A stretch of 64,000 nt of DNA, from assembly GCA_049433365.1 (NCBI GenBank), contig JBMTET010000005.1:1108-65107 (forward strand), read 5' to 3'. A model generated the notes under the pieces. It was not told the origin of the DNA, did no database searches, and saw only the letters and a program-made list of their open reading frames with translations. How positions within the stretch are numbered: the stretch's first letter is position 1; every line of letters begins with the position of its first letter. A program made the translations under genes and the position numbers. Of this stretch, positions 1-64,000 are shown piece after piece. Source of the DNA: Ilumatobacteraceae bacterium (GTDB lineage Bacteria > Actinomycetota > Acidimicrobiia > Acidimicrobiales > Ilumatobacteraceae).

Positions 1-162
1 AGCGTGCCGGGCACGCAGGTGCGCGAGGGAGCGGGAACACCCGGCGATCAAGTGGGAATCTACGCCGACATCTCGCGGGCACGTTCGACTCTCGGATGGG
101 AGCCAAAAGTAGCTCTGCGTGACGGTGTCGCGAGTTTCGTGGAGTGGGCGCGGACTCGGTGA
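1..162 (+). CDS. NAD-dependent sugar epimerase/dehydratase, C-terminal fragment (5' end outside window)
   Basis: Frame-1 ORF runs in from the left edge to TGA 160-162. The tail ...STLGWEPKVALRDGVASFVEWARTR resembles SDR-type sugar epimerase C-termini. Confidence 0.5.
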   Translation, partial: SVPGTQVREGAGTPGDQVGIYADISRARSTLGWEPKVALRDGVASFVEWARTR

Positions 163-1784
163 CCGCTTTCCCGCCTGACGTTGTCAACGACTGCGAGAAT
201 CGTCGACGCGAGTTGACCGATCGCTACGTTGCGGCGATTGCAGCAGTCGGCCAGTCACGGATCGGTGGCGTGCCGCTTGCGGAGCTGTTCACGGTGGATG
301 GAATCGACGCGTGGGCGGCGAGTTCGTTGCGCGAAAGCAGCCTGTGGACGGCCGACAATTATTTTGCGCGGATCACAGCCTTGGCCGGTGACGGTGCGGT
401 TGCGTCACCGCAACCGGTCGTGCAGTGGCGCTCCAGGCTTGCGGCCCTTGCTTACGCAGCGCGAGCGCTGGCACAAGCGCCACGACGACGAGCGCCGCAA
501 CTTGGTGCGGGTGACGTCATATTGGTTGATTATGCGACGAAATCACTGGCGTCCGAACCGTACGTGTCGCCTTACTTCGGCGCCTTGCCTGCCGAGTTGC
601 ATCGCGACGGCCGTCGAATCTCCTGGTTGCATCTCACGTCGAGTGGTGCACCGACGTCGTTGACCACCGAAGAGCGACGCTGGATGAACCGACACGGTGA
701 CACCGGACAACACGCGTTTCTCTACCGGTGGATCACCCCCGGGACGGTCGTTGTTGCAGTACGTAGTTGGCTCAAGCTGCAGCGACACGCTCCGAGCTGG
801 TCGACAGTCGTTGATGCATCGAATTCTGCAGATGTACGGCGTCTCGCCGGGTTGTTGCGGAACGACTACGTGCGCAGCGTGAACGGCACCACGTCGATGC
901 GAACGCTGATCCTCGGTTACGCACTTCGCCGCGCCATGAGCCGTGTGCCGAAATATTCCGTGGTCATCCACCCCTTCGAAGGACAGGGATGGGAGACGTT
1001 GCTCATCAACGAGTGCGCTCGTCACGATATTCGATGTGTGTCGTACCTGCACACGATCGTCAAGCCGTGGGATGTTCGTGCGGCAACTGCCTTTGGTTGC
1101 GTGAAACCAAAGCATCTCGTGGTGCACGGTCGCCACGACGAAGCCGAGGTGACCCGTGTCGGTCTCGTGCCGTACACGGCCGAAGCGCTGCGGTACCTGC
1201 ATCTCGCCCGGCAGCCGGCGAGAACCACGGCACCCGGTGCACCGGTGCTGTTCGTTGGCGGAGCGGATTGCGAGCAATCGATGCAGCTGTTCAACGACAT
1301 CGTCACTGCACACTCGGCACGCAACTCGGCGTTTCCGCTGTGGGTGAAATGGCATCCGCAGTGCGTTGCACACACGCCGGCGAGTCCGCACGTCACGGTT
1401 GTCACCGATCCGCTCGATGCATTGTTCCCACGGGTGCGGGCTGTGATTCTGGCGGCAACGGCCGCACCTCTCGACAGCTACTTGGCGGGAGTTCCGACAT
1501 GCAGCGTGGTGCCGCCGGGAACTTTTTCGACGAACCCGCTCACACCCGACGCAACGTATTTCGTTGCCCGAGATGCGGCCGAGGCGGTCGCATGGGCGGC
1601 GGGTGTGCATTCAATATCACTGACGGAGGATGCAGAACAGTCAGGCGCTGACATCGGCTTGTCAGCGACGCAATCCGGCAACGGTGCACCGGACATTGCC
1701 CAGTGGTTCGTCATCGGTCCCGACTTGCCCCGCTGGAGGGCGCTGATCGACAACCTGACCGGTCAGCGCAGCGACGCGAGATAA
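144..1784 (+). CDS. Large uncharacterised surface-carbohydrate biosynthesis protein; putative GT-B-like ulosonic-acid transferase
   Basis: 546-aa ORF with GTG start. Layout is PVLFVGG ... LWVKWHPQ (K-x-HP) ... AVILAATAAPLDSYLAGVP, similar to KpsS/sialyltransferase-type GT-B enzymes. Its 3' end overlaps the convergent kdsB paralog by 22 nt. Function is inferred. Confidence 0.55.
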   Translation: MGADSVTAFPPDVVNDCENRRRELTDRYVAAIAAVGQSRIGGVPLAELFTVDGIDAWAASSLRESSLWTADNYFARITALAGDGAVASPQPVVQWRSRLAALAYAARALAQAPRRRAPQLGAGDVILVDYATKSLASEPYVSPYFGALPAELHRDGRRISWLHLTSSGAPTSLTTEERRWMNRHGDTGQHAFLYRWITPGTVVVAVRSWLKLQRHAPSWSTVVDASNSADVRRLAGLLRNDYVRSVNGTTSMRTLILGYALRRAMSRVPKYSVVIHPFEGQGWETLLINECARHDIRCVSYLHTIVKPWDVRAATAFGCVKPKHLVVHGRHDEAEVTRVGLVPYTAEALRYLHLARQPARTTAPGAPVLFVGGADCEQSMQLFNDIVTAHSARNSAFPLWVKWHPQCVAHTPASPHVTVVTDPLDALFPRVRAVILAATAAPLDSYLAGVPTCSVVPPGTFSTNPLTPDATYFVARDAAEAVAWAAGVHSISLTEDAEQSGADIGLSATQSGNGAPDIAQWFVIGPDLPRWRALIDNLTGQRSDAR

Positions 1785-2506
1785 GTGCGAGCGCGCTCGA
1801 GATCGTCGGGCGTGTCGATGGCAATTCCGACCGACGGCACCTCGATCATCTGAACTTTCAAGCCCAACTCGACGAATCGCAGAATTTCGATGTCCTCGAG
1901 CCGTTCGAGCGGAGTCTTCGCACCGTGTGCGGCGAAACGAGCCAAGGCATCACCACGGAAGGCGTACATGCCGATTTGTCGATGTGCTCCCCGGAACTCG
2001 AGAGCCTTGGTCGTGGGGATGGCGCCGCGGCTCATGTACAGCAGTCGCTCCGACTGATCCATGACGACTTTGGGCACGGTGACACTGCGAAAGTCCTCTT
2101 CCGTCGCGATGGGTGAGTACGCATTGACGACGGCGACGTCCGCGGTCTGAGCCGGGAGTGAGCGCACGAGTGCTCGCAGGGCCTCGGGGTCGAGAAACGG
2201 CTCGTCACCCTGCACGTTCACATACCATTCGGCCGATCGTCGTCGCGCCACTTCGGCGACACGATCGGTACCGGTGAGACACGCATCGCTCGTCATCTCG
2301 ATGTCGATGGAGAGTGAACGGCACGCGTCGGCGATGCGATCGTCATCGGTGGCAACGACGATCTGCGCACGCGGGAAGACCTGCAACACCTGCGAGTAGC
2401 AGCGGTCGATGACGGTGCGTCCGCCGAGATCGGCGAGTGCCTTGCCGGGGAAGCGAGTCGACGCGTAGCGAGCCGGGACGACGACGAGCAGGCCGTCGAG
2501 ATTCAC
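1763..2506 (-). CDS. kdsB: 3-deoxy-manno-octulosonate cytidylyltransferase-like (CMP-Kdo synthetase family), paralog 1
   Basis: Motifs VVVPARYASTRFPGKALADLGGRTVI and VNVQGDEPF. I chose GTG 2506 because it overlaps the upstream stop (GTGA at 2503-2506); the ORF-track N-terminal extension is Arg-rich and unlikely to be real. Confidence 0.85.
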   Translation of the reverse strand: MNLDGLLVVVPARYASTRFPGKALADLGGRTVIDRCYSQVLQVFPRAQIVVATDDDRIADACRSLSIDIEMTSDACLTGTDRVAEVARRRSAEWYVNVQGDEPFLDPEALRALVRSLPAQTADVAVVNAYSPIATEEDFRSVTVPKVVMDQSERLLYMSRGAIPTTKALEFRGAHRQIGMYAFRGDALARFAAHGAKTPLERLEDIEILRFVELGLKVQMIEVPSVGIAIDTPDDLERARTYLASLR

Positions 2507-4122
2507 GGGGCGAAGATCGACTGCTGGCGCACCGGATACGTGGTGCGGGTGATGGACACGACGGCTGTGTCGGGTGCGAGAGCGGAGAAGTTGCGCAGCG
2601 TGTCGAGCATCATCGCCTGACGCGGATCGCCGTCGGAGTAGCCGTCGAGACCGGCGAGCCACACGCGCTTGGCCTCGCCGTAGTGGGCGAGTGCAAGTGC
2701 ATAACCGGCAACGACCGGCTGCGGGATGACGACACCCCGGTCGTTCATCGACATGGAGTTCTGTTCGACGCTCACGCCGACGTCGCGCAACGACTTCACC
2801 GAGATCTCAAGTTCACGCAGCAGGGCGGCCGGGGCGACAACTTCGCAGTCAAGCTCCGATAGCGCAACGGCGTCCATAACGGCTCGTTCGGGATGGCAGA
2901 CGACGACGGCATCCACCAGCGTCGGATCGATCGGGACGTGAGCATTAAGCCCAACGACAAAGGGCGAGTTGCGACGAATGAACATCTCGATCTCGGCCCG
3001 CTTTGCGCGCGCCTCGGGGCCGTTGCCAACGAGGAGAACCTCGCGGGCATTGCACCAACCGGAAACGTTGGCTCCACCCGGATACCGCAGCGACGCACCT
3101 TCCACCGCCTCGGTGAGACGACGAATGTCGAAGCTCGACGCACCACGTTCGCCGAGCTTGTCGAGTGCACCGACGATTTCGGTGGGTGAGTAGCGGTCGT
3201 CCTTCGTCAACTCCATGACGTACGTGGGGTGGATCGAGCGGTTCGCCGACATGAAGTAGTAGAGGTTCGAACCCCACTCGTAAGTACGTCGAAGATCGGC
3301 GAAGTCGCGCTCGACGAGATTGACGAGGGGGGCGACGACGGCGTTGGTGCGCCCCTGCGCGGCAAGTTCCATGACGAGATATTCGGTGCGCACGTTGCCG
3401 GGACCGCGGCCCATGCCCTGCACAGTTGCGTCGGCAATGACGACCCCCGCACCGACTGCCTCCATCGTGTTCGTCAGTGCGTACGACATGTTGTCGTGGA
3501 GGTGGCAGCCGACCTCGGGACCGAACCCGTCGATGAGCGCCGAGATGATCGGACGGACACCGCTCGGACGCAGCGAGCCGAACGAGTCGGCAACGTACGC
3601 GTACATACTGCCGAACGACTTCGCCTTACGACCGAACGCCGTGACGTCGGCGAGTGGTCGATCGGTCACCTGCATGAGATTGAGCGCAACGCCGTAGCCG
3701 AGTTCACGCAACTCTTCGATGGCCGGGCCGAGGGCGTCGACTTCGTTCACGGTGGCGGCGATGCGCACGAGGGATACCTTCGAGCGTGATCGCGGGGCGA
3801 AGTGACGGCGCAACGTGACGCGCGGGTCGGCCGACGCGTTGATCTCTTTCGCGTTGAGCATGACGGCGAGTGCGAGCGAGTCGGGAACGTTCACTGCATC
3901 GATGAACTCGTCGGTGGTGAACGCCGTGGCACCGAGGTACTTGTCGGTGGCGAGGGTGCGAAAGCCCAGTTCGCAGACGTCGATACGTGCCGCCGCCATG
4001 GCGTCGACGTAGCGCGACACGAGGTCGAAGGCGTAGTCCCAGTCGTTGTAGTACCCACCGTCGCGCAGGGTGCAATCGAGGATTTTCACCGGTACGGAAA
4101 CGCCCGTCGTCACGGCTTTCAT
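2503..4122 (-). CDS. HMGL-like (DRE-TIM) pyruvate aldolase domain fused to a C-terminal Cst-II/Maf (GT42/DUF115)-like domain
   Basis: N-terminus has VKILDCTLRDGGYYNDW, typical of HMGL-like/DmpG aldolases. C-terminus has VLLVGNGPEA and VAGYALALAHYGEAKRVWLAGLDGY. Start could be ATG 4122 (MKAVTT) or ATG 4158. Confidence 0.8.
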   Translation of the reverse strand: MKAVTTGVSVPVKILDCTLRDGGYYNDWDYAFDLVSRYVDAMAAARIDVCELGFRTLATDKYLGATAFTTDEFIDAVNVPDSLALAVMLNAKEINASADPRVTLRRHFAPRSRSKVSLVRIAATVNEVDALGPAIEELRELGYGVALNLMQVTDRPLADVTAFGRKAKSFGSMYAYVADSFGSLRPSGVRPIISALIDGFGPEVGCHLHDNMSYALTNTMEAVGAGVVIADATVQGMGRGPGNVRTEYLVMELAAQGRTNAVVAPLVNLVERDFADLRRTYEWGSNLYYFMSANRSIHPTYVMELTKDDRYSPTEIVGALDKLGERGASSFDIRRLTEAVEGASLRYPGGANVSGWCNAREVLLVGNGPEARAKRAEIEMFIRRNSPFVVGLNAHVPIDPTLVDAVVVCHPERAVMDAVALSELDCEVVAPAALLRELEISVKSLRDVGVSVEQNSMSMNDRGVVIPQPVVAGYALALAHYGEAKRVWLAGLDGYSDGDPRQAMMLDTLRNFSALAPDTAVVSITRTTYPVRQQSIFAP

Positions 4123-4163
4123 CGTACCGATCGGGCCGAGGCGTTGCCGGACGTACACGTACT

Positions 4164-4631
4164 GTGGAGGCCGTGGATGACGTGCTCGCGATGCGCGAAG
4201 CCCTCGGCGAAGCGCAGTTGGCGGTGCAGCACGAAGACGTTCCCGTGGGTGCGGTCGTCGTTCGCGAAGGTCGGGTCATTGCCCGGGCGCACAACGAACG
4301 CGAGTTGCGCGGCGACCCGACAGCTCACGCCGAAATTCTCGTGCTGCGTTCTGCCGCGGAGGTCGTGGGTGGTTGGCGCCTCAGCGGGTGCACGCTCTAC
4401 GTCACGCTCGAGCCGTGCGTGATGTGCGCCGGGGCGATACAGCAGTCGCGCATCGACCGAGTGGTGTTTGGCGCCGCCGATTCGAAGGGTGGTGCGACGG
4501 GAACGTTGTACAACGTCGCTGCGGATCCGCGGCTGAACCACGAAGTCGTCGTCACGCACGGTGTGCTCGCCGATGAAAGTTCGCGACTACTTTCCGAGTT
4601 TTTCGCGATGCATCGCAACGCCGACCGATAG
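4164..4631 (+). CDS. tadA: tRNA-specific adenosine deaminase
   Basis: Zinc motifs HAEILVL and LEPCVMCAGAI. Start is GTG 4164, with ATG 4191 as the alternative. Divergent from the aldolase-fusion gene. Confidence 0.9.
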   Translation: MEAVDDVLAMREALGEAQLAVQHEDVPVGAVVVREGRVIARAHNERELRGDPTAHAEILVLRSAAEVVGGWRLSGCTLYVTLEPCVMCAGAIQQSRIDRVVFGAADSKGGATGTLYNVAADPRLNHEVVVTHGVLADESSRLLSEFFAMHRNADR

Positions 4632-4642
4632 CCTTCCCGAAC

Positions 4643-4732
4643 GGAAGGGTGCCAGAGCGGCCGAATGGGACGGTCTCGAAAACCGTTGTGGGTTTGTGCC
4701 CACCGTGGGTTCAAATCCCACCCCTTCCGCCA
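4643..4732 (+). tRNA. tRNA-Ser (anticodon CGA), long variable arm, CCA encoded
   Basis: Acceptor GGAAGGG/CCCTTCC. Anticodon stem ACGGT/ACCGT with loop CTCGAAA. T arm GTGGG-TTCAAAT-CCCAC. Discriminator G followed by CCA. Confidence 0.9.
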
Positions 4733-4803
4733 TTACGGCTGCGTCATGTGCCGCACCGTTGTTTCTGGTCGACCCCGCCAACCGGTCCTGCGCGTTCGGC
4801 CTG

Positions 4804-6309
4804 CTAGTTGGCGCAGAGAAGTTCGTTGCGCGGCACGGTGAGCGTCGTGAGATACGTGTCGGTCACCTCGACGATGCATGCGTTCGCGCCGTAGCCGGTG
4901 TGCTGGGCGGCGTCGACGATGACGAGCACGCCGGTCTCCAACGCGGCTGTGGCCTTGCGCGTGCTGTCGAGCGGCGTGGCAGCGTCACCGGTGGTACCGA
5001 TGACGACGACGGGTGGAGCACCGGCACCGTTGAGAGTGGGTCGTTGCGGCGCACGCTCGGGCCACAACGCACACGTGTATCCGTAGCCCCAACCTTCACC
5101 GAGTCGCTTCGCCGCAGCGGCAAACACGGGAAGTTTTTCGTTCACCTCGTCGACCGACTCGGCGCCCGGATCATCGAGACACGAAATGGCGATGAACGCT
5201 TCGAGCGTGTCGTCGCACTGACCCTCGTCGCTGCATTGCATGTACTCGTCGTAGAGCGAGAGCAAACCCGAGCCGTCACCTTTCGCCGCGTTGGCAAGGG
5301 CGCGTTCGAGCATCGACCAATACGACGACGAATACAAGGCTTGTGCCACGGCCGTGTAGAAGACGCCCTGAGTCACCGGGGTGCGGTCGGCGCGCACGAC
5401 GATCGGGCGGGCATCAATGTCGAGTGACAGACGATCAAAGAACGCACCGGGGTCTCCACCGTTGTAGATCGGGCATGCGACTCCGCGCCTGGCGCAGGAG
5501 TCAAGGAATGCATCGAGCTGACTCTCGAAGCCCTTCAACTGGGCGAGCGACTGATCGAACGAGGTGGCGTTGAAGTCGGTCGCACCGTCGAGCACCGCGG
5601 CGCGAACCGTGTCAGGGAACAGCGACAGCCACGTTGCGCCGAGCTCGGAGCCGTAGGAGAAGCCGAAGTACGTGATCTTCTCTTCACCGAGTGCACGGCG
5701 CAGCGAGTCCATATCGGTTGCCGATGCAACGGTGGAGACGTACGGGAGGATGGCACCGCTGCGTTCGACGCACTTGTCGACGTAGTCGCGGGTGAGGTCG
5801 ATGAGAGCGAGAGTCGCGGCTTCGTCGTTGGGTGGTGAGTCGACACCGAAGTACCGGTCGTAGTCGTCGATGCAGTCGATCGCCGGCGTCGATTTGCCGG
5901 TGCCGCGCGGATCCCAACCGATGATGTCGAAGCGATTGAGCAGCTCGGGACTGAAGTAGAAGAACGCATTTGCCGCAACGTCACTGCCGCCGAAGCCGGG
6001 CCCGCCCGGGTTGACGAGCATCGAGCCGATGCGACGCGCGGGCTCGGCCGCGGGACGACGTACGACGTACAACGAAAAATCTCCGAGATCGGGTTGTGCA
6101 TAGTCGTACGGCACCGCGAGTCGACCGCAATCGAGCTCCTCGTCATCGGGGCATGGGGACCAGTCGATCGTGTAGTCGCGTTGCGGCAACGTGGTGGACG
6201 AATCGTTGCGCGGTGCCGTGTCGTCGGACGACTCGAGGATGACCGATCCACCGCATGCAGTGGCGACGAGGGTGAGTGTGAGAAACAGGGCAACGAGACG
6301 GCGACGCAC
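4804..6309 (-). CDS. Secreted alpha/beta-hydrolase lipoprotein (S33 tripeptidyl-aminopeptidase-like)
   Basis: Signal peptide with lipobox LVATAC, then NPGGPGFGG and IGWDPRGTGKSTP as in prolyl/tripeptidyl aminopeptidases. Confidence 0.8.
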   Translation of the reverse strand: MRRRLVALFLTLTLVATACGGSVILESSDDTAPRNDSSTTLPQRDYTIDWSPCPDDEELDCGRLAVPYDYAQPDLGDFSLYVVRRPAAEPARRIGSMLVNPGGPGFGGSDVAANAFFYFSPELLNRFDIIGWDPRGTGKSTPAIDCIDDYDRYFGVDSPPNDEAATLALIDLTRDYVDKCVERSGAILPYVSTVASATDMDSLRRALGEEKITYFGFSYGSELGATWLSLFPDTVRAAVLDGATDFNATSFDQSLAQLKGFESQLDAFLDSCARRGVACPIYNGGDPGAFFDRLSLDIDARPIVVRADRTPVTQGVFYTAVAQALYSSSYWSMLERALANAAKGDGSGLLSLYDEYMQCSDEGQCDDTLEAFIAISCLDDPGAESVDEVNEKLPVFAAAAKRLGEGWGYGYTCALWPERAPQRPTLNGAGAPPVVVIGTTGDAATPLDSTRKATAALETGVLVIVDAAQHTGYGANACIVEVTDTYLTTLTVPRNELLCAN

Positions 6310-6337
6310 TTCCTCAGCCTAGATTTGGCCCACTGCC

Positions 6338-7669
6338 ATGTCCGCCGACGACCTTGACGATGTGTGGGACGATGAGGACGAAGACGAGTCCGAAGACGAG
6401 GTAGATGGTGAACTCACCTATTCGGTGACGGAATTCCTCGATGAAGTGCAGGGCGTACTCACCCGTGAGCTGCGCGGGGCGTGGGTGCAGGGTGAAATCG
6501 CCGATTTCAAGCCGACCCGGTCGGGGCACACGTACTTTTCGCTCATTGAAGAGGACGACGAGGGTCGACGGTGCGTCCTCAACGTCAACTACTGGCGCGG
6601 GAAACAGGCCCAACTCACTCCGAAGCTCGCCCGGCACGGTCTCGTACTGGCCGACGGGCTGCAGGTGCGGCTGCGGTGCACGCCGAACATTTACAAGGTG
6701 CGCGGGTCGTTCAGCGTGTCACTCGACGACATCGACCCACGCCACTCGTTGGGAGAGCTGCTCGGCAAGCGCGACGCGTTGTTGCGCAAGTTGCGCGAGG
6801 AGGGATTGTTCGACCTCAACCGGCAGCTCGATCTACCCCGGGTGCCACTGCGCATCGCACTCGTGACGAGTCGCGGAACGGCCGCGCACGCCGACGTGAT
6901 GAAGACGTTCATCCAGTCGCAGCTTGGTTTCAGCATCTTCGAATACGACGTGCGCGTGCAGGGTGACGAAGCCGCGGAGATGGTTGCCGATGCCGTTCGG
7001 GCGGCGAGCATGCGCAAGGACATCGACGTCGTGATGATCGTGCGCGGAGGAGGAGCGAAGAACGAACTCGCCACCTTCGACGACGAACGGATTGCGGTGG
7101 CAATCGCCCGGTGCGCGCACCCGGTCGTCACCGGTATCGGGCACGAGATCGACCTCAGCGTCGCCGACGAAGTGGCTTTCGAGCATCACAAGACCCCGAC
7201 GTTTTGTGCCGTCGCTCTCATTCGCCGTGTCGAGGAGTTTCTTGCCGAGGTGAATGAGGCATGGACCCGTATCGCCCGTGAAGCAAACGATTCCCTCGAT
7301 CTCGCACTTGCCGAACTTGATACAACGTCGGCGTCGTTGCGCAGTGCGGTTCTCGGCGCGCTCGGCTCGTCGGAACGGCGCATGGCGGTGAATGTCGATC
7401 GTCTGCGACGCGGCGGTGCGCGCCGGCTCGAGCAGGCAACGGCACTCGTCGATACGCATGCCGCCCGCGTGCGACTGCTCGACCCGCAAACGATGCTCGG
7501 TCGGGGTTGGAGCATCACGACCGACGCGTCGGGCCGTGCGGTGCGTGATGCCGCACGACTGAAAGTCGGTGACTCATTGACCACACGCGTCGCGAACGGA
7601 ACCGTGACGAGCACCGTTACCGGCACGAGCGATGCGACGCCCGCCGACACCGAGCCACGAAGCAAGTGA
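6338..7669 (+). CDS. xseA: Exodeoxyribonuclease VII large subunit
   Basis: OB-fold N-terminus YSVTEFLDEVQGVLTRELRGAWVQGEIADFKPTRSGHTYFSL. Followed directly by xseB. Confidence 0.9.
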   Translation: MSADDLDDVWDDEDEDESEDEVDGELTYSVTEFLDEVQGVLTRELRGAWVQGEIADFKPTRSGHTYFSLIEEDDEGRRCVLNVNYWRGKQAQLTPKLARHGLVLADGLQVRLRCTPNIYKVRGSFSVSLDDIDPRHSLGELLGKRDALLRKLREEGLFDLNRQLDLPRVPLRIALVTSRGTAAHADVMKTFIQSQLGFSIFEYDVRVQGDEAAEMVADAVRAASMRKDIDVVMIVRGGGAKNELATFDDERIAVAIARCAHPVVTGIGHEIDLSVADEVAFEHHKTPTFCAVALIRRVEEFLAEVNEAWTRIAREANDSLDLALAELDTTSASLRSAVLGALGSSERRMAVNVDRLRRGGARRLEQATALVDTHAARVRLLDPQTMLGRGWSITTDASGRAVRDAARLKVGDSLTTRVANGTVTSTVTGTSDATPADTEPRSK

Positions 7670-7690
7670 CGAGCGAATAGGGTCGGGAGC

Positions 7691-7924
7691 ATGGCGACGG
7701 AGAAGTCGGCGAAGAAAGCCGCAAAGAGCGACGAGATCGGATACGAAGACGCGCTCGCCGAACTCGAGGCGATCCTCGAGGACATCGAGGGCACCGATGT
7801 CGATGTCGACGTGCTCGGCGAGCGGGTGAAGCGTGCCGCGGAGCTCGTGAAAGTGTGTCGTGATCGCATTGCGGCGGCAAAACTCCACGTCGAGCAAGTG
7901 GTTGCAGACGTGGAAGACGAGTAA
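7691..7924 (+). CDS. xseB: Exodeoxyribonuclease VII small subunit
   Basis: 77 aa with YEDALAELEAILEDIE, typical of XseB. Sits immediately downstream of xseA. Confidence 0.9.
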   Translation: MATEKSAKKAAKSDEIGYEDALAELEAILEDIEGTDVDVDVLGERVKRAAELVKVCRDRIAAAKLHVEQVVADVEDE

Positions 7925-7946
7925 GTCGGAGTCGTAGTCTGATGAT

Positions 7947-9005
7947 GTGATTTCCGCACCGACCTCGTTGCGTGACATCGCAGCGCGGGTCGATGAGCGG
8001 TTGCGCGGGTTCCTTGCCGCCGAACGTGTTCGCTGGACCGCACTCGACCCCGATACCGAAGTGCTCGTCGCCGAGTTAGAGCGGATGGTGCTTGCAGGAG
8101 GCAAGCGGTTACGACCGGCATTTACCCACTGGGGATTCGTCGGTGCGGGTGGTGATGCGGCCGATCCGCGCGTCGTTGATGCCGGTGCCGCTTTCGAATT
8201 GATGCACGCCTTTGCCCTGTTTCACGACGACATCATGGACGGCTCGCTCACGCGTCGCGGTGCGCGAACGACGCACGAAGTGCACAAAGAGCGGCACACA
8301 ACCGACCGACTCGCCGGCGATGCCCGGCGCTTCGGTGACGGCGTGGGAATTCTCGTCGGCGACCTTGCCTTTGTGTATGCCGATGCGATGCTCGTCGGCT
8401 CGTCACCTCAGGTGTGGTCGATGTGGAACGAGCTGCGCATCGAACTCAACGTTGGCCAGTACCTCGACATGCTCGGTTCGGCGCGCACCGAACGCAGTCG
8501 CGCGAAGGCCGAGCGAATCTGTCGCTACAAGAGCGGCAAGTACACGATCGAACGACCGTTGCATCTCGGTGCGTTGCTCGCCGGACCGGAGAACGCCGAC
8601 CAACTGCTGACTGCGTACTCGGCCTACGGCCTGCCGCTTGGTGATGCGTTCCAGATGCGCGATGACGTGATGGGTGCATTCGGTGACCCGGTGGTGACCG
8701 GCAAGCCCGTCGGTGATGATTTGCGCGAAGGCAAGCCGACGCCGCTCATGGCAATCGCCGTTGCGCGCGCCGATGCGGCGCAGCGACGTATGCTCGACCG
8801 AGTCGGTGCCGGACCGCTGTCGGATGTCGAAGTCGCCGACGTGCAGGCGGTCATTCGTGCCACCGGTGCACTCGACGAGATGGAAGCGACGATCGACCGA
8901 CTCACGACGCAAGCCATCGATGCGATCACCGCAGCACCGGTCACCGCCGATGCACGTGCGGCCCTCGTTGATCTCGCCAACTTCGTGGCACAAAGGAGCG
9001 TGTGA
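7947..9005 (+). CDS. crtE: Polyprenyl (geranylgeranyl) diphosphate synthase
   Basis: First and second Asp-rich motifs: FHDDIMDGSLTRRG and FQMRDDVMG. Stop overlaps the crtI start (GTGA). Confidence 0.85.
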   Translation: MISAPTSLRDIAARVDERLRGFLAAERVRWTALDPDTEVLVAELERMVLAGGKRLRPAFTHWGFVGAGGDAADPRVVDAGAAFELMHAFALFHDDIMDGSLTRRGARTTHEVHKERHTTDRLAGDARRFGDGVGILVGDLAFVYADAMLVGSSPQVWSMWNELRIELNVGQYLDMLGSARTERSRAKAERICRYKSGKYTIERPLHLGALLAGPENADQLLTAYSAYGLPLGDAFQMRDDVMGAFGDPVVTGKPVGDDLREGKPTPLMAIAVARADAAQRRMLDRVGAGPLSDVEVADVQAVIRATGALDEMEATIDRLTTQAIDAITAAPVTADARAALVDLANFVAQRSV

Positions 9006-10483
9006 TGCGTGTCGTCGTCATCGGTGCGGGACTCGGCGGACTCTCCGCGGCCGCACATCTTTCCCGTCAGGGGCACGATGTCACCATTGTCGAACGCGAC
9101 GCCCATCCGGGTGGGCGAGCGGGAATCATCGAAGCACAGGGGTTCCGACTCGACAACGGACCCACCGTACTGACGATGCCGAACCTGCTCGAAGAGGCGT
9201 TCAACGCGGCCGGTGCCGACATGGCGTCGTACGTGACGATCAAGAAGGTCGATCCGATGTACCGCGCGGTGTACGCCGACGGCAGCGAGCTGATGGTGCG
9301 CCACGGTCGCGAAGAGATGGCGGCGGAAATCACCCGCTTCGCCGACGCGCGCGAGGGCGAGAGTTTCATCCGCTTTTGTGCCTGGTTGGAGAAGTTGTAC
9401 GCAGCCGAGATGTCGTCGTTCATCGACGTCAACTTCAACTCGCCACTCGACCTCATCAAACCGTGGAAGGCGGCACTGTCGCTCGTGAAAATGGGCGCGT
9501 TTCGCAAACTCGACCACAAGATCGCGAGCTTCTTCCGCGACGAACGCCTGCAGCGCATCTTCAGTTTCCAGGCGATGTACGCCGGTCTCGCGCCGTACGA
9601 GGCGCTGTCGCTGTACGCGGTGATCACCTACATGGACTCGGTGGAAGGCGTGTACTTCCCCGAGGGCGGAATGCACGCGATGGCGACTGGTCTCGCGAAC
9701 GCCGTCACCAAAGCGGGTGTGCAGATTCGCTACAACGCACCGGTCACACGAATTTTGCGCAGCACCGGCTCGAGCGGTGCGGTGACCGGTGTCGAGTTGG
9801 GCGGCAGCGTGCGCGTGCCCGCCGATGCGGTGGTGTGCAACGTCGACCTGCCCGTTGCGTACCGCACGTTGCTCGGAGGTGTCGAAGCACCACGCGCGGC
9901 GCGCAAGGGCAAGTACAGCCCGAGTTGCGTGCTGTGGGTGGCAGGTGTGCGGGGCACGCCTCCGCCGCAGGCAGCGCACCACAACATTCACTTCGGTGCC
10001 GATTGGAACGGTGCGTTCAAGGCGCTCATCGACGACGGCGTGCGCATGCCCGACCCGTCGATTCTCGTCACGCTGCATTCACTCGACACGGTCGGTCTCG
10101 CACCCGAGGGTCACTCGTCGTTGTACGTGCTCGAACCCACGCCGAACCTCGACGGGCGCATCGACTGGTCGCGCGAACGCGACCGGATCACGGGCGACAT
10201 TCGGCAACGCGTTGCGTCGCTCGGTTATCCGACCGACGTCGTGTTGGAGCGCGTGTACGACCCGGTCGATTGGGAAGCACTCGGCATGGAGCGGGGCACA
10301 CCGTTCGCCCTTGCGCACACCTTCCGCCAGACGGGTCCGTTCCGACCGAACAACGTCGACAAGCGGGTGCCCGGCCTCGTGTTCACCGGTTCGTCGACCG
10401 TACCCGGCGTCGGCGTACCGATGGTGCTCGTATCGGGCAAACTCGCCGCACAGCGTGTCGCCGAGATTGCGGACAAGCGTTGA
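9002..10483 (+). CDS. crtI: Phytoene desaturase
   Basis: FAD fold VVVIGAGLGGLSAAAHL...ERDAHPGGRAG; C-terminal GSSTVPGVGVPMV. Confidence 0.9.
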   Translation: MMRVVVIGAGLGGLSAAAHLSRQGHDVTIVERDAHPGGRAGIIEAQGFRLDNGPTVLTMPNLLEEAFNAAGADMASYVTIKKVDPMYRAVYADGSELMVRHGREEMAAEITRFADAREGESFIRFCAWLEKLYAAEMSSFIDVNFNSPLDLIKPWKAALSLVKMGAFRKLDHKIASFFRDERLQRIFSFQAMYAGLAPYEALSLYAVITYMDSVEGVYFPEGGMHAMATGLANAVTKAGVQIRYNAPVTRILRSTGSSGAVTGVELGGSVRVPADAVVCNVDLPVAYRTLLGGVEAPRAARKGKYSPSCVLWVAGVRGTPPPQAAHHNIHFGADWNGAFKALIDDGVRMPDPSILVTLHSLDTVGLAPEGHSSLYVLEPTPNLDGRIDWSRERDRITGDIRQRVASLGYPTDVVLERVYDPVDWEALGMERGTPFALAHTFRQTGPFRPNNVDKRVPGLVFTGSSTVPGVGVPMVLVSGKLAAQRVAEIADKR

Positions 10484-10519
10484 AGCGATTCCCGGCAAGC
10501 CAACGGCAGTAGCAGCGCG

Positions 10520-11419
10520 ATGACGAAGCAGGCCCCGACGCCCACAACGCACCTGTTGCCGAAGCATCCCTTGACGATGCAGGAGTCGTACGAGTTGTGC
10601 CGCGACTTCAACAAACGCCACGGAACGACGTATTACTGGGCAACGAAGGTGCTGCCTCCCGACAAGCGGCCGCACGTGCACGCCTTGTACGGGTTTTGCC
10701 GTTACGCCGACGACATCGTCGACGATCTCGGTCCGGTGCCGGTGGAGGATCGCACCGCGGCGCTCGCGTCGTTCGGCGAGAGATTCTTTCGCGACCTTGC
10801 CGCCGGACGATCGGATGACCCCGTGCTCATGGCGGTGGTCGACACGGTGCGCAAGTTTGCGATCGACCCCGACTGTTTCAGGCGCTTCCTGCGCAGCATG
10901 ACGATGGATCTCACGGTCGAAAAATACGAAACGTGGGACGACCTGCTCGTGTACATGGACGGTTCGGCGGCCGTCATCGGCGAAATGATGCTGCCGATCC
11001 TCGAACCAACGTCGGCGGCCGCGTTGCAACCCGCCCGCGACCTCGGCAACGCGTTTCAACTCACGAACTTCTTGCGCGACATCAACGAGGATCTCGATCG
11101 CGGACGCGTGTACGTACCGCAGGAGGACGTGCGTCGATTCGGGGTCGACTTGTCGAAGCGCACGGTGACCCCGGAATTCGTCGCGCTCATGCGGTTCGAA
11201 ATCGACCGCTGCCGCGAGTTGTACCGCTCGGCCGATGTCGGCATCGACATGTTGCCCGGACGATCGGCACGCTCGATTCGTGCCGCGCGGGTCTTGTACG
11301 GCCGGATCCTCGAGCGCATCGAAGCCCAGAACTACGACGTGTTCAGCCGGCGAGCTTCGGTTCCGACACGGAGCAAGGCGATCATGGTTGCGAAGTTGCT
11401 CCTGTCGCCGCGGCGGTGA
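10520..11419 (+). CDS. crtB: Phytoene synthase
   Basis: YGFCRYADDIVDD and FQLTNFLRDINEDLDRGRVYVP motifs of squalene/phytoene synthases. Confidence 0.9.
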   Translation: MTKQAPTPTTHLLPKHPLTMQESYELCRDFNKRHGTTYYWATKVLPPDKRPHVHALYGFCRYADDIVDDLGPVPVEDRTAALASFGERFFRDLAAGRSDDPVLMAVVDTVRKFAIDPDCFRRFLRSMTMDLTVEKYETWDDLLVYMDGSAAVIGEMMLPILEPTSAAALQPARDLGNAFQLTNFLRDINEDLDRGRVYVPQEDVRRFGVDLSKRTVTPEFVALMRFEIDRCRELYRSADVGIDMLPGRSARSIRAARVLYGRILERIEAQNYDVFSRRASVPTRSKAIMVAKLLLSPRR

Positions 11420-11421
11420 AC

Positions 11422-12180
11422 ATGACGCGGCGGCGCATCGCCACGTGGGCGTTTCTTCTCGCGGTGGTCGCAATGATCGCGACACCGTTGTTCGAACTCG
11501 CGGGCAACGAGCGACGAGTACTGGCCCACGTCGTGGTGGTTGCACTGTGTGCAGCGGTCGTTGCCGCTACGGCAACCGCGGTCGGAGTGGTGCGCGCAGT
11601 GCTCGGATCGGTCATCGTCGCGGTGACGACGTACCTCGTGGAGTTGCTTGGACACACGCGCGGCGTGCCGTTCGGCGAATACGACTACTCCGACCGACTG
11701 TGGCCCCAAGTGGCGGGAGTGCCGCTCATCGTGCCACTCGCCTGGGTGGCGATCACATGGTGCGGATGGGCCGTGGCGCGCAAGATTGCGACGCGGTTCG
11801 TCACCCGCGTCGTCGTTGCCGCATGGAGCATCACGGCGTGGGACTTGTTCCTCGATCCGCAAATGGTCGGCGAGGGTTACTGGACTTGGCAGGCGGCCGA
11901 ACCGGCATACCGCGACATTCCGCTCACGAATTTCGTCGGGTGGTTCGTCACCGGGCTCGTCGTTGCGGCAATCACGACGGTCATCGCCGGTCGCCAGGGG
12001 CGGGAGGTGTACGCGGGGGTCGCACGACTCGTGCTGGTGTACACGACGTTGTGGGTGTTGTCGACGATCGGATTTCTCTTCTTCTTTGATGACGCGCTCG
12101 TTGCACTCGTCGGTGGCGTGGGAATGGGGCTTCCTGCGTTGGCGTCGTGGCGTCCGCGGCCCGAGGAGCCGGCATTGTGA
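11422..12180 (+). CDS. Carotenoid biosynthesis membrane protein (DUF422 / CruF-like carotenoid 1,2-hydratase family)
   Basis: Polytopic protein with LLGHTRGVPFGEYDY and AWDLFLDPQMV. ATG 11422 lies just after the crtB stop; the longer ORF-track reading (from 10933) overlaps crtB and is rejected. Confidence 0.7.
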   Translation: MTRRRIATWAFLLAVVAMIATPLFELAGNERRVLAHVVVVALCAAVVAATATAVGVVRAVLGSVIVAVTTYLVELLGHTRGVPFGEYDYSDRLWPQVAGVPLIVPLAWVAITWCGWAVARKIATRFVTRVVVAAWSITAWDLFLDPQMVGEGYWTWQAAEPAYRDIPLTNFVGWFVTGLVVAAITTVIAGRQGREVYAGVARLVLVYTTLWVLSTIGFLFFFDDALVALVGGVGMGLPALASWRPRPEEPAL

Positions 12181-13631
12181 CGGACGTCGTCGTCATCGGG
12201 TCGGGATTCGGCGGGTTGATGGCGGCAATCCGCTTGCGTGCCGCAGGTCGAGACGTGGTCGTGCTGGAACGCAACGAGGTGTTCGGTGGCAAGGTGGCGA
12301 CGTACGAACGTGACGGTTTCACGTTCGATCTCGGCCCGTCATTGCTCACCTTGCCGCAGTACGTCGATGACACGTTTCGGCTCGCGGGCACGTCGCTGAG
12401 CGACGAAGTGAATCTCGTTCGCTTGGCGCAACCGTTCCGGTATTTCTGGCCGGATCACTCGGCTGTCGCGTTCCACGACGATCCACTTGCAACTGCGGAG
12501 GCAATCGAAGCATTCAGCCCGGGAGCAGGGGCGCAGTACCTGCAGTTCGTGAAGAAGGCGCGGCGCATCTGGGAAGTGAGCGAGCGCACTTTCCTTGCCG
12601 GCGAGATGCGCGGACGACTGGGCTTGCTGCGTCGGATGCGCTCACCACGTGATTTCATCGATATCGACGCGTTGCGCACTCTTGCCGATGCAGCGGCAAA
12701 GACGTTCGACGACACGCGCATGCGCCAATGGGCAGGCCGGTATGCGACGTACAGCGGCTCGTCGCCGTACGAAGCCCCCGCGACGCTGGCGTGCATCGCC
12801 GCCGTCGAAGCGGATCACGGATCGTGGTACGTCGGCGGTGGCATCGGCGCGTTACGTGACGCGGTCGTCGCCGTGGCCCGACGCATCGGTGTGCACATGC
12901 GCACCGGGGTGGAGGTTGCATCGATCACGACCAGGCGCCGCCGGGCCGTCGGTGTGGTCACCGCTGCGGGCGAGCGCATCGACGCACGTATCGTCGTTGC
13001 CAACGTCGACGCCGAACATCTCTACCGTGATCTGTTGCCGCAACCCAAGGAAGTCGAACGAGTCCGCAAGGCCGGGCGCTCGACGAGCGGCATCGTCGTG
13101 CTCGTCGGCATCGAGGGAAACACACCGCTGGTGGCGCACCACAACGTGTGGTTTTCACGCAACTATGCGCACGAGTTTGCAGAGCTCGCCGCGGGTCGTA
13201 TACCCGACGATCCCACGGTGTACGCATGCGTGTCGTCGGTGACCGATCCGTCTCAGGCGCCGTCAGGCTGCGAGAACTGGTTTCTGCTCGTCAATGCACC
13301 CGCGGACGTGAACGTCGATACCGACACCTACGGACCGCGTCTGCTCGATCATCTCGCATCGGTCGGCCCGGATCTTCGTGCGCGGGCAAGGTTCGTCGAA
13401 ACGATCGGTCCGCGTGACATCGCGGCGCGCTACCGGGCACCGGGTGGTGCGATTTACGGAACGTCATCGAACGGTCGCAGTGCAGCGTTTCGTCGGCCGA
13501 CGAACACCGGTGTGGTGCGCGGTGTGTACCTCGTCGGTGGATCGAGTCATCCCGGTGGGGGATTGCCGATGGTGACTGCAAGTGCGCGCATCGCGTCGGA
13601 GCTCATCTTGCGTCGCCGCCGCGACCGATAG
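12177..13631 (+). CDS. CrtI-family carotenoid desaturase (CrtD-like 3,4-desaturase candidate)
   Basis: VVVIGSGFGGLMAAIRL...ERNEVFGGK and C-terminal GGSSHPGGGLPMV. GTG 12177 overlaps the upstream stop (GTGA). Confidence 0.8.
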   Translation: MTDVVVIGSGFGGLMAAIRLRAAGRDVVVLERNEVFGGKVATYERDGFTFDLGPSLLTLPQYVDDTFRLAGTSLSDEVNLVRLAQPFRYFWPDHSAVAFHDDPLATAEAIEAFSPGAGAQYLQFVKKARRIWEVSERTFLAGEMRGRLGLLRRMRSPRDFIDIDALRTLADAAAKTFDDTRMRQWAGRYATYSGSSPYEAPATLACIAAVEADHGSWYVGGGIGALRDAVVAVARRIGVHMRTGVEVASITTRRRRAVGVVTAAGERIDARIVVANVDAEHLYRDLLPQPKEVERVRKAGRSTSGIVVLVGIEGNTPLVAHHNVWFSRNYAHEFAELAAGRIPDDPTVYACVSSVTDPSQAPSGCENWFLLVNAPADVNVDTDTYGPRLLDHLASVGPDLRARARFVETIGPRDIAARYRAPGGAIYGTSSNGRSAAFRRPTNTGVVRGVYLVGGSSHPGGGLPMVTASARIASELILRRRRDR

Positions 13632-13641
13632 CCTGACGTGC

Positions 13642-13923
13642 ATGTCGGTGACCGTTCGCATTCCCACCACGCTTCGTCCGCTCTCCGGTGGAACCTCCAC
13701 CGTCACCGTGTCGGGGAACACGTTGCGTGAGGTACTCGCCGGTCTCGACGCGGCCCATCCGGGATTCTCCGCACGCTTGCTCGACGAGCAGGGAAACCTG
13801 CACAAGTTCGTCAACGTCTTCGTTGCCGATGACGACGTGCGCTACCTGAAGGGTCTCGACACCGAGGTGCTCGCCGGTCAGACGGTTTCGATCATCCCGG
13901 CCGTCGCCGGCGGATACCGCTGA
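13642..13923 (+). CDS. MoaD/ThiS-family ubiquitin-like sulfur-carrier protein with a two-residue extension after Gly-Gly
   Basis: 93 aa with a beta-grasp-like sequence ending ...IIPAVAGGYR. Start ATG 13642. Confidence 0.65.
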   Translation: MSVTVRIPTTLRPLSGGTSTVTVSGNTLREVLAGLDAAHPGFSARLLDEQGNLHKFVNVFVADDDVRYLKGLDTEVLAGQTVSIIPAVAGGYR

Positions 13924-13939
13924 CCGGGATACGACCCGC

Positions 13940-14695
13940 TTGAGATTCATCGTCGCGGTTCCGGCGCGACTCGAAAGTTCGCGTTTGGCGAACAAAGTGC
14001 TCGCCGACATCGGCGGTGAACCGATGCTGAAGCGCGTTCTCGACGGTGCCGCACGCGCACGACGCGTCGATCGCGTCGTGTTATGCACGGACTCCGACGA
14101 ACTGATGGCAACGACACGAGCGTGGGGCTACGACGCACTGATGACCTCGCCGAGGTGCACGTCGGGCAGCGAGCGAATCGCATCGGTGTGCGACGACCTC
14201 GACGCCGACGTCATCATCAACGTGCAGGGTGATCAACCGTTCGTCGACGCAACGATCATCGATGCGATGGCCGACGTGTTCGTTTCGCGAACGCCAACCC
14301 CTGAAGTGGTGACGCCGGTGTACCGAATGGCCGCGGAAAAACTTCACGACCCGAACGCGGTGAAGACCGTGCTGCGGGCCAACGGTGACGCGGTGTATTT
14401 CAGCCGCTCGGCGGTGCCGCACCGGCGCGGTGTCGATCCGTCGCAGTGGGCGCAAGGTGCCACGTACTGGGGTCATGTCGGGATGTACGGGTACCGGCGC
14501 GACGTGCTCGCCCGCTGGTCGAGCCTCGCACCTTCCGTACTCGAGGACATGGAAAAACTCGAGCAACTCCGCCTCATCGACAACGGCATTACGATTTCCA
14601 CCTACGAGATCGTTCCCACCGTGCGCAACACATTGTCCGTCGACGTTGCCGACGACCTCGCGTTGGCCCGCACTTTGGCGGCTACCGCATCATGA
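13940..14695 (+). CDS. kdsB: 3-deoxy-manno-octulosonate cytidylyltransferase (CMP-Kdo synthetase), paralog 2
   Basis: VAVPARLESSRLANKVLADIGGEPML and INVQGDQPF. Stop overlaps the kdsD start (ATGA). Confidence 0.85.
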   Translation: MRFIVAVPARLESSRLANKVLADIGGEPMLKRVLDGAARARRVDRVVLCTDSDELMATTRAWGYDALMTSPRCTSGSERIASVCDDLDADVIINVQGDQPFVDATIIDAMADVFVSRTPTPEVVTPVYRMAAEKLHDPNAVKTVLRANGDAVYFSRSAVPHRRGVDPSQWAQGATYWGHVGMYGYRRDVLARWSSLAPSVLEDMEKLEQLRLIDNGITISTYEIVPTVRNTLSVDVADDLALARTLAATAS

Positions 14696-15684
14696 CGACT
14701 GAACCCACTCCCGGTCTCGCCTCCGTTCTGCGGGCCGAAGCGAATGCGATTGCCGCCGCCGCCGACAGGCTCGATACGCAGGTCGTCGGCAAAGCAGTGT
14801 CGCTCCTTGCCGACTGCGACAGCAAAGTGGTCTTCACCGGCGTGGGCAAGTCGGGCATCGTCGCCCAAAAGTGCGCCGCCACGTTCACGTCGGTCGGTCT
14901 GGTCGGCGTGTTTCTCAACCCGCTCGACGCCCTGCACGGCGATCTCGGCATCGTTCGCGACGGCGACGTCGTCGTATTCGTGTCGAACAGCGGCGAATCG
15001 GGTGAGCTGCTCGCGCTCGTTCCGTACGTGAAGAAGCGCACGGTCAGCGTGATCGGCATTCTCGGTCGCACCACTTCGACGTTGGCCCGCGAATGCGACG
15101 TGGTACTCGATGCGTCGGTCGAACGTGAGGCGTGCCCGATCGATCTCGTGCCGACGTCGAGCACCGCAGTTGCCATGGCGATCGGCGACGCACTCGCCGT
15201 GTTGTGGATGGACCGACGCAAGGTGTCGGCCGAGGACTTTGCACTCAATCACCCCGGTGGTGCGCTCGGGCGACGTTTGTCGTTGCTCGTACGCGACCTC
15301 ATGGTGCCGGTGTCGACGGTGGCACCGCTTGCACCGAACGCGACACTCGTCGACGTCATCGACACGCTCACCCGTCATGCGATCGGCGCGGTGTGGGTGC
15401 ATGCCGACGGTGACCCGCGACGCCTCAGTGGCATCATCACCGACGGTGATCTGCGCCGTGCCCTCACCAACAACCCGGCCGATGCATGGAGTTCGCTGTC
15501 GGCCACCGACCTCATGACGCATGCACCGATCACGATTTCCGAAGTGACTCCGGCTTTTGATGCGCTGGCGCTCATGGAGCGCAACGCCCGCAAGTCCATC
15601 TCCGTGCTGCCCGTCATCGGCGACAATGGAGAGGTGACGGGAATGCTGCGACTGCACGATCTCGTGAAGGCGGGCCTCGCATGA
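14692..15684 (+). CDS. kdsD: Arabinose-5-phosphate isomerase (SIS domain plus tandem CBS)
   Basis: SIS motif [15 protein letters not shown] and VFVSNSGES, plus two CBS repeats. ATG 14692 overlaps the kdsB stop. Confidence 0.9.
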
Positions 15685-16532
15685 GCACTCCCACTGCGGC
15701 GATCACGCCAACGATGCTGTGCGGTGAGGGTCAACCGCTGCTGCTCATCGCCGGACCGTGCGTGGTCGAGAGTTCCGAACTCGCCCATCACGTGGCGGGC
15801 ACGATGCTCGACACGTGCCGCAACCTCGGCATCAATTACGTGTTCAAGGCGAGCTACGACAAGGCGAATCGCACGAGCGGCAAAGCGTTCCGCGGTCCCG
15901 GCCGCGATGAAGGCCTCGCCGTGCTCGCCGACGTGGGTACGAAACTCGGCATTCCGACACTCACCGACATCCACGAGTCGGTCGACGCCGGTGAGGCGGC
16001 GAAAGCCGTCGACATTCTCCAGATCCCGGCGTTCCTGTGTCGTCAGACCGACCTGCTTCTTGCTGCCGCGGCAACGGGTCGCGTCGTCAACGTGAAGAAG
16101 GGTCAGTTTCTCGCGCCGTGGGACATGCGCAACGTCGTCGACAAACTCCGCGGGGGCGGTGCGCAGAACGTTCTCGTCACCGAGCGCGGGGCGTCGTTCG
16201 GGTACAACACGCTCGTCGTCGACTACCGATCGTTGCCGCAGCTGCGCGACACGGGTGCACCGGTGATCTTCGACGTCACGCACAGCGTGCAACAACCCGG
16301 CGGACAGGGCACGTCGTCGGGCGGCCAGCGCGAGTACGCAGGGGCGCTTGCCCGCGCCGCAGTGGCCGTGGGCGTCGACGGCTTGTTCATGGAAGTACAC
16401 CCCGACCCGGACAAGGGGTTGAGCGACGGGCCGAACATGATTCCGTTGCACCGCATCCCGGCGTTTCTCGAACAGTTGCTGGCGATCCGCGAGGCGGTGC
16501 AGCGCCGCGGCCCGCAACCAACGACGTACTGA
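15681..16532 (+). CDS. kdsA: 2-dehydro-3-deoxyphosphooctonate aldolase (Kdo-8-P synthase)
   Basis: [45 protein letters not shown]. Start overlaps the kdsD stop (ATGA). Confidence 0.9.
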
Positions 16533-16542
16533 GGCGCGATCC

Positions 16543-17217
16543 GTGATCCGCATTTTCATCGGGTACGACGAGAACGAAACCGTCGCGTACCACGTGCTTG
16601 CGCACTCGATCATCTCGAATGCCACCGAGCCGGTGACGATCTCACCGTTGCGCAAGGAAGCGTTCCGCTCGTTCTACGAACGCGAACGCTCCGAGCTCGA
16701 GTCGACGGATTTTTCCTTCACGCGATTCCTCGTTCCGTACCTGTGCAGTTACGAAGGGTGGGCGGTGTTCATGGACTGCGACATGGTGAACACGGCCGAC
16801 ATCGCCGAACTGTGGGCGATGCGCGACGATTCGTTCGCCGTGATGTGCGTGAAGCACGACTACCAGCCGACCGACGAGGTGAAGTTCCTCGGCAACGTGC
16901 AGACTCGTTACGAAAAAAAGAATTGGTCGAGCGTGATGCTGTTCAACAACGAACGCTGTCGCACGCTCACACCCGACGTCGTGGCGAATGAATCGGGGTT
17001 GTACCTGCACCAGTTCAAGTGGTTGGACGGCGATCATCTCATCGGCGGGCTGCCGGTGACGTGGAACTATCTCGTCGGCGAGATGACGATGCCGGGAGTC
17101 CCCAAGCTCATCCACTACACACTCGGCGGGCCGTATTTCGAGGGTTACCGCGACTGCGAACATGCCGACGTGTGGCGCAGTGCCCATGAGCAGATGCTCT
17201 CCGCAGCCAAGGGCTGA
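16543..17217 (+). CDS. Small GT8-like glycosyltransferase (DxD type)
   Basis: 224 aa with IFIGYDENETVAYHVLAHSI and WAVFMDCDM (DxD). Lies 10 nt after kdsA. Confidence 0.6.
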   Translation: MIRIFIGYDENETVAYHVLAHSIISNATEPVTISPLRKEAFRSFYERERSELESTDFSFTRFLVPYLCSYEGWAVFMDCDMVNTADIAELWAMRDDSFAVMCVKHDYQPTDEVKFLGNVQTRYEKKNWSSVMLFNNERCRTLTPDVVANESGLYLHQFKWLDGDHLIGGLPVTWNYLVGEMTMPGVPKLIHYTLGGPYFEGYRDCEHADVWRSAHEQMLSAAKG

Positions 17218-17222
17218 CGAGC

Positions 17223-18449
17223 GTGGTGCGTCGCGACGAGCGCTCGTGGGTGTTCGTCGTTCGGGGTGCGCCCGACATCGACAACATCATCCCCGTTGCC
17301 TGGGCGGCGGCGCAGCAAGGTCGGCATGTCGTAGTCATCGTCGCAAGTCGTTACGCGTCGGATCGTGATCGGCGGTTCGGCTTGCTGGCCGGGTGTGCTC
17401 ACGTTGCCGTCATGCAGCTTCCCGAGGCGGACGTGGCTACGGGATGGGGACGTTTGCAACGTGTGCGCTGGTGCCGACTAAGGGTACGACGACTGTTGCG
17501 ACGGATCAATGCGGGGCTGGTGTGCGTGGAATGGGGCGACGGAATCACCGGTGAGTCGACGTCGCTTCTTGCGGGGCTGAAGAAGCGAGTCCTGTCCGAT
17601 TTCGTATTGCAGGTGCAATATGCCGCGCGCGACCTCGGTATTTTGACCGTCGCCCTGCCGCACGGCCACAGCGTGAAAACGAACCTCGTGCGCAGCCCGC
17701 ACGTTCAGGCCGCTCTCGATGCACACGGCGGAAAGTTGCCCTTCTCCAATCGGGATTCTTTCGCCGCCTACGTGTTCTGCTCGGAGTACCACCGTGACGT
17801 CATCGTCTCCAACTCGACGATGAGCGGACGCAACGCAGTGGTGTGGGGCAGCGCACGGTTCAGCGAAGCATGGATTGCCCAACTCACCGCACTCACCGCC
17901 GGAACGGTGACGATCGCCCGGCGGGCGAACACGCGGCGGGTGCTGTTCTTCGTGCCGAAGTGGCACAACCTCGTCGATCGGGCGGGTACGATCGAGTTGC
18001 TCACCGCGCTGTCGCGCGACCCTCGTCTGCACGTATTGGTGAAGGCGCACCCGCGCGCCGATCACACGTCGCTCACTGTCGACGAGCGGTCGGCGCTCAC
18101 CGGCGGCGGATCACTCGAGTTCATCGAGGGGCCGGCCGAATCGGCTGCCCTTCTCGGTGAATGCGACGTGCTCGTCGACGTGGACTCGAGCATCGCACTC
18201 GACGCGGTGGTGCGCGGAATTCCCTACGTGCGGCCGAGATGGTTGCAGGACGCATCGGTGACGACGATCTGGGACCGCAGCTCCGTCGCGCACCAACCGG
18301 CGTCGCTGCGCGAGACGATCGAGCTGCTCACGAGTGACGGGTTGACGGGCGGGGTCCCCGACAATGCGTTCATCGACGAAGTGATCGGTGGTCGCGGAGC
18401 TGCACCGCTTGAGCGCTACGTCGCCGAACTCGCGCGCATCGCCCGCTAG
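17223..18449 (+). CDS. Putative GT-B transferase with K-x-HP motif (KpsS/KpsC/sialyltransferase-like layout)
   Basis: 408 aa. RRVLFFVPKW ... HVLVKAHPRADH ... CDVLVDVDSSIALDAVVRGIPYV. Function is inferred from motif order and the Kdo operon context. Confidence 0.5.
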   Translation: MVRRDERSWVFVVRGAPDIDNIIPVAWAAAQQGRHVVVIVASRYASDRDRRFGLLAGCAHVAVMQLPEADVATGWGRLQRVRWCRLRVRRLLRRINAGLVCVEWGDGITGESTSLLAGLKKRVLSDFVLQVQYAARDLGILTVALPHGHSVKTNLVRSPHVQAALDAHGGKLPFSNRDSFAAYVFCSEYHRDVIVSNSTMSGRNAVVWGSARFSEAWIAQLTALTAGTVTIARRANTRRVLFFVPKWHNLVDRAGTIELLTALSRDPRLHVLVKAHPRADHTSLTVDERSALTGGGSLEFIEGPAESAALLGECDVLVDVDSSIALDAVVRGIPYVRPRWLQDASVTTIWDRSSVAHQPASLRETIELLTSDGLTGGVPDNAFIDEVIGGRGAAPLERYVAELARIAR

Positions 18450-19345
18450 GCGTTACCTGCATGTTAGCTAAGTCATTGATGTCGCAAAATCATCTACGAT
18501 TATTGATAATGAACGTGTTTCTCAAAATTGGTCGTCAAGCACTTGTGTTGGGATTTGATCCAAGAAAGACGCTTGCCGTCCTCCGGCACGGGCGCCAAGT
18601 TTGGAGCGACCGACGAGAATTTCACAGGCAACTTAAGATCAGTCGGTTCGCAGGAGATTTTGCCACGGGTTCACAGTGGCTTTTTTTTGAGGATCGTTTC
18701 GACAATGCCGGGACTGCATCGGGACACTACTTCCATCAAGATCTGTTGGTTGCGCACGCCATTTTCAAGAATCAACCGAAACGACATGTGGATGTAGGCA
18801 GTTCAATATATGGATTCGTATCTCATGTTGCCAGCTTTCGTGAGATTGAAGTTATAGATGTTCGCCCTTTACCTGACACCGTCCACGGAATCAAATTCCG
18901 ACAAATGGATATAACCGACATTGAAAGTGTTCCTGAGAGGGTCTGTGACTCCCTTTCATCTCTGCACGCCGTAGAGCATTTCGGGCTAGGCCGTTACGGA
19001 GATCCCATAGATGCTGATGGTTGGTACAAAGGATTAAAAAGCTTTGCAAAAATGCTCATTGCTGGCGGCACTTTGTACTTCTCTGTGCCAACATCGAAGC
19101 ACCAACGAGTCGAATTCAACGCACATCGCGTATTTTCTGTGCCATTTCTTGAGAAGGTTCTGACTGAGGATTTTGAGGTCGAGGAAATCAGTTTTGTAAA
19201 CGACGAAGGTTCGGTGATAACCAATTGCTCTCTGACCGACAAAGATTTTCGCGATTCCTTTGGTTGTGAGTACGGCTGCAGTATTTGGACTTTGAAGAAG
19301 AAAGAGAAGTACCAGGCATCTTGATTGTCTGAGTCCCGTCTCTGA
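18450..19345. other. AT-rich compositional island carrying a single gene
   Basis: Hand counts: the 60-nt lines starting at 18481 and 19021 have 22/60 and 23/60 G+C, against 36/60 for the flank line starting at 18361. The boundaries coincide with the neighbouring gene ends. Confidence 0.75.
18461..19324 (+). CDS. DUF268-like class I SAM-dependent methyltransferase (horizontally acquired)
   Basis: VDVGSSIYGF (SAM motif I-like) and SLHAVEHFGLGRYGDPIDADGW, which matches the EH-GLGRYGD-ID signature I recall for DUF268. The start may be ATG 18509 instead. Confidence 0.7.
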   Translation: MLAKSLMSQNHLRLLIMNVFLKIGRQALVLGFDPRKTLAVLRHGRQVWSDRREFHRQLKISRFAGDFATGSQWLFFEDRFDNAGTASGHYFHQDLLVAHAIFKNQPKRHVDVGSSIYGFVSHVASFREIEVIDVRPLPDTVHGIKFRQMDITDIESVPERVCDSLSSLHAVEHFGLGRYGDPIDADGWYKGLKSFAKMLIAGGTLYFSVPTSKHQRVEFNAHRVFSVPFLEKVLTEDFEVEEISFVNDEGSVITNCSLTDKDFRDSFGCEYGCSIWTLKKKEKYQAS

Positions 19346-19348
19346 GTA

Positions 19349-19606
19349 TCAGGCGGCGACGGCGAAGTCACGCTTGTGGGCTCGTTGCCAACGCACCATG
19401 TTGCGGGTGTGGGTGACGATCCACAGCGTGCTCATGGCGATGAAGCCCGGCTTGTTGAACACGATCGCGTAGGCGAGCCACGGAAACGAATGGGCGAGCA
19501 CGATCGCCCAGCCCCACCATTTGCGGGCGCCGACCAACCAGAAGCCGGCAATGCCGACCACTTCACAGATGAGCAGTCCCCAGGTCCACAGTGCTTCGTT
19601 CGACAT
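19349..19606 (-). CDS. Small Trp-rich membrane protein, unknown function
   Basis: 85 aa with about 3 predicted TM segments (WTWGLLICEVVGIAGFWLV, WWGWAIVLAHSFPWLAYAIVF). No family assigned. Confidence 0.45.
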   Translation of the reverse strand: MSNEALWTWGLLICEVVGIAGFWLVGARKWWGWAIVLAHSFPWLAYAIVFNKPGFIAMSTLWIVTHTRNMVRWQRAHKRDFAVAA

Positions 19607-19669
19607 AAGGATTCAGTCTGAAGATCGGCGCACTGCAAAAACCGATGAATTAAGCGCTAGATTCGGCTC

Positions 19670-20101
19670 ATGGCCGATGAAACGGAGGCAACTGACCGCA
19701 CTGACCGCGAAATCCTCGCCATCTTGCTCGATGATGCGCGGATCTCGTGGCAAACTCTCGGTGACCGGGTGCATTTGTCGCCGAATGCGGTCGCCGAAAG
19801 GGTGCGGCGCCTCATGCGCCGGGGGATCATCCGCCGATTCACCATCGACATCGATCAGCGGGCATTGGGCCGTGACCTTATGGCGGTCATTGATGCGCGG
19901 ATCACCGCCGATGACGGCTTCGACGAGGCGGTACGAGCGCGCGACGACGTTGTTTGGGCCTCACACGTGACGGGGGTGCCCGACGTAAAGATTGCCGTTG
20001 CCTGCGACGGCACGGCGGGTCTTGACGCCTTTTTGCAGTGGCTGCACAGCCGGGGGGCAACCGACACCCGCACTGATGTCGTCCTGCGGCCGATCAAGTA
20101 G
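19670..20101 (+). CDS. Lrp/AsnC-family transcriptional regulator
   Basis: HTH DREILAILLDDARISWQTLGDRVHLSPNAVAERVRRLMRRGII, followed by an RAM-like C-terminal domain. Confidence 0.85.
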   Translation: MADETEATDRTDREILAILLDDARISWQTLGDRVHLSPNAVAERVRRLMRRGIIRRFTIDIDQRALGRDLMAVIDARITADDGFDEAVRARDDVVWASHVTGVPDVKIAVACDGTAGLDAFLQWLHSRGATDTRTDVVLRPIK

Positions 20102-20137
20102 CCGGCTCGGCCGGGTCACACCGACCCCGGTAGTTGG

Positions 20138-20164
20138 TTAGCAGTCTCATCGGTAGAGTGCTAA
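20138..20164 (+). promoter_or_regulatory. CIRCE operator (HrcA binding site) upstream of groEL
   Basis: TTAGCAGTC-N9-GAGTGCTAA versus consensus TTAGCACTC-N9-GAGTGCTAA (one mismatch). Lies 49 nt upstream of the groEL ATG; AAGGAG RBS at 20201-20206. Confidence 0.8.
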
Positions 20165-20209
20165 CCCGCGATACCCCCTGATATTCACGTTTGACATCCC
20201 AAGGAGTGA

Positions 20210-21835
<1,626 letters not shown>

Positions 21836-21856
21836 GTCGACCAGCAGACTGGAGGA

Positions 21857-22558
21857 GTGACCGAACTCCTTTATCTCCGCGACGCGTACCTCACGTCGTT
21901 CACCGCCACGGTGGTGGCTGCACGTGAGGACGCAGTCGCGCTCGACCGCACCGCGTTTTATCCGACCGGAGGTGGGCAGCCGCACGACCTCGGCACGCTC
22001 GACGGGTTGCCGGTGCGTGACGTACGCACGGAAGCCGACCTCGTGTGGCACGTCGTTGACGGACCGGTGCCCGCGGTCGGCGCAACCGTCGAAGGAGCCA
22101 TCGACTGGGAGCGGCGCCACAAACTCATGCGCACCCACACGGCGTTGCACGTGTTGTGCGGAGTCATCTGGAACGAGTGGCGCGTGCCGGTCACCGGCGG
22201 AAACATGGAGCCGCTGTCGGCGCGGATGGATTTCGAGTTCGATCCGCTGCCCGAGGGGTTCGCCGGGCGAGTGGAATTGCTCGTCAACGAAGCACTTGCT
22301 CGTGATCATCGCATCGAGGTGGCGTTCCTCCCGCGTTCGACCGCCGTCATGGACGAGGATCTCATTCGTACCAAGGTGAGCCTCATTCCCGAGACGGTGA
22401 GTGAAATTCGCGTGGTCGACATCGTCGGATTGGACAAGCAAGCCGACGGCGGCACGCACGTGAATTCAACGAACGAAGTGGGACGAATCCGGGTGCTCAA
22501 AACCGAGAACAAAGGCAAGGGCAACAAGCGGATCCGGCTCGAGGTGGTCGATGCCTGA
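21857..22558 (+). CDS. alaX: AlaX-type alanyl-tRNA editing protein
   Basis: Threonyl/alanyl-tRNA synthetase second additional domain with HTALHVLCG and a later DGGTHV metal motif. Confidence 0.8.
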   Translation: MTELLYLRDAYLTSFTATVVAAREDAVALDRTAFYPTGGGQPHDLGTLDGLPVRDVRTEADLVWHVVDGPVPAVGATVEGAIDWERRHKLMRTHTALHVLCGVIWNEWRVPVTGGNMEPLSARMDFEFDPLPEGFAGRVELLVNEALARDHRIEVAFLPRSTAVMDEDLIRTKVSLIPETVSEIRVVDIVGLDKQADGGTHVNSTNEVGRIRVLKTENKGKGNKRIRLEVVDA

Positions 22559-24851
22559 CACCCCGGTGGTGGGATCCGAACGCGAGGTGGTGATCAACGA
22601 CCGACAGCTCGGTGGGCGAGAGTTGTGCACGGCTCTTGCCGCCACGACGGATCGATGGCTGGCCGGCATCTTCGCGCAAGCCGTTGCCGATCACCGGCCA
22701 CGGGGGTCGGCGGCACTGCTTGCGGTGGGCGGGTACGGGCGCGGTGAACTTGCACCGTGGAGCGATCTCGACGTGTTGCTGTTGTTTGAGGGGCGCACTT
22801 CGCCCGACGAGTTCGCTGCGGCGTTGTGGTATCCGCTGTGGGACGCCGGACTGAAGGTCGGGCATGCGGTGCGTACGCCGAAGCAGACCCTGCAATTACT
22901 CGACGACGAACTTGATGTGGCGACGGCTCTACTCGACGGTCGCGTCGTTGCCGGAGACACGGAGTTCGGCACGTCGCTCGTCGAGCGTGCACGCACGAAG
23001 ATGAAGCGCGACGAACGTCGCTGGTTGCGTCGAATACACGAGCGGGTGACCAACCGCCACAAACGAGTCGGTGAAGTTGCGTTCGTTCTCGAACCGGACG
23101 TGAAGGAAGGTCGTGGCGGGTTGCGCGACGTTCATGCACTCGGTTGGGCGGCGCGCCTCGGGATGAGGTTGCCGAGCGACGACGAAGTCGCACTGCGTGA
23201 TGCCTACGACACTTTGCTGTCCGTGCGCGTTGCGGTACATCGTGCGGTGCAACGGCCCGTTGACGTATTGCGACTGCAGGACCAGGACGTCGTTGCCGAC
23301 TTGGCCGGGTACGGTGACGCTGACGACCTAATGGCGGCGCTTGCTGCTGCAGCGCGGCGCATCACGTGGATCGCCGACGAATCGTGGGCACAACTCGACC
23401 CGCCCCGCAACAGCAGTCCGGTGCCACAACGGATCGCACCGGGTGTCGACGTGCGTCACGGCGAGGTGCACCTAGCCGACGATGCAGATCCCGCAGGGGA
23501 TCCGACCTTGGTGTTGCGCCTGGCCACGGCAGCCGCACGGCGCCGGCTGCGCATCGATCGCGGGTCGTTGGAACGACTTGCGGACCTCATGCCGACTTGG
23601 CCCGATCCCTGGCCCGCCGGGGCGAGTGACGACCTCGTTGCCTTGTTGTGCGAAGAGCATGCGGCGATTCCGGTCATCGAGTCGCTCGATCATTACGACC
23701 TCTGGTCGCGAATCATTCCCGAATGGACCCCCGTACGCAGTCGTCCGCAACGCAACGCGTTCCACCGCTTCACGGTTGACCGACACCTGTGGGAGGTGGT
23801 CGCCAATGCGGCACAACTTCGTCACCGAGTTGGACGCGCCGACTTGCTCGTGCTTGGGGCGTTGTTCCACGATCTTGGCAAGGGTTATCCGGGTGATCAC
23901 ACCGAAGCCGGAATGGAACTGTTCGATCGCATCGGACCACGGATGGGATTGAATCCCGACGACGTCGAGGTTGTGCGCACGCTCATCGAACACCATTTGT
24001 TGTTGCCGGACGTTGCGACGCGACGCGACCTGTCCGATGCTGCGACGATTCAGCTGGTTGCAGATGCCGTCAGAACCGGCGACGTTCTCGAGTTGTTGCA
24101 CACCCTCACCATTGCCGACGCCACAGGAACCGGACCAACTGCGTGGGGTCCGTGGAAGGAGGACCTGGTGGCAACCCTCGTGGAGCGCACTCGTGAATTG
24201 CTGAGCGGTCACGAGCCGGACGGCGCACGATGGCAACTGTTTCCCGACGAAGCGACGTTGCTCATGATGGCGCGAGGTGACCTGCAGTTTCACGCCACCG
24301 GTGACACCGTCACGGTGACAGGTGACGACCAGCCCGGAGTCTTCAGTACGGTCGCGGGGGTTCTTGCGATGCGCGGCCTGGACGTTCTCGCAGCCGAGGC
24401 TCACAGTGATGCCCAGGGTCGGTTCGCGAATCGATTCCACGTGCGCGACGACATGCAGGTCGATTGGGAACAGATCGAACGTGACGTTCGCGGTGCGCTT
24501 GACGGACGCGTATCGGTTGTGGAGCGATTGCGGGAGCGTGCATCGACGTACCGTCCGACTCCGCGGCGCAGCGCCGCCGCGCCGATCGACGTGCTCGTTC
24601 GCCTCGACGACTCGGCATCGTCGGATTCGACGATGATCGAGGTGCATGCCCGTGACAAGGTGGGATTGCTGTTCGAGCTCACCCGCGCAATCGCCGAACT
24701 GGGTCTCGATCTTCGCCATGCGCGGATACATACGATGCACGACGAAGTGGTCGACACGTTCTACGTGCGCACGTCCGAAGGTGGCAAAGTCGTCGATCCC
24801 GACTTGCGTCACCGACTCGAAGCGACGTTGTCGGCCGTAGTCGCGTCGTAG
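22551..24851 (+). CDS. glnD: [Protein-PII] uridylyl/adenylyl-transferase
   Basis: Nucleotidyltransferase GGYGRGELAPWSDLDV, an HD domain (HDLGKG), and two C-terminal ACT-like repeats. Confidence 0.9.
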   Translation: MPDTPVVGSEREVVINDRQLGGRELCTALAATTDRWLAGIFAQAVADHRPRGSAALLAVGGYGRGELAPWSDLDVLLLFEGRTSPDEFAAALWYPLWDAGLKVGHAVRTPKQTLQLLDDELDVATALLDGRVVAGDTEFGTSLVERARTKMKRDERRWLRRIHERVTNRHKRVGEVAFVLEPDVKEGRGGLRDVHALGWAARLGMRLPSDDEVALRDAYDTLLSVRVAVHRAVQRPVDVLRLQDQDVVADLAGYGDADDLMAALAAAARRITWIADESWAQLDPPRNSSPVPQRIAPGVDVRHGEVHLADDADPAGDPTLVLRLATAAARRRLRIDRGSLERLADLMPTWPDPWPAGASDDLVALLCEEHAAIPVIESLDHYDLWSRIIPEWTPVRSRPQRNAFHRFTVDRHLWEVVANAAQLRHRVGRADLLVLGALFHDLGKGYPGDHTEAGMELFDRIGPRMGLNPDDVEVVRTLIEHHLLLPDVATRRDLSDAATIQLVADAVRTGDVLELLHTLTIADATGTGPTAWGPWKEDLVATLVERTRELLSGHEPDGARWQLFPDEATLLMMARGDLQFHATGDTVTVTGDDQPGVFSTVAGVLAMRGLDVLAAEAHSDAQGRFANRFHVRDDMQVDWEQIERDVRGALDGRVSVVERLRERASTYRPTPRRSAAAPIDVLVRLDDSASSDSTMIEVHARDKVGLLFELTRAIAELGLDLRHARIHTMHDEVVDTFYVRTSEGGKVVDPDLRHRLEATLSAVVAS

Positions 24852-24869
24852 TCGAGTCGTAGGGCGGGA

Positions 24870-25778
24870 TCAACCGCCGTTTTGCTCGCGCAGGAAGCGT
24901 TCCACCTCGTCGACGAGGTGTGATGCGTCCTCGTCGCTGGCTTCCTCGACGAAGTCGAACTGCAACTGGTCGTCGCTCACCTCGTCGCTGATCATCATCC
25001 CGGTATCCGTCGCAGTTTCGAGTCGTTCGACGTACTGCAACAAATCCTCGTCGTCGTTGACGAGTTGGTTGACCTGTTCCTCGTAGCGCTCGATGAGACT
25101 CATCACCGCGGCAACCGGTGCCGGCTTACCGATGATCTGGCATGCACGACGCATGAGCGCAAGGGATGCTTTTGGTGACGGCACCTGTGACGCATAAGCG
25201 GGTACCGCAGCCCACAAGGACGCCGAAGGGATTGCGGCATCCGAGCACGCATCGTGCAACACACCGACGATCCCGGTGGGGCCCTCGTACCGGCTGCGCT
25301 GCAGGTTGAAGCGAGCGAGAACCTCGGAATCCGTCGCGGTGCCGATGAGCTGCACCGGACGACTGTGGGCAACGTCGGCGAGGAGGGCGCCGAGAGTCAG
25401 CACGAGAGGGGCACGGAAATGTTCGGCAACACCGACGATTTGGGCGGCGAAATGCCGCCAACGCAGGCTCGGTTCGGGGCCCAAGATGAGGATGATGTCG
25501 CCCCCGGCGCCGTTGACGTGCCACAAGCCGATCGTTGGCCACACGATCTGACGGTGCTCGCCGTCTCGCAGGCGTACGTGCGGCCGCACGGTTGCGTAGT
25601 CGGTGTACGGCTCGGGATCGACCTCGGCGAGCGGTTCGGCGTTCCACGCCTCGACGAGTTGGCGCACTGCGGTCGACGCAGCGTCGGCGGCATCATTCCA
25701 TCCGGTAAATGCGGCGACGATCGTCGGATTCGTCAGACTCGGCTTCGACAACCAGCGAATGGTTTCCAGGTTGGCCAT
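24870..25778 (-). CDS. PAC2-family (proteasome assembly chaperone 2-like) protein
   Basis: PTIVAAFTGWNDAADAAS... is typical of actinobacterial PAC2 proteins. Start chosen at ATG 25778 (MANLETIRW). Confidence 0.8.
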   Translation of the reverse strand: MANLETIRWLSKPSLTNPTIVAAFTGWNDAADAASTAVRQLVEAWNAEPLAEVDPEPYTDYATVRPHVRLRDGEHRQIVWPTIGLWHVNGAGGDIILILGPEPSLRWRHFAAQIVGVAEHFRAPLVLTLGALLADVAHSRPVQLIGTATDSEVLARFNLQRSRYEGPTGIVGVLHDACSDAAIPSASLWAAVPAYASQVPSPKASLALMRRACQIIGKPAPVAAVMSLIERYEEQVNQLVNDDEDLLQYVERLETATDTGMMISDEVSDDQLQFDFVEEASDEDASHLVDEVERFLREQNGG

Positions 25779-25829
25779 TGATCGACACGCTACCCACCGC
25801 ATCAAATGCGGAGGGGTACGCTCTGTGTA

Positions 25830-26267
25830 ATGTCGGCAACTACCGTGGAAATTGCCCGCGAGGCCACCGACGAGGTTCTCGAGGCGTTGCACCGACTCAT
25901 CCCACAACTGTCGTCATCGAGTGCCCCGGTGTCGGAAGCGGAGTTGCACGACATCGTGACGTCCGATAGCAGCGTGCTTTTCATTGCGCGACTCGACAAC
26001 CGAATCGTCGGATCACTGACTTTGGCGACGTTTCGAATCCCCACGGGAATTCGTGCCTGGATCGAAGACGTCGTGGTTGACGAAAGCGCCCGTGGTCACG
26101 GTGTGGGCGAGGCACTGAACAGGGCGGCACTCGACGAGGCAAAGCGGCGCGGTGCAAAGACCGTCGATCTCACGTCGCGGCCCTCGCGCGAGGCAGCCAA
26201 CCGCTTGTACCGGCGGATCGGTTTTGCCGCCCGTGAAACGAACGTGTACCGGTACGAGCTGTCGTAG
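25830..26267 (+). CDS. GNAT-family N-acetyltransferase
   Basis: Acetyl-CoA motif VVVDESARGHGVGEALNRAALDEAKRRGAKTV and RLYRRIGF. Confidence 0.8.
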   Translation: MSATTVEIAREATDEVLEALHRLIPQLSSSSAPVSEAELHDIVTSDSSVLFIARLDNRIVGSLTLATFRIPTGIRAWIEDVVVDESARGHGVGEALNRAALDEAKRRGAKTVDLTSRPSREAANRLYRRIGFAARETNVYRYELS

Positions 26268-26275
26268 GTGGTGGT

Positions 26276-26704
26276 ATGAGCGACATCGTCGACAGTCCGA
26301 GTGAGTGGGTGGCCGATCACATTCGCCGTTACGTCGCCACGAACGGCGAGGACGGGCACTTCTGGAACGGCGTTCCGTGCTTGTTGCTCACCACCGTCGG
26401 TCGCAAGTCGGGAGTGCGGCGACGCACCGCACTCATCTACGGGCGCGACGGTGACGACTACGTGATCGTCGCGTCAAAAGGCGGTCATCCGCACAATCCG
26501 CTGTGGTACGAAAATCTCGTCACGAATCCGGTGGCGGAGTTGCAGGTTGGTGCCGAGGTGTTCGAGGCAGTGGCATCAACGTATGCCGAAGGTTCGGCTC
26601 GCGAGTCGGCATGGAAGACGATGACCGGTCTGTGGCCCGCATTCGATGAGTATCAAGAGAAAGCCGGTCGACGAATTCCTTTGGTGAGGCTGCAACGCCG
26701 TTGA
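26276..26704 (+). CDS. Deazaflavin (F420)-dependent nitroreductase family protein (DUF385)
   Basis: LLTTVGRKSGVRRRTALIYGRDGDDYVIVASKGGHPHNPLWYENL matches the DUF385/Ddn-like pattern. Confidence 0.8.
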   Translation: MSDIVDSPSEWVADHIRRYVATNGEDGHFWNGVPCLLLTTVGRKSGVRRRTALIYGRDGDDYVIVASKGGHPHNPLWYENLVTNPVAELQVGAEVFEAVASTYAEGSARESAWKTMTGLWPAFDEYQEKAGRRIPLVRLQRR

Positions 26705-26760
26705 CGGCAACGCCCGCCGAACTTACGTCGGCGTGTCGAGCTGTATGTCGGAGACCTTGA

Positions 26761-27699
26761 TCAAACGAAACTGAGAACGAATCGCCCGCGGGCGCCGCCG
26801 GCTTCGAGCAGTTCGTGCGCACGCCACGCCTCGGCAGCGCCAAAGACTCCGGCGACGCGAGGATGCAGGTGACCGCTGTCGACGAAGTCGACCAACTCGG
26901 CGAGCTTGAGTCGTTCGCGCGCGTACTCGCGCACCCATACGGGGTGAGCGGAGATGCCCCGCGGACACGGCTCGTTCCAGCCGCGCACGGTGGCAATCGC
27001 GCCACCGTCACGCAGTGCGGGGAGAAGCGCGTCGTGCTGCAGTGATCCGTCGGCGATCGCATCGACACCATCCGGGAAATGTTCGCGAATGGCATGTGCG
27101 ACGTCTGGACCGCGTGCAACGACGACGTCCGCACCGAGACCGGCAACGAGGTCTCGGTCGGATTCCTTCGCATCTGCAATCACCCGCAACCCGGCCACCT
27201 TGGCCAGCTCGATGACGCAGCCACCGAAAGCACCAGCCGCACCGGTGACTGCGAGAGTCGCCCCGAGGGGAAGGTTCAACAGATCGAGGCAGCGACGCGC
27301 GGTGAGCCCGTTCATCGGCACGGTTGACGCTTCGATGAGCGACACCGACGACGGTGCACCGACAACCGAATCACCGGGGAGAGCGACGTACTGCGAATAG
27401 GCGCCGTGCGAACCGTGCGGCACGACGATGCCCACGACATGATCTCCGGGGCGGACGTGGCGGACGTTTGCACCGACACTTTCGACGATCCCGGCGACAT
27501 CCATGCCGGGGACGAACGGTGGAGTCAGCCCCTCGTACGCCTGGCGCCGTGCACCACTTCGCGTCAACGTGTCGGTGGGATTCACCGCCGCGGTATGCAC
27601 GCGCACGAGCACGCCGTCGGCGTCATGCGTCGGAACCGGCAGCGTGAACTCGCGCAACTCGCGAGGTCCACCGAATTCGCCGATACCGATGACGTTCAT
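26761..27699 (-). CDS. Zinc-type/quinone oxidoreductase family NADPH-dependent dehydrogenase (MDR superfamily)
   Basis: MDR fold with VTGAAGAFGGCVIELAK nucleotide motif. Start ATG 27699 (MNVIGIGEFGGP). Confidence 0.85.
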   Translation of the reverse strand: MNVIGIGEFGGPRELREFTLPVPTHDADGVLVRVHTAAVNPTDTLTRSGARRQAYEGLTPPFVPGMDVAGIVESVGANVRHVRPGDHVVGIVVPHGSHGAYSQYVALPGDSVVGAPSSVSLIEASTVPMNGLTARRCLDLLNLPLGATLAVTGAAGAFGGCVIELAKVAGLRVIADAKESDRDLVAGLGADVVVARGPDVAHAIREHFPDGVDAIADGSLQHDALLPALRDGGAIATVRGWNEPCPRGISAHPVWVREYARERLKLAELVDFVDSGHLHPRVAGVFGAAEAWRAHELLEAGGARGRFVLSFV

Positions 27700-27746
27700 C
27701 GAACCCACCTTCACAGGGTACGAGACGTCGCACGTAGCATCGCGAC

Positions 27747-28379
27747 GTGCTCTTCGCCTCGGCTGCATCACCACGGTCGTTCGCCCGGGATGCATGGCTG
27801 TTGCCCGGGTGGGCAACCGAAAGCGCACACGCACTCATCACGGATCTTGAAAAAGTGGTTGCGTTGTCGCCGTGGCGCCGCGTCGTGACGCCGGGAGGCA
27901 AACCGATGTCGGTCGACATGACCAACTGCGGTGACTGCGGGTGGGTGTCGGACCGCCGCGGTTACCGCTACGAATCGACCGACCCGGTCACGGGTGTGCC
28001 ATGGCCGACGATGCCGGAATCGTTTCGTTCACTGGCGGCGGGCGCTGCTGCAGCAGTCGGTTTTGCACACTTCGACCCGGATGCGTGTCTCGTCAACCGG
28101 TACGTACCCGGAGCGAAGATGGCATTGCATCAGGACCGCGACGAGCGGGACATGACCCAACCGATCGTGTCGGTGTCGCTGGGTCTACCGATCACGTTCA
28201 TGTTCGGAGGGCCCGTGCGTTCCGACCCGACGACTCGCATCGCACTTGAGCACGGCGACGTCGTCGTGTGGGGTGCATCGTCACGACTGTTCTTTCACGG
28301 AGTCGGAACGCTGCGCGCCGGACTGCACCCGGTGACGGGTGCTGCGCGAGTCAACCTGACGTTTCGGCGAGCGCGATAG
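27747..28379 (+). CDS. alkB: Alpha-ketoglutarate-dependent DNA dioxygenase AlkB
   Basis: Collinear with E. coli AlkB: VTPGGKPMSVDMTNCG, ACLVNRYVPGAKMALHQDRDE, GDVVVWG..RLFFHGV, NLTFR. Confidence 0.9.
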   Translation: MLFASAASPRSFARDAWLLPGWATESAHALITDLEKVVALSPWRRVVTPGGKPMSVDMTNCGDCGWVSDRRGYRYESTDPVTGVPWPTMPESFRSLAAGAAAAVGFAHFDPDACLVNRYVPGAKMALHQDRDERDMTQPIVSVSLGLPITFMFGGPVRSDPTTRIALEHGDVVVWGASSRLFFHGVGTLRAGLHPVTGAARVNLTFRRAR

Positions 28380-29463
28380 TACGGCGCGACGAACGTCGCG
28401 CGTGCCATTCGAGCACGACGAGCATGCCAAAGGTCGGCATGAAGGGAATGTTTTGGCGGAACGAGTTGAAATCGGTGAGGGTGACCAAGCCGATGTAGAA
28501 ACCGAATGCGACGAGCACGGCAACGTGACGACGCTGCGGAGTGCGGAAAGCGACGATTACTCCGAGTGTGAACAACACGGGTATGACGATCGTTTCCGAC
28601 AGCGCAAGTCGAGAGACGAGCAGAGTCCACACGGAGAAATCGCTCGTCGTCTCCGTAACGGTGAGAAACTGCAGTCCGACGAAGTTCGAGGCGACCTGCA
28701 GCACAGGTGAGATTCCCCAGCGGTGTCCGTACGTCGCCGGTGCACCGTTGCCGAGCAACACTGCTCCCGCTCCGTACGACACGTACCCAACCAACACACC
28801 ACCGATGATCCGAACGGCTGATCCACCCACCCGAACGTGGGCACGCGGCACGCGCAACAGCCACGAGGTTGCGAGACCCACCGTGAGAGCGGCAGCAAGG
28901 TGCGGGCGGAGCGTTGCCAGTGCAATCAGTGACCACAGGCGTACGTCGAAGCGGTGTGACCACAAGACGACCGTGGCGAGGAGCATCATCGTCGTTTCGC
29001 GCAGCGCCAACGTGCTGTACAGAACCGCGATCGGTCCGAGTGCGGTGAGGTACGCAGTGACGAGCGTCGGTCGTACACCGGCAAGCGTCAGCCGGGCATT
29101 CACGAAGCGAACGAGCAGTAAAAGAGACACGATCGACACCGTTTTCAACGCCAAAGCGGGGTCGATGCCCGCGTAGTGAAGCATCGTCGCGGGCAGCGTG
29201 TACACCGGCTTGCCGAAAGACAGCCACCAGGAGGGTTGCAGCGGCAGTCCGATCTCGGTGATGGCAACGACGATGGATGCGTAGTAGCGCTGATCGTTGG
29301 AGTAGAAGATCAGTTGATTTTCGGCCCCGTAACGCTGGTACAGCACGGCGACGAGAATCGACCAGGAGATGACGTGCATTCGCGACAGCAGACCGTCACG
29401 CCAGAACAGCCCGAGGACCACAAACGAAATGAGTGCCAGCTGCAGGTAGTACATCGCGGACAT
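28351..29463 (-). CDS. Polytopic membrane protein, Wzy-like polymerase candidate
   Basis: About 10 hydrophobic segments. Last gene of the glycan operon. Its ATG overlaps the upstream stop by 1 nt, and its 3' end overlaps convergent alkB by 29 nt. Confidence 0.5.
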   Translation of the reverse strand: MSAMYYLQLALISFVVLGLFWRDGLLSRMHVISWSILVAVLYQRYGAENQLIFYSNDQRYYASIVVAITEIGLPLQPSWWLSFGKPVYTLPATMLHYAGIDPALALKTVSIVSLLLLVRFVNARLTLAGVRPTLVTAYLTALGPIAVLYSTLALRETTMMLLATVVLWSHRFDVRLWSLIALATLRPHLAAALTVGLATSWLLRVPRAHVRVGGSAVRIIGGVLVGYVSYGAGAVLLGNGAPATYGHRWGISPVLQVASNFVGLQFLTVTETTSDFSVWTLLVSRLALSETIVIPVLFTLGVIVAFRTPQRRHVAVLVAFGFYIGLVTLTDFNSFRQNIPFMPTFGMLVVLEWHARRSSRRTIALAETSG

Positions 29464-30257
29464 CACCGGCTGCGAATTGCCACGACGACGATGCGCCGAA
29501 CGTACTTGATGAGTGACCACAGTGCTGCCCACGCCCATGTGGGTGTCGAGATGAGCCCCGATCGCCTCATGAACCGAAGTGCATTGAGCTCCTTTCTTTC
29601 CATGCGGTGGAGTTGACTACTCAGGCCCGATTCGCCGTACGGAGCCTTGAACAAAGTGGCCAGCGGTGCATCGACGAGCAGCGCCGGGCCGTGACCGGCA
29701 ACAATCTCCATCCACAAGAGGTAATCCTCGGTCATGTCGCGGCTCGGGTTGAATCGCTGCGCGATGTCGCGTCGCAACATCACACTCGGAGTGGAAAACG
29801 CATTTTTCACGAGCAGTGAACGCAACGTCACATGTTTCACCGCAGGCCGCTCCGTGCCCAGTTCACCGAGCGAGCCCGACTCGTCGACTCGGTAGCGGTG
29901 ACCGCTCACTGCACACTGCGGTGCACCGGCCATGGCTGCGCCCTGTATCTCGAGCTTGCGTGGATGCCAGGCGTCGTCGGCGTCGAGGAAAGCGACAAAT
30001 GCATGCGATGCGCGATCCCAACCGACGTTGCGAGCCGTGCCGGGTCCGACATTTTCGCCCAGGCTGACAACCGACACGTTGAGCCGTGGATGGGCAACTG
30101 CGAGCGCGTGTGCAACTGAGACCGTGTCATCGGTGCTGCCGTCGTCGACGACGATGACCTCACGCGGCAGTTCGGTTTGGGCCGCAACGGACGCCACGGC
30201 CCGCTCCAAGGTGGCAGAAGAATTGAAACACGGGATGACGACCGAAACGTCACTCAC
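29463..30257 (-). CDS. Family 2 glycosyltransferase
   Basis: VSVVIPCFNSSATLERAVASV...[12 protein letters not shown]...FLDADD. GTG 30257 overlaps the upstream stop. Confidence 0.85.
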   Translation of the reverse strand: MSDVSVVIPCFNSSATLERAVASVAAQTELPREVIVVDDGSTDDTVSVAHALAVAHPRLNVSVVSLGENVGPGTARNVGWDRASHAFVAFLDADDAWHPRKLEIQGAAMAGAPQCAVSGHRYRVDESGSLGELGTERPAVKHVTLRSLLVKNAFSTPSVMLRRDIAQRFNPSRDMTEDYLLWMEIVAGHGPALLVDAPLATLFKAPYGESGLSSQLHRMERKELNALRFMRRSGLISTPTWAWAALWSLIKYVRRIVVVAIRSR

Positions 30258-31003
30258 AGAATTCGGTCCCACGCACCGAGCACCTTGCGCTGGGCAGTCG
30301 CCGGTGAGTCGAGTGCCCACATGTCGATGCGTGGTACCCGTAATTTCTGCTCGGACGAAACGAACGTGCCGGAGTCGCTGCACGCAGCCGCGACGTACCC
30401 GGCCGACGCAACGGCGGCATGAACCCTCTGGTCGTGGGCACCGTGCGGGTACGACATGGTGTCGACGGTACGTCCCAGTGCATCTTCGAGCGAGCGTCGC
30501 GCGATGGACAGCTCACCGCGCAGCTCGACGTCGTCGAGTCTCGTCAGCGGCACGTGGCGGTAGCCGTGGGCACCGATCCCGACCCCCGTCAGCGAACCGA
30601 GGTCGCGCAGCTGATCGATCGACATGTGGACGGAAGGGTCCGAAGCGAGGTGTTCGGCGCCGACGAACACGTGCACCGGGATGTTTTCGGCGACGAGCAG
30701 CGGTACGGCCATGTCGATGAAACTTCGGTATCCGTCGTCAAAAGTGACGGCGATCCCCGGCGTCGGAACACCGCCGAACGGCACGAACCGGGTGCCGCTG
30801 CGACCGGCAAGGTCAACGATGGCCCGCACGTGTTCGGTGAAGCGGCTCGGTGACATCGAGTACAGATTGGGATCCATGCCAGCAACACGTTCACCGATGG
30901 CGTGGTACATCAACACCCGGGTTCCCTCGGTGAGTTTCGGGCGCTCCACGACGGCGAGCAGGCGGGCGATGAGATCGCCGAGGGCGTACTTTCCGCGGTT
31001 CAT
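30254..31003 (-). CDS. Polysaccharide deacetylase (NodB/CE4-like)
   Basis: VTFDDGYRSF and GAHGYRHVPL motifs. Start ATG 31003. Confidence 0.8.
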   Translation of the reverse strand: MNRGKYALGDLIARLLAVVERPKLTEGTRVLMYHAIGERVAGMDPNLYSMSPSRFTEHVRAIVDLAGRSGTRFVPFGGVPTPGIAVTFDDGYRSFIDMAVPLLVAENIPVHVFVGAEHLASDPSVHMSIDQLRDLGSLTGVGIGAHGYRHVPLTRLDDVELRGELSIARRSLEDALGRTVDTMSYPHGAHDQRVHAAVASAGYVAAACSDSGTFVSSEQKLRVPRIDMWALDSPATAQRKVLGAWDRIL

Positions 31004-31028
31004 TCCGTGCGCTGAAGAAGTGATTGGG

Positions 31029-32018
31029 TCACGCGACGCGCGACGACACGATCCTACCGAGCAAGGAACGCAGAATCGCAGGCGACGCTGCGTCCCACTC
31101 GCCGAGGTACCGCACGTCGTGAGCGCCAACACCGTGTTTGAAGTCGTACACACCTTTGTTACGCACGGGATCGACGCCACCCATGTCGAACTTGCCGACG
31201 CCCCGACGAGCCAGCTCGTTCATGAGTTCCCACAAAGCAACGTGCGAGGAGTATCGACGACGTCCTTCGATGCTCGTCGCTGCAATGATGTCGAATGCGG
31301 CGCCCGAGCAGATGATCGCTCCGCGAACGGCATGGAGGTCACCGTTGCCATCGCGGCATTGCACGACGACAAGTCGGTCACCAAATTCCTGAATCAATGC
31401 GGTGATTCGTTCGGATTGTGAACGCCAGTCGACGACGTGGGCGCCCTTGAAGTTTTGCAGTTCGTCGTGCAAATCAGCAATTGATCGGGGATCGGGTGAC
31501 GTCCACACCGAGACGAGATTGTCGCGTGAGCGACCCCGTTTCAGGTTGCGTGACCAATTGGACGAGCATGCGGCGAGTCGAGTCGCCTCGTCGTCTTGCA
31601 ACGGCACGATCAGCGATTGCCCCGACGACAACGGTGCGTCGACGGTGCTCCAACCACCGGCACGCAGGGCCTGCTCGTCCGTATCCCTCGATGCATGCGT
31701 TGCGCCGAGGCGAACGTAGTGAATGACGGCGCGTCGTGCGGCACGAAGATTCGCAAGCACGTCGGCAGTCGTGCACGCCGACACGTCACCCAGCGGCGAA
31801 CCCGGCGCCCAGGCAACGACTGCTCCCGGCGCCGTCTGTTTCACGAGCAGCTGCACGGCACATCGTCCGGCCGGGTCGGTCAAGCGCAGTGGCGACCATC
31901 CGTCGTCAGCCTTGAATCGGGCCCATCCCGAGTAGGTATAGGGCGACGTTGCACCAAGTTCGTCAATGAGTCGATCCCACGAAGCATCGGACCCGCCGAA
32001 TGGAGCAAGTCGGCTCAC
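31029..32018 (-). CDS. FemAB-like / GNAT-fold aminoacyl- or acyl-transferase
   Basis: 330 aa with SSNWSRNLKRG and a C-terminal FDMGGVDP...KGVYDFKHGVG, resembling FemAB/BioF2-like acetyltransferase domains. GTG 32018 overlaps the upstream stop. Confidence 0.55.
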   Translation of the reverse strand: MSRLAPFGGSDASWDRLIDELGATSPYTYSGWARFKADDGWSPLRLTDPAGRCAVQLLVKQTAPGAVVAWAPGSPLGDVSACTTADVLANLRAARRAVIHYVRLGATHASRDTDEQALRAGGWSTVDAPLSSGQSLIVPLQDDEATRLAACSSNWSRNLKRGRSRDNLVSVWTSPDPRSIADLHDELQNFKGAHVVDWRSQSERITALIQEFGDRLVVVQCRDGNGDLHAVRGAIICSGAAFDIIAATSIEGRRRYSSHVALWELMNELARRGVGKFDMGGVDPVRNKGVYDFKHGVGAHDVRYLGEWDAASPAILRSLLGRIVSSRVA

Positions 32019-32983
32019 AGGAAGTTCACCAGGCGGACGCGGCGGTAGAAATCGGGAACGACGTGGAGGCTCGACGGAAGGTCCGGCCACGAGGTGACCT
32101 CGAGGCCGGTACCGCGCAGTGCGCGACGAACGGCGGGCAGTTGATCGTCCCAGGCGATGAGCGGATAACCCTGTGGTGACACACCCACGGGGAGTTCGGA
32201 AAAAATTGGCGTACACGGAGCGTCGGCAAGGCGACGGGCAATGTCGGCGTACAGCGTTCGGCGTCGTGCGACCTCGGCGTCGACGTCGACCCGGTCGATG
32301 ATTTCCCGGGAGGAACGATGCATGAGGTGACGCTCCGGCAACCGTCGCTCGAGCGACTCGTCGTTCGGTATCGCGTCCCGACCCGCCATGCGACGCATCA
32401 ACCGAATGACGAATCGCATGACGTTCATCAGTGGAAGCCGGGTGCCGCGCTCGATCGTTGCCACCCACCTACGCACGAGCATCGCCGCGCCAATGCTGCG
32501 CCGCTCGACGTCGTTCGGCCCCGGCAGCGTCAGCGCCGGATCAACGACCACATCCGCAGCAATGCTCAGGTACGCGCCGTCGACGCTGCGAATCGTCTTG
32601 CGCACGCTCGTCATGCCGAGTGACACCCGTTCACCGAGCAGTCGTCCCTCGGCGTCGCGGCTCAGCCAGCCGTGCGCATTGTCCTCGATGAGCACCGCCC
32701 CGGTGCGCGCTGCGTACTCGCGGAATGGTGCCAGGTTCTGGGGAAATCCGAAGTAGTTGACGGCGACAACGGCGCGTGCCGGTGGCCAGTTCGACGAATC
32801 GGTGATGGTGAGCGACTCGGGCACCGGGTACCACTCGGGTGCAGCGCCGAGCGCGCTCAGCGCGGCAAGAACGTCGCGACAGATGAACGACGGCAGTAGC
32901 ACCAGGTCACCGTGAGCAACCCCGGCAATGCGCAGCGCGTCCACCAACGCACCGCGCCCAAAGGCATACCAGTAGAGAGTCAT
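32015..32983 (-). CDS. DegT/DnrJ/EryC1-like PLP aminotransferase, short form
   Basis: GDLVLLPSFICRDV, AVVAVNYFGFPQNL, VLIEDNAHGW, and SVRK as the candidate PLP lysine. ATG 32983 overlaps the upstream stop. Confidence 0.6.
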   Translation of the reverse strand: MTLYWYAFGRGALVDALRIAGVAHGDLVLLPSFICRDVLAALSALGAAPEWYPVPESLTITDSSNWPPARAVVAVNYFGFPQNLAPFREYAARTGAVLIEDNAHGWLSRDAEGRLLGERVSLGMTSVRKTIRSVDGAYLSIAADVVVDPALTLPGPNDVERRSIGAAMLVRRWVATIERGTRLPLMNVMRFVIRLMRRMAGRDAIPNDESLERRLPERHLMHRSSREIIDRVDVDAEVARRRTLYADIARRLADAPCTPIFSELPVGVSPQGYPLIAWDDQLPAVRRALRGTGLEVTSWPDLPSSLHVVPDFYRRVRLVNFL

Positions 32984-33891
32984 CGGCGTGCCAATCGTGT
33001 CGGTGCAACGAGCAATGCAAGTCCGACCCAGGCACGCAACACGAGGGGTGACGTACGGATGCATTCGCCGTAGCGACGCAGCGCGTCTCTACGCTGCCCG
33101 CGTTCCTGATGCGCGCGTGCCGCACCGTATGCGACACGGGCGCGACGGTGGCGGTGCCGCAGCCGGATGCGCAACGATGCCGGGAGTTGGGCAACGTGAC
33201 TGTTCACGACGGCGAGTTCGGCCGATGAATTGCGTTCGATCGCCGAGCTCGCACTTGCATCGTGGCGGCGGAATTCGCCGAGAACGTCGGAAATGAATGC
33301 GTACTTTGCGCCGCGTCGTGCCAGTCGAAGCCACAGGTCGTAGTCCTCGGCGGTGACGAAGTCGGTGCGCTCGTCGAAGCCGTGCAATTCGGCGAGCAAT
33401 TCACGGCGCGCCACCACCGCCGACGTAGACACACAGTTGTGGCGGAAGAGCAGCCGTGCATAGCGGGCATTGTGCTCGGGGCCGTACGACACGTCGCGGA
33501 ACGTGCCATCGGCGGACGTCCAGCGTTCCCCGTGGCACACGACGTCGGCGCCGGAGTCGAGCACCGCGACGCATCGCGCGAGCTTGTTGGGGTACCACGA
33601 ATCGTCGGAGTCGAGAAACGCGACGTACGGCGAAGTGGCGAGAGACAGCCCGTGGTTGCGGGCCGCGGCGATGATCCCTTTGTTGGCGAAATCAACGATG
33701 TGCAGTCGTGGATCACCGAACGACGCAACCACCCCGTGAGTGTCGTCGGTCGAAAAATTGTTGACGATGATCGCGCGCCACGAGGTCATCGTTTGTGCGC
33801 GTACCGAACGCAGTGCATCGCCGAGGAAGTGGGCATGGTTGTACGTCGGAATGACGATGTCGACGGTGACAGGGGTGTCGGCGTGAGTCAC
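32980..33891 (-). CDS. Family 2 glycosyltransferase
   Basis: VDIVIPTYNHAHFLGDALRSV...FLDSDD. GTG 33891 overlaps the upstream stop. Confidence 0.85.
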   Translation of the reverse strand: MTHADTPVTVDIVIPTYNHAHFLGDALRSVRAQTMTSWRAIIVNNFSTDDTHGVVASFGDPRLHIVDFANKGIIAAARNHGLSLATSPYVAFLDSDDSWYPNKLARCVAVLDSGADVVCHGERWTSADGTFRDVSYGPEHNARYARLLFRHNCVSTSAVVARRELLAELHGFDERTDFVTAEDYDLWLRLARRGAKYAFISDVLGEFRRHDASASSAIERNSSAELAVVNSHVAQLPASLRIRLRHRHRRARVAYGAARAHQERGQRRDALRRYGECIRTSPLVLRAWVGLALLVAPTRLARR

Positions 33892-34802
33892 GGGCGACCG
33901 CCGAAGGAATCGATGGCGAGATCGAGGAGGTCGTCGATCGTCGTGTCGGTGTCGAGAGTGGGGTGAAATCCGCACTTGCGCATGAGCGAAACGTCGAGAC
34001 GGTAGGACTGGACCGGGGAATCGTCCGACTGGTTCGTCGACACGCGCATGTCGCGTCCGACCCGCGCCCGGGCTCGCGCGGCTACTTGTTCGGCCATGTC
34101 GCGAAGCGTCGTTGACGTGCCTGATCCGATGATGACGATCGGCGGCAGCACGTCGGCAGTACGTGCGAAGTGTGCGAGCGCGGCAGCGAGATCGGTGACC
34201 GGAACGAAGTCGCGCTCGTGCCGCCCGTGGCTGCGCAACTCGAGGTGTCCGTCGGTGACCGCCCGCTTGCACATGTCGGCGACGACCAAGCGCCACGTAT
34301 CGACTGCGGGGTCGATTGGGCGACCGAATCCGTTCGCCAGCCGCAGACACGAATGCTCCATCGTCGAGTTGCGCACTACGTCCTCCGCCGCGAGGTGCGT
34401 GCTCGCATACGGACCCGATTGTCCGGTGGGGCTCGCTTCGCTCACCGTGCCGCGTAGAGCGTCGCCGAACACCTGCACGGTGGATGCATAGATGAAGCGT
34501 CGGACACCGGCTATTTCCGCGGCGCGCACGAGCGCCGCAGTTCCTTCCACGTTCACCCTCGTTGCAAGGACGGGATCGGCATTCGATTCGGTGTCACTCA
34601 ATGCCGCGAGATGAACGACGATGTCGACACCGTCAACGAGAGTTCGCAGCGACGACTCGTCGAGCAGATCGCCCCGGCGCACCTTGCCCCGACCCTCCTC
34701 GCGATCGCGGCGACTGGTGAGGATGACGGTGTCGTGACGTGCAACCGCACTCGTGACGTGACCACCGAGGTGGCCGAATGCCCCGGTGACGAGGGTGGTC
34801 AT
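33888..34802 (-). CDS. NAD-dependent sugar epimerase/reductase (extended SDR)
   Basis: N-terminal LVTGAFGHLGGHV, then a YASTHLAAE (YxxxK-like region). Confidence 0.8.
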   Translation of the reverse strand: MTTLVTGAFGHLGGHVTSAVARHDTVILTSRRDREEGRGKVRRGDLLDESSLRTLVDGVDIVVHLAALSDTESNADPVLATRVNVEGTAALVRAAEIAGVRRFIYASTVQVFGDALRGTVSEASPTGQSGPYASTHLAAEDVVRNSTMEHSCLRLANGFGRPIDPAVDTWRLVVADMCKRAVTDGHLELRSHGRHERDFVPVTDLAAALAHFARTADVLPPIVIIGSGTSTTLRDMAEQVAARARARVGRDMRVSTNQSDDSPVQSYRLDVSLMRKCGFHPTLDTDTTIDDLLDLAIDSFGGRP

Positions 34803-35260
34803 GCCCGCTGATTCAGCCAGGGGCGAGGCATGTGCGAATCATCCGCATCACGACGATCGACTTCGGCGGGATCGTGGGGGAGCGATGCGCAGTTGACGAC
34901 GAGTGCTGTCGACGAAGAGTCGTTGAAGAATCCGCTCCATACGAGCGGAGGAATGACGAGCAAACCGTAGTTGTCGTCGCCGATGGACAGGTCGTCGGTG
35001 CGCCCCGACGTCGCACTGTCGTTGCGATCATCAACGAGCAGGACGCGGACGTTTCCGACCGGGACGGCGAGGTTCGTGGTCATGCGCGTGTGGCGGCGCC
35101 AGGCCTTGACTGCACCGGACAGCACGGTCGAGAAGTACACCTCACCAAAGTCGACGAACCATTCGTCGGTGGATTTCAGCATGTGCATAACCGACCCACG
35201 GTCGTCGTCGATGCGGCGCAGCGGAACGAATCGCACCCCGGCAATCGTCGGTGTCACCAC
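34799..35260 (-). CDS. RmlC-like cupin, sugar-nucleotide 3,5-epimerase/ketoisomerase candidate
   Basis: 153 aa with RIDDDRGSVMHML...GEVYFSTVLSGAVKAWRRH, a short RmlC/WxcM-like pattern. Confidence 0.65.
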   Translation of the reverse strand: MVTPTIAGVRFVPLRRIDDDRGSVMHMLKSTDEWFVDFGEVYFSTVLSGAVKAWRRHTRMTTNLAVPVGNVRVLLVDDRNDSATSGRTDDLSIGDDNYGLLVIPPLVWSGFFNDSSSTALVVNCASLPHDPAEVDRRDADDSHMPRPWLNQRA

Positions 35261-35264
35261 GACG

Positions 35265-36353
35265 TCACCCCACCCCGCCCATGTACGCCTCGATGTCGCT
35301 CGTCGTGGCTTCGGGTGCAGGCGTGCCCGTGTGAACCCGGCGATACCACTCGACGCTGCGGTGAATCGTCGTTTCGAAGTCGAACCGCGGCGACCAGAGC
35401 AGCTCGCGGTGTGCCTTGTCGCAGTTCAATTGGAGCAGTGTGGCCTCGTGCATCGCCGATGTATCGGGTTCGATGCGTACCTGTCCCGATCCCCACGTAT
35501 CGCGGGCAAGCGTCGCCACTTCGTGCACGGTGTGGACGTTGTTTTCGTCGGGTCCGAAATTCCACGAATCTCCACCGCGCATCTTGCCCGCGAGAAGATT
35601 GCCGGCGAGCATCACGTATCCGGACAGCGGCTCGAGCACGTGCTGCCACGGACGCGTCGCTTCCGGACGACGCAACACGATTTCACCCGAGTCGATGAGC
35701 CCGCGCATGCAATCCGGAACGAGTCGATCGGGCGACCAGTCGCCGCCACCGACGACGTTGCCTGCTCTCGCGCTTGCCACACGGAGTCGGGTGTCGTCGT
35801 CGAAGTAGGAACGGCAATACGTGGCATAGGCAAGTTCGGCTGCGGCTTTCGACGCGCTGTACGGGTCGCGCCCACCGAGTTCGTCGTTCTCGTGGTAACC
35901 GCGTTGCCATTCCTTGTTGAGGTAACACTTGTCGGACGTGACGTAGACGAGCGCCGCGACGGATGTGACCGTGCGAACCGCTTCGAGAACGTTCAGCGAA
36001 CCGATGACGTTCGTCGTGAATGTTTCGACCGGGTCGGCGTACGAGCGGCGAACGAGTGCCTGGGCCGCGAGGTGGAAGACCACCTCGGGTTCGATGCGTC
36101 GAACGTGGCCGTGCAGTGCGGACGCATCGCGGATGTCGCAATCGACGTGCGTGATGCGTGAACGGAGGTCGAGCAAATCGAAGTGTGACGGTGAGGTGTG
36201 CGGTGGCAGGGCAAGACCGGTGACATCGGCTCCGGCGAGTTGCAGCCAGTGGGCGAGCCACGATCCCTTGAAACCGGTGTCACCGGTGATGAGCACGCGC
36301 CGACCGCGCAACGCGGCGAGCGATTCCGTCAGAGACACCGTCAGCGCTTCCAC
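35265..36353 (-). CDS. rfbG: CDP-glucose 4,6-dehydratase
   Basis: VLITGDTGFKGSWLAHWL plus a YSASKAAAE catalytic motif. The start is ambiguous (GTG 36353 or GTG 36338). Confidence 0.88.
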   Translation of the reverse strand: MEALTVSLTESLAALRGRRVLITGDTGFKGSWLAHWLQLAGADVTGLALPPHTSPSHFDLLDLRSRITHVDCDIRDASALHGHVRRIEPEVVFHLAAQALVRRSYADPVETFTTNVIGSLNVLEAVRTVTSVAALVYVTSDKCYLNKEWQRGYHENDELGGRDPYSASKAAAELAYATYCRSYFDDDTRLRVASARAGNVVGGGDWSPDRLVPDCMRGLIDSGEIVLRRPEATRPWQHVLEPLSGYVMLAGNLLAGKMRGGDSWNFGPDENNVHTVHEVATLARDTWGSGQVRIEPDTSAMHEATLLQLNCDKAHRELLWSPRFDFETTIHRSVEWYRRVHTGTPAPEATTSDIEAYMGGVG

Positions 36354-37129
36354 GGAGCCTCGTTGCGTCGATCGAGGTCGCCGAGCAGTTCCCAGTCGCG
36401 GTGGGTGTCCATGCACTGCCAAAAACCGTCGTGTTCGTACACGCTCAACTGTCCGTCACGAACCATTCCCTTCATCGGCTCGACTTCGAACACGAGATCC
36501 TCGCGGTCGGCGAGGTAATCGAACACCTTCGGGCGACATACGAAGTACCCGCCCGAGATGCGACCCTCGGACGTTTGTGGTTTTTCGTTGAACGACGTTG
36601 CGACACCGTCGGCACCGTAACGAACTTCGCCGAACCGACTCGGCGGGCGTACCGCGGTGAGGGTCATGGCACGATCGCGCCGTTCGTGCGAGGCGATGAG
36701 TTCGTCGATGTTCACGTCAGTAACGCCGTCACCGTACGTGAGCATGAACGACTCGCCGTCGACGTGTTTGCGCACCTTCGCAACCCGCCCACCGGTCATC
36801 GTTGCGGTTCCGGTTTCGGCGAGCGTCACCGTCCACGTGCGATCGGATCGTCCCGTGTCGTCAATGTCGACGTTGACGACGAGGTCATCGCCGTCCCGGC
36901 GCACGACGGAACCGCGATCGGTGAAATACGAGCGAATGACGTCGCCCTTGTAGCCGAGGCAGAGGATGAAGTCCCGATGCCCCCACGAGGCGTAGTACCG
37001 CATGATGTGCACGAGGATCGGCTCGCCACCGATGCGAATCATCGGCTTCGGAACGTCGTCGTCGACGCCGCGGATCCGCGTGCCGAGTCCTCCACACAAA
37101 ATGACGACTTTCAACGAAGACAACCCCAC
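36341..37129 (-). CDS. rfbF: Glucose-1-phosphate cytidylyltransferase
   Basis: VVILCGGLGTRIRG...PKPMIRIGGEPILVHIMRYY. GTG start at 37129. Confidence 0.9.
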   Translation of the reverse strand: MGLSSLKVVILCGGLGTRIRGVDDDVPKPMIRIGGEPILVHIMRYYASWGHRDFILCLGYKGDVIRSYFTDRGSVVRRDGDDLVVNVDIDDTGRSDRTWTVTLAETGTATMTGGRVAKVRKHVDGESFMLTYGDGVTDVNIDELIASHERRDRAMTLTAVRPPSRFGEVRYGADGVATSFNEKPQTSEGRISGGYFVCRPKVFDYLADREDLVFEVEPMKGMVRDGQLSVYEHDGFWQCMDTHRDWELLGDLDRRNEAPWKR

Positions 37130-37157
37130 GCGTTCGTGGGTTCAGCCTACCGAGCGG

Positions 37158-38387
37158 TCACTGCGCGAGCACGGCGCCACGCTCGGCGAGCGCGGCACGA
37201 ATACGCACGTTGCCGGGATCGAACGTCATCACCCTCGGAACGATCGTTGCAGCGACCGCACTCCACGCATCGTCACTGCTCGCGCGTGCGAAGTCGACGA
37301 CGCGACGCACGTCGGCGTCGCCGTCGCTCGACGTCCAAAAGGCACCCTCCGCGGCGAGTGGCGAGGGAAAACCGAAGCGGAATTGCGCAACATCGTCATC
37401 GGTGCATCCGACGGATCGAAGGTGCGCACCACGCGCCGCAACGAATGCCACGCGTCGTCCGCGGGAGAGCATTTCGTAGCCGAGGGTGCTGTCAACGCAC
37501 GCGACGACCTCGGCCGACGAGGCGATCTCGTAGGACGCAGTCTCCGACCCTTTCGGCACGAACTCGAACGGCTTCCCCGCGCACCATTGTGCAAAGAATT
37601 CCCGTTCATGCCGAAATGATGCGGGGCGACGACCGATGACGGTGAGTCGCATGCCGCTCTCCGAGCACAGCGCAGCCAGAGCACGAGCGACTTGGCCGTC
37701 GACCGAATGAAAGACCGAAGCGGACACTGCGCGTTCACCGAGGTACGTCAACGTCGCCGAAGCGCGACCATCGGGGAAGATGTCGACGTGATCGAGGCCC
37801 GAGTACTGAGAGATGAAAACGATTCGCCCGGGTTCGCGAGCAACGGCGGGCAATGCGATCGAGTTGTTCTTGGCACTGCCGATTTCGGCCGTCGCGCACT
37901 CGATGTGCGAGCGGTACATCGCCGAGTGGTCGGGGCCGAAGGTGAGCACAAGATCGGCCGCCGGGCGGATGTCTGAAAAGTCGCGTCGCAGTGTCGTCCA
38001 CAGGTCGCCGGCGGGAACCGGTGCTCCCGTGCCGCGAATTCCGTTCTGGACGACGACCACCCGCGTCGACGGTGAGACGTGCCGAAACGTGTACAGGTGG
38101 GCATTCGAATCGATCGCCGACACGAGCAGGCGAGGTCGCGAAACCGCGACGAAGTTGCGGCAGTAGTCGTACCAACTGCGACCGCCGCGAAGGATCGTGC
38201 GCAGCAGAATCGGAACGTTGATCTCCTCGAAGTGGTTGTCGAACACGTCGTAGGTTCCGGGCCGAAGCAGCGCGGTGATCGGGTCGGATGCGTAGCGATC
38301 GAACACGAGCACACCGTCCGATGCGGGTCTCCGCCATGTCCAGCGGGCCGAGCGCAACGTGCGAATGACGCGTGCGAGGCGGGTCAC
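37158..38387 (-). CDS. Uncharacterised surface-carbohydrate biosynthesis protein (LA_1612-like layout); putative NulO transferase
   Basis: 409 aa with RIVFISQYSG ... LTVIGRRP ... VVACVDSTLGYEMLSRGRRVAFV. GTG 38387 overlaps the neuA stop. Function is inferred. Confidence 0.5.
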   Translation of the reverse strand: MTRLARVIRTLRSARWTWRRPASDGVLVFDRYASDPITALLRPGTYDVFDNHFEEINVPILLRTILRGGRSWYDYCRNFVAVSRPRLLVSAIDSNAHLYTFRHVSPSTRVVVVQNGIRGTGAPVPAGDLWTTLRRDFSDIRPAADLVLTFGPDHSAMYRSHIECATAEIGSAKNNSIALPAVAREPGRIVFISQYSGLDHVDIFPDGRASATLTYLGERAVSASVFHSVDGQVARALAALCSESGMRLTVIGRRPASFRHEREFFAQWCAGKPFEFVPKGSETASYEIASSAEVVACVDSTLGYEMLSRGRRVAFVAARGAHLRSVGCTDDDVAQFRFGFPSPLAAEGAFWTSSDGDADVRRVVDFARASSDDAWSAVAATIVPRVMTFDPGNVRIRAALAERGAVLAQ

Positions 38388-39088
38388 GAATCGAGCGTTC
38401 CCCGCAACAGGGCTTCGGCGATGCGCATGTCGAGTGGCGTGTCGACGTCGAGGGAGCTCTCGTGGTCCATGACGAAACAACGTGGTTGCGGTGCAACGAC
38501 GGAGTTGTATCGGCGAATGTCCCCGGCTCGGGAGACGTATATCGCACCGTTGGCCCGGAAGTAACCGGGCAACTTCTGGCGCGGGGCTTCGAGCGTGGCG
38601 AGATCGCGGATGGGTTCGACCGCCCCGTCGGCATCGATCGTGAACGACTTCAGCGGATGGTGATCGCACTCGCACACGGAAATGACGCTGTGCGATGCAC
38701 CGGTGGCGGCATTCGCCTGCCGGAACATTTTGATGGCTTGCGTGAGGTGTTCGTGCGTGCGCAGCGGAGACGTCGGTTGCAAAGTGACGACGATCGTGTC
38801 GTCGGCGGCACCGAGAACGTCGAGTGCGTGCAATACCGCATCGACCGTCGGCGACGAATCGGTGGCAAGGTGCGCGGGGCGATCAACGACGCCGACGTCA
38901 CGTCGCCGCGCATGATCGGCAATCGTCGGATGGTCGGTCGTGACGACGATTTCGGTGACGCCAGCCGCTGCGACCGCACAGTCAATGGCAAGATCGAGCA
39001 GCGTCGTTCCGGCAAGAGGCGCGACGTTCTTCAGCGGAACGCCCTTGGACCCACCGCGGGCCGGGATGACGGCGATGCAACGCGACAT
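38384..39088 (-). CDS. neuA: N-acylneuraminate (NulO) cytidylyltransferase
   Basis: IAVIPARGGSKGVPLKNV and LQPTSPLRT motifs. Confidence 0.85.
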   Translation of the reverse strand: MSRCIAVIPARGGSKGVPLKNVAPLAGTTLLDLAIDCAVAAAGVTEIVVTTDHPTIADHARRRDVGVVDRPAHLATDSSPTVDAVLHALDVLGAADDTIVVTLQPTSPLRTHEHLTQAIKMFRQANAATGASHSVISVCECDHHPLKSFTIDADGAVEPIRDLATLEAPRQKLPGYFRANGAIYVSRAGDIRRYNSVVAPQPRCFVMDHESSLDVDTPLDMRIAEALLRGTLDS

Positions 39089-39090
39089 GC

Positions 39091-40209
39091 CTACACCCGA
39101 CGGAAGATTTTTTGGTGGGAGATGGCCCACGTGCGGTCATCGTGCACGGCATCGAGGAAGCGTTCGGCACTGCGACCGTCACCGAACATCGTCGACGGCT
39201 GCCGTACGAGTGACCGGGCATGGGTGATACCGGAGGCGATCGCGGATGCATCGGCAGCGACATCGACGATGAGCGGGGAAGTGTTGCGACCGCGCTGCCG
39301 CGTGCCGACGTTGACGGCAGGCGTGCCGTAGACACCGGCCTCGCGCACGCCCGAACTCGAATTGCCGACGATGTAGCGCGCGTGCTTCAGCAGAGTTTGG
39401 AAGTACTCGAAGCGGATCGACGGGATGACGCGATACCGAGCCCTGCCGCGCAGGGACTCAATTCGCCGGAGAATTTCGGCACTTCCGGCATCGTTGTTGG
39501 GATACACGGCAACGAAGTTGTCGCCCGACGCATCGGTGGCGGCCAGCAACTCGCCGACTTGGCGACCCATGTCGTCGACCTCGGTCGTCACGGGATGGAA
39601 TGCGAGAAGTGCGTACTCGGCGAACGGGATTTCGTAATAACGAAGGACCTCGTCGAGCGGCGGAAGATCGGCGCCGAGCATCACGTCGACCTCGGGCGAC
39701 CCGATAACGAAGATGCTGCTCGGTTGCTCGCCGAGTTGGAGCAATACGTCGCGGGCGGCATCGTTGGCAACGAAGTGCACGTGGGAAAGCTTCGACACGG
39801 CGTGCCGCATGAGCTCGTCGACGGTTCCGGAGAATTCGCCGCCTTCGACGTGCCCGACGAGAACGTTGTTCAGCGCACCTACGATGGCGCCGGCCAAAGC
39901 TTCGACGCGATCGCCGTGCACGACGATCATGTCGGGCTTCCACTCGCGCACGATCGTGCCGAGGCCCTCGACCGTGCGGGCGAGAATCGTGTCCATCGGT
40001 GATCCGTCGGCGTCATTGCCGAACGTGCGCACGTTGGTGAAACCGGCCCGGGTGATTTCAATTTCGGTGCGCCCGTAGCGGTCGATGAGGTGCATCCCCG
40101 TGGCGACGATGAGATGCTTGACGTCGGGTGCCGTGGAGACGGCGCGCAGGAGCGGTTTGAGTTTGCCGAATTCCGCGCGAGTGGCGGTGAGAAACAGGAG
40201 GCGCTTCAC
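39091..40209 (-). CDS. neuC: UDP-N-acetylglucosamine 2-epimerase (hydrolysing type)
   Basis: TATRAEFGKLKPL, VHGDRVEALAGAI, HVEGGEFSGTVDE. GTG 40209 overlaps the neuB stop. Confidence 0.85.
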   Translation of the reverse strand: MKRLLFLTATRAEFGKLKPLLRAVSTAPDVKHLIVATGMHLIDRYGRTEIEITRAGFTNVRTFGNDADGSPMDTILARTVEGLGTIVREWKPDMIVVHGDRVEALAGAIVGALNNVLVGHVEGGEFSGTVDELMRHAVSKLSHVHFVANDAARDVLLQLGEQPSSIFVIGSPEVDVMLGADLPPLDEVLRYYEIPFAEYALLAFHPVTTEVDDMGRQVGELLAATDASGDNFVAVYPNNDAGSAEILRRIESLRGRARYRVIPSIRFEYFQTLLKHARYIVGNSSSGVREAGVYGTPAVNVGTRQRGRNTSPLIVDVAADASAIASGITHARSLVRQPSTMFGDGRSAERFLDAVHDDRTWAISHQKIFRRV

Positions 40210-41246
40210 TCGCCGATGTGATCCCGGCGCAGCTGCGTGTTGCGCGCAATCCGCGTGGTAGCGCGCTTGCCGAGCACGTGGGGGAAGTCGACGGCAAGCA
40301 ACTCGCCCGTACCCGGACGCTTCACCCACACGTTCGAGTAGTCGAAGCGCTCACCCGGTTCGATGTCGCGAATCGACACGACGGACGCATAAGCAAAATC
40401 GATGGTGGGCTGCTCCTCGGGCAGAATCGACTTGCTGCCACCACTCGCCGAATGCACGGCCCGGCTCGCCTGCACGAGTTCGGCAAGGTCGCCGGGATCC
40501 ATCGACACCTCGATGTCGGGCCCGGGCCAGGTGCGGTCGGACGTGAAATGACGCTCGAGGATCGACGCACCAAGGGCAACCGACGCGATGCACGTCCAGT
40601 TGGTGAGCGTGTGATCGCTCAATCCGAGAACCGCGTCGGAGAACGCGCGGCGCAGTTCGGCAATCGCCCCCAGTCGCACCTTGTCGTACGGGGTCGGGTA
40701 CATCGACGTGACGTGCAGGAGCGCATACGGCACGTTGTGGCGCCGGAAGATGTCGACGGACGGGGCAATCGACGCGACGTCGTTCATCCCGGTGCTCATG
40801 ATGACCGGCTTGCCGTACTTGGCGATGTGTTCCACGAGCGGATAGTTGTTGCACTCGCCGGAGCCGATCTTGTACGCGGCAACGTCCATCGACTCGAGTC
40901 GCTCGGCTGCGGCACGCGAAAAGGGCGTCGACAGAAAGATGAGCCCCTTGGACTCGACGTAATGCTTGACGGTGCGTTCCTCGTCTTCCGACAGTGCGCA
41001 GCGTTCCATGATGTCCCAAATCGATTCGCTGGCGTTGCCGGGAATGACGTCGTTGGGAATCATTTCGTCGTCGATGACGTGCGATTGGAACTTCACGCAC
41101 TCGCATCCCGCAGCCGCGGCGTCGTCAACCATGCGCAACGCCTTGGCGATGTCACCTTCGTGGTTGATGCCGATTTCGGCAATGACGAGGGGAGGATGGT
41201 CAGGGCCGACGAGACGACCGGAAATGTTCAATTCGGGCACGGACAT
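40206..41246 (-). CDS. neuB: N-acetylneuraminate/NulO synthase (PEP-dependent), with SAF domain
   Basis: PLVIAEIGINHEGD, KFQSH, LSDHT, and C-terminal ASVVSIRDIEPGERF...KRPGTG. ATG 41246 shares 1 nt with the upstream stop. Confidence 0.9.
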   Translation of the reverse strand: MSVPELNISGRLVGPDHPPLVIAEIGINHEGDIAKALRMVDDAAAAGCECVKFQSHVIDDEMIPNDVIPGNASESIWDIMERCALSEDEERTVKHYVESKGLIFLSTPFSRAAAERLESMDVAAYKIGSGECNNYPLVEHIAKYGKPVIMSTGMNDVASIAPSVDIFRRHNVPYALLHVTSMYPTPYDKVRLGAIAELRRAFSDAVLGLSDHTLTNWTCIASVALGASILERHFTSDRTWPGPDIEVSMDPGDLAELVQASRAVHSASGGSKSILPEEQPTIDFAYASVVSIRDIEPGERFDYSNVWVKRPGTGELLAVDFPHVLGKRATTRIARNTQLRRDHIGE

Positions 41247-41743
41247 CACCTTACGGAACCGCTTCGGGCGGCGATGAGAGCGTCGGCGAACTCGCGAATC
41301 GCGCCTCGCCCACCGGGCTTCGTGAGCACCATGTCGGCAACTGCGATTGCGGTCGGATGCGAATCGGCCGGCACCACCGCAAGCCCGGCGTGTCGCAGGC
41401 ACTCGACGTCGTTGACGTCGTTTCCCATGTAGGCGCACTCGCCGGCATCGACCCCTTTCTTCGTCAGCCACTGCCGGAAAATCGGCAGTTTGTCGTCGAT
41501 GCCCTGGTGCACTTCGAGCGACAACTTGCGCGCCCGGGCCGACACGACGGGATTCGGTTCCTTCGAAATGATGACGAGATGAATCCCGGCGGAGCGGAGA
41601 AACTCGATTGCCATGCCGTCACTGCGGTCGCAGAACACGAACTCTTCACCGGACTGCGAGACGAGCACGCGGTTGTCGGTGAACACGCCGTCAAAGTCGA
41701 AGACAACGGCACGGATTCCGGCAAGCGAAGCCGCGGACGTCAT
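41246..41743 (-). CDS. HAD-IIIA phosphatase of the KdsC (Kdo-8-P / Kdn-9-P phosphatase) family
   Basis: VVFDFDGVFTDN (DxD nucleophile motif), GMAIEFLRSAGI, YMGNDVNDVECL. Confidence 0.8.
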   Translation of the reverse strand: MTSAASLAGIRAVVFDFDGVFTDNRVLVSQSGEEFVFCDRSDGMAIEFLRSAGIHLVIISKEPNPVVSARARKLSLEVHQGIDDKLPIFRQWLTKKGVDAGECAYMGNDVNDVECLRHAGLAVVPADSHPTAIAVADMVLTKPGGRGAIREFADALIAARSGSVR

Positions 41744-42018
41744 CGCAGCAACCCCGATACCGCGCCTGTGAGAGTGGCGAGGGCCACGACGATTCCCAGC
41801 CCCACAGCGGTTCCGCCGATCGCGCACATTCCGAGCAACGTACCCAAGGCGCGAACACGGTTGGGGCGTTCGGCGGTGATTCGACCCTGCGCTACGGCAA
41901 CGGGCAGCGGACGAGTCCCGATGAGCGAGGATGCCCGTCGTGACGACGTACCACGCAGGCGATACGAAAAGACGAGTGCTCCGAGGGTGAGCACCGTGAC
42001 GATGAGGGCGCGGGCCAT
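41740..42018 (-). CDS. Small membrane protein, first ORF of the glycan operon
   Basis: 92 aa with two hydrophobic segments. Its stop overlaps the phosphatase ATG (ATGA). Coding status rests mainly on this coupling. Confidence 0.4.
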   Translation of the reverse strand: MARALIVTVLTLGALVFSYRLRGTSSRRASSLIGTRPLPVAVAQGRITAERPNRVRALGTLLGMCAIGGTAVGLGIVVALATLTGAVSGLLR

Positions 42019-42041
42019 AGCGTGAGAAGCGGTTTCATCCG

Positions 42042-43178
42042 ATGACGGAAACAGCACTTCACAGCGTACCGCCGCTACCGCCGCCCGATGAGCGGTGGCG
42101 CGAGCGCATTGTCGTGCGGCGATTGTTGTGGTCGCTGCCACTGTTCACGCTTGCGTGGTTGGTGATGCTCACGATGATCGTGGCCGGCTTGTGGAGCGTA
42201 CGTCTATGGGAGATCGCACCGGGCACGGCCGAACCGGTTGCGCCACGGATGTCGTTCGACGCCGATGCCCGCAAGTTCGTCACCGTTGATGACACCGACG
42301 ACGACGTTCTCTTCGTCACGGCGTTCGGTAGCCGCCTGACGGCCCTGCAAGCGGCGATGGGATGGTGGGACCCCGACGTCGATGTGCTCACGTTCGAGGA
42401 GCGTTTCGGTGATTCGACACCTGCACGGCAGCGGGTGGTGAATGCCCAGGCGATGGTGAGCTCGCGCCAAATCGCGGAGTACGTTGCATTCACCCGGCTC
42501 GGGTTGCCGACGTCGATCACGGCCGGAGCGATCGTCGTTGAAGACGTCGTGTGCCGTGGCGGCGACGATCCGCAAAGTGCGTGCAAGGTGCTCGCTCCCG
42601 GTGACACGTTGCTGGCGCTCGACGGCACACCCATCTCGACGCTCGCGGATCTTTCGCGACTCATCGCCGGGTACCGTCCCGGTGACGTCGTCGTGCTCGA
42701 CGTCATTCCCCACCGTGAATCTGGGGAGGTGCAGCGCCGTGTGCGCCTCATCGCCGATCCCGACGACGCCGATCGCACTCTCATCGGCATTTGGCCGGCC
42801 GATACACGGCGCGTGGAAACACCGTTCACGGTGACGATCGACACCGACGACATCGGTGGCCCGTCGGCGGGTCTCGCCTTCACGTTGGCGTTACTCGATG
42901 CACTGTCACCCGGGGATCTCTCGGGTGCCGAGCGCATCGCGGCAACCGGCACGATCGACGTCGACGAAAACATCGGGGCCGTTGGTGCAATTCGCCAGAA
43001 AGCAGTTGCCGCCCGCGCCGCCGGAGCAACGCTGTTTCTCGTTCCCGCGGCGCAAAGCGAAGCAGACGTTGCCCGGGCACGGGCAATCGGCGGCGCGAAG
43101 ATGCGCGTGGTCACCGTGGCGACGCTGCAGGACGCACTCGACGAACTCGCTGCAAACGGCGGTGACTCGTTCCTGTAG
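42042..43178 (+). CDS. PDZ-domain protein with Lon-protease-like (S16) C-terminal domain (YlbL-like)
   Basis: N-terminal TM segment, a PDZ region, and IGGPSAGLAFTLALLDAL...ATGTIDVDENIGAVGAIRQK. Confidence 0.8.
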   Translation: MTETALHSVPPLPPPDERWRERIVVRRLLWSLPLFTLAWLVMLTMIVAGLWSVRLWEIAPGTAEPVAPRMSFDADARKFVTVDDTDDDVLFVTAFGSRLTALQAAMGWWDPDVDVLTFEERFGDSTPARQRVVNAQAMVSSRQIAEYVAFTRLGLPTSITAGAIVVEDVVCRGGDDPQSACKVLAPGDTLLALDGTPISTLADLSRLIAGYRPGDVVVLDVIPHRESGEVQRRVRLIADPDDADRTLIGIWPADTRRVETPFTVTIDTDDIGGPSAGLAFTLALLDALSPGDLSGAERIAATGTIDVDENIGAVGAIRQKAVAARAAGATLFLVPAAQSEADVARARAIGGAKMRVVTVATLQDALDELAANGGDSFL

Positions 43179-43217
43179 TCCACGAATTCGGCGGTAAATC
43201 GCCGTACTCTTGGTGCG

Positions 43218-45470
43218 ATGGCGCTCAATTTCTCACGCCCCGATCCCTCGTCGCCGGCGGCGGTGGGTGCGGCACAATTCAGCGTCTCACGGCGGGGATA
43301 CGACCAGGAAGAGGTGCGCGACTTTCTGCGCATGGTCTCGGCCGAATTGGCGCGACTGCAGGAGCGCGAGCGGTTCCTCGAGAGCGAGATGCGCGCGATG
43401 CAAACCCGCGGCTTGTCCGATCCGGGTGTGCTCGACGAAGCAACCGTCACCCAGCTGCTCGGCGCCGAGGCGGCCCGAGTGCTTGCCGCTGCCCGGGAAG
43501 CATCCGAGTCGATGCGCCAACGGGCTGCCGAATCCGCTGAACAGCTCATTCGCGAGGCCAGCCACGAGGCGTCGCGGGTCATCGACGAGGCCCAGGTGGA
43601 AGCCGCCCGTCGACGCGCCGATTTGGCCGGTGAAGTCGAGGCGGAAATCGAGTTGGCAAAACAACAGGGTCGCGAAATGGTGGCCGAGGTACGTGCCTAC
43701 CGAGAGAAAGTGCTCGCCGACTTGGCCCGCCGCACCGAAGAGGCGCGTCGCGAACTCGAGCGCCTCGTGGTCGAACGTGAACGGGTGCTCGGAGCCTTCG
43801 AGCGTGCACGGTTGGCGGCAAGTGACGTTGTCGGCGAACTCGTTGAGGGCGATGCAACGTTGCACGAGGTCGGCGTTGCGCCGCCGCTCATCGGCGCCGA
43901 CGCTCCGCCTCCGCCGGTGCAGAGTCGTGCGACGACGGTTCCGTTCTTTGATCGCGAAAAGTTCCCCGACGGCGGCGAAGACGCGATGTCGCATTCGGAG
44001 ATGCCGTACTCGTCGTCGCGGTCGCTCGCCGACGAGCCGGTTGCATCGGCGCCGGCGCACGAGGATGATCCGTCGCGCACCGTTGCCACGCAGTCGGGCA
44101 CCCCGGCAGCAGCAGACGATGTCATGGCGGATTCCGGCACGGTCGCACATGAAACGGTCGCGGGTGGCGAACCGCCGGCTCAGCCGGTCGGAGTTAGCGG
44201 GTCGGTTGTTGACGTGCCGGGAGAGTCGACGACAACCGAGTCGGAAGCAACGGACTCGGCAACAACTCCCACCAACTCATCGGAGACGCCAACTCACACG
44301 ACGGTGACACCGATTTCGCCAACGCAGAGTTCGACAACTTCCGCAGCCCCGCCAAGCACGTCGGGGTCGACCGACGCACCACGTGAGCATGTCGCCGAAG
44401 TGGTGCAGTTGTTTGCCCGCCGCGACGCGGGCACCGCGGACCGCGGCACGCCACTGCACCCGGTGTTCGAGCGTGTCGAGCCCACCGCGGCCGAAACCCG
44501 GGATGACGCCGAGCAACGCGACGATGCGACGACACCGTCGAGTGCCGCACCGAAAGGTGTCGATGAACTTTTTGCCCGGTTGCGCGCATCGTCTCCCGAC
44601 AAGGTGGCCGCCACGGCAAAGCGCTCTGCACCCCGGTCACCATCGGCAAAGAGTTCGGCACCGGAACAAGAGTCGAAGAACCGCGGCCCGAAGAGCGACA
44701 AGAAAAAGGGTGATCATCGACAGACCGACGTCGATAACCCCGCAGTCGTTGCGGAAGCATTGGTGACACCGGCCGGTGTCGGGCCCGTGAGTGTCGACAC
44801 GTCGGTGTTTGCGGCGCGCGAGGCCGCATTGACCCCGCTCATCGATGCAATGACGCGCAAGTTGAAGCGATCACTCGCCGACGAAGAGAACGCGGTCCTC
44901 ACACACCTCGAAGGCAAGCGCGCAGCGACGGCGATCGATGCGATGCTGCCCGGTGCCGATGTGCACCTGCAGCAGTGGGTCGAATCGGTCACCGAGGAAC
45001 TCGTCAGTGCTGCACTCGCGGGAGCAAAGGCATTCAACAAGGGCTTGCGTGCCGATCTGCGCAAGAAGGTGGGTGACGCCGCAGTGATGTCCGTCCTTGC
45101 ATCGCGGATCAACGACGAACTCGTGCGTCCGCTGCGCGAACGGCTGCAGCATGCCAGTGAGCAGTGTGCCGGTGATCGCGCGGACATGTCATCGCGGGCA
45201 CGATCGGTGTACCGCGAATGGAAGATGCAGCGCATCGACGTCGTGACGGCCGATCTTGCACGCTTGGCGTATGCACGCGGAATCGTTCTCACCACGGCAC
45301 ACAACGTGAAATTGTGCTGGGCGGTCGATCCGAACGGGCCGCCGTGCGCCGATGCCGAGGACAATTCGTTGGCCGGTGCCGTGCCGTGTGGCGAGCAGTT
45401 TCCGACGGGACATGAGCATCCGATCGTGCATTCGGGATGTCGGTGCCTAGTCGTGCCCGTCCAGCAGTAG
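43218..45470 (+). CDS. DivIVA-domain protein with long low-complexity linker and Mu F/SPP1 gp7-like C-terminal motif
   Basis: N-terminus FSVSRRGYDQEEVRDFLRMVSAELARLQ (DivIVA). S/T/P/A-rich middle. C-terminus ...CADAEDNSLAGAVPCGEQFPTGHEHPIVHSGCRCLVVP. Confidence 0.8.
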   Translation: MALNFSRPDPSSPAAVGAAQFSVSRRGYDQEEVRDFLRMVSAELARLQERERFLESEMRAMQTRGLSDPGVLDEATVTQLLGAEAARVLAAAREASESMRQRAAESAEQLIREASHEASRVIDEAQVEAARRRADLAGEVEAEIELAKQQGREMVAEVRAYREKVLADLARRTEEARRELERLVVERERVLGAFERARLAASDVVGELVEGDATLHEVGVAPPLIGADAPPPPVQSRATTVPFFDREKFPDGGEDAMSHSEMPYSSSRSLADEPVASAPAHEDDPSRTVATQSGTPAAADDVMADSGTVAHETVAGGEPPAQPVGVSGSVVDVPGESTTTESEATDSATTPTNSSETPTHTTVTPISPTQSSTTSAAPPSTSGSTDAPREHVAEVVQLFARRDAGTADRGTPLHPVFERVEPTAAETRDDAEQRDDATTPSSAAPKGVDELFARLRASSPDKVAATAKRSAPRSPSAKSSAPEQESKNRGPKSDKKKGDHRQTDVDNPAVVAEALVTPAGVGPVSVDTSVFAAREAALTPLIDAMTRKLKRSLADEENAVLTHLEGKRAATAIDAMLPGADVHLQQWVESVTEELVSAALAGAKAFNKGLRADLRKKVGDAAVMSVLASRINDELVRPLRERLQHASEQCAGDRADMSSRARSVYREWKMQRIDVVTADLARLAYARGIVLTTAHNVKLCWAVDPNGPPCADAEDNSLAGAVPCGEQFPTGHEHPIVHSGCRCLVVPVQQ

Positions 45471-45480
45471 TCTCAGCCGC

Positions 45481-48444
45481 GTGCGGATACCCGGAGATAT
45501 CCCGCGCGGACCGTCGTTCCCCCGCGGTGGAGGGTTCACGCTTCGGCGCCCTCGTCGCAGCCGCATCGTGCTGTCGGTCATTCTTCTCGCGATCGTGGGT
45601 GTCGTCGTGTCGGCGCGCAGCATCGCCGGCTTCTACATCGACCTTCTTTGGCACACTTCGCTGGACCGCACCGACATTTTCTGGGGTGTCATTCTCAACC
45701 GGGTGGGGCTGAGCGCAGCATTCATTGCAGCATTCGCCGCGGTGCTCATCGTCAACCTGGCGATCGCCGATCGATTCCGTCCCGAGCAGGTGCCGATGAC
45801 GATCGAGGAGCGGGCACTGGCCGGCTACCGGTCACTCACCGGTGCCCGGCGTTGGCTGCTGCGACTGCTCGTCGCCGTGCTGCTCGGATTCATGGTCGGT
45901 TCGCCGGCGGCGACTCAGTGGCAGGAATGGTTGCTGTACCGCAACGCTTCGACTTTCGGCGAGACGGACCCGCTGTTCAACCGGGACGTCTCGTTCTACG
46001 TGATGCAACTGCCGTTCATCGAGTTCGTCGTGAACTGGGGATTTGCCGCGCTCGTTCTCGTCACGCTGGTGACTTTTGCGGCGCACTATCTCAACGGCGG
46101 GATCCGTTTGCAGGCCCAGGGTCGGCGCGTCACCGTTGCGGCAAAGGCACACCTGTCGATTTTGTTTGCGCTGCTCTCGCTGCTGCGTGCCGTTGACTAC
46201 TGGTTCTCGCGATTCGACCTCACTCGTTCGACGCGCGGCGTGGTACAGGGCGCCACGTTCACCGACGTCAACGCACAATTGCCGGCAACGAATCTCATGA
46301 TTCTCGTTTCGGTGGCGGTAGCGCTGCTGTTCCTCGCCAGCATCCGCCAGAGGGGTTGGCGACTGCCGATCCTTGCCACGCTGCTGTGGGTCGTCATCGC
46401 CGTCGCTGCCGGTGGCATCTACCCGGCACTCATCCAGCGGTTCCAAGTGCAGCCGAACGTCAGCACGAAGGAGCTGCCGTACATCGGGAGCAACATCGCT
46501 GCGACGAAGGCGGCAATGGGCCTCGACAACATCGTGCGCACGACGATGCCGGTTGAACCACTGACGACCGAGTTGATCACCGCCGATCCCGGGCCGCTAC
46601 GCGACGTTCGCCAACTCGACCCGGTGCAGATGCGGGACCGGTTCACCCTCGACGAGGGGCGAACGTCGTTCTATGCAATTCGCGACCTTGACGTCGATCG
46701 CTACGAAATCGACGGCAGGGTGCAGCAGGTGCTCGTGGCCGCGCGTGAGATCAACACCGCCGGCATCCCGAACCGAACCTGGGTGTCACGCCATCTCTTG
46801 TACACCCATGGTTGCGGACTCATCGCGGCTCCGGCCAGTACGAGCACGGTCGACGGCCGCCCGCTCTACGTCGACCTGCCCGTCGCGCGACCCGAGTTGT
46901 ACTTCGGTGAAGGAATCAACGACTACGCAGTCATTCGTACCCAACAGTCCGAGCAGGCGTGTTCGGCCGATCAGCCAGCCCCGGGCGAGCTCGGCGGTGT
47001 TGCGTTGTCATCCACGGTGCGCCGTGTCGCGTACGCAGTGAGTTACGGCGAGTACAACCTCTTCGGATCGTCGTTGATTCAGCCGAATTCGCTCATTCTC
47101 CACGATCGCAACGTCGTCGATCGGGTGCGCAAGCTCGCCCCGTTCCTGCGATTCGACGCCGATCCGTACCCGGTTGCCGTCGAGGGGCGGGTGAAGTGGG
47201 TCGTCGATGCCTACACGCTGAGCGACCGGTACCCGTACTCGCAAACCGCCAACGTCGACCAACTGACACCCGGCAGCGGTTTGTTGGCCTTCTTCAATTA
47301 CGTGCGCAACAGCGTGAAAGCCGTGGTTGATGCCTACGACGGATCGGTGACGATGTACGTCATCGACCGGCAGGATCCGCTCATCGCGTCGTGGAGCAAG
47401 GCGTTTCCCGAGATGTTCACGCCGGTCAGCGAAGCCCCGACGGAACTCGTCGAGCACTTCCGCTACCCGGAGGATCTCTTCCGCGTGCAGACCAACGTGT
47501 ACGGCAGGTACCAGTTCGACGACGCGACGTTGTTCTTCAACCGCGATGCGGCATGGAGCGTTGCACAGGCGCCTCCGACCGAGCCCGAAGCCGTCGGTGG
47601 CGTCGTCGGTAGCACCGGACTCGGCACCAACCAGGCCATTGACGTTCAAGATGCGAACGTGCTGCGTTTCGAGCCGTACTTCACGATGTTCCACGATCCG
47701 CTCGACAAGCAGCCACCGAAGTTCTCAATGCTGCGGCCTTTCGTGCCGTTCTCTGCCGACAATGCGCGAAAAGAGTTGCGGGCATTGATGGTCGCATCGA
47801 GCGACCCCAGGTCGTACGGGCGAATCACCGTGTACGAACTCAACGAGCCGTTGCCCGAAGGCCCGGGAACTGTCGCCGCCGAGTTCGGCAGCAATCCGGT
47901 CGTATCGCAGCAGGTGACGTTGCTCGACCAGCGAGGCTCGCGGGTCATCTTCGGTGATCTGCAGATGATTCCGTTGCAGCGCGGTCTGCTGTACGTACGT
48001 CCGTTGTTCACGCGACCCGACGACGTCACTGCGCGCCAGATTTTCGTGCGCAAGTTCCTCGTGTCGTACGACAACAGGGTCGTCATGGCCGACAGTTTGA
48101 CCGAAGCGATCAGCCGACTCTTCCCCGGTTTCGACACGGACCTCGGCGATCGCACCGATGACGGGAAGGTCGTCGACAACGTTGACGGTGCCACCCCCGA
48201 CGCACCGGCCGACACCGCGCCGTCCGGCGGCACTACACCGACGACCGTTGCAGCTCCACCGGCAACCTTGCCCGTGGATACGAACACTCTCACCGCGCCG
48301 GAGTTGCTGACGCGCGCCGATCAGTTGTTCCGCGAAGCGGACGCAGCGTTGTCGACCACGCCGCCGGATTTCGCCACGTACCAGCAAAAGCTCGCCGAAG
48401 CACAGGCTCTCGTGCGTCGTGCGCTCGAACTGGTCGGTGGCTGA
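45481..48444 (+). CDS. UPF0182-family large membrane protein
   Basis: 987 aa. N-terminal multi-TM region, FYIDLLWH and later conserved blocks typical of actinobacterial UPF0182. Confidence 0.85.
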   Translation: MRIPGDIPRGPSFPRGGGFTLRRPRRSRIVLSVILLAIVGVVVSARSIAGFYIDLLWHTSLDRTDIFWGVILNRVGLSAAFIAAFAAVLIVNLAIADRFRPEQVPMTIEERALAGYRSLTGARRWLLRLLVAVLLGFMVGSPAATQWQEWLLYRNASTFGETDPLFNRDVSFYVMQLPFIEFVVNWGFAALVLVTLVTFAAHYLNGGIRLQAQGRRVTVAAKAHLSILFALLSLLRAVDYWFSRFDLTRSTRGVVQGATFTDVNAQLPATNLMILVSVAVALLFLASIRQRGWRLPILATLLWVVIAVAAGGIYPALIQRFQVQPNVSTKELPYIGSNIAATKAAMGLDNIVRTTMPVEPLTTELITADPGPLRDVRQLDPVQMRDRFTLDEGRTSFYAIRDLDVDRYEIDGRVQQVLVAAREINTAGIPNRTWVSRHLLYTHGCGLIAAPASTSTVDGRPLYVDLPVARPELYFGEGINDYAVIRTQQSEQACSADQPAPGELGGVALSSTVRRVAYAVSYGEYNLFGSSLIQPNSLILHDRNVVDRVRKLAPFLRFDADPYPVAVEGRVKWVVDAYTLSDRYPYSQTANVDQLTPGSGLLAFFNYVRNSVKAVVDAYDGSVTMYVIDRQDPLIASWSKAFPEMFTPVSEAPTELVEHFRYPEDLFRVQTNVYGRYQFDDATLFFNRDAAWSVAQAPPTEPEAVGGVVGSTGLGTNQAIDVQDANVLRFEPYFTMFHDPLDKQPPKFSMLRPFVPFSADNARKELRALMVASSDPRSYGRITVYELNEPLPEGPGTVAAEFGSNPVVSQQVTLLDQRGSRVIFGDLQMIPLQRGLLYVRPLFTRPDDVTARQIFVRKFLVSYDNRVVMADSLTEAISRLFPGFDTDLGDRTDDGKVVDNVDGATPDAPADTAPSGGTTPTTVAAPPATLPVDTNTLTAPELLTRADQLFREADAALSTTPPDFATYQQKLAEAQALVRRALELVGG

Positions 48445-48459
48445 CGCGTTTTGCGTCAG
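48441..48459. terminator. Symmetric hairpin between convergent genes (possible bidirectional terminator)
   Basis: CTGACGC-GTTTT-GCGTCAG: 7-bp perfect stem with a 5-nt loop. Each stem arm contains one of the two convergent stop codons. No long U-tract. Confidence 0.4.
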
Positions 48460-48839
48460 CGCAAGCGGCGAAGCATCTCGGCGATTTCCGCGAGATCCTG
48501 CCGGAATGCGATTTCGTAGCGCGCCTGTTCGTTGGCAATACGGGTTTGGTTCGTGCGCAACTCGGTGATCGTCGACAGAATCTCGGCATCGTCGTTGCGG
48601 TCCGCGAGCACGGAAAGTTCGTTGCCGAGTTCGTGCAGCTGATTCGCCAACTCGGTCGTCATTCGTGCAACCCGTGCATCGAGCGCGGAAAACTTCTGAT
48701 CAAGGGCGTTCGCCGCACCGGTGACCAGTGCCAGATCGTTGGTCCGTTTCGTGAGCTCTCCGCGAAGCGCAACCACGTCGGCGCGCAACTGATCCAGATC
48801 GCTCTGGCTTGCCTTTGGGGTGCGACGAAAGATGGCCAT
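48456..48839 (-). CDS. Coiled-coil protein, unknown function
   Basis: 127 aa with heptad-like, Leu/Ala/Glu-rich sequence. No family assigned. Confidence 0.5.
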   Translation of the reverse strand: MAIFRRTPKASQSDLDQLRADVVALRGELTKRTNDLALVTGAANALDQKFSALDARVARMTTELANQLHELGNELSVLADRNDDAEILSTITELRTNQTRIANEQARYEIAFRQDLAEIAEMLRRLR

Positions 48840-48887
48840 GATCGGGGTGGTGCTTCAATCATCGCACGATAGAGTTCAGCGCCACGA

Positions 48888-48964
<77 letters not shown>

Positions 48965-48988
48965 AATTTTCGTCTAACTTCCCTGTCG

Positions 48989-50659
48989 GTGACCCGACTG
49001 CTGCGAACCCCCGTGAGTTGGGTCGTTGCTGCAAACGTGGCGTTGTTCGTGTGGTTGACGGGAGGTCGGATTCTGTGGCCGGGTCACGTGTCGTGGTTGA
49101 TGTGGGGTGATTCCGCACAGCACTATCTCGGCTGGGAGTTTTTTCGCCGCGGTCCCTTGACGGTGTGGCCTCCCGGTGCATCGCCGTTGTTCGGTGTCGG
49201 GTATTCGAGTTCGGTGGTGTACGCCGACGCAATCCCGCTTCTTGCCTTGCCGATGAAGTTCCTGTTGGCATTTACGGACGCGCAATTTCAGTACTTGGGT
49301 GCGTGGTTGTTGGCGTGCTTCGTGTTGCAGGGAGTTTTTGCCGTGATGCTCCTGCGCCGTTTCGGTGTGGACGGTCCGGTGCTCGTGCCGGGTGCGTTGT
49401 TGTTCTCGATCGCACCTGTGTTCTTGTATCGGATGGTGACCGGAAGTCACGGTCACATGGCCCTTGTCGGACATTTTTTCGTGCTGTGGGCTCTGTGGCT
49501 GGTTCTGGACCTCCGGCTTTCACATCGACGCTGGCTGGTGGTGCTGCTTGTGTCGTTGCTCGTGCAGTTTTACCTGTTCGTCATTGTCGGCTACTTCTAC
49601 ATGGTTGCTATCGGCTGGTGGGTGTGGCGTCAACGCAGTGAGCGTCCCTGGTCGACAGTCAGTCGAAGTGTCGTGGTGAACGTGTCGACGGTGGTAGTTG
49701 TTGCGTATCTCGCGGGTTACTTCATGGGCGGATCGAGCGTCGCCGATGGATTCGGCCAGTTCCGGACTGACATCGTCGGTTTCGTTGATCCGAGCCCCAA
49801 CGACTTTCCCGGATGGTCGGCGGTGCTGCCGAACCCCTACAACGTCGACGGAACGCACGAGGGGTACGCATTCCTCGGATCGGCGACACTCATTCTCGTT
49901 GTGGCGGCAATCGTCGGTGGACTACTTCGTCGGTCACGAATCGATACTCGTCTCACCGTTCTCGCAGCTGCCTCGGCGCCGCTCTTTCTGCTCGCGTTGA
50001 CGAACCGCCTGCAGTTCGCCGGCCGTGAGGTGGGTGCCTTGCCGTTACCCGCCGGTGTGGAGACGTTGCTCAACGTCGTGCGCGCAACTGGACGTTTTTC
50101 GTGGCCAATCGTGTATGTATTCATGTGCAGCGCAATTGTCATGCTGATTCGGGTAGTGCCGCATCGGGTGACCATCACCGCTGTTGTATCGGTAGCTCTC
50201 GTCATACAGTTGGTCGATTCGCGAACGGCGCTGGCTGAAGTGAACGAGAGATTCGTCGAGAGTTCCCGCGAGGAAACGTATCTCCGCGATGCCCGCTGGG
50301 CGACGATCGCCGAGGGGGCAACGTGTCTCGTCGTAAGCCCACCGCAAGTGAAAGGTCCCTACTGGCGGGATTTCGCCGAGTATGCGGTGCTCAACGGAAT
50401 GTCGACGAACGTGTCGTATCTCTCCCGCTGGGATCAGAGCGTCGTTGAAGCCCTGGCCGAGCGAACTGCCGAGCGCATTGATTCACTCGACCTCGACGAC
50501 GGCTGTCTGTACGTGATGATCATCGATCGCGGACAATCCTCCGTCGCGGAAGCCGACTACCTTCGCACCACGGCTGGCCAGGACAAAGAACATGACTACG
50601 TCATTGACGTCGTTGACGACTTCGTCGTTCTGAAGAAATTGGCCGATTCGTCGTCGTGA
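48989..50659 (+). CDS. Large polytopic membrane protein (DUF6311-like; GT-C-like glycosyltransferase candidate)
   Basis: 556 aa, about 10 TM segments followed by a soluble C-terminal domain. GTG start 25 nt after the tRNA-Met. Family assignment is from memory of DUF6311-like N-termini (WGDSAQHYLGWEFFR). Confidence 0.55.
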   Translation: MTRLLRTPVSWVVAANVALFVWLTGGRILWPGHVSWLMWGDSAQHYLGWEFFRRGPLTVWPPGASPLFGVGYSSSVVYADAIPLLALPMKFLLAFTDAQFQYLGAWLLACFVLQGVFAVMLLRRFGVDGPVLVPGALLFSIAPVFLYRMVTGSHGHMALVGHFFVLWALWLVLDLRLSHRRWLVVLLVSLLVQFYLFVIVGYFYMVAIGWWVWRQRSERPWSTVSRSVVVNVSTVVVVAYLAGYFMGGSSVADGFGQFRTDIVGFVDPSPNDFPGWSAVLPNPYNVDGTHEGYAFLGSATLILVVAAIVGGLLRRSRIDTRLTVLAAASAPLFLLALTNRLQFAGREVGALPLPAGVETLLNVVRATGRFSWPIVYVFMCSAIVMLIRVVPHRVTITAVVSVALVIQLVDSRTALAEVNERFVESSREETYLRDARWATIAEGATCLVVSPPQVKGPYWRDFAEYAVLNGMSTNVSYLSRWDQSVVEALAERTAERIDSLDLDDGCLYVMIIDRGQSSVAEADYLRTTAGQDKEHDYVIDVVDDFVVLKKLADSSS

Positions 50660-50664
50660 GACGA

Positions 50665-51276
50665 TTAGCGACGATGCTGTCGTCGGGTTGACTTTCCCTG
50701 CGGAAGCATTCGACGTCGCTGCAATCTGTTGCGAAGGGGCGCGACGGCGAGACGTGACGCCAAGCCGATGAGCAGCGTAAAGATGAGTGCACGGCCCCAC
50801 AGCGGTATCGCCCCGAGCGTGGGCCCGACGATGACGTTGAAGGCGAGACTAACGGGGTAAATCCACAACAGTTCGGAAAAGAACCGACCGAACCGCGTGC
50901 GATGCGGTGTACTCGTTGTTTGCGAACGGAAGAACTGCTCTTCTCCTGCGGTGACCGTCACGCGCTCGGTGACGACGAACTGATCGAGTGCGCGGATCAG
51001 CCGTTCGCGGTCCTCACTTCGTTCCCATCGTCGCAGGTGCAGGGCATCAACGAAGCGAAACACCATGTGGTACTCGTCGGATTCGGTGCCCGGATGAAGA
51101 AGCGTGGCACCGAGACAACCGGGGAACGAGCGAACCGCATCAGCGAGAGTTTCGGATGCCGCGACGAACTCAGCTGAAGTCCCCGGTTTGATCGTTCTCG
51201 CAACCGTCACGGTGACGGCTCCGGCGGCGATTTGTGGAAGCTTTGCGGTGTCGAAAGACCCCGTCAATTCGGGCAT
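50665..51276 (-). CDS. ABM (antibiotic biosynthesis monooxygenase)-domain protein with C-terminal TM segments
   Basis: Ferredoxin-like ABM pattern (VTVARTIKPG...YHMVFRFVD...RRWERSEDR), then two hydrophobic helices. Confidence 0.6.
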   Translation of the reverse strand: MPELTGSFDTAKLPQIAAGAVTVTVARTIKPGTSAEFVAASETLADAVRSFPGCLGATLLHPGTESDEYHMVFRFVDALHLRRWERSEDRERLIRALDQFVVTERVTVTAGEEQFFRSQTTSTPHRTRFGRFFSELLWIYPVSLAFNVIVGPTLGAIPLWGRALIFTLLIGLASRLAVAPLRNRLQRRRMLPQGKSTRRQHRR

Positions 51277-51362
51277 GGTTTCACCGTACCCACCGTCGGT
51301 TCCGACGTGCGGAATGCCCGACTCGTAGACTGAGGAACGATCCTTGCGATCATGTGACCACG

Positions 51363-52481
51363 ATGACGACGAACATCCTCGATACCGGCATCAAAGTGGT
51401 GCGCAACGTGTCGGGCTTCACCGTCGGCAAGGGCTCAGTGTCCCAACTTGCGGGTTTTGTCGACGCTCGTAGGCGCCAGGCAGGCTCCGCACCGGCTGTT
51501 GCGGTGTTTCTCATCGATGAGTTTTTCCGGCAGCACCCCGACATCGTTGCACGACTGGGAGTCGGCGCCGACGATCTGGTGCGCTACGTTGCCGTGGCCG
51601 ACGAGCCGACGACCGATGCCATCGACGAGCTCACGGCCGACATTCGCCGCAACCTTGCGGATCTGCCGGTGACGATCGTCGGTGTTGGTGGTGGAACGAC
51701 GATGGACACCGCCAAGGCAGTCGCAAATCTGCTCACCAACGGTGGCGCCGCCGCCGACTATCAGGGATGGGACCTCGTGAAGGTTCCCGGGGTGCACAAG
51801 ATCGCGGTGCCCACCATTTCGGGAACGGGTGCGGAGGCGACTCGGACTTGCGTGATGACGAACAAAAAGACGGGTCTGAAGTTGGGAATGAACAGCGACT
51901 ACACCGTGTTCGACCAGATGGTTCTCGACCCGGATCTCACCGCGACTGTGCCGCGCGACCAGTACTTCTACACCGGTATGGATGCCTACATTCACTGCGT
52001 CGAGGCGTTGCGGGGGTCGTATCGCAATGCAGTCGGTGATGCATATTCGCGCGAAACCGTGAATCTCTGTCGCCAAGTGTTCCTCGGCGACGACATGATG
52101 TCCGATGAAGCCCGGGAAAAACTCATGGTAGCGTCGTATCTCGGGGGATGTGCAATCGCCACGAGCTACGTCGGCGTGGTGCACCCCTTTTCTGCCGGGC
52201 TCAGCGTGGTCCTCGGCTTGCACCACTGCATTGCCAACTGCATTGCGTTGAATGCACTGCAGGAGTTCTACCCGGAGGAGCACGCTGAGTTCCGCAGCAT
52301 GCTTGCTGCACAGAACGTTCCGCTACCAACCGGTGTGTGCAGCTCGCTGAGTGAACAGCAGTTTGCCCAGCTCGTCGCTGCGACCGTGGTGCACGCCAAG
52401 CCCCTGACGAACGCGCTCGGCCCGAATTTCCGTGACATCCTCACCGACGACAAGGTCGTCGAGATCTTCTCGAGGATGTAA
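51363..52481 (+). CDS. Iron-containing (family III) alcohol dehydrogenase-like oxidoreductase; KdnB-like candidate
   Basis: VGVGGGTTMDTAKAV, GMDAYIHCVEAL and VVHPFSAGLSVVLGLHHC metal ligand motifs. Start ATG 51363 (GTG 51354 is possible). Confidence 0.8.
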   Translation: MTTNILDTGIKVVRNVSGFTVGKGSVSQLAGFVDARRRQAGSAPAVAVFLIDEFFRQHPDIVARLGVGADDLVRYVAVADEPTTDAIDELTADIRRNLADLPVTIVGVGGGTTMDTAKAVANLLTNGGAAADYQGWDLVKVPGVHKIAVPTISGTGAEATRTCVMTNKKTGLKLGMNSDYTVFDQMVLDPDLTATVPRDQYFYTGMDAYIHCVEALRGSYRNAVGDAYSRETVNLCRQVFLGDDMMSDEAREKLMVASYLGGCAIATSYVGVVHPFSAGLSVVLGLHHCIANCIALNALQEFYPEEHAEFRSMLAAQNVPLPTGVCSSLSEQQFAQLVAATVVHAKPLTNALGPNFRDILTDDKVVEIFSRM

Positions 52482-53642
52482 GTGCCGGGCTACGAGGTCA
52501 TCGGCGACGAGGAACGAGCCGAAGTCGATTCGGTATTCGCTGCAGGAGGCGTGCTGTTCCGGCACGGCTTTGACGCCATTCGCGGCGGCAGTTACAAGGT
52601 GCGTGACTTCGAGGCTGCTTTTGCACGGCGAATGGGCGCGCCGCACGCGCTTGCCGTCACGTCGGGAACCGCGGCGTTACGCGTGGCGCTCGCTGCACTC
52701 GATCTGCAACCGGGTGACGAGGTGATCACGCAGAGCTTCACCTTCGTTGCAACGGTCGAGGCGATCATCGAGGCGCGAGCGGTGCCGGTGTGTTGCGAGA
52801 TCGATGCAACGCTGAACATGGATCCAGACGACCTCGAAAGTCGAATCACCCCCCGAACACGGGCGGTCATCGCCGTGCACATGTTGGGGACCCCCGCACG
52901 ACTCGACCGGATTGCCGACGTATGCAGGCGCCACGACGTGGTCCTCATCGAGGATGCCGCCTGGGGCTGCGGGGGCTCGTTCGCCGACGTGCCGCTCGGT
53001 CGCTGGGGGGCGATGGGAACGTACAGTTTCGATTTCGCCAAAACGATGACAACCGGCGAGGGAGGCATGATCGTGTTCTCCGATGCCGACGTGCATGCTC
53101 GCGCTGCTGCGTGGCACGACCACGGTCACGAGAACAATCCATCGGTACCCCGCTGGGAAGACACGCGCTCAGGAAGCGGTTTCAACTACCGAATGAGCGA
53201 GTTGCAGGGTGCGGTTGGTCTTGCGCAATTGAGGAAACTCGACGACGTCGTCGCTGCACAGCAGAGAAATCGTGCAGCAATGTGGGCGGCGATCCGAGAC
53301 CTCGGCGGCGTCGTACCGCGCGAGGTTCCCGCCGGTTCGGTGGAGACTGCCGATGCGCTCGTATTCGAAGTTGCCGATGCTGTGACCGCCCGACGCTGCC
53401 GTGATGCGCTCGTCGCGGCGGGAATGTCGACGAAGATACTCCCCGAAGCCGTCACGTGGCATTTTGCGGGAACGTGGACCCACATGCCCGAGTTGGTCGC
53501 ATCGCATGGCGATCTCGAGACCGCCTTCCCGCACTCGGCCGACCGATTGTCTCGCTGCGTATCCTTGCCGGTCGTGGTGAAAATGGGAGAAGACGTGCCC
53601 AGTCGTCTGCGCACCGCATTGCAGTCGGTGCTCAGGACGTAG
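52482..53642 (+). CDS. DegT/DnrJ/EryC1/StrS-family PLP aminotransferase; KdnA-like candidate
   Basis: MPGYEVIGDEE..., SGTAALRVAL, GDEVITQSFTFVATVEAI, and YSFDFAKTMTTGEGGMI (PLP Lys). GTG abuts the upstream TAA. Confidence 0.85.
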   Translation: MPGYEVIGDEERAEVDSVFAAGGVLFRHGFDAIRGGSYKVRDFEAAFARRMGAPHALAVTSGTAALRVALAALDLQPGDEVITQSFTFVATVEAIIEARAVPVCCEIDATLNMDPDDLESRITPRTRAVIAVHMLGTPARLDRIADVCRRHDVVLIEDAAWGCGGSFADVPLGRWGAMGTYSFDFAKTMTTGEGGMIVFSDADVHARAAAWHDHGHENNPSVPRWEDTRSGSGFNYRMSELQGAVGLAQLRKLDDVVAAQQRNRAAMWAAIRDLGGVVPREVPAGSVETADALVFEVADAVTARRCRDALVAAGMSTKILPEAVTWHFAGTWTHMPELVASHGDLETAFPHSADRLSRCVSLPVVVKMGEDVPSRLRTALQSVLRT

Positions 53643-53670
53643 CACCAACCCGTAGCGTGGGTGTCTCAAC

Positions 53671-54330
53671 ATGACCGCTGTGAGTGTGATCATCGCCGCG
53701 CACAACGAGGAGCGCTTCATCGGGCGATGCATCCGATCGCTGATGGCACAGAAGTTTCCGCGGGATCGCTTCGAAATCATCGTGGTGGACGACGGAAGCA
53801 CCGACAAGACTGCCGAAGTGACGACTTCGTTCGGCGACGCCGTCCGTCTGCTGCGCAACGAGTCGAATCGAGGACTGCCGGCATCATTGAATCGAGCGAT
53901 TCGTGAAGTGCGCTCTCCGTTCATCGTGCGTGTCGACGCCGACGACTACGTGAACGCCTCGTTCCTCGAGGTGCTCCACATGTTCCTCGCCGAAAATCCG
54001 ACCCTCGATGCTGTTGCCTGTGATTATTTGCTCGTGGACGATCGGGAGGAGGTTCTCGGCAGGCGCAACTGCATGGACGAGCCGATCGCCTGTGGCATCA
54101 TGTTTCGCACCGATCAGATGATCGATCTCGGCTTGTACGACGAGTCATTTCTGTTGCACGAGGACAGGGACCTGCGGGTACGGTTCCTCGAACAGCACGA
54201 GATCCACCGGATTCCGTTGCCGCTGTACCGCTACCGACGTCATGCCGACAACATCACCAACGACACGGATGCAATGCAACACCATTACCGGCGCCTCATC
54301 GACAAGCACGGCGACAAGGGGCGCTCGTGA
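53671..54330 (+). CDS. Family 2 glycosyltransferase (short)
   Basis: [21 protein letters not shown]...[12 protein letters not shown]...VDADD. Confidence 0.85.
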
Positions 54331-55397
54331 CCGGGCCGCGAATCACGCTCGGTTCCCGGACGCTCACGCGCGAGTCCCCGCCGTACGTCATCGCCGAGAT
54401 TGGCGTCAACCACGAAGGGTCAATTGACACTGCAAAGTTGCTCATCGAACTCGCCAAGGAGGGGGGTGCTGACGCGGCAAAATTCCAGACGTACAAGGCG
54501 GAGACACTCGCTTCAAAACACTCACCCGCTTACTGGGACACCACCAAGGAGCCGACACAAAGCCAGTACGAGCTCTTCCAAAAATACGATGCGTTCGGAC
54601 CTCGTGAATACGAGATCTTGGCGGAGCATTGTGCGCGTGTCGGCATCGACTTTGCATCGACACCGTTCGACGATGCCGCAGTCGATTTTCTGGCTCCGTT
54701 GATGTCGTTCTTCAAAGTCGCGTCGGCCGATCTGACGAACACCCCGCTTTTGCGTCGCGTCGCTCGTACCGGGAAGCCCGTCGTGCTGTCCACCGGTGCG
54801 TCAACGATGGAAGAGGTGGATTGGGCGGTGCGCACGCTGCAGGAAGCCGGCGCGCGGGACATTGCTCTGCTGCACTGCATCCTCAACTATCCGACGAGCA
54901 ACGAGAACGCCAATTTGAGGATGTTGCGCGACCTCGAGCGGAAGTTCCCCCGTTGTCTGCTCGGCTACTCGGATCACACCGTTCCGACACCGAGACTGAA
55001 CACCTTGCTTGCAGCGTGGTTGAGCGGTGCCGTCATCCTCGAGAAACACTTCACACACGACAAGTCGCTCCCGGGCAACGACCATTATCACGCCATGGAC
55101 GTCAACGAGTTGCGCGAGTTCACGCAACTCGTGCGAGAAATCGCACCGCTTCTCGGGGTGACCGACCGCAAGGAGCCATTGGAGAGCGAGCAAATCTCGC
55201 GCCTCAACGCCCGTCGCAGCATCGTCGTTGCCCGCGACCTGCCAACCGGTCATGTCATCGCCGAGTCGGACATCACGTACAAGCGACCAGGAACCGGTGT
55301 GAGTCCGATGTATTGGGACGATGTCGTCGGTTTGACGACTCGGCACGCACTCGAAGCCGATCACGTCCTTCAGTGGGACGACGTCGCCGATCGATGA
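54327..55397 (+). CDS. NeuB-family ulosonic/nonulosonic acid synthase, paralog 2
   Basis: [27 protein letters not shown], and C-terminal SAF-like [13 protein letters not shown]...YKRPGTG. GTG overlaps the upstream stop. Confidence 0.9.
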
Positions 55398-56089
55398 ACA
55401 CGGTTCTGGTCGTTCAGGCACGACTCGGGTCAACGCGTTTTCCCGGCAAGATGCTCGCGTCCCTCGGTGATCGACCATTGATCTTCTGGGTTCTGGATCG
55501 CGTTCTGCGATCCCGCGAGGTGACAGAGGTCGTTGTGGCGACGACCGATGCGCCCGCCGATGATCCGCTCGTCGCAGCGATTGCCGGTTATCCCGTTCGG
55601 GTGTTTCGGGGTTCCACCGACGACGTGCTCGGCCGATTCTCCGGTGCACTTGCGTCGGTGGATGCCGACCACGTCGTCCGCGTGTGCGCCGACAATCCGT
55701 TCGTGGATCCCGAGTGCATTGACGCACTGGTTCGCGACCACGTTCTCACCAAATCCGGGTATACGTTCAACCACCGGCCCCATGATGGCTGCGACTATGC
55801 CGACGGACTCGGAGCCGAAGCCATCGAACGCTCATTGTTCGATCGATTGAATCGTGAGGTCTCGCGCCGCGAACACAGAGAACACGTGACGCTGGCCATC
55901 GTCGACGGAACGATCGAAACGTCTCGTCACGGTATGCGCGCCCCCGAAGCGTTGCGGCATCCCGAGGTTCGACTTGACGTCGACACTCCCGAGGACCTCG
56001 AAAAGTTGCAGCGAATCGTCGATTCGGCGAACCTCACGCCGACGTCGACGGCGGATCAGTTCGTGACGGCAGCGCTGGCGTTTTCATGA
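55394..56089 (+). CDS. SpsF/FlmC-type cytidylyltransferase (CTP_transf_3-like)
   Basis: VLVVQARLGSTRFPGKMLASLGDRPLI and VVRVCADNPFVD. ATG 55394 overlaps the upstream stop; the ORF-track extension back to 54629 is rejected. Confidence 0.8.
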   Translation: MNTVLVVQARLGSTRFPGKMLASLGDRPLIFWVLDRVLRSREVTEVVVATTDAPADDPLVAAIAGYPVRVFRGSTDDVLGRFSGALASVDADHVVRVCADNPFVDPECIDALVRDHVLTKSGYTFNHRPHDGCDYADGLGAEAIERSLFDRLNREVSRREHREHVTLAIVDGTIETSRHGMRAPEALRHPEVRLDVDTPEDLEKLQRIVDSANLTPTSTADQFVTAALAFS

Positions 56090-57612
56090 CTCGCTGGTCG
56101 GCCGAGACACTGTTCGCCGCGGTCAAAGCGTGCGAATCCGACGCAGAATGGGTTTTGACGAGACTTGCGGATCCGATCACGGAGCTGAGTGGCCGGCCAA
56201 CGGATGTCCCGGCGGCCCGGCGACTCATCGGTCACTGGTTGATGCACGTGTCGCACCAGTTTCATGTTCTCGGCCGCGACACGAGCGACGGTCGGAACGA
56301 TTTTACGGTGCCGCTCCACGCCGAACACATGGACCACCATCGCTCGTACGTTGCCGATGCCGACTATCGCGTCGCACTGAACAGTGCCATCGCCGCGATT
56401 CGCAACGGTCGTGCGTCCACCATCCAGCTGCGGCCCGTTGAGCTGCGCAACGGCTCAACATCGTTGCGGTCCCGGTTGCGTCGCGCGATATTGACCCGTG
56501 CATCTGGAGGCGGTGAAGTGCTCATCACGCAGCCCTACCTCCGATTCGGAATTCGCGACACCCGCCGATTCATCGGGCACAGCAGCTCCTGGTCGCAATG
56601 GCAAGATCTTTCGTGCACGTCGGCTGCAACACCGCTCATCGAGCGCCGTCGTGCGCTCGCACGCGCCGTTGATGTACGTGACGAGCGCAGCGCACTACTG
56701 GTATTGGCGATACTTCTGTTGCCATCTGCAGTGATCGAAGGCAGGCGCGAGGTACTTGCGCAACTTGACAGGGCCTTGCCCATGCACCCGAAGATGGTTT
56801 TTTCGGCGAACGGCCTGCAATTCGTCACGGCGTTCCAGGTCTTGGCCGCAGAGGCAGAGTCGCGCGGAACTCGGGTGGGGATTCAGCAGCACGGCGGACA
56901 CTTCGGACTCGACTCGGTTCATGCCGGAGAAAATGTTGAGGTTGCCGCTGCCGATCGTTTCTACACATTCGGTTGGGTCGACGATCGGTCGAACGTGCGT
57001 CCTTTGCCGACGGCGTCGCCGTTGCGGGCCGACTCGGCGGACCGCCGCCGAATGCTCGTCATGAGCGTGGAGGCAAGCGACTCGATCTACCGGCTGCAGC
57101 CTTTTTGTTTGCCCGAACACGCACAGGTATGTTTCGCGATGACGCGCACGTTCCTCGACGAGCTCGGCGACTCGGCGGGATTCAACCCGGTCGTGCGTGC
57201 GGGGGAGCGGGAACACGCCCTCATCGGGGCCCCGGTGCCGCGCGACGACTTGCGCACGCCGGGAACCGTGTCGGCCTCGGCGTCCGGACTCGTCGTGCAC
57301 AACTACTTGGGCACGTCGTGGCTCGAAACCCTCGCAATGAACGTTCCGACACTGTGCATCGTTCCACCGAACATCCACGCGTTTCGCGCCGCCGCACAAC
57401 CGCATGTCGATGCTCTGAAAGCACACGGAGTCATTCACGACGATCCGCGGGCGGCCGCCCGGTTCGTGCGGTCGCTCGGCGGTGATGCTCGGGCGTGGTG
57501 GCGACAGGAGGATCTGCAGGCAGACCGTGCCCGCTTCGTCGCCACGTACGCGAACTACTCGGACGATTGGCTCGATCTCTGGCGCGAGGAGCTCACCGGC
57601 TTCGCCGAATGA
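56086..57612 (+). CDS. Uncharacterised LIC12162-like putative transferase
   Basis: 508 aa. C-terminal half has LVVHNYLGTSWLETLAMNVPTLCIV, resembling the STxGxE...G.P block of KpsS-like GT-B enzymes. ATG overlaps the upstream stop. Confidence 0.5.
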   Translation: MTRWSAETLFAAVKACESDAEWVLTRLADPITELSGRPTDVPAARRLIGHWLMHVSHQFHVLGRDTSDGRNDFTVPLHAEHMDHHRSYVADADYRVALNSAIAAIRNGRASTIQLRPVELRNGSTSLRSRLRRAILTRASGGGEVLITQPYLRFGIRDTRRFIGHSSSWSQWQDLSCTSAATPLIERRRALARAVDVRDERSALLVLAILLLPSAVIEGRREVLAQLDRALPMHPKMVFSANGLQFVTAFQVLAAEAESRGTRVGIQQHGGHFGLDSVHAGENVEVAAADRFYTFGWVDDRSNVRPLPTASPLRADSADRRRMLVMSVEASDSIYRLQPFCLPEHAQVCFAMTRTFLDELGDSAGFNPVVRAGEREHALIGAPVPRDDLRTPGTVSASASGLVVHNYLGTSWLETLAMNVPTLCIVPPNIHAFRAAAQPHVDALKAHGVIHDDPRAAARFVRSLGGDARAWWRQEDLQADRARFVATYANYSDDWLDLWREELTGFAE

Positions 57613-58224
57613 TCACCCGCGATCGGGTGCAACCTGACCGCGTCGATAGTGGGTTCGACACAATAGTTCGTAACGCACGACGTCCCCGAAGAGTGGTTCC
57701 TTGCGCGTGGTCGCGGTGTCGCCAACGACAACGGTCTCGCCCTCGAAAACGACCCGGTCGTTGACGAGTCGTGCGTTGTTCGTCGCACGCTCACCGCACC
57801 AGCATCGTGCTTCGACCTGCATCTCGGTTCGTTGATCGGCAATTTCAAGAAGGCGCTTCGTTCCCTCGAAGAGCAGTCCGCGGAAATCCGTGATCAACCC
57901 GAACGCGAATATGTCGACATCGAGTTCGTCGGCGACGCGAGCCAAGTCGTCGCACTGTGCGGTTGTGTAGAACTGGGCCTCGTCGCACACGATGAAATCG
58001 AGCGGCATCCGTGCTCGTGCCATCTCGAACACACCAACGTCGCCGCCGATGTCAATTGCCGGTGACGACACGCCGAGACGGCTCGTCACTTGCGCGCCAT
58101 CGCGGTCGAGTTTTGTGAGCAGAATTCCGTGCAGGCCCCGCGAGGCGAGATTGTGGTGGATCTGCAGCGCCAGAGTGCTCTTGCCCGAACCCATCGTGCC
58201 GAAGCTGAAGCGGAGCGTGCCCAT
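57613..58224 (-). CDS. tdk: Thymidine kinase
   Basis: P-loop GTMGSGKST, DEAQF, and zinc-ribbon cysteines CWCGERA...CRTHY. Its stop directly abuts the convergent stop at 57612. Confidence 0.9.
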   Translation of the reverse strand: MGTLRFSFGTMGSGKSTLALQIHHNLASRGLHGILLTKLDRDGAQVTSRLGVSSPAIDIGGDVGVFEMARARMPLDFIVCDEAQFYTTAQCDDLARVADELDVDIFAFGLITDFRGLLFEGTKRLLEIADQRTEMQVEARCWCGERATNNARLVNDRVVFEGETVVVGDTATTRKEPLFGDVVRYELLCRTHYRRGQVAPDRG

Positions 58225-58229
58225 GCGGA

Positions 58230-59093
58230 CTAGTTCGCGGAAAAGCCGCGCAACGGCAACGTTGGGCGCTGGAGCCAGTTGTCGTCGAGGTATTTCGCGA
58301 CGGCGTCAATGGCATGAATGGTGTATGCATGCCGCGGCTTGTCGCTGTGATTCGCCCCGGACAGGTGCGGAACGGCACCATCGAGAAGTACGAGCGTGCC
58401 ACGCGGCGCCTCGAGCGCAACCAGGCCTTCCGTCGGATAAGGCTCGGGATTAAGCACGTCGGTGACGGTGGCGGTGCGCTCGCCGTTCAGTCGCGAACGT
58501 GTCTTCACGGGGATCCGGTGACCGCCGGGAAGTGCCCACATGCAGCCGTTTTCGGTCGTTGCGTCGTCGATGGCGAACCAGAAGCCGATAACACTGCGTG
58601 GTTCGGTCCAGAGGTACGTGTGGTCGGTGTGACACGTCACCTCGCCGCCGATGCGTGGCTGTTTGAAGATGTACATCGACTGCAAGAGCAAGGGATCGAC
58701 CATGCCGAGATCAGTCGCCACATCGGCAAGTGCGGACGTTCGACTGAAGGAATCGAACAACGGATCGAGGTCGTGCATTGCGTGGCCGAGTTTGTTCAGC
58801 GACAGGTGTGCCTCCTGGCGGAGGTTCCCGGCTTCGTCGAAGGCATCCCTTTCGAAGAAGCAGCGAATCGATTCACCGCTCGTGAGAAAGTACTCGGCAC
58901 TCGTGTGACGAGGTGATCCGTCGGCGGTGAAGACCGTTGCTACGTCGGCATGCGGCACGAACTCGCGGGCGAGCTCGATGGCACGGGCACGCAAAGCGAG
59001 ACATGCAGCGGCGTCGACGAAGTCGTGGAGAACGAGAAAACCGTCGTCGGCAAAGGACCGCACCTGCTCGGTGGTGAGACGTCGCGGCATCAC
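58230..59093 (-). CDS. Phytanoyl-CoA dioxygenase (PhyH)-family Fe(II)/2OG oxygenase
   Basis: FADDGFLVLHDF N-terminus, and HTDH...H ligands in CHTDHTYLW ... PHLSGANHS. Confidence 0.8.
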   Translation of the reverse strand: MMPRRLTTEQVRSFADDGFLVLHDFVDAAACLALRARAIELAREFVPHADVATVFTADGSPRHTSAEYFLTSGESIRCFFERDAFDEAGNLRQEAHLSLNKLGHAMHDLDPLFDSFSRTSALADVATDLGMVDPLLLQSMYIFKQPRIGGEVTCHTDHTYLWTEPRSVIGFWFAIDDATTENGCMWALPGGHRIPVKTRSRLNGERTATVTDVLNPEPYPTEGLVALEAPRGTLVLLDGAVPHLSGANHSDKPRHAYTIHAIDAVAKYLDDNWLQRPTLPLRGFSAN

Positions 59094-59491
59094 GAGTCCT
59101 TTCGTTCGAACACCGATGCCTCAGGGAACGCGTCGGGAAGCAGACTCGTCATTGGACGGGGAGTTCCGTTCACCTCGACGAGGAGCTCGGCTCCACCGTG
59201 CTCCCACAGCAATTGACGGCAGCGCCCGCACGGGGTGACCGGAGCGTCATTGCCCACGGTGCACACGGCCACCAGACGACCCCCACCCGAGCGAACCAGT
59301 TCACTCACCATCCCGCACTCGGCGCACAAAGTCATTCCGTACGACGCATTTTCGACGTTGCACCCGGTGACGATCCGGCCGTCGTCAACGAGTCCCGCGG
59401 CACCGACACGGAAGCCGGAGTAGGGCACGTACGCGTGGGCTGCAACGTCGAGTGCGGCACGACGCAGGGCATCCCAGTCGATCGTCGTCAT
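59090..59491 (-). CDS. cdd: Cytidine deaminase
   Basis: VPYSGFRVGAA, CAECGMVSE and PCGRCRQ zinc motifs. Confidence 0.9.
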   Translation of the reverse strand: MTTIDWDALRRAALDVAAHAYVPYSGFRVGAAGLVDDGRIVTGCNVENASYGMTLCAECGMVSELVRSGGGRLVAVCTVGNDAPVTPCGRCRQLLWEHGGAELLVEVNGTPRPMTSLLPDAFPEASVFERKDS

Positions 59492-59513
59492 TGCCCGACA
59501 CGCTAGTCAGGGG

Positions 59514-60098
59514 TCAGCGGCACCGTTCCAATTCGTACAGAATGACGTTGGATTCGCGTCGCACCCACAGGCCCACCCCGGCACGAACGAAGTGACGTTC
59601 AAGTTTGCGCGCGTACCATTCGCCGCTGCGAACGTGAATCCTGAAATCGGTCTCCTCGGTATCGACGGATTCCTCGAGGTCACGAGTCGTTGGCACCTCG
59701 AAATACAGCACGTTGCGGGTGGCAGCCGCGAGATTCGCGATGGCTCGCCGCGCGGCGGCATCGTCGAGGTACTGCAGGACGCTCATGCACACGACGAGGT
59801 CGTACACCCCGTGTGGCCGCTCACTCCCGATGTCGAGCAGTTCGTGGCCGTAGCGACGACATGCATGCCCGCTCACGTCGGTGGACGTGACGCGAACCCG
59901 GGGGCGTTCCTTTCGGTACCAGTTGCTCCAGTGGCCGACCCCGGCACCGACGTCGAGCATCGAGCGCACCGGAACTTCCCACCACATGCAGAGATTGTCG
60001 ACTGCGGTCGCGAGCCGATGCAGACGAGCCTTCGTATGGATCGGACGTCGTCCGTAGTAGCGGGAGAAGAATCGTGCGTCGAAGTCGTTGCGAGCCAC
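59514..60098 (-). CDS. Class I SAM-dependent methyltransferase
   Basis: Motif I MLDVGAGVGHW, followed by DLVVCMSVLQYL. Confidence 0.75.
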   Translation of the reverse strand: MARNDFDARFFSRYYGRRPIHTKARLHRLATAVDNLCMWWEVPVRSMLDVGAGVGHWSNWYRKERPRVRVTSTDVSGHACRRYGHELLDIGSERPHGVYDLVVCMSVLQYLDDAAARRAIANLAAATRNVLYFEVPTTRDLEESVDTEETDFRIHVRSGEWYARKLERHFVRAGVGLWVRRESNVILYELERCR

Positions 60099-60157
60099 CC
60101 GAGAGGTGTAGCAGACGGAGAAGTAGCCTTGCGACCAACTCGTAGTGGAGGTATCAG

Positions 60158-60649
60158 ATGTCGTTGTTCACCACCAAGATTTCCGGACTCACATCGGGGG
60201 ACGACATACTCTCGTCGCTCGCAGGGAAGGTGGTGCTCGTCGTCAACGTGGCATCGAAGTGCGGCCTCACGCCCCAGTACACGCAACTCGAGCAGCTGCA
60301 AAAAGACCATGCCGCGCAGGGTTTCAGCGTCCTCGGTGTGCCGTGCAACCAGTTCGGCGCCCAGGAACCGGGATCACCCGCCGACATCGCAACCTTCTGC
60401 TCGACGAACTACGGCGTGAGTTTCCCGCTCACCGAAAAAGTCGACGTGAACGGTCCCGGTCGGCACCCGCTGTACACCCAACTCGTCGACACCACCGACG
60501 CTGAGGGCCACGGCGGAGACATCCGTTGGAACTTCGAGAAGTTCCTCGTCTCGCGTGACGGTCGGGTCGTCGCACGGTTTGCGCCGATGACGGCCCCGGA
60601 TGCTCCCGAGGTGATCGAGGCCATCAGCCGCGAGCTGACTGCGAAGTGA
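60158..60649 (+). CDS. gpx: Glutathione peroxidase (Cys type)
   Basis: VNVASKCGLT, PCNQFGAQEP, WNFEKFLV. Confidence 0.9.
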   Translation: MSLFTTKISGLTSGDDILSSLAGKVVLVVNVASKCGLTPQYTQLEQLQKDHAAQGFSVLGVPCNQFGAQEPGSPADIATFCSTNYGVSFPLTEKVDVNGPGRHPLYTQLVDTTDAEGHGGDIRWNFEKFLVSRDGRVVARFAPMTAPDAPEVIEAISRELTAK

Positions 60650-61524
60650 CGACCGCGCCGGTTCGCGTCGCCGCCATCCAAATGGCGATGGCCGACGATG
60701 TGGCAGCGAACTGCGACACCGCCGAACGACTCGTGCGCGACGCTGCCGCGCAGGGTGCACGGGTCATTCTCCTTCCCGAACTATTCGAGGGGCACTATTT
60801 CTGCAAGGACCAGCGAGCCGTCGACTTGGCGCGGGCGAGACCACTGGAGGGCCATCCAACGATCGAGCGTTTCGCAAATGTTGCCCGGGAGGTCGGTGCG
60901 GTGTTGCCGCTCAGCGTGTACGAGCGCGACGGCAACGCCCTGTTCAACACGACCGTGATGGTGGATGCCGACGGACGGGTCATGGGCAAGTACCGCAAGT
61001 CGCACATTCCCGACGGTCCCGGATACTCGGAGAAGTTCTACTTTTCGCCCGGAGACACCGGCTTTCGGGTGTGGCCGACCGAATTCGGAATCGTCGGCCT
61101 GGCGATTTGTTGGGATCAGTGGTTTCCCGAAGCCGCGCGGGTGATGGCGTTGCTCGGCGCGGACCTGCTGCTGTATCCGACGGCAATAGGCAGCGAGCCG
61201 CAAAATCCGTCGTGGGATTCGAGTGGCCACTGGCAACGCGTCATGCAGGGCCATTCCGCGGCAAACGTCGTGCCCGTCGTTGCCGCCAACCGCATCGGTC
61301 ACGAGCGCGGACACCCGACGGAAATCACGTTTTACGGCTCGTCATTCATCACCGATGCGACCGGTACGAAGGTTGCCGAGGCGGGCCGCGCCGACGAAGC
61401 CGTGCTCGTTGCCGACGTCGACGTGGCAACCAATCGCGAGCTGCGCCTGTCATGGGGATTGTTCCGCGATCGACGGCCCGATTTGTACGGACCGCTGTTG
61501 CATCTCGGCGGTTCGGAATCGTGA
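60646..61524 (+). CDS. aguB: N-carbamoylputrescine amidase (nitrilase superfamily)
   Basis: VAAIQM, LPELF, KSHIPDGPGYSEKFYF, and AICWDQWFPE (catalytic Cys). Confidence 0.85.
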   Translation: MTTAPVRVAAIQMAMADDVAANCDTAERLVRDAAAQGARVILLPELFEGHYFCKDQRAVDLARARPLEGHPTIERFANVAREVGAVLPLSVYERDGNALFNTTVMVDADGRVMGKYRKSHIPDGPGYSEKFYFSPGDTGFRVWPTEFGIVGLAICWDQWFPEAARVMALLGADLLLYPTAIGSEPQNPSWDSSGHWQRVMQGHSAANVVPVVAANRIGHERGHPTEITFYGSSFITDATGTKVAEAGRADEAVLVADVDVATNRELRLSWGLFRDRRPDLYGPLLHLGGSES

Positions 61525-62504
61525 GAATGCCGGCGGAGTTCTCCGCCCACGAGCGAACCGGAATGTGTTGGCCCACGCGATCGGCCATTTATGCGGGCCG
61601 ATTCGACGAAGCCAAGCGCGCCCATGCGACAGTTGCGCGAACGATTTCCAGGTACGAACCCGTCACAATGATCGCCAACGAAGCGGATGCAGACGAAGCA
61701 GCCGACATGTGCGGTTCCGGTGTCGACGTCGTCACTGCACCGATTGACGATGCCTGGTTCCGGGATACCGGTCCGATCTACGTCACCGCCGGTAACGAGC
61801 GGATCGGTACGTATTGGCGGTTCAACGGTTGGGGCGGCAAGTTCGTACCGCATGACAACGATGCCCGCCTTGCTGCGACGTGGTTGAAGATGCGCGGCGA
61901 GAAGTGCGTCGATGTTGACATGGTTCTCGAAGGAGGATCGATCAACGTCGACGGTGAGGGTCTGCTCGTGACGACGGAGCAGTGCTTGTTGCATCCGAAC
62001 CGCAATCCGAAGATGGGTCGCGGTGAGATCGAGGCGTCGTTGCGCGAACGACTCGGATGCACCGAAGTCGTGTGGTTGCCTTTCGGGTTGTCACTCGACG
62101 ACGACACCGACGGTCACGTCGACAACGTGGCGGCGTTCATCGCCCCGGGGATCGTGATGATGCAGGGGTGCGACGATCCACGTGAAGAGGATTTTTCCCG
62201 TTGTGCCGCGAACATCGCTGCAGCCCGCGCCGCCGGCCTCACCGTGCACGAGATACCGGTTCTGCCGTTCGTTGACGTTGACGGCGCGAGGGTGTGCGTG
62301 CCGTACCTCAACTTCTACTTCGTCAACGGTGCAGTCGTCGTGCCGACGAGCGGACATCCCGCCGATACGGACATGCTCGCGCTCATCGGCGACACGATTC
62401 CGGACAGGGACGTCATCGGTCTCGGCGTGGGAACGATCCTCGCAATCGGCGGGGGAGGGATCCACTGCATCACGCAGCAAGTTCCCGCGGTGTCCTCCCG
62501 GTAG
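61521..62504 (+). CDS. aguA: Agmatine deiminase
   Basis: MPAEFSAHERT, FNGWGGKF, DGHVDN, and GGGIHCITQQ (catalytic Cys). GTG 61521 overlaps the aguB stop. Confidence 0.85.
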   Translation: MRMPAEFSAHERTGMCWPTRSAIYAGRFDEAKRAHATVARTISRYEPVTMIANEADADEAADMCGSGVDVVTAPIDDAWFRDTGPIYVTAGNERIGTYWRFNGWGGKFVPHDNDARLAATWLKMRGEKCVDVDMVLEGGSINVDGEGLLVTTEQCLLHPNRNPKMGRGEIEASLRERLGCTEVVWLPFGLSLDDDTDGHVDNVAAFIAPGIVMMQGCDDPREEDFSRCAANIAAARAAGLTVHEIPVLPFVDVDGARVCVPYLNFYFVNGAVVVPTSGHPADTDMLALIGDTIPDRDVIGLGVGTILAIGGGGIHCITQQVPAVSSR

Positions 62505-62522
62505 TTGAGTCAACTGCGAAGA

Positions 62523-63716
62523 TCATCCGAAGACGGTGTCGACGACGTGGCGACCAATGGCCAGCGACGCCGTCGCTGCCGGTGAAGGAGCGTTGCAGAC
62601 GTGCACGACCCGACCGGATCCTCGCAGAGCAAAATCATCGAGCAGGGTTCCGTCACGGTGGCAGGCTTGCGCACGAACACCGGCGGGAGCCGCAATCAGG
62701 TGCTCGGAGCGAACGTCAGGAATGAGGCGCTGCAGTGCACGCACGAACGCAGTCTTGGAAAACGAACGCACCATCTCCCCGGCTCCGGTCCGCCAATAAC
62801 GTCGCGCGACCGTGCGGAAGCCCGGCCATGCGAGAGTCTCCGCGAGATCGCGGCCACTGATCGTTGTCTTCGTGTAACCCTCGCGGGCGAAGGCGAGAAC
62901 GGCATTCGGGCCACATTCCACTCCGCCGTCGATCATCCGCGTGAAGTGGACTCCGAGGAAGGGAAACGCCGGATCGGGCACCGGGTAGATGAGATCGTTG
63001 ACGAGTCGTTCAGCCTCCGGTGTGAGCACGTAGTACTCGCCACGAAAGGGAACGATCCTCAGGTCGAGGTCGGCCACCGTGGAGCGCGCGACACGATCCG
63101 ACTGAAGTCCAGCACACGTTATGACGTGACCCGACTCCCACTCGCCCCGAGGTGTCGAGATGACCGCAGACCCTGACCGCTCAGAGATGGCCGTGACTGC
63201 GGTATCCGTAACGATCGTGACGCCGAGGTTCTCTGCCTCACAGGCCATTGCTCGCGCGACCGCCACGTAGTCGACGATCCCCGTCTGCGGAACGTACAGC
63301 CCGTCAATCCCCGCACAGTGTGGTTCGCGACGACGAATGTCCGCGGGATCAAGTCTTTGCAACCCCGTGAGTCCGTTCGCCACCCCGCGGCGGGCGAGCT
63401 CGTCAAGCCGGGGCTTTTCGGCTTCGCGGGTTGCAACCACCACTTTCCCGCAAATTTCGTGCGCAATGTCGTTGCGCGCGCAGAACTCGAGCAAAGCCGC
63501 GTAACCCTCGATGCACAGACGTGCTTTGAGCGAACCCGGCTTGTAGTACACGCCCGAATGTATGACGCCGCTGTTGTGTCCCGTTTGATGTCGCGCCGGC
63601 GACGATTCTTTCTCCACCAAACGGATCCGAATCGCCGGGCGTCGTCGAGCGGCGTGCATCGCAGTGGCGATGCCGACAATTCCCCCACCGACGACGGTGA
63701 GATCGACGTTGTCCAT
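62523..63716 (-). CDS. lhgO: L-2-hydroxyglutarate oxidase-like FAD oxidoreductase
   Basis: VVGGGIVGIATA and HQTGHNSGVIHSGVYYKPGSLKA are typical of LhgO. Confidence 0.8.
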   Translation of the reverse strand: MDNVDLTVVGGGIVGIATAMHAARRRPAIRIRLVEKESSPARHQTGHNSGVIHSGVYYKPGSLKARLCIEGYAALLEFCARNDIAHEICGKVVVATREAEKPRLDELARRGVANGLTGLQRLDPADIRRREPHCAGIDGLYVPQTGIVDYVAVARAMACEAENLGVTIVTDTAVTAISERSGSAVISTPRGEWESGHVITCAGLQSDRVARSTVADLDLRIVPFRGEYYVLTPEAERLVNDLIYPVPDPAFPFLGVHFTRMIDGGVECGPNAVLAFAREGYTKTTISGRDLAETLAWPGFRTVARRYWRTGAGEMVRSFSKTAFVRALQRLIPDVRSEHLIAAPAGVRAQACHRDGTLLDDFALRGSGRVVHVCNAPSPAATASLAIGRHVVDTVFG

Positions 63717-63723
63717 CAGCCCG

Positions 63724-64000
63724 TCACGCTAGATGTGCCGCTGCGTGTAACGAGCCGTCGGGGAGCGACCAGTCGACTGCCGGCAAGCCGGTGGAGTCGA
63801 GGAACGTATTCACCTGCGAAAAGGGGCGCGAGCCGAAGAATCCGTTGTGCGCCGACAGTGGTGACGGGTGGGCGGATTCAACGACGCAATGCCGGGAGAC
63901 GTCAACCAGCGACTTCTTGCGCCGGGCAAATGCCCCCCACAGGACGAATGCCACCGGTGACGGCTTGTCGTTCACGACGCGCAGCACGGCATCGGTGAAC
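63724..64000 (-). CDS. ung: Uracil-DNA glycosylase, C-terminal part (5' end outside window)
   Basis: [11 protein letters not shown]..., VFVLWG, and the HPSPLSA motif. The reading frame continues past the right edge. Confidence 0.8.

Follow-up and report, generated by a model that had tools for sequence, protein, structure and literature searches.

The closest described systems are the KdsA-KdsC-KdsB and NeuB/NeuA pathways, in which a C3 unit is joined to an aldose or aldose phosphate to give a 3-deoxy-2-ulosonic acid. The module described here follows the same logic and has in common with both pathways the presence of HAD dephosphorylation, activation by a CTP_transf_3 enzyme and a surface-glycan setting. 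To our knowledge, all characterised CTP_transf_3 enzymes activate cyclic 2-ulosonic acids. In bacterial glycan loci, the DUF115 and GT42 proteins (Maf, Cst-II) are CMP-ulosonate transferases. Class-II pyruvate aldolases, to which the DmpG/BphI 4-hydroxy-2-oxovalerate aldolases belong, are reversible and mostly catabolic.

We analysed a 64,000-nucleotide stretch of an Ilumatobacteraceae genome (the window) in which an aldolase–DUF115 fusion gene adjoins a gene for a KdsB-family cytidylyltransferase. On balance, we favour the view that these two genes are the core of a widespread module supplying a CMP-activated, Kdo-like 3-deoxy-2-ulosonic acid to a surface glycan. The core's product is probably an acidic sugar in CMP-activated form, reached in an unusual way, through a pyruvate-aldol reaction that is independent of PEP. 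Where the known pathways use a KdsA/DAHP-synthase-type or NeuB-type synthase, the module forms its carbon–carbon bond with a metal aldolase that is HMGL-like and related to DmpG and presumably uses pyruvate; this enzyme carries an additional DUF115 domain.

The fusion gene and its cytidylyltransferase neighbour

The fusion gene lies on the minus strand (2503..4122), where the ATG at 4122 opens a frame of 539 codons plus stop. This start is supported by the closest homologue, which is 92% identical, likewise 539 aa long and covers 100% of the fusion ORF; in total, 4157 homologues were found at E ≤ 1e-3. An earlier sequence-only reading of the window had singled out three segments of the protein, and all three are where it placed them: ILDCTLRDGGY at residues 14–24 (4083..4051), VLLVGNGPEA at residues 362–371 (3039..3010) and VAGYALALAHYGEAKRVWLAGLDGY at residues 471–495 (2712..2638).

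The TGA of the fusion gene (2505..2503) overlaps the GTG (2506..2504) of a 247-aa ORF that terminates at 1763 (1763..2506, minus strand), giving the sequence GTGA at 2503..2506 on that strand. On a different contig (L088), independently called genes show the identical 247-aa start and the identical 4-nt overlap. The two genes may be translationally coupled, as had been proposed; the stop/start overlap is the one indication of this, and the GTG has a weak Shine-Dalgarno context.

The 247-aa protein matches Pfam CTP_transf_3 (PF02348, E 7.5e-37) and exceeds the cut-off of the NCBIfam KdsB-subfamily model NF009905 (265.3 bits against 255), although it falls under that of TIGR00466 kdsB (148.5 against 155.2). 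In the PDB it matches best to the capsule CMP-Kdo synthetase of E. coli (1gq9, E 1.8e-38), and the KdsB motifs PARY..R..GK, GTDR, QGDEP, E..LR and DTP are retained. The protein is thus a close KdsB/KpsU relative, in agreement with its earlier description as CMP-Kdo-synthetase-like. The K-H-V-G-I-Y-A-Y motif of KdsB/KpsU is K-Q-V-C-I-Y-A-F in the module cytidylyltransferases, which means that the sugar may be something other than Kdo.

The aldolase domain

The first part of the fusion protein (residues 12–322; 3157..4089, minus strand) comprises a TIM barrel and a helical subdomain. Residues 12–263 match Pfam HMGL-like (PF00682, E 1.9e-25); given this match and the CTP_transf_3 and NF009905 scores of the neighbour, neither ORF is a chance one. 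The whole of residues 12–322 matches PDB 3dxi (E 2e-41), the N-terminal domain of B. vulgatus BVU_2661, annotated as a ‘putative aldolase’. This structural-genomics entry covers the aldolase half only and belongs to the same family, scoring E 3e-84 against the family profile and having the DCTLRDGGYY motif in common; our literature search found no paper citing it.

Residues R20, D21, H207 and H209 align with R17, D18, H200 and H202 of DmpG and are invariants of the family, so that the Arg-Asp and His-x-His ligands for metal and pyruvate are kept. From the alignments, assignment of the N-terminal half to the DRE-TIM/HMGL-like enzymes, as first suggested from the ILDCTLRDGGY segment, is supported, and its nearest characterised relatives are the DmpG-type pyruvate aldolases, with which it has the TIM-barrel fold in common. 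In contrast to DmpG/BphI, the fusion family has a tyrosine (Tyr24) at the position of the catalytic base His21 and therefore its chemistry may differ. The DmpG_comm domain, for which the earlier reading had suggested a search, was not detectable in Pfam/NCBIfam searches, and the scores against the NCBIfam DmpG models are far below the equivalog cut-offs (110.6 against 229 and 91 against 286).

These differences bear on an alternative that we consider improbable, in which the product is not a sugar-type ulosonic acid: the enzyme could form a short 4-hydroxy-2-oxo acid, act as a Claisen-type enzyme or decarboxylase yielding a non-carbohydrate acidic substituent, or be a catabolic aldolase like DmpG. 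The replacement of the catalytic histidine by tyrosine would be consistent with this, as would the breadth of the HMGL-like superfamily, whose IPMS, homocitrate synthase, HMG-CoA lyase and carboxyltransferase members are all weaker matches to the aldolase part. In Priestia, aldolase-only relatives adjoin meta-cleavage genes, and an HpcH aldolase as well as an LdpA-like Fe-S protein are encoded in some variant loci; both observations also fit a non-sugar product. A catabolic role sits poorly with the low DmpG scores and with the genes nearby, since neither a DmpF dehydrogenase partner nor an aromatic-catabolic context was found here or in 82 fusion loci. The retained KdsB motifs of the cytidylyltransferase, in a family whose characterised members act on cyclic 2-ulosonic acids, point back to the sugar acid that we prefer.

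Distribution and context of the fusion

The fusion was found in at least 591 species genomes from many phyla. Unlike the Kdo and NeuB pathways, the module extends to Gram-positive bacteria and Actinomycetota, which are without LPS. No paper on the family turned up in the literature, nor, as the sequence-only reading had supposed, any characterised example of its architecture. Of 147 representatives that were examined, 78 are full-length fusions. The shorter entries mostly begin within the aldolase part, as do all of those of ∼240 aa that were read, and therefore give the impression of truncated gene calls.

We surveyed 82 fusion loci, 57 of them well flanked. The cytidylyltransferase gene is directly downstream of the fusion in 71 of the 82 (the overlap itself varies) and no more than 8 kb away in 54 of the 57, bearing out the co-occurrence that had been proposed as a check. 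The well-flanked loci always have a surface-polysaccharide setting, with glycosyltransferases, Wzy, ABC capsule exporters, GDP-fucose genes and NeuB sets as neighbours; the expected link to glycan biosynthesis therefore holds. A HAD phosphatase is encoded nearby in 42 of the 57 (74%) and absent from 26%, which makes doubtful the earlier idea that the route involves no phosphate or PEP chemistry at all. Further fusions were also seen: a 781-aa HMGL-DUF115-CTP_transf_3 protein (P0187) and a DUF115-HAD protein (P0188). Stand-alone DUF115 proteins are encoded in ∼11 loci and TIGR04326-like GT-B proteins in 16 of the 57.

A TIGR04326-like protein is encoded in the window (144..1784, plus strand; translation may in fact begin at the GTG at 159), convergent with the cytidylyltransferase gene, the 3′ ends overlapping at 1763–1784. 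It matches NCBIfam TIGR04326 with an E-value of 1e-30, under the cut-off. Its AF2 model (pLDDT 75) has a GT-B fold, for which Foldseek ranked NeuC and UDP-GlcNAc 2-epimerases highest; next came a TagF-like capsule polymerase, WaaA, the NST sialyltransferase and further enzymes of the GT-B type. The protein carries an invariant K-W-H404-P405 motif, and the gene is syntenic in a second locus (L001). Upstream, the window edge cuts into a gene for a GalE/LegB-like NAD-dependent epimerase/dehydratase (SDR), of which the 3′ end lies inside (1..162, plus strand); the TGA of this gene at 160–162 overlaps the GTG at 159–161. The full-length syntenic SDR in L001 matches Pfam Epimerase/RmlD_sub_bind and, under the cut-offs, NCBIfam GalE (1e-38) and LegB (5e-33). 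The four-gene cassette of the window contains no HAD phosphatase.

The C-terminal domain

The remaining ∼195 aa of the fusion protein (residues ∼345–539; 2506..3090, minus strand) gave an AF2 model with a pLDDT of 88.8. Foldseek matched this model to SteA (9hmz/9hmy, E ∼1e-6), to the MptE-type HPPK 8sd5 (E 3e-4, TM 0.54), which is the best full-domain structural match, and to Cst-II (1ro7, probability 0.95, TM 0.38); the domain is thus structurally nearer to the pyrophosphokinase and SteA than to Cst-II. A profile search also returned SteA (E 1.4e-5). The window's own domain is under all Pfam thresholds, with no PF01973 or GT42 match, but 16 of 39 diverse fusion homologues matched PF01973 (MptE-like). 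With hhalign, the alignment with Cst-II given in the earlier reading was recovered: an N-terminal strand with G-x-G-P and, further on, a G-x-D-G/F-Y motif align with Cst-II residues 131–179. Models and profiles together support a divergent DUF115/MptE-like domain with the Rossmann-like nucleotide-binding fold of archaeal MptE HPPK, SteA, Cst-II (GT42) and Maf, as the claimed likeness to Cst-II and Maf implied. Conserved positions are G368, N393, R413, Y474, G491-x-D493-G494-Y495, D499, R501, T525 and S535, and there are three conserved acidic positions (D/E417, D493 and D/E499).

Transfer of the sugar by this domain, as suggested in the earlier reading, is plausible, with kinase and CMP-sugar sensor roles equally in play. 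We hold tentatively to the transferase, a bifunctional enzyme that would both make and attach the CMP-ulosonic acid. Its fold and profile matches agree with those of the Maf and Cst-II transferases of glycan loci, it goes with the module at practically all loci while no other candidate transferase is universal, and in triple fusions it adjoins the CMP-forming domain. However, it is shorter than Maf/Cst-II and much diverged; nothing equivalent to the catalytic His188 of Cst-II was seen in the alignment, and no lid or acceptor domain in the model. It would also be unusual for a last-step enzyme to be obligately fused behind the first, and in many loci, including that of the window, a stand-alone DUF115 or TIGR04326-like GT-B protein adjoins the module and could do the work instead. 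The neighbouring GT-B protein is possibly the transferase, judging from its modelled fold.

The obligate fusion to the first enzyme and the missing catalytic histidine would suit a non-catalytic sensor of CMP-ulosonate or CTP/CMP exerting allosteric control over the aldolase as the committed step, much as GNE is under feedback control by CMP-Neu5Ac. [quoted passage not shown] We regard a sensor as rather unlikely: active-site-like polar and acidic residues (N393, D493, D499, R501 and T525) are kept across phyla, which a catalytic site explains at least as well. Similarly unlikely, in our estimate, is an ATP-dependent (pyro)phosphokinase like MptE/TPK that phosphorylates the aldose or the aldol product for later dephosphorylation by HAD. 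An ATP-driven kinase-aldolase-phosphatase cycle of this kind would take over the role of PEP as driving force. The match to 8sd5, the MptE-like Pfam family, the conserved acidic positions, the frequency of HAD phosphatases and the DUF115-HAD fusion all point this way. Against it, the quarter or so of loci without HAD includes the four-gene island of the window, and central metabolism already supplies sugar phosphates without a dedicated kinase. The name of PF01973 does not settle the matter, because the family also holds Maf transferases.

Proposed route

In the route that we favour, the N-terminal class-II (metal-dependent, DmpG-like) aldolase would join the enolate of pyruvate to an aldose or its phosphate, replacing the PEP-dependent KdsA/NeuB-type synthase. 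If the aldehyde carries a phosphate, this would be stripped by a HAD phosphatase, as may happen at most related loci; the window's cassette, having no such enzyme, lacks the driving force of phosphate release, which weighs against the route, as does the reversible and mostly catabolic nature of class-II pyruvate aldolases. Here an NDP-sugar on which the adjacent SDR acts would probably be the source of the aldehyde, and the GT-B TIGR04326 protein may also take part if it is not the transferase. The KdsB-family enzyme would then form the CMP-sugar. The fused DUF115/MptE-like domain is predicted to bind nucleotide, in the preferred reading CMP-ulosonate, and would transfer the sugar in the manner of Maf/Cst-II.

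NeuB is also present in 12 of the surveyed loci, and in the loci read (e.g. L025 and L061) it comes with a separate cytidylyltransferase. The same arrangement is seen in the window, where a canonical NeuB island 45 kb away has a separate gene for NeuB and, after it, a cytidylyltransferase gene of its own (54327–56089). We count this in favour of the module being independent of the NeuB route.

The fusion gene and its overlap with a cytidylyltransferase gene

The fusion gene lies on the minus strand and runs from an ATG at 4122 to a TGA at 2505..2503, giving a 539-aa protein by ORF translation; an upstream GTG at 4158 may provide an alternative start. The three peptide signatures quoted in the sequence-only reading are all present in the translated ORF: ILDCTLRDGGY at residues 14–24, VLLVGNGPEA at residues 362–371 and VAGYALALAHYGEAKRVWLAGLDGY at residues 471–495. 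The gene ends ...CCG TGA, and within the GTGA at 2506..2503 (minus strand) the GTG begins a 247-aa ORF, ending at 1763, which encodes a KdsB-like cytidylyltransferase. A separate gene call on a short metagenomic contig (L088) encoding an identical protein has the same GTG start and the same 4-nt overlap. Therefore, the ORF, the overlap and the matching gene call confirm the stop/GTG overlap that had been described. The overlap suggests that the two genes may be translationally coupled; in relatives the two are adjacent in every case, but the spacing between them varies, being sometimes a gap of ∼24 nt or an overlap of 13 nt.

The closest homologue of the fusion protein is also 539 aa in length (92% identity, 100% coverage), and most relatives have 529–541 aa, which favours the ATG at 4122 over the longer GTG start. 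In RefSeq the fusion is named 'aldolase catalytic domain-containing protein' and its neighbour '3-deoxy-manno-octulosonate cytidylyltransferase'.

The fusion is widespread and linked to the cytidylyltransferase in glycan loci

Homologues of the fusion accounted for 4157 matches among the scored candidates, and the C-terminal domain alone formed 508 clusters at 50% identity. The fusion is carried by at least 591 species-representative genomes; among the genomes listed, the carriers belong to the Gamma-, Alpha-, Beta- and Deltaproteobacteria, Pelagibacteraceae, Bacillaceae, Bacteroidota, Cyanobacteriota, Omnitrophota, Elusimicrobia, CPR and Actinomycetota. The window gene is an ordinary member of this large family, and its closest relatives among the matches listed are from freshwater Actinomycetota MAGs labelled Ilumatobacteraceae and Acidimicrobiia. 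Full-length fusions made up 78 of the 147 C-domain representatives. The apparently 'stand-alone' C-domains of ∼240 aa were found to be truncated gene calls whose start is a Met inside the aldolase part (…YVMELTKDDRY…), and the fusion of aldolase and DUF115 is therefore essentially obligate.

The ORFs of 82 related loci were clustered, 57 of these loci forming a well-flanked subset. A KdsB-like cytidylyltransferase lies directly downstream of the fusion in 71 of the 82 loci and within 8 kb in 54 of the 57. An HAD-IA phosphatase is present in 42/57 loci, falling into two clusters (34 HAD-a and 8 HAD-b). Rosetta-stone proteins also occur, with HMGL, DUF115 and CTP_transf_3 in a single chain (P0187, 781 aa) or with DUF115 joined to HAD (P0188). 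The surroundings are glycan loci throughout, with GT2, GT4, Wzy, ABC capsule exporters, GDP-fucose genes, DegT aminotransferases and NDP-sugar epimerases. NeuB also occurs in 12 loci and, in those inspected, is accompanied by its own cytidylyltransferase; the aldolase route is therefore separate from the NeuB route. When the module was sought in E. coli O- or K-antigen loci, no homologue was found in 5,426 complete genomes, so no known O- or K-antigen structure is tied to it.

A variant module was seen in ∼8 loci (L010, L011, L015, L046, L075, L081 and L084; about 10–17 kb of each). It comprises the aldolase-DUF115 fusion, an LdpA-like 4Fe-4S protein, HAD-b, an HpcH/HpaI-type aldolase, the cytidylyltransferase and a TIGR04326-like protein. 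The presence of two pyruvate-aldolase families alongside an Fe-S protein hints that the acid is more complex.

SAR11 single-cell genomes (Pelagibacteraceae loci L032, L034, L042, L044, L050, L052, L055, L059 and L065) carry the fusion and the cytidylyltransferase. Here the HAD phosphatase is replaced by SDR genes together with radical-SAM-like and B12-radical-SAM-like genes, these radical-SAM labels being guesses from sequence.

The aldolase half retains its metal and pyruvate ligands

Residues 12–263 match the Pfam family PF00682 (HMGL-like) with an E-value of 1.9e-25 and 90.2 bits against a cut-off of 29. The top NCBIfam models are those of 4-hydroxy-2-oxovalerate aldolase (91 against a cut-off of 286 for TIGR03217, and 110.6 against 229 for NF006049); the models for isopropylmalate/homocitrate synthase, HMG-CoA lyase and carboxyltransferase scored much lower. 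The nearest solved relative, 3dxi, matched residues 12–322 (E 2e-41); against the family profile its E-value was 3e-84. This unpublished structural-genomics entry is the N-terminal domain of Bacteroides vulgatus BVU_2661 and was deposited as a 'putative aldolase'.

In a profile alignment to 1nvm, residues R20, D21, H207 and H209 of the fusion protein pair with R17, D18, H200 and H202 of DmpG, and all four are at least 90% conserved across 79 diverse homologues. The divalent-metal ligands (the Asp of R-D-G and the H-x-H) and the substrate-binding Arg are thus kept, and the aldolase does not lack the metal and pyruvate ligands whose loss would have counted against the sequence-only reading. Whereas these ligands are shared with DmpG/BphI, Tyr24 of the fusion protein, which is near-invariant in the family, sits opposite DmpG His21, the catalytic base of DmpG/BphI. 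The chemistry may differ in detail from that of DmpG.

Neither the window nor any of the 82 related loci has a DmpF acetaldehyde dehydrogenase or meta-cleavage neighbours. We rejected a catabolic DmpG-type role on the gene context and the profile scores, and the fusion aldolase is not a DmpG orthologue.

Aldolase-only relatives without DUF115 were also seen. One, on a Priestia megaterium plasmid (L086), is beside the meta-cleavage genes for an extradiol dioxygenase, 4-OT and FAH; another, on Paraburkholderia pSym (L087), is by two SDRs, a phosphoserine-aminotransferase-like gene and a large HAD-IA protein.

The neighbouring enzyme is a KdsB-family cytidylyltransferase

The 247-aa protein matches CTP_transf_3 (PF02348) at E 7.5e-37, scoring 127.7 against a cut-off of 22.6. 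It scored above the curated cut-off for NF009905, the KdsB subfamily model (265.3 against 255), and narrowly below that for TIGR00466, the kdsB equivalog model for true CMP-Kdo synthetase (148.5 against 155.2). The PseF model reached E 7e-6 only, and no NeuA-type model appears in the list of NCBIfam matches for this protein. The nearest solved relative is the E. coli capsule-specific CMP-Kdo synthetase 1gq9 (E 1.8e-38).

The catalytic nucleotide and metal motifs P-A-R..R..G-K, Q-G-D-E-P and D-T-P are kept in the window enzyme, by comparison with 1gq9 and 3oam, and in 58 cytidylyltransferases of related loci. The KdsB/KpsU motif K-H-V/I-G-I-Y-A-Y reads R-Q-I-G-M-Y-A-F in the window enzyme and K-Q-V-C-I-Y-A-F in most module enzymes. 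At the position of the His of the two KdsB/KpsU references, Gln is found in 36/59 sequences and Asn in 9/59, with His outside the five commonest residues; the role of this His is not given in PMC3149649. The motif change hints at another sugar, and the substrate would be Kdo-like, not necessarily Kdo.

A proposed pyruvate-aldol pathway to a CMP-activated ulosonic acid

The best-supported reading of the module is a three-step CMP-ulosonate pathway. The analysis shows which domains are present, that their ligands are conserved, and how the genes are linked, fused and placed; from here we infer which substrates are used, that the aldolase works in the direction of synthesis, and what is made. The aldolase would add pyruvate to an aldose or aldose phosphate, giving a 3-deoxy-2-ulosonic acid; the HAD enzyme would render this step irreversible in most lineages; and the KdsB-like enzyme would then make a CMP-sugar for a surface glycan. 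The proposed order mirrors that of KdsA-KdsC-KdsB, with a different first enzyme. To our knowledge, all established bacterial routes to Kdo and to sialic, legionaminic and pseudaminic acids spend PEP in a KdsA- or NeuB-type synthase. The chemistry predicted here would be a new variant way of CMP-ulosonate biosynthesis. The open-access literature searched contained nothing relevant on the fusion or the gene pair, in line with the earlier statement that no characterised example was known, and the family appears to be uncharacterised.

If the prediction is true, pyruvate aldolases would offer a new way into the Kdo/sialic-type sugar class, and a function would be given to the 'aldolase catalytic domain-containing protein' family, with its thousands of sequences and one orphan PDB structure. 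The surfaces of bacteria abundant in fresh and marine waters (acIV-type Actinomycetota, SAR11, roseobacters), and of some Bacteroides and Bacillus, would bear an acidic sugar not recognised so far, and the functional range of the DUF115/Maf/Cst-II/SteA nucleotide-binding fold would be wider. The prediction is coherent and widespread, and the three-gene module is small enough for direct in vitro testing.

Fold and possible roles of the fused DUF115 domain

Residues 325–539 alone gave no match in Pfam or among PDB sequences, and a comparison of the window's own C-terminal domain with PF01973 (MptE-like, the former DUF115/Maf family) gave nothing even at E ≤ 10. Only with profiles, numerous homologues and a structure model did the relationship emerge. 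Of 39 diverse C-domains compared with Pfam one at a time, 16 matched PF01973 (best E 1.9e-5), and any other Pfam family appeared in two of them at most. With a profile made from 26 homologues, the C-terminal part of SteA from Corynebacterium (9hmz) was matched at E 1.4e-5. The AlphaFold2 model of the domain was confident (pLDDT 88.8, pTM 0.85) and, in a Foldseek search of the PDB, it matched SteA of two species (E ∼1e-6, probability 1.0) and the Methanocaldococcus jannaschii MptE-type 6-hydroxymethylpterin pyrophosphokinase 8sd5 (E 3e-4, probability 1.0, TM 0.54), with Cst-II further down the list (1ro7/1ro8; probability 0.95/0.87, TM 0.38). Besides these, nothing in the list had both E < 0.01 and a probability above 0.5. 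From the SteA profile match, the Foldseek results and the PF01973 matches in 16/39 sequences, we place the domain as a predicted divergent member of the DUF115/MptE/SteA/Cst-II nucleotide-binding fold class; an unrelated fold, which would have spoken against the earlier proposal, was not what the model gave.

The likeness to Cst-II was already named in the sequence-only reading. Using a Cst-II sequence verified against 2wqq, hhalign aligned exactly the segment given there, pairing fusion residues 470–513 with Cst-II 131–179 (probability 37%, E 3.6e-4). GNGPEA (residues 366–371) is the counterpart of the GT42 G-N-G-P-S nucleotide loop, and the GT42 S-G-x-Y...G-I-D-F-Y segment has its counterpart within the hhalign region. 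Across 128 diverse sequences, the conserved polar positions of the C-domain are G368, N393, R/K413, D/E417, Y474, G491-F/L-D493-G494-Y/F495, D499, R/K501, T525, T/S527, Y529 and S535.

The sequence-only reading held that the fused domain is a Maf/Cst-II-like transferase of the CMP-sugar, which we consider the likeliest of the three roles discussed here, though less likely than not. The domain has the nucleotide loop and the G-x-D-G-Y-type segment of Cst-II (GT42), but no visible counterpart of its catalytic base His188 or of its lid: the alignment to Cst-II ends before position 188, no conserved His was seen past G-x-D-G in the 128 sequences, and the Cst-II lid region was not seen in the C-domain at the sequence level. 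Moreover, stand-alone DUF115/MptE-like proteins of 255–300 aa lie directly beside the module in ∼11 loci (L016, L022, L024, L026, L038, L039, L047, L062, L063, L067 and L068), matching PF01973 at up to E 9e-18. These carry an IIGNGPSL motif, with up to four copies of the protein in Bacillus sp. L068; they are likely to be CMP-ulosonate transferases and are the obvious transferase candidates, which argues against the same role for the fused domain.

In the paper on its structure, the pocket of SteA is likened to the ATP site of thiamine pyrophosphokinase and, to a lesser degree, to the CMP site of Cst-II, and CgSteA is reported to be stabilised by GDP and UDP (PMC12977500). No paper on the MptE structure was found in the open-access literature search. 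An MptE-like (pyro)phosphokinase acting with the HAD phosphatase seems unlikely, even with Mg-ATP chemistry that would be compatible with the three conserved acidic positions of the C-domain. A role as a sensor of the CMP-sugar or of a nucleotide, regulating the committed step, seems equally unlikely.

Joining the pathway to these roles gives a reading that we put forward only tentatively. A PEP-independent CMP-ulosonate route would be widespread, reaching from SAR11 to Bacillaceae and Acidimicrobiia over at least 591 species, and would use a class-II pyruvate aldolase obligately fused to DUF115. The DUF115 domain would either attach the new sugar, making a 'make-and-attach' bifunctional enzyme, or drive the aldol step by an ATP-dependent phosphorylation/dephosphorylation cycle, and many environmental bacteria would carry the product, a Kdo-like sugar not yet assigned.

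The window cassette and its TIGR04326-like protein

The window cassette consists of four genes in two convergent pairs. On the plus strand, the 3′ end of a GalE/LegB-like SDR gene (1–162, a fragment at the window edge) is followed by the gene for a TIGR04326-like protein, running from 144 or 159 to 1784. The SDR stop (TGA, 160–162) overlaps a GTG at 159–161, and the TIGR04326-like gene may really begin there and not at the GTG at 144. This gene converges with the cytidylyltransferase gene, and the two share a 22-nt 3′ overlap (1763–1784). No HAD phosphatase was found in the cassette.

The window protein scored 106.7 with the TIGR04326 profile, short of the cut-off of 250; homologues at 33–60% identity carry the JGI label TIGR04326. 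The window protein contains an invariant K-W-H-P motif, and its model has a GT-B fold (pLDDT 75). In Foldseek, NeuC and UDP-GlcNAc 2-epimerases lead the matches, which also include a TagF-like capsule polymerase, WaaA (a Kdo transferase) and Neisseria NST (a sialyltransferase). On this model, the protein could be a CMP-sugar transferase, or it could be an NDP-sugar hydrolase supplying the aldose, like NeuC, LegG and PseG. Kinship with the LIC12162-family transferase of the NeuB island was considered as an argument for a transferase, and no similarity was found.

TIGR04326-like proteins occur in 16/57 loci, including all 8 HAD-b loci. They and HAD-a tend to exclude each other (odds ratio 0.19, p 0.015, uncorrected for phylogeny), an anticorrelation that is suggestive only.

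Directly upstream of the fusion gene, in divergent orientation, are a tadA gene (tRNA adenosine deaminase-like ORF, ∼4200, ending at 4631) and, beside it, tRNA-Ser(CGA) at 4643–4732. In L001, the locus of a 66%-identical relative, these four cassette genes have tadA on one side and housekeeping genes on the other. The tadA-cassette synteny is common to both, so the cassette is a four-gene island at a fixed tRNA-adjacent site.

Other features of the window

A second, canonical nonulosonic-acid island lies at 48888–57612, directly after tRNA-Met (48888–48964), and has a lower GC content (∼0.60). It encodes a DUF6311 protein (48989–50659), an Fe-ADH family protein (51234–52481), a PseC/LegC-like aminotransferase (52482–53642), a GT2 (53671–54330), a NeuB-family synthase (54327–55397), a second KdsB-like cytidylyltransferase of which the N-terminal half alone matches (55394–56089) and a LIC12162-family transferase (56086–57612).

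By synteny with the Pfam-annotated L001, the region 6338–12180 holds xseA (and probably xseB), polyprenyl synthase, phytoene desaturase, phytoene synthase and a carotenoid-cyclase-like gene. The GC content dips to 0.557 at 18–20 kb. The ORF at 17223–18449 has no Pfam match, and that at 18461–19324, which has a weak DUF268 (methyltransferase-like) match only, is followed by a Cpn60 gene at 20213–21835.

Follow-up and report, generated by a model that had tools for sequence, protein, structure and literature searches.

A compact 16-gene glycan array in a freshwater Ilumatobacteraceae bacterium, probably organised as three co-directional modules with nested transcripts

The neuBCA genes of the Escherichia coli K1 and Neisseria meningitidis capsules are among the closest described counterparts of the array analysed here, which occupies positions 28351–42018 of the minus strand in a window (the whole stretch of DNA analysed) of 64,000 nucleotides. 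Both have a NeuC-type epimerase (in the array scoring above the TIGR03568 cut-off), a SAF-domain NeuB and a CMP-synthetase, all encoded in a single block with one orientation. However, the NeuB of the array falls below the equivalog cut-off, so its nonulosonic acid (NulO) may not be Neu5Ac. Furthermore, the array lacks a polysialyltransferase or GT52/GT80-type sialyltransferase, adds a KdsC-type phosphatase and an LA_1612-family GT-B protein, and belongs to a monoderm actinobacterium. A protein of the LA_1612 family is also embedded among neuA, neuB and neuC in Leptospira interrogans (LA_1605–LA_1615). That protein, LA_1612, founded the family TIGR04441; it sits within the NulO cluster of Leptospira, whose phyletic pattern it shares, and its annotation is hypothetical (PMC4758666, Table 3). 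Nevertheless, the sequences are distantly related (28–34% identity to other family members), the role is putative in both organisms, and Leptospira, a diderm, has its cluster in the rfb region. In the rfb loci of Salmonella and Yersinia, as in the array, a glucose-1-phosphate cytidylyltransferase (RfbF/DdhA) is followed, with an overlap, by a CDP-glucose 4,6-dehydratase (RfbG/DdhB), but the array has a small RmlC-like cupin and an SDR in place of the RfbH/RfbI 3-deoxygenation pair; a CDP-6-deoxyhexose is therefore predicted, rather than a 3,6-dideoxyhexose.

Teichulosonic acids are reportedly Kdn- or NulO-containing wall polymers of actinomycetes. The likeness is at the level of the host, which is likewise a Gram-positive actinobacterium and carries genes for ulosonic acids, LCP ligases and primers of the WecA type; no polymer is known to have been characterised in Acidimicrobiia. 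The ABC-transporter-dependent O-polysaccharides of E. coli O9a and Klebsiella O12, the latter with a terminal Kdo cap, involve a Wzt with a C-terminal glycan-binding domain. Similarly, our genome encodes Wzm and a Wzt_C-bearing Wzt beside a WecA-like primer, with no match to the Wzx or Wzz families. However, this transporter lies on another contig, in a glycan locus of its own, and any tie to the array is putative. By analogy, a terminal ulosonic acid could be the cap recognised by the Wzt_C domain.

The array is an ordinary kind of surface-sugar cluster. With a probability of about 0.6, we read it from its sequence as a locus for surface or cell-wall glycan biosynthesis composed of three co-directional modules, A (g1–g6), B (g7–g13) and C (g14–g16), which would be expressed as nested transcripts, with priming, export and attachment of the putative polymer encoded elsewhere (Table 1).

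Table 1. Genes and candidate promoters of the array (window positions).
Feature	Position	Strand	Assignment	Evidence
P1	42063..42068	-	Candidate promoter	-10-like TACGCT, 45 nt upstream of g1 ATG
g1	41740..42018	-	Small membrane protein (92 aa, two TM segments) that opens module A	Open ORF
g2	41246..41743	-	KdsC-family HAD phosphatase	TIGR01670, 110.7 bits (above cut-off 106.95)
g3	40206..41246	-	NeuB-type nonulosonic acid synthase + SAF domain	PF03102, 243.9 bits; PF08666
g4	39091..40209	-	NeuC-type hydrolysing UDP-GlcNAc 2-epimerase	TIGR03568, 369.2 bits (cut-off 235.9)
g5	38384..39088	-	CMP-nonulosonate synthetase (NeuA/PseF-like cytidylyltransferase)	PF02348, 75.9 bits
g6	37158..38387	-	LA_1612-family (TIGR04441/PF27908) GT-B-fold protein, candidate ulosonic-acid transferase	TIGR04441, 223.6 bits (cut-off 150)
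P2	37144..37149	-	Candidate internal promoter	-10 TAGGCT in g6/rfbF gap
g7	36341..37129	-	RfbF-type glucose-1-phosphate cytidylyltransferase	PF00483; TIGR02623, 271.1 bits (under cut-off 300.25)
g8	35265..36353	-	RfbG-type CDP-glucose 4,6-dehydratase	TIGR02622, 449.5 bits (cut-off 278.45)
g9	34799..35260	-	Small RmlC-like cupin (sugar epimerase/isomerase)	PF00908, 28.1 bits (cut-off 27)
g10	33888..34802	-	Extended SDR	PF01370, 120 bits, alignment from residue 1–4
g11	32980..33891	-	GT2 glycosyltransferase (a)	PF00535, 102 bits
g12	32015..32983	-	Divergent, N-terminally short DegT-like PLP enzyme	PF01041, 30.9 bits, residues 38–153 only
g13	31029..32018	-	FemAB/GNAT-like (Acetyltransf_6) protein	PF13480, 26.6 bits; PF02388, 24.8 bits; both borderline
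P3	31051..31056	-	Candidate internal promoter	-10 TAGGAT in g13 3' end, 48 nt before CE4 start
g14	30254..31003	-	CE4 polysaccharide deacetylase, no signal peptide	PF01522, 64.9 bits
g15	29463..30257	-	GT2 glycosyltransferase (b)	PF00535, 109 bits, alignment from residue 2–4
g16	28351..29463	-	Orphan multi-pass membrane protein	No family match

An earlier note had described a 16-gene minus-strand run with near-continuous overlaps, and its account of the junctions held throughout. All 16 ORFs are open with the starts chosen there, only 59 of 13,668 nt are non-coding, and each of the eight 4-nt overlaps is an exact ATGA or GTGA at its stated place. The 1-nt overlaps at 41246 and 29463 are real, but both read GTGATG, and a GTG 3 nt upstream (41249 for g3) makes a 4-nt overlap equally possible. 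The four short gaps measure 2 nt (neuC/neuA), 28 nt (g6/rfbF), 4 nt (rfbG/cupin) and 25 nt (g13/CE4, the CE4 ATG at 31003 matching the MNRGKY start of its homologues). The g6/rfbF gap widens to 43 nt with a TTG at 37114, possibly the true start of g7, with which the MKVVIL start of its homologues aligns. For rfbF/rfbG, left as either a 13-nt overlap or a 2-nt gap, the overlap is the option conserved across the genus; it recurs in six relatives and was also picked on L067/L068 by an independent gene caller, which gave the same junction pattern. The TIGR03568 alignment begins at residue 2 of g4, thereby fixing its GTGA-overlap start.

The host is a small, streamlined freshwater member of the Ilumatobacteraceae (Acidimicrobiia), represented by a 1.6-Mb draft MAG (93% complete). 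With a crude whole-genome gene finder as background (1,515 genes, 1,021 same-strand junctions), tight spacing (an overlap, or a gap of ≤30 nt) is found at 72% of the same-strand junctions and a 4-nt overlap is possible at 28%. The 16 genes of the array form the longest tight run in the genome, followed by runs of 13, 12 and 11. Four-nucleotide overlaps, at 8–10 of 15 junctions, are only mildly enriched (binomial p = 0.03–0.002 against all junctions, 0.19–0.03 against tight junctions only). The junction pattern, which is real and conserved across relatives, is thus the extreme of a genome-wide compaction and no special device.

TAGNNT-type -10 motifs were found by de novo hexamer enrichment to be 10–19 times more frequent upstream of genes; although TAGNNT is a short motif, its sense-strand density in this genome is 2.19/kb upstream of genes versus 0.046/kb inside them (47-fold). 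The 13.7-kb array has only two such sites on its sense strand, 14–29 nt before rfbF (P2) and 48 nt before CE4 (P3), the starts with the two largest gaps. By chance, both would land in the 60 nt preceding the four gapped starts with a probability of about 3e-4. The P2 hexamer occurs 34 times in the genome and is 17-fold enriched upstream of genes, and in each genus member examined, the start of rfbF is preceded at 17–31 nt by TAGGCT, TAGACT or TAGCAT. The P3 hexamer occurs only nine times genome-wide, and L001, L002, L067 and L041 retain CGGTAGGCT or CGGTAGGAT ahead of CE4. Both sites are kept in relatives in which the surrounding intergenic sequence no longer aligns. P1 is the weakest of the three candidates: its hexamer is 10-fold enriched upstream of genes and its region, CGGTACGCT, is conserved in L001, L002 and L067, but it falls within the opening codons of Lon-PDZ, the divergent neighbour, and Lon coding constraint could also explain this conservation.

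The earlier note had favoured one 16-gene operon as the blueprint for a complex repeat unit; as a rival to our reading, this would mean a polycistronic transcript from a single promoter upstream of g1, with translational coupling throughout. The scarcity of non-coding sequence agrees with this, as do the divergent Lon-PDZ gene upstream and the convergent AlkB-like gene downstream, which bound the unit; moreover, neither terminator-like nor sigma-70 consensus sequences were enriched in the array, and a hairpin after g16 was not significant. However, a single operon is unlikely, given that the two largest gaps coincide with the conserved TAGNNT sites, that a gap at g6/g7 and at g13/g14 persists in almost all genus relatives examined, and that module A is replaced or lost independently of the rest. 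Because of the two conserved sites, three nested transcription units, with predicted starts, are likelier than one. Modules B and C would each have their own promoter, giving a nested set of transcripts with no obligatory 13.7-kb mRNA from modules that abut without terminators. Within modules, translation is probably coupled by termination–reinitiation, given the 4-, 1- and 13-nt overlaps and the near-absence of Shine-Dalgarno motifs, a GAGG-like motif being present only at g8.

The core g7–g16 is 40–62% identical across the genus, whereas module A varies. Module A is unchanged in close relatives, in which an ORF 44–47% identical to g1 occupies the same position; it is replaced in G123 and G075 (HAD, short NeuB, two oxidoreductases and NeuA-like), cut down in G121 (HAD and LA_1612) and gone except for LA_1612 in G117. 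The layout recurs beside Lon-PDZ in G015, from another genus. Since the NulO module is replaceable or absent where the CDP-sugar core is kept, they need not contribute to a single repeat unit, and the proposed merger of a NulO with a CDP-6-deoxyhexose branch is not upheld. This variability could mean that two unrelated products are made side by side, module A decorating another acceptor (for example a protein, or a polymer made by a different locus) with CMP-NulO and LA_1612, and modules B and C making a separate 6-deoxyhexose glycan. In G015, G068 and G010, LA_1612 and rfbF lie apart, with 3.7–4.4 kb of other genes in between, and the Leptospira NulO cluster has been linked to surface lipoprotein modification (PMC4758666). 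However, throughout the genus LA_1612 remains the immediate upstream neighbour of rfbF, with or without NulO genes, and a gap of 28–49 nt is all that separates them, which leaves two unrelated products a rather doubtful reading, though a less remote one than the single operon.

In our preferred reading, module A would supply an activated nine-carbon sugar acid, NeuC, NeuB and NeuA presumably converting UDP-GlcNAc to ManNAc, a Neu5Ac-type NulO and CMP-NulO in that order. Profile matches bear out these three identities, but the exact sugars are not fixed, since NeuB (TIGR03569, 355.9 bits, cut-off 399.65) and RfbF score under the NCBIfam equivalog cut-offs. The PseF model matches g5 with 104 bits, also under its cut-off. 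The hydrophobic segments of g1 comprise residues 1–19 and 61–79, and an EamA match is below the Pfam cut-off (24.2 versus 28.2 bits).

The NulO branch had also been said to include the phosphatase g2, which was not supported: g2 is the only KdsC-family gene in the genome, and across relatives it tracks kdsA, not neuB, although 3 of 14 genomes, all MAGs, are discordant. Most likely, g2 also, or mainly, completes a separate Kdo pathway with a kdsB-kdsD-kdsA operon 25 kb away, which has no KdsC gene and for which g2 is the sole candidate. A true NulO-pathway enzyme, acting on the Neu5Ac-9-P/Kdn-9-P route as in Bacteroides and animals, would fit a Kdn-9-P phosphatase model match at 2e-28, the HAD directly before the short NeuB-like synthase in G123 and G075, and the base shared by g2 and neuB. 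Nevertheless, such a role is improbable: NeuC yields unphosphorylated ManNAc and a kinase is absent; G068 and G010 have neuB, neuC and neuA without HAD or kdsA; G121 retains HAD with no NeuB in the locus; and in G015 the HAD and NulO genes are on opposite sides of three adjacent housekeeping genes.

The last gene of module A, g6, had been called an orphan transferase. It belongs to the LA_1612 family, PF27908 being precomputed on its homologues, and has a confident GT-B fold (AF2 model, pLDDT 96.7, with generic GT-B matches including polysialyltransferase 5wcn and TarL/TagF). Family members adjoin NulO genes in most contexts seen, including the Leptospira cluster, and g6 may transfer an ulosonic acid from a presumed activated donor. 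Against this, g6 retains no His-Pro motif of the kinds found in known sialyl- and Kdo-transferases, and no His is invariant across 111 sequences. It is kept in G121 and G117, although their locus has no NulO genes, and could therefore use a CDP-sugar, CMP-Kdo or the product of a second NeuB cluster.

Profile and PDB matches confirmed rfbF, rfbG, the cupin, the SDR, both GT2s and CE4. Module B would convert Glc-1-P to CDP-Glc and CDP-4-keto-6-deoxy-Glc, followed by cupin epimerisation (g9 matches 3ejk, "dTDP sugar isomerase", E = 1.5e-34) and reduction by the SDR, probably a 4-ketoreductase, to a CDP-6-deoxyhexose. To this are added a GT2 (g11, with 50–57% identity in every genus member), a divergent PLP enzyme and an optional, putative acyl or aminoacyl transferase. 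The described aminotransferase/FemAB-like pair thus persists as a weak DegT-like and FemAB/GNAT-like pair. Aligned to TlmJ (5uid), g12 keeps the Asp of ED(N)A and has K129 on the PLP lysine. No PDB sequence matched g13, which is present in G123, G121, G117 and G015 but absent from the closest relatives L001, L002 and L067 and from G075.

Module C would combine a cytoplasmic CE4 deacetylase, a second GT2 and g16, with outward-facing conserved charged residues. The 3' end of g16 overlaps the AlkB-like gene by 29 nt. No Pfam or NCBIfam family matched g16, and its 319 homologues are all named "hypothetical". Helix order and the positive-inside rule place the invariant polar residues D57, R155/E156, R186/H188, R285/E290 and R336 on the predicted outer face. 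The earlier note had called g16 Wzy-like; a polymerase role in a Wzx/Wzy-dependent pathway would suit a multi-pass membrane protein ending a glycan cluster with Arg, His, Asp and Glu so placed, and Wzy proteins are notoriously diverse. However, neither sequence nor fold resembles any Wzy, WaaL or GT-C entry (AF2 model, pLDDT 88.7, best PDB Foldseek E = 0.9; no Pfam match in 40 homologues; no resemblance to the Wzy_C protein that this genome encodes), the 93%-complete genome has no Wzx-family (PF01943) gene, and an ABC-transporter route is available. We therefore regard a Wzy function as the least probable of the alternatives considered here.

The 16 array products gave no match to priming transferase, Wzx or Wzz families, in agreement with the earlier note, and the genome search it called for found WecA-like PF00953 enzymes on contigs C20 and C23, which could perform priming. 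Export may proceed through the C23 Wzm/Wzt transporter, although this exporter may serve only its own locus, and wall attachment through two LCP enzymes encoded elsewhere in the genome. A second NeuB cluster is present besides the array.

All 16 minus-strand reading frames of the glycan array proved open with the starts assigned in the earlier note, which had proposed one operon for a complex repeat unit. Eight 4-nt overlaps (ATGA or GTGA) were found exactly where they had been placed, and four junctions are short gaps of 2, 28, 4 and 25 nt. The two 1-nt overlaps also exist, but each reads GTGATG, so a 4-nt alternative is available. For the rfbF/rfbG junction, described as either a 13-nt overlap or a 2-nt gap, the overlap was picked by an independent gene caller in two relatives (loci L067 and L068), in which identical overlaps, this one included, were chosen. 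A start-by-homology comparison of eight relatives gave the same junction pattern, and for NeuC, the SDR and the two GT2s the domain alignments start a few residues at most from the overlap-defined start codons. Homologues suggest that the true start of rfbF is TTG at 37114 (MKVVIL) rather than GTG at 37129. Shine-Dalgarno motifs are nearly absent at the array starts, with the exception of rfbG (GAGG), and 59 of the 13,668 bases are non-coding.

The source genome is a 1.6-Mb draft in 83 contigs (93% complete, about 63% GC; window at C5:1108-65107). Its nearest public relatives are two MAGs, one of Ilumatobacteraceae from Lake Mendota and one that carries the label 'Bifidobacterium' and evidently belongs to the same lineage; the host is therefore taken as a streamlined freshwater member of Acidimicrobiia. 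A crude codon-bias gene finder, run on the whole genome, yielded 1,515 genes at 93% coding density and recovered all 16 array genes. Among 1,021 same-strand neighbour pairs, 72% have tight junctions (overlap or gap of at most 30 nt) and a 4-nt overlap is possible at 28%. The array is the longest tight run in the genome, followed by runs of 13, 12 and 11 genes, and its 4-nt overlaps (8-10 of 15 junctions) are only mildly above background (p = 0.03-0.19, depending on the baseline). The near-gapless array is thus genuine, but it stands at the extreme end of a compaction seen throughout the genome; the observation in the earlier note was confirmed and its interpretation only partly supported.

Features of the array, its surroundings and related loci (window coordinates unless a contig is named; g1 is the first gene, at the 42018 end)
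Feature	Position	Strand	Assignment	Evidence or remark
Array, g1-g16	28351-42018	-	glycan genes	module A, g1-g6 (NulO side); B, g7-g13 (CDP-6-deoxyhexose side); C, g14-g16
g1		-	small two-TM protein	EamA match below cut-off
g2		-	HAD phosphatase, KdsC / YrbI Kdo-8-P phosphatase subfamily	TIGR01670 110.7 bits vs 106.95 cut-off
g3		-	NeuB with SAF	PF03102 243.9 bits, PF08666 33 bits; TIGR03569 355.9 vs 399.65 equivalog cut-off
g4		-	NeuC hydrolysing UDP-GlcNAc 2-epimerase	TIGR03568 369.2 vs 235.9, full length; residues 2-353 = profile 1-363
g5		-	CMP-NulO synthetase	PF02348
g6		-	LA_1612 family (TIGR04441 / PF27908 Lept_O_ant_chp1)	TIGR04441 223.6 vs 150, full length
g7		-	RfbF glucose-1-phosphate cytidylyltransferase	TIGR02623 271.1, slightly below 300.25 cut-off; 13-nt overlap with bona fide RfbG
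g8		-	RfbG CDP-glucose 4,6-dehydratase	TIGR02622 449.5 vs 278.45, above equivalog cut-off
g9		-	RmlC-like cupin	PDB 3ejk, E = 1.5e-34
g10		-	extended SDR	PF01370
g11, g15		-	GT2 glycosyltransferases	PF00535
g12		-	N-terminally short DegT-like protein	PF01041 30.9 bits, cut-off 19.8; profile 50-169 of 360 only
g13		-	FemAB/Acetyltransf_6, borderline	PF13480 26.6 (cut-off 22), PF02388 24.8 (cut-off 24), both partial
g14		-	CE4 deacetylase, no signal peptide	PF01522
g16		-	multi-pass membrane protein	no family match
TAGGCT	37149-37144	-	candidate -10	in g6/rfbF gap
TAGGAT	31056-31051	-	candidate -10	48 nt before CE4 start
TACGCT	45 nt upstream of g1		weaker candidate -10	within first Lon-PDZ codons
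Upstream flank			divergent Lon-PDZ, DivIVA, UPF0182	housekeeping
Downstream flank			convergent AlkB-like 2OG oxygenase, ADH, PAC2	housekeeping
AlkB-like 2OG-Fe(II) oxygenase	27747-28379	+		29-nt overlap with g16 3' end at 28351-28379
g1 ATG/Lon-PDZ ATG gap	42019-42041			23 nt
kdsB, kdsD, kdsA	13946-16532			no kdsC among them
Other ulosonic-acid loci	1763-2521, 54321-57612		second kdsB paralogue; second NeuB and KdsB-like cytidylyltransferase; LIC12162-family protein	TIGR04331 below cut-off
Other orphan transferase candidates	56035-57612, 17199-18449, 129-1784
Spurious long ORFs (examples)	42059-43582	-
	43210-44307	+
GC dip	18001-20000			0.557 in 2-kb bin vs ~0.63 elsewhere
PF00953 gene 1	C34		MraY
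PF00953 gene 2	C20		WecA-like	beside atp operon
PF00953 gene 3	C23		second WecA-like gene	in second glycan locus
Second glycan locus	C23:4009-16106
LCP ligase, one of two	C5:68184-68660			~3 kb past window end
Alternative module A (L040)	G123:C5 315-5430

A sigma-70 consensus scan of the array gave 0 promoters against 2.4 expected, and an intrinsic-terminator scan gave 9 terminator-like sites against 12.5 expected; both are uninformative for a GC-rich actinobacterium. The hairpin directly after the g16 stop was not significant (z = -1.29). Since the consensus scan was empty, a promoter motif was learned de novo from hexamer enrichment in the 542 regions upstream of genes having at least 50 nt before them. 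The top hexamers (TAGTGT, TAGCAT, TAGGCT, TAGCGT, TAGCCT and TACGCT; 10- to 19-fold) define a genomic -10 motif, TAGNNT or TACNNT, and the density of TAGNNT is 2.19 per kb in upstream regions versus 0.046 per kb inside genes on the sense strand. Its upstream sites peak immediately before genes, with 42 of 152 ending 0-9 nt before the predicted start, which suggests that leaderless mRNAs are widespread in this genome.

The sense strand of the array has only two TAGNNT sites, one before rfbF and one before the CE4 gene, with a common CTCGG prefix that fits a weak upstream consensus (c-g-G). In every genus member examined, one of TAGGCT, TAGACT and TAGCAT is found 17-31 nt ahead of the rfbF start; since the g6 stop precedes this motif in all of them but one, it is not a conserved stop codon. 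Four relatives (L001, L002, L067 and L041) have CGGTAGGCT or CGGTAGGAT as the counterpart of the CE4 motif, and nearly all relatives retain a gap at the g6/rfbF junction (28-49 nt) and at the g13/CE4 junction (25-125 nt). This evidence points to two internal -10 motifs, and together with the persistently open junctions it leads us to read the array as, likely, three nested units (A, B and C) with no separating terminators.

The proposed units differ in their conservation. Close relatives carry the same array beside Lon-PDZ, at 60-94% protein identity and without the FemAB-like g13; more distant genus members keep g6-g16 at 30-62% identity, and module A is variable. Four of these genomes (G123, G075, G120 and G113) lack NeuC and have the HAD phosphatase together with a NeuB-like synthase whose identity is only about 35%. 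Module A of G123 resembles another kind of ulosonic acid route, possibly of phospho type: it encodes a KdsC-like HAD, a NeuB-like synthase cut short before the SAF domain, a Gfo/Idh/MocA-like oxidoreductase, a NeuA-like cytidylyltransferase, an SDR oxidoreductase and the LA_1612 protein. Module A is reduced to HAD and LA_1612 in G121 and to LA_1612 in G117; the window's second NeuB cluster is kept in both genomes. In other genera of the family (G015, G068 and G010), neuB-neuC-neuA-LA_1612 is followed by 3.7-4.4 kb of other genes and then by the rfbF core. The comparisons thus reveal a stable CDP-sugar core and, at the same position of the chromosome, a swappable sugar-acid (NulO) module. A recent horizontal acquisition of the complete array was rejected, as GC content hardly varies along it (0.61-0.645) and synteny at the locus extends throughout the family. 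An insertion of g13 in this genome was likewise rejected: the gene occupies the same place in more distant relatives (G123, G121, G117 and G015), and is therefore taken as ancestral and lost in the nearest ones. No PDB sequence match was obtained for g13. The DegT-like g12 keeps the PLP lysine and an aspartate in the alignment with TlmJ, and its first ~60 residues are missing.

On its profile matches g3 is a NeuB family member, the substrate of which is not fixed by its score with TIGR03569, the Neu5Ac-synthase model. The phosphatase had been assigned to the NulO branch, and it does lie beside neuB; but it is the sole KdsC-family gene in the genome, and its distribution follows that of kdsA. 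In 14 genomes, the two co-occur in seven, are both absent from four and disagree in three; G068 and G010 have neuB, neuC and neuA and lack both, G121 retains the phosphatase without a local NeuB, and in G015 it lies beyond UPF0182, away from the NulO genes. No phosphatase is required for the NeuC/NeuB route. Most economically, g2 is read as the enzyme that completes the Kdo pathway; it may be bifunctional, and may be a legacy of an ancestral phospho-type module. Several ulosonic-acid loci besides the array are present in the window of this monoderm genome.

The earlier note had remarked on the lack of a priming transferase and a flippase in the array, and the rest of the genome (a 93%-complete draft) likewise contains no PF02397 primer and no PF01943 flippase; three PF00953 genes were found instead. 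The second WecA-like gene belongs to a second glycan locus that also encodes a Wzy_C ligase-like membrane protein, a Wzt ATPase with a Wzt_C glycan-binding domain, an ABC-2 permease, a double GT2, an epimerase, a GT4 and a UDP-sugar dehydrogenase, and the genome has two LCP (LytR-CpsA-Psr) ligases. On these findings, the product most likely takes an ABC-transporter route and is finally attached to the wall by LCP enzymes. An appealing hypothesis is that a terminal ulosonic acid would signal both export and termination.

The g6 protein had no match in the Pfam copy searched; its homologues carry PF27908. The family comprises about 1,000 representative clusters (E<=1e-3), with invariant residues D93, Q114, G170, N175, G348, W351 and N393, and no characterised member; no functional study of LA_1612/TIGR04441, or of NulO in Ilumatobacteraceae, was found in the literature. 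The AlphaFold model (pLDDT 96.7, pTM 0.93) has a two-Rossmann GT-B fold, and a fold search of the PDB returned only generic GT-B enzymes (TM 0.33-0.50), including a polysialyltransferase (5wcn), TarL/TagF and UDP-GlcNAc 2-epimerases; a PDB profile search gave nothing. Known GT-B sialyl- and Kdo-transferases have a catalytic histidine, usually in an HP motif. No invariant or near-invariant histidine was present among 111 LA_1612-family sequences, and with generic fold similarity only (TM 0.41-0.50), g6 could not be placed in GT38, GT52, GT80 or GT107 (KpsC/KpsS). The founding member, LA_1612, is a 'hypothetical protein' within the Leptospira NulO cluster (PMC4758666). Metagenomic members often, though not always, adjoin NeuB/epimerase/CMP-synthetase or legionaminic-type genes, and homologues are patchy (7 of 101 genomes of the family and 2 of 401 of the phylum). 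Within the genus g6 shows 28-38% identity, diverging as fast as module A, versus 57-62% for rfbF and rfbG. This divergence, the NulO-gene neighbours and the GT-B model support the inference that g6 is a transferase whose donor changes with the sugar-acid module. Comparison of g6 by hhalign with the three other orphan transferase candidates in the window gave no convincing kinship (best probability 31%, over 54 columns).

The last gene, g16, had been called Wzy-like, a label that was not borne out. Its 319 homologues, mostly from freshwater metagenomes, are all named hypothetical. The model is confident (pLDDT 88.7), and it had no neighbour in a fold search of the PDB (best E = 0.9). Pfam searches with g16 and 39 homologues (E<=5) gave nothing consistent, and hhalign comparisons with the genome's own Wzy_C protein (probability 0.3%) and with a DUF6311 membrane protein revealed no similarity. 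The protein was thus not assignable to the Wzy polymerases, Wzy_C ligases or GT-C enzymes (PF04932, PF14296, PF14897; WaaL and GT-C folds). Helix order and the positive-inside rule predict that the invariant D57, R155/E156, R186/H188, R285/E290 and R336 lie on the outer face, where they would suit an enzyme acting on a lipid-linked glycan.

A joint reading, to which we give roughly one chance in four, is that LA_1612 represents a new GT-B family of ulosonic-acid transferases; that g6 adds a sialic-acid-like residue as a cap to a 6-deoxyhexose wall polymer; that the ABC exporter recognises this cap through its Wzt_C domain, in place of a chain-length regulator; and that g16 is a new-fold outer-face ligase or polymerase of a teichulosonic-acid-like system in abundant freshwater Acidimicrobiia. 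The array itself is a polysaccharide gene cluster with overlap-coupled genes, a known sort of system; start/stop overlaps and NulO and 6-deoxyhexose clusters are routine, and no general concept is changed. The likely internal promoters, the assignment of KdsC to the Kdo pathway, the swappable NulO module and the two uncharacterised proteins worth testing, the GT-B enzyme g6 and the membrane protein g16, are useful refinements. The array illustrates the way in which a streamlined planktonic actinobacterium arranges its largest investment in biosynthesis, in modules that are near-gapless and overlap-coupled within, and that short conserved candidate -10 boxes may allow to be expressed separately. 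A stable core with a swappable module fits the view that surface glycans are what chiefly varies in such lineages, under pressure from phages and grazers.

An Rfam scan of the window returned two tRNAs only, with no match inside the array. Long ORFs antisense to or out of frame with real genes, which are typical of 63% GC DNA, were judged spurious because of their wrong GC1/GC2 pattern and are not for annotation. One 2-kb bin of the window shows a dip in GC. The overlap between g16 and the convergent AlkB-like gene was also called in L067 and L068. At the other end, g1 and Lon-PDZ are separated by the short divergent gap, and in more distant genus members (5' ends of L039-L044) their start codons overlap as the palindrome CATG; the first g1 codons of these members contain a nucleotide-conserved stretch, GAGGTTACG, the reverse complement of which, TAACCT, looks like a Lon-PDZ -10 box.

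What the first reader, a model, noticed from the sequence alone, without database searches (positions are those of the whole stretch)
51363..53642. Abutting Fe-ADH-like oxidoreductase and DegT-type aminotransferase: KdnB/KdnA-like terminal amination of an ulosonic acid?
The two genes are contiguous: TAA 52479-52481 is followed immediately by GTG 52482. In Shewanella oneidensis, an Fe-ADH-family oxidase (KdnB) and a DegT-family transaminase (KdnA) convert Kdo to 8-amino-3,8-dideoxy-Kdo (Kdo8N). Here the same enzyme pair sits in an operon with a NeuB-family synthase and a cytidylyltransferase, in a genome region that also encodes the full Kdo pathway. The dehydratase and N-acetyltransferase steps of the Leg/Pse pathways are absent. 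An oxidise-then-transaminate modification of a pre-formed Kdo or NulO (Kdo8N-like, or a 9-amino NulO) is therefore a plausible alternative. To my knowledge this has not been described in Gram-positives.
Basis: partly seen in the sequence, partly recalled or inferred. Interest (0 to 1): 0.7.

Follow-up and report, generated by a model that had tools for sequence, protein, structure and literature searches.

The report
Operon for an aminated sialic-like sugar
A freshwater actinobacterium carries true relatives of the two Shewanella enzymes that turn the sugar acid Kdo into amino-Kdo, but they belong to a separate, uncharacterised branch that sits inside a sialic-acid-type operon in several phyla, which suggests an unstudied route to an amino nine-carbon sugar acid.

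Summary
An Fe-ADH gene (51363-52481) ends in TAA directly before the GTG of a DegT aminotransferase gene (52482-53642). They are the first two genes of a six-gene operon: kdnB-like, kdnA-like, short GT2, NeuB, CMP-transferase, GT-B-like transferase.

Both enzymes are real KdnB/KdnA relatives. Against the PDB, KdnB (5k8c) scores 6e-100 versus 5e-27 for the next family. KdnA (5k8b) scores 1.5e-77 versus 3e-48. Reciprocal best hits hold and catalytic residues are intact.

The KdnB family has two clades. Clade I (Shewanella and others) is always kdnA-kdnB-kdsB without NeuB. Clade II, which contains the window, sits beside a NeuB synthase and an SpsF-like CMP-transferase in Actinomycetota, Verrucomicrobiota, Chlorobium, Pseudomonadota and Campylobacter concisus. 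The Desulfovibrio loci have the CMP-transferase but no adjacent NeuB.

The window has separate, self-sufficient Kdo and NeuC/NeuB/NeuA sets. The best reading is therefore a module for an aminated NeuB-derived nonulosonic acid, most likely aminated at the terminal carbon. Amination before the synthase step, and true Kdo8N synthesis, are not excluded.

No paper in the searched library describes this link. Automatic pipelines already transfer the KdnB name, probably over-specifically. I class it as a new variant of a known kind, interest about 0.6.

The parts
51277..51362 (.). Intergenic region of 86 bp between the divergent ABM-domain gene (50665-51276, minus strand) and kdnB-like; presumed promoter region of the operon
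   Evidence: Gap of 86 bp. No E. coli-type sigma-70 match, which says little for an actinobacterium. The role is inferred from the divergent gene arrangement only.
51363..52481 (+). KdnB-like Fe-dependent alcohol oxidase/dehydrogenase, clade II (372 aa)
   Evidence: Pfam Fe-ADH plus ADH_Fe_C. PDB 3rf7 4e-104 and 5k8c KdnB 6e-100, next family 5e-27. GGG109-111 and metal ligands D207/H211/H274/H288 present. Clade II in 192/200 bootstraps. Identical to NCBI MGA0064213.1.
52482..53642 (+). KdnA-like PLP aminotransferase (386 aa), sister group of Shewanella-type KdnA
   Evidence: Pfam DegT 1e-82. PDB 5k8b KdnA 1.5e-77, next 3e-48. Schiff-base K187 and D158 are invariant in 37 aligned sequences. The IIa group and the IIa + type I group are each recovered in 200/200 bootstraps.
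53671..54330 (+). Short GT-A (GT2) protein of 219 aa, conserved inside the biosynthetic block; proposed NDP-sugar hydrolase that frees the sugar for NeuB (inferred), or an ordinary glycosyltransferase
   Evidence: Pfam Glycos_transf_2 1e-30. PDB 6p61 1e-86. 49-72% identical across phyla, and never found together with a 522-aa protein that carries a PseG-like hydrolase domain.
54327..55397 (+). NeuB-family ulosonic acid synthase with SAF domain (356 aa); subtype not assigned
   Evidence: Pfam NeuB 4.8e-76 plus SAF. TIGR03569 325 bits, below the 400 cutoff; PseI 243, below 340. Best PDB match is B. subtilis SpsE 1vli at 1e-51, then N. meningitidis NeuB at 1e-42.
55394..56089 (+). SpsF-like CMP-sugar-acid synthetase (231 aa), not a KdsB
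   Evidence: Pfam CTP_transf_3 7.6e-27. KdsB models match only the N-terminal 115 residues, 76 bits against a cutoff of 193. PDB 6oew 4e-21. JGI names a cluster member SpsF.
56086..57612 (+). LIC12162/TIGR04331-family protein (508 aa), distant GT-B-fold transferase; candidate transferase for the activated sugar
   Evidence: TIGR04331 143 bits, below the 225 cutoff. AlphaFold2 mean pLDDT 90.7. Best Foldseek PDB matches are all GT-B enzymes (SPY/OGT, MGD1, MurG, CalG3) with TMq only 0.33-0.38. The family sits beside neu genes in Herbaspirillum (PMC6679464). The gene is present or absent among relatives.

Best explanation
The six genes form a self-contained module that makes, aminates, CMP-activates and probably transfers a nine-carbon ulosonic acid for a cell-envelope glycan.

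Proposed steps:
1. A free aldose is provided, possibly released from a nucleotide sugar by the short GT2 (inferred).
2. NeuB condenses the aldose with PEP to give a nonulosonic acid. The family assignment is shown; the substrate is unknown, and Kdn from mannose is the simplest case.
3. The KdnB-like enzyme oxidises a hydroxyl of the free sugar acid to a carbonyl. By analogy with C8 of Kdo, this is most likely the terminal primary C9-OH.
4. The KdnA-like PLP enzyme transaminates the carbonyl to an amine.
5. The SpsF-like enzyme makes the CMP-sugar.
6. The GT-B-like protein transfers it.

Shown: family memberships, intact catalytic residues, operon structure, the separate NeuB-linked clade and the cross-phylum conservation. 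Inferred: the substrate, the position oxidised, the order of steps and the GT2 role.

My estimates: about 0.75 that the pair serves the NeuB pathway rather than Kdo, and about 0.5 for amination of the pre-formed acid.
For: - **KdnB/KdnA kinship.** PDB searches. Reciprocal best hits. Seven KdnB-family-only residues (W136, R161, D179, T181, Q200, F202, Y303) are among 13 conserved in both clades but absent from generic Fe-ADHs. This suggests a similar class of substrate.
- **Known chemistry of the relatives.** Shewanella KdnB/KdnA act on free Kdo before CMP activation (Gattis 2013, as summarised in PMC4402001).
- **Context split.** In 80 loci, clade I is kdnA-kdnB-kdsB without NeuB. Clade II has an aminotransferase plus an SpsF-like CMP-transferase, with NeuB adjacent in 17 loci from several phyla, and never kdsB. 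The split is supported in 192-200 of 200 bootstraps.
- **Operon coupling.** Junctions are 0, +28, -4, -4 and -4 bp.
- **Fixed position.** The operon sits at the same chromosomal site in Ilumatobacteraceae.
- **Other sets are self-sufficient.** The window's other ulosonic-acid sets each have their own cytidylyltransferase: KdsB-1 with KdsA; KdsB-2 with an aldolase; a NeuA-like enzyme with NeuC/NeuB_2. The operon's CMP-transferase is therefore free to serve the operon's own product.
- **Pocket changes.** Two bulky clade I residues near the metal site region (Y278, W348) are A and L in clade II. This is compatible with a larger substrate, but it is suggestive only.
Against: - No biochemical data exist for any clade II enzyme.
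- Most clade II clusters use an unrelated DegT aminotransferase, whose best PDB hits are 7b0d and QdtB rather than KdnA. KdnA-type chemistry is therefore not a constant of the clade.
- A PseG-like hydrolase in those clusters recalls Pse/Leg logic, where amination comes before the synthase.
- Desulfovibrio-type clusters have no adjacent NeuB.
- The operon has no recognisable source of ManNAc or mannose and no acyltransferase for the new amine.
- The organism does make Kdo, so Kdo is available as a substrate.
- I know of no natural 9-amino nonulosonic acid (own knowledge; the literature search found nothing useful).
Confidence: 0.55

Rival explanations
1. Amination before the synthase. The KdnB-like enzyme and the aminotransferase act on the six-carbon precursor, either a free hexose/hexosamine or an NDP-sugar. 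The amino sugar is then released, condensed with PEP by NeuB and CMP-activated. This resembles the Pse/Leg pathways but without 6-deoxygenation. The product is a 7-amino or 9-amino nonulosonic acid.
For: - NCBIfam's best (sub-threshold) hits for the window aminotransferase are PseC (194 bits) and LegC-family (191 bits).
- Clade II clusters in C. concisus, Chlorobium, Methylococcaceae and Desulfovibrio carry a PseG-like NDP-sugar hydrolase fusion (141 bits, E 5e-41) in place of the short GT2. The pathway therefore starts from a nucleotide sugar.
- Those clusters use NDP-sugar-type or inosose-type DegT enzymes.
Against: - Both window enzymes are closest to enzymes that act on a free sugar acid.
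- Residues specific to the KdnB family are conserved in both clades.
- To my knowledge no Fe-ADH-family enzyme is known to oxidise an NDP-sugar (own knowledge).
- Gene order puts kdnB and kdnA first, but order is weak evidence either way.
Confidence: 0.25
2. Genuine Kdo8N synthesis. The pair converts Kdo, made by the KdsD/KdsA set 35 kb upstream, to 8-amino-Kdo, which one of the two KdsB paralogues activates. Adjacency to NeuB reflects co-regulation of envelope sugars, not a shared pathway.
For: - The window encodes KdsA, KpsF/KdsD and two true KdsB proteins, plus a KdsC-family phosphatase.
- The only characterised relatives use Kdo.
- JGI's pipeline names close homologues Kdo 8-oxidase.
Against: - In none of about 35 clade II loci is kdsB adjacent, while in clade I it almost always is.
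- The clades are separated with 96-100% bootstrap support.
- KdsB-2 has its own partner, a DmpG-like aldolase, so there is no orphan Kdo-type cytidylyltransferase.
- The operon is translationally coupled to NeuB and a non-KdsB CMP-transferase.
Confidence: 0.12
3. The pair works on something other than a sugar acid, such as an inosose/aminocyclitol or a small hydroxy compound whose amine is later attached to the glycan.
For: - Fe-ADH and DegT families are broad.
- Sub-threshold NCBIfam hits include sulfoacetaldehyde, lactaldehyde and phosphonoacetaldehyde reductases.
- Clade II partners in other phyla resemble a 'glutamine-scyllo-inositol transaminase' entry (7b0d).
Against: - The specific and reciprocal similarity to KdnB/KdnA is very strong: 338 and 264 bits, against 98 and 168 bits for the next families.
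- All generic Fe-ADH equivalog models score far below their cutoffs.
- The operon has no cyclase, phosphonate or other small-molecule genes.
Confidence: 0.05

Closest known systems
[quoted passage not shown]
   Same: Same sharply bounded subfamily of Fe-ADHs. PDB match 6e-100. 44-47% identity to Shewanella orthologues. Same metal ligands and GGG motif. Shares 13 residues conserved in both clades and absent from generic Fe-ADHs. Encoded next to a partner aminotransferase and a CMP-transferase.
   Different: Belongs to the sister clade (clade II, 192/200 bootstraps). Nine clade-discriminating positions, including P275/A278 next to ligand H274 and K346-P347-L348. Linked to NeuB and an SpsF-like CMP-transferase instead of kdsB. 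Gene order is kdnB then kdnA, not kdnA then kdnB.
KdnA (8-amino-3,8-dideoxy-alpha-D-manno-octulosonate transaminase, EC 2.6.1.109; PDB 5k8b) of Shewanella oneidensis
   Same: Best solved relative (1.5e-77; 36-40% identity to Shewanella orthologues). Catalytic Lys and Asp conserved. Groups with type I KdnA against all other DegT enzymes in 200/200 bootstraps.
   Different: Forms its own sister group, restricted to Ilumatobacteraceae/Actinomycetota and Chthoniobacterales, with 17 discriminating positions. Works beside a clade II KdnB that in most other lineages is partnered with an unrelated DegT.
Bacterial nonulosonic acid clusters (NeuC/NeuB/NeuA; Leg and Pse pathways; B. subtilis sps legionaminic acid operon, PMC7439481)
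   Same: A NeuB-family synthase (closest solved: SpsE) and a CTP_transf_3 CMP-synthetase (named SpsF-like) sit in one operon with a DegT aminotransferase and transferases.
   Different: No 4,6-dehydratase, no N-acetyltransferase and no Epimerase_2-type hydrolysing epimerase in the operon. An Fe-ADH-type oxidase is present instead. The synthase falls below the NeuB/LegI and PseI equivalog cutoffs.
Leptospira/Herbaspirillum O-antigen NulO loci (LIC12162 / TIGR04331 family; PDB 6p61 glycosyltransferase; PDB 6oew cytidylyltransferase)
   Same: The last operon gene belongs to the LIC12162 family, which lies beside neu genes in Herbaspirillum (PMC6679464). The short GT2 is 1e-86 to 6p61, and the CMP-transferase is closest to 6oew.
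   Different: Whether these loci contain a KdnB-like gene could not be checked. The source organisms of 6p61 and 6oew are from my memory only and were not verified here.

Membership tests
KdnB family (Kdo 8-oxidase, Fe-ADH subfamily cd08184) | Fe-ADH fold with NAD-binding glycine motif and the Asp/His/His/His metal site | tested here: met
   PF00465 plus PF25137. GGG109-111, D207, H211, H274 and H288 present, with the spacing typical of the family.
KdnB family (Kdo 8-oxidase, Fe-ADH subfamily cd08184) | Specific sequence kinship to characterised KdnB rather than to other Fe-ADHs, and reciprocal best hit | tested here: met
   5k8c 338 bits against 98 bits for the next family. In 1.84 billion representatives only 117 clusters reach E<=1e-30. 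Shewanella KdnB hits only 51369-52478 in the window. The family separates from generic Fe-ADHs in 200/200 bootstraps.
KdnB family (Kdo 8-oxidase, Fe-ADH subfamily cd08184) | Falls in the same clade as the biochemically characterised enzyme | tested here: not met
   The window protein is in clade II. Shewanella enzymes are in clade I (clade II 192/200, clade I 200/200).
KdnB family (Kdo 8-oxidase, Fe-ADH subfamily cd08184) | Genomic linkage kdnA-kdnB-kdsB (Kdo-type cytidylyltransferase) | tested here: not met
   The neighbour is an SpsF-like CMP-transferase (KdsB models 76 bits, cutoff 193) plus NeuB. The kdsB genes lie 35-49 kb away.
KdnB family (Kdo 8-oxidase, Fe-ADH subfamily cd08184) | Oxidises C8-OH of free Kdo | not testable with these tools
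   Needs an enzyme assay. The structure papers (PMC5095702, PMC3610993) are not held.
KdnA family (Kdo8N transaminase, DegT/AAT fold type I) | DegT-family fold with PLP-binding Lys (an aminotransferase, not a dehydratase) | tested here: met
   PF01041 1e-82. K187 and D158 conserved in 37 of 37 aligned sequences.
KdnA family (Kdo8N transaminase, DegT/AAT fold type I) | Closest to characterised KdnA rather than to NDP-sugar or inosose aminotransferases | tested here: met
   5k8b 264 bits against 168 (8gyh), 164 (perosamine synthase) and 131 (BtrS 2c7t). Groups with type I KdnA in 200/200 bootstraps. Reciprocal hit confirmed.
KdnA family (Kdo8N transaminase, DegT/AAT fold type I) | Same clade as the characterised enzyme, and activity on 8-oxo-Kdo | tested here: inconclusive
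   Forms a sister group to type I KdnA, each recovered in 200/200 bootstraps. Activity is not testable here.
NeuB/NeuA-type nonulosonic acid biosynthesis cluster | NeuB-family PEP-condensing synthase plus CMP-NulO synthetase in one operon | tested here: met
   NeuB 4.8e-76 plus SAF. CTP_transf_3 7.6e-27. The two genes overlap by 4 bp.
NeuB/NeuA-type nonulosonic acid biosynthesis cluster | Assignable synthase subtype (Neu5Ac/Leg versus Pse) | tested here: inconclusive
   TIGR03569 325 bits, below the 400 cutoff. TIGR03586 243, below 340. Closest solved structure is SpsE.
NeuB/NeuA-type nonulosonic acid biosynthesis cluster | Enzyme that supplies the free six-carbon sugar (NeuC/LegG/PseG type) | tested here: not met
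   None in the operon. Related clusters have a PseG-like domain where this one has the short GT2, so a hydrolase role for the GT2 is only a hypothesis.
Legionaminic/pseudaminic acid pathway | NDP-sugar 4,6-dehydratase and N-acetyltransferase steps | tested here: not met
   Absent from 51363-57612. The only 4,6-dehydratase in the window is a CDP-glucose type at 35265-36422 (449 bits, cutoff 278).
Aminocyclitol (BtrS/NeoA-type) amination | Aminotransferase and dehydrogenase cluster with inosose enzymes; a cyclase is nearby | tested here: not met
   BtrS-type structures score about half of KdnA. The operon has no DOIS/DHQS-like cyclase.

The most novel reading that the evidence does not exclude
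Clade II KdnB-like oxidases define a second, unstudied way of putting nitrogen on sialic-acid-like sugars. Instead of the NDP-4-keto-6-deoxy route of the Leg/Pse pathways, a free nine-carbon acid is oxidised at its terminal carbon by an Fe-ADH-type enzyme and then transaminated. The product would be a 9-amino-9-deoxy nonulosonic acid (for example Kdn9N or Neu5Ac9N), a sugar not known from nature. It would be displayed on the envelope of abundant freshwater actinobacteria and, in variant form, on human-associated Campylobacter concisus and Desulfovibrio. A side prediction is that a small GT-A protein acts as an NDP-sugar hydrolase.
Probability: 0.35. Interest if true: 0.8.

Novelty: new variant of a known kind. 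Interest (0 to 1): 0.62.

Why it matters
- **A new sugar.** Nonulosonic acids shape how bacteria are seen by phages, grazers and immune systems. Their diversity has so far been explained by three pathway types (Neu, Leg, Pse). A KdnB/KdnA-type oxidise-then-transaminate step inside NeuB operons would add a fourth logic and predicts a sugar nobody has looked for.
- **It is testable.** The module is a stable trait of Ilumatobacteraceae, a family of freshwater Acidimicrobiia. It also occurs in culturable, medically relevant bacteria (C. concisus, D. desulfuricans), so no work on the uncultured host is needed.
- **An annotation problem.** Pipelines already transfer the name 'Kdo 8-oxidase' to proteins of a clade whose context argues for a different substrate.
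- **An unusual window.** It holds four separate sugar-acid synthase/cytidylyltransferase sets, including a true Kdo set, which is unusual for an actinobacterium.

Tried and rejected
- **Primary papers.** I tried to read the KdnA/KdnB papers for substrate-contact residues (10.1021/acs.biochem.6b00439, 10.1074/jbc.M113.453324, PMC3610993, PMC5095702). None is held. Residue-level comparison is therefore limited to conservation patterns.
- **Literature searches.** Searches for KdnB/KdnA/Kdo8N, for Fe-ADH together with NulO terms, for 8-, 9- or tri-amino NulOs, and for ulosonic acid with oxidase and transaminase found no description of this association. Several returned only noise (kDNA, aminoquinolines).
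- **Locus search.** A 24-sequence alignment was too divergent for the search for related loci. An 8-sequence alignment worked.
- **Bootstrap.** The first run timed out. The second gave a numerical warning. Only the corrected run is used.
- **Rejected: the operon's CMP-transferase serves the NeuC/NeuB_2 cluster.** That cluster has its own NeuA/PseF-like gene at 38384-39130, which I first missed because of an overlapping spurious ORF.
- **Rejected: the extra KdsB-2 is an orphan for Kdo8N.** It is paired with a DmpG-like aldolase.
- **Rejected: the minus-strand cluster at 30-41 kb is a Leg pathway.** It is a CDP-glucose/CDP-deoxyhexose set plus a NeuC/NeuB set.
- **Promoter and terminator scan.** Uninformative.
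- **LIC12162 protein.** The sequence search of the PDB found nothing. The fold search gave only distant GT-B matches.
Full report
**1. The observation**

The window has 62.8% G+C. An exact protein match places it in an Ilumatobacteraceae (Acidimicrobiia, Actinomycetota) metagenome-assembled genome (MGA0064213.1).

At 52479-52481 a TAA is followed at once by GTG 52482. The second ORF ends at TAG 53640-53642. The longest ORF for the first gene begins at GTG 51234. The ATG at 51363 gives the 372-aa protein that NCBI and all homologues agree on.

Gene 1 is an Fe-ADH and gene 2 a DegT-family enzyme. They open a six-gene operon:

| Gene | Coordinates |
|---|---|
| kdnB-like | 51363-52481 |
| kdnA-like | 52482-53642 |
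| short GT2 (219 aa) | 53671-54330 |
| NeuB+SAF | 54327-55397 |
| CTP_transf_3 cytidylyltransferase | 55394-56089 |
| LIC12162/TIGR04331-family protein | 56086-57612 |

The junctions are 0, +28, -4, -4 and -4 bp. The operon is flanked by a divergent ABM gene and a convergent thymidine kinase gene.

**2. Are they really KdnB/KdnA-like?**

Yes, and specifically so.

- **KdnB.** Against all PDB sequences, the Fe-ADH matches 3rf7 (4e-104) and S. oneidensis KdnB 5k8c (6e-100). The next family reaches only 5e-27.
- **KdnA.** The aminotransferase matches S. oneidensis KdnA 5k8b at 1.5e-77. The next hit is 3e-48, and BtrS-type inosose aminotransferases are near 1e-37.
- **Curated models.** No NCBIfam equivalog model for other Fe-ADH functions comes near its cutoff.
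- **Family size.** In a search of 1.84 billion representative proteins, only 117 clusters reach E<=1e-30. Full-length members score 200-480 bits, and scores then fall to generic Fe-ADHs.
- **Reciprocal hits.** Shewanella KdnA and KdnB ORFs searched back against the window hit only these two genes.
- **Catalytic residues.** KdnB has GGG109-111 and D207/H211/H274/H288. KdnA has K187 and D158.

**3. Two clades with two contexts**

I fetched 80 loci from named genomes with an alignment of family members. I mapped their neighbours by tblastn.

| | Clade I | Clade II |
|---|---|---|
| Lineages | Shewanella, Desulfobacteraceae and relatives, Sulfurivirga, some Verrucomicrobia; a Flavobacteriaceae variant | Ilumatobacteraceae/Actinomycetota, Chthoniobacterales, Chlorobium, Acidiferrobacteraceae, Thioglobus, Methylococcaceae, Alphaproteobacteria, Campylobacter concisus, Desulfovibrio and relatives |
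| Gene order | kdnA-kdnB-kdsB | kdnB, aminotransferase, accessory gene, NeuB, SpsF-like CMP-transferase |
| NeuB | never | adjacent in 17 loci |
| kdsB | almost always adjacent | never adjacent |
| KdnB identity to the window | 43-48% | 48-78% |

Neighbour-joining trees rooted on generic Fe-ADHs recover the two context types as two clades. Support is 192/200 for clade II and 200/200 for clade I.

Thirteen residues are conserved in both clades but absent from generic Fe-ADHs. They include W136, R161, D179, T181, Q200, F202 and Y303.

Nine positions separate the clades. Among them are P275 and A278 beside ligand H274, and K346-P347-L348. The bulky Y278 and W348 of clade I are A and L in clade II. 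This is compatible with a roomier pocket, but I could not map it onto coordinates.

**4. The aminotransferase partner**

The window's enzyme groups with its Ilumatobacteraceae and Chthoniobacterales relatives (72-77% identical). This group is sister to the Shewanella-type KdnA clade. Each group, and the two together against all other DegT sequences, is recovered in 200/200 bootstraps.

All other clade II clusters use an unrelated DegT. Its best solved relatives are 7b0d and QdtB, and KdnA is not among the top hits.

The window therefore represents a sub-type ('IIa') in which both partners are KdnB/KdnA-like. The Chthoniobacterales copy sits in an unrelated neighbourhood and probably arrived by transfer. 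In Ilumatobacteraceae the operon always lies between UPF0182/ABM and tdk-PhyH-cdd, so there it is a stable lineage trait. The last gene (LIC12162 family) and the upstream DUF6311 gene come and go.

**5. The other operon genes**

- **NeuB.** It scores below both the NeuB/LegI and PseI equivalog cutoffs. Its closest solved relative is B. subtilis SpsE (1e-51), ahead of meningococcal NeuB (1e-42).
- **CMP-transferase.** It is not a KdsB: 76 bits over the N-terminal half only, against a cutoff of 193. JGI names a member of its cluster SpsF.
- **Short GT2.** It has a very close solved homologue, 6p61 (1e-86), and is 49-72% identical across phyla. That is unusually high for a glycosyltransferase with a variable acceptor.
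  - It is present in 13 clade II loci. A 522-aa protein is present in 14 others. No locus has both.
  - The 522-aa protein has a cytidylyltransferase-like N-terminus and a PseG-like NDP-sugar hydrolase domain (TIGR03590 141 bits, E 5e-41, cutoff 153.6).
  - I therefore propose, as an inference only, that the short GT2 plays the same part: releasing a free aldose from a nucleotide sugar for NeuB. The operon otherwise lacks any NeuC/LegG/PseG-type enzyme.
- **LIC12162-family protein.** It has no sequence match in the PDB. It models with pLDDT 90.7 and resembles only GT-B glycosyltransferases, at low TM-scores of 0.33-0.38. The family lies beside neu genes in Herbaspirillum (PMC6679464). A role as the transferase for the activated sugar is plausible but unproven.

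**6. Which sugar acid?**

The window carries four synthase/cytidylyltransferase sets.

| Set | Genes and coordinates |
|---|---|
| 1 | DmpG-like aldolase 2503-4158 (-), true KdsB 1763-2662 (-) |
| 2 | KdsB 13940-14695, KpsF/KdsD 14692-15684, KdsA 15681-16532 (+), all above curated cutoffs |
| 3 | KdsC-family phosphatase 41246-41827, NeuB_2 40206-41471, true NeuC 39091-40329, NeuA/PseF-like cytidylyltransferase 38384-39130 (all -) |
| 4 | the operon of the finding, 51363-57612 (+) |

Each of the first three sets is self-sufficient. The operon's CMP-transferase is therefore not needed elsewhere, and no Kdo-type transferase is left over for a Kdo8N branch. Together with the clade/context split, this makes the NeuB product (or its precursor) the likely substrate, rather than Kdo. 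I put this at about 0.75.

**7. Mechanism**

In Shewanella, KdnB oxidises C8-OH of free Kdo and KdnA transaminates the aldehyde, both before CMP activation (Gattis 2013, as summarised in PMC4402001). By analogy, the best-supported scheme here has five steps:

1. A free aldose is supplied.
2. NeuB makes a nonulosonic acid.
3. The terminal C9-OH is oxidised.
4. The carbonyl is transaminated.
5. The product is CMP-activated and transferred.

With GDP-mannose as the source, the product would be 9-amino-9-deoxy-Kdn.

Family membership, catalytic competence, operon coupling and conserved context are shown. The substrate, the position oxidised, the order of steps and the GT2 role are inferred.

**8. 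Rivals**

- **Pre-synthase amination.** The PseG-like hydrolase and the NDP-sugar-type aminotransferases of other clade II clusters keep this rival alive (about 0.25).
- **True Kdo8N synthesis.** About 0.12.
- **A non-sugar-acid substrate.** About 0.05.

Weak points of the main reading:
- There are no biochemical data for clade II.
- The operon has no acyltransferase for the new amine.
- Desulfovibrio clusters have no adjacent NeuB.
- No 9-amino nonulosonic acid is known from nature, as far as I know.

**9. Comparison with the known, and novelty**

The pair belongs to the KdnB and KdnA families by sequence, catalytic residues and reciprocity. It fails two features of the characterised system: it is in a different clade, and it is not linked to kdsB. 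It should therefore not be annotated as Kdo 8-oxidase and Kdo8N transaminase, although JGI's pipeline already does so for close homologues. NCBI uses generic names.

It shares the synthase and the CMP step with Neu/Leg/Pse clusters, but lacks their dehydratase, acetyltransferase and epimerase steps.

I found no paper in the library that links an Fe-ADH to a NeuB cluster. The library is incomplete, and the two primary KdnA/KdnB papers could not be read.

I rate it a new variant of a known kind. It is a known two-enzyme amination device recruited, as a distinct and widespread clade, to a different sugar-acid pathway.

**10. Verdict**

The homology is firmly established. The NulO option is favoured over Kdo. 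The chemistry is untested.
- Interest is 0.62. A specialist would find the NeuB-linked KdnB clade and the predicted amino-nonulosonic acid worth testing, and culturable hosts exist for doing so.

Noticed in passing
window 13940-19324 (+): A true Kdo set in an actinobacterium. KdsB (290 bits, cutoff 193), KpsF/KdsD (252, cutoff 204) and KdsA (408, cutoff 242) are followed by three genes with weak or no family hits: 16543-17217 (weak GT8), 17223-18449 (no hit) and 18461-19324 (DUF268-like). Kdo is unusual in Actinomycetota, and the acceptor glycan is unknown.
   Followed up: partly
window 144-4158: A second true KdsB (1763-2662, minus strand; NF009905 264 bits, cutoff 255) lies directly downstream of a DmpG-type pyruvate aldolase (2503-4158, minus strand; PDB 3dxi 2e-41). 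It is also next to a TIGR04326-like 'surface carbohydrate biosynthesis' protein (144-1784, plus strand). This may be a fourth, aldolase-based route to a CMP-activated keto-deoxy sugar acid.
   Followed up: partly
window 38384-41827 (-): A complete sialic-acid-type set: KdsC/YrbI-family phosphatase (110 bits, cutoff 107), NeuB_2, a true hydrolysing NeuC (369, cutoff 236) and a NeuA/PseF-like cytidylyltransferase. The phosphatase hints at a 9-phosphate route. The cytidylyltransferase ORF is hidden under a longer spurious ORF (37158-38675).
   Followed up: partly
window 32015-37129 (-): A CDP-hexose set: a Glc-1-P cytidylyltransferase-like gene (271 bits, cutoff 300), CDP-glucose 4,6-dehydratase (449, cutoff 278), a 3,5-epimerase-like gene, an SDR, GT2s and a weak DegT-like gene. 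It probably makes a CDP-deoxyhexose for the same envelope glycan region.
   Followed up: no
L015/L016 (Campylobacter concisus) 10007-21037; also L010, L011, L022, L026-L028, L032-L035: A variant clade II cluster. It has kdnB-like, a SAM methyltransferase, an unrelated DegT, a 522-aa cytidylyltransferase-like/PseG-like fusion, a CMP-transferase, NeuB, a radical SAM/SPASM protein, a hexapeptide acyltransferase and a LIC12162-like protein. The Desulfovibrio versions lack an adjacent NeuB. The same methyltransferase is inserted between kdnB and kdnA in L002 and L007.
   Followed up: partly
L040, L042, L044, L053, L054, L056-L058, L061, L065, L069, L071, L078-L080 (Flavobacteriaceae): A clade I variant in which kdsB lies about 0.1-1.5 kb upstream of kdnB, but no KdnA-like gene was detected next to it at my thresholds (only L062 has one). 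Either a different aminotransferase is used, or kdnA lies elsewhere.
   Followed up: no
L036 (Candidatus Roizmanbacteria) 10001-10801: A KdnB-like gene 60% identical to the window's, cut by the end of a CPR (Patescibacteria) contig. CPR bacteria are not expected to make Kdo. If the genome lacks kdsA, this would argue against Kdo as the clade II substrate.
   Followed up: no
window 56086-57612: NCBI annotates this gene as a 434-aa hypothetical protein (MGA0064218.1). Homologues and the ORF that overlaps the upstream stop by 4 bp give 508 aa. The deposited start codon is probably too far downstream.
   Followed up: partly
window 7947-13631 (+): Carotenoid-type genes: a polyprenyl synthetase, two amine-oxidase-type desaturases and a phytoene/squalene synthase. 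They are unrelated to the finding.
   Followed up: no
window 60646-62504 (+): A carbon-nitrogen hydrolase followed by a PAD_porph (agmatine deiminase-type) gene, which looks like the agmatine to putrescine pair. Both are syntenic in related Ilumatobacteraceae (L003).
   Followed up: no
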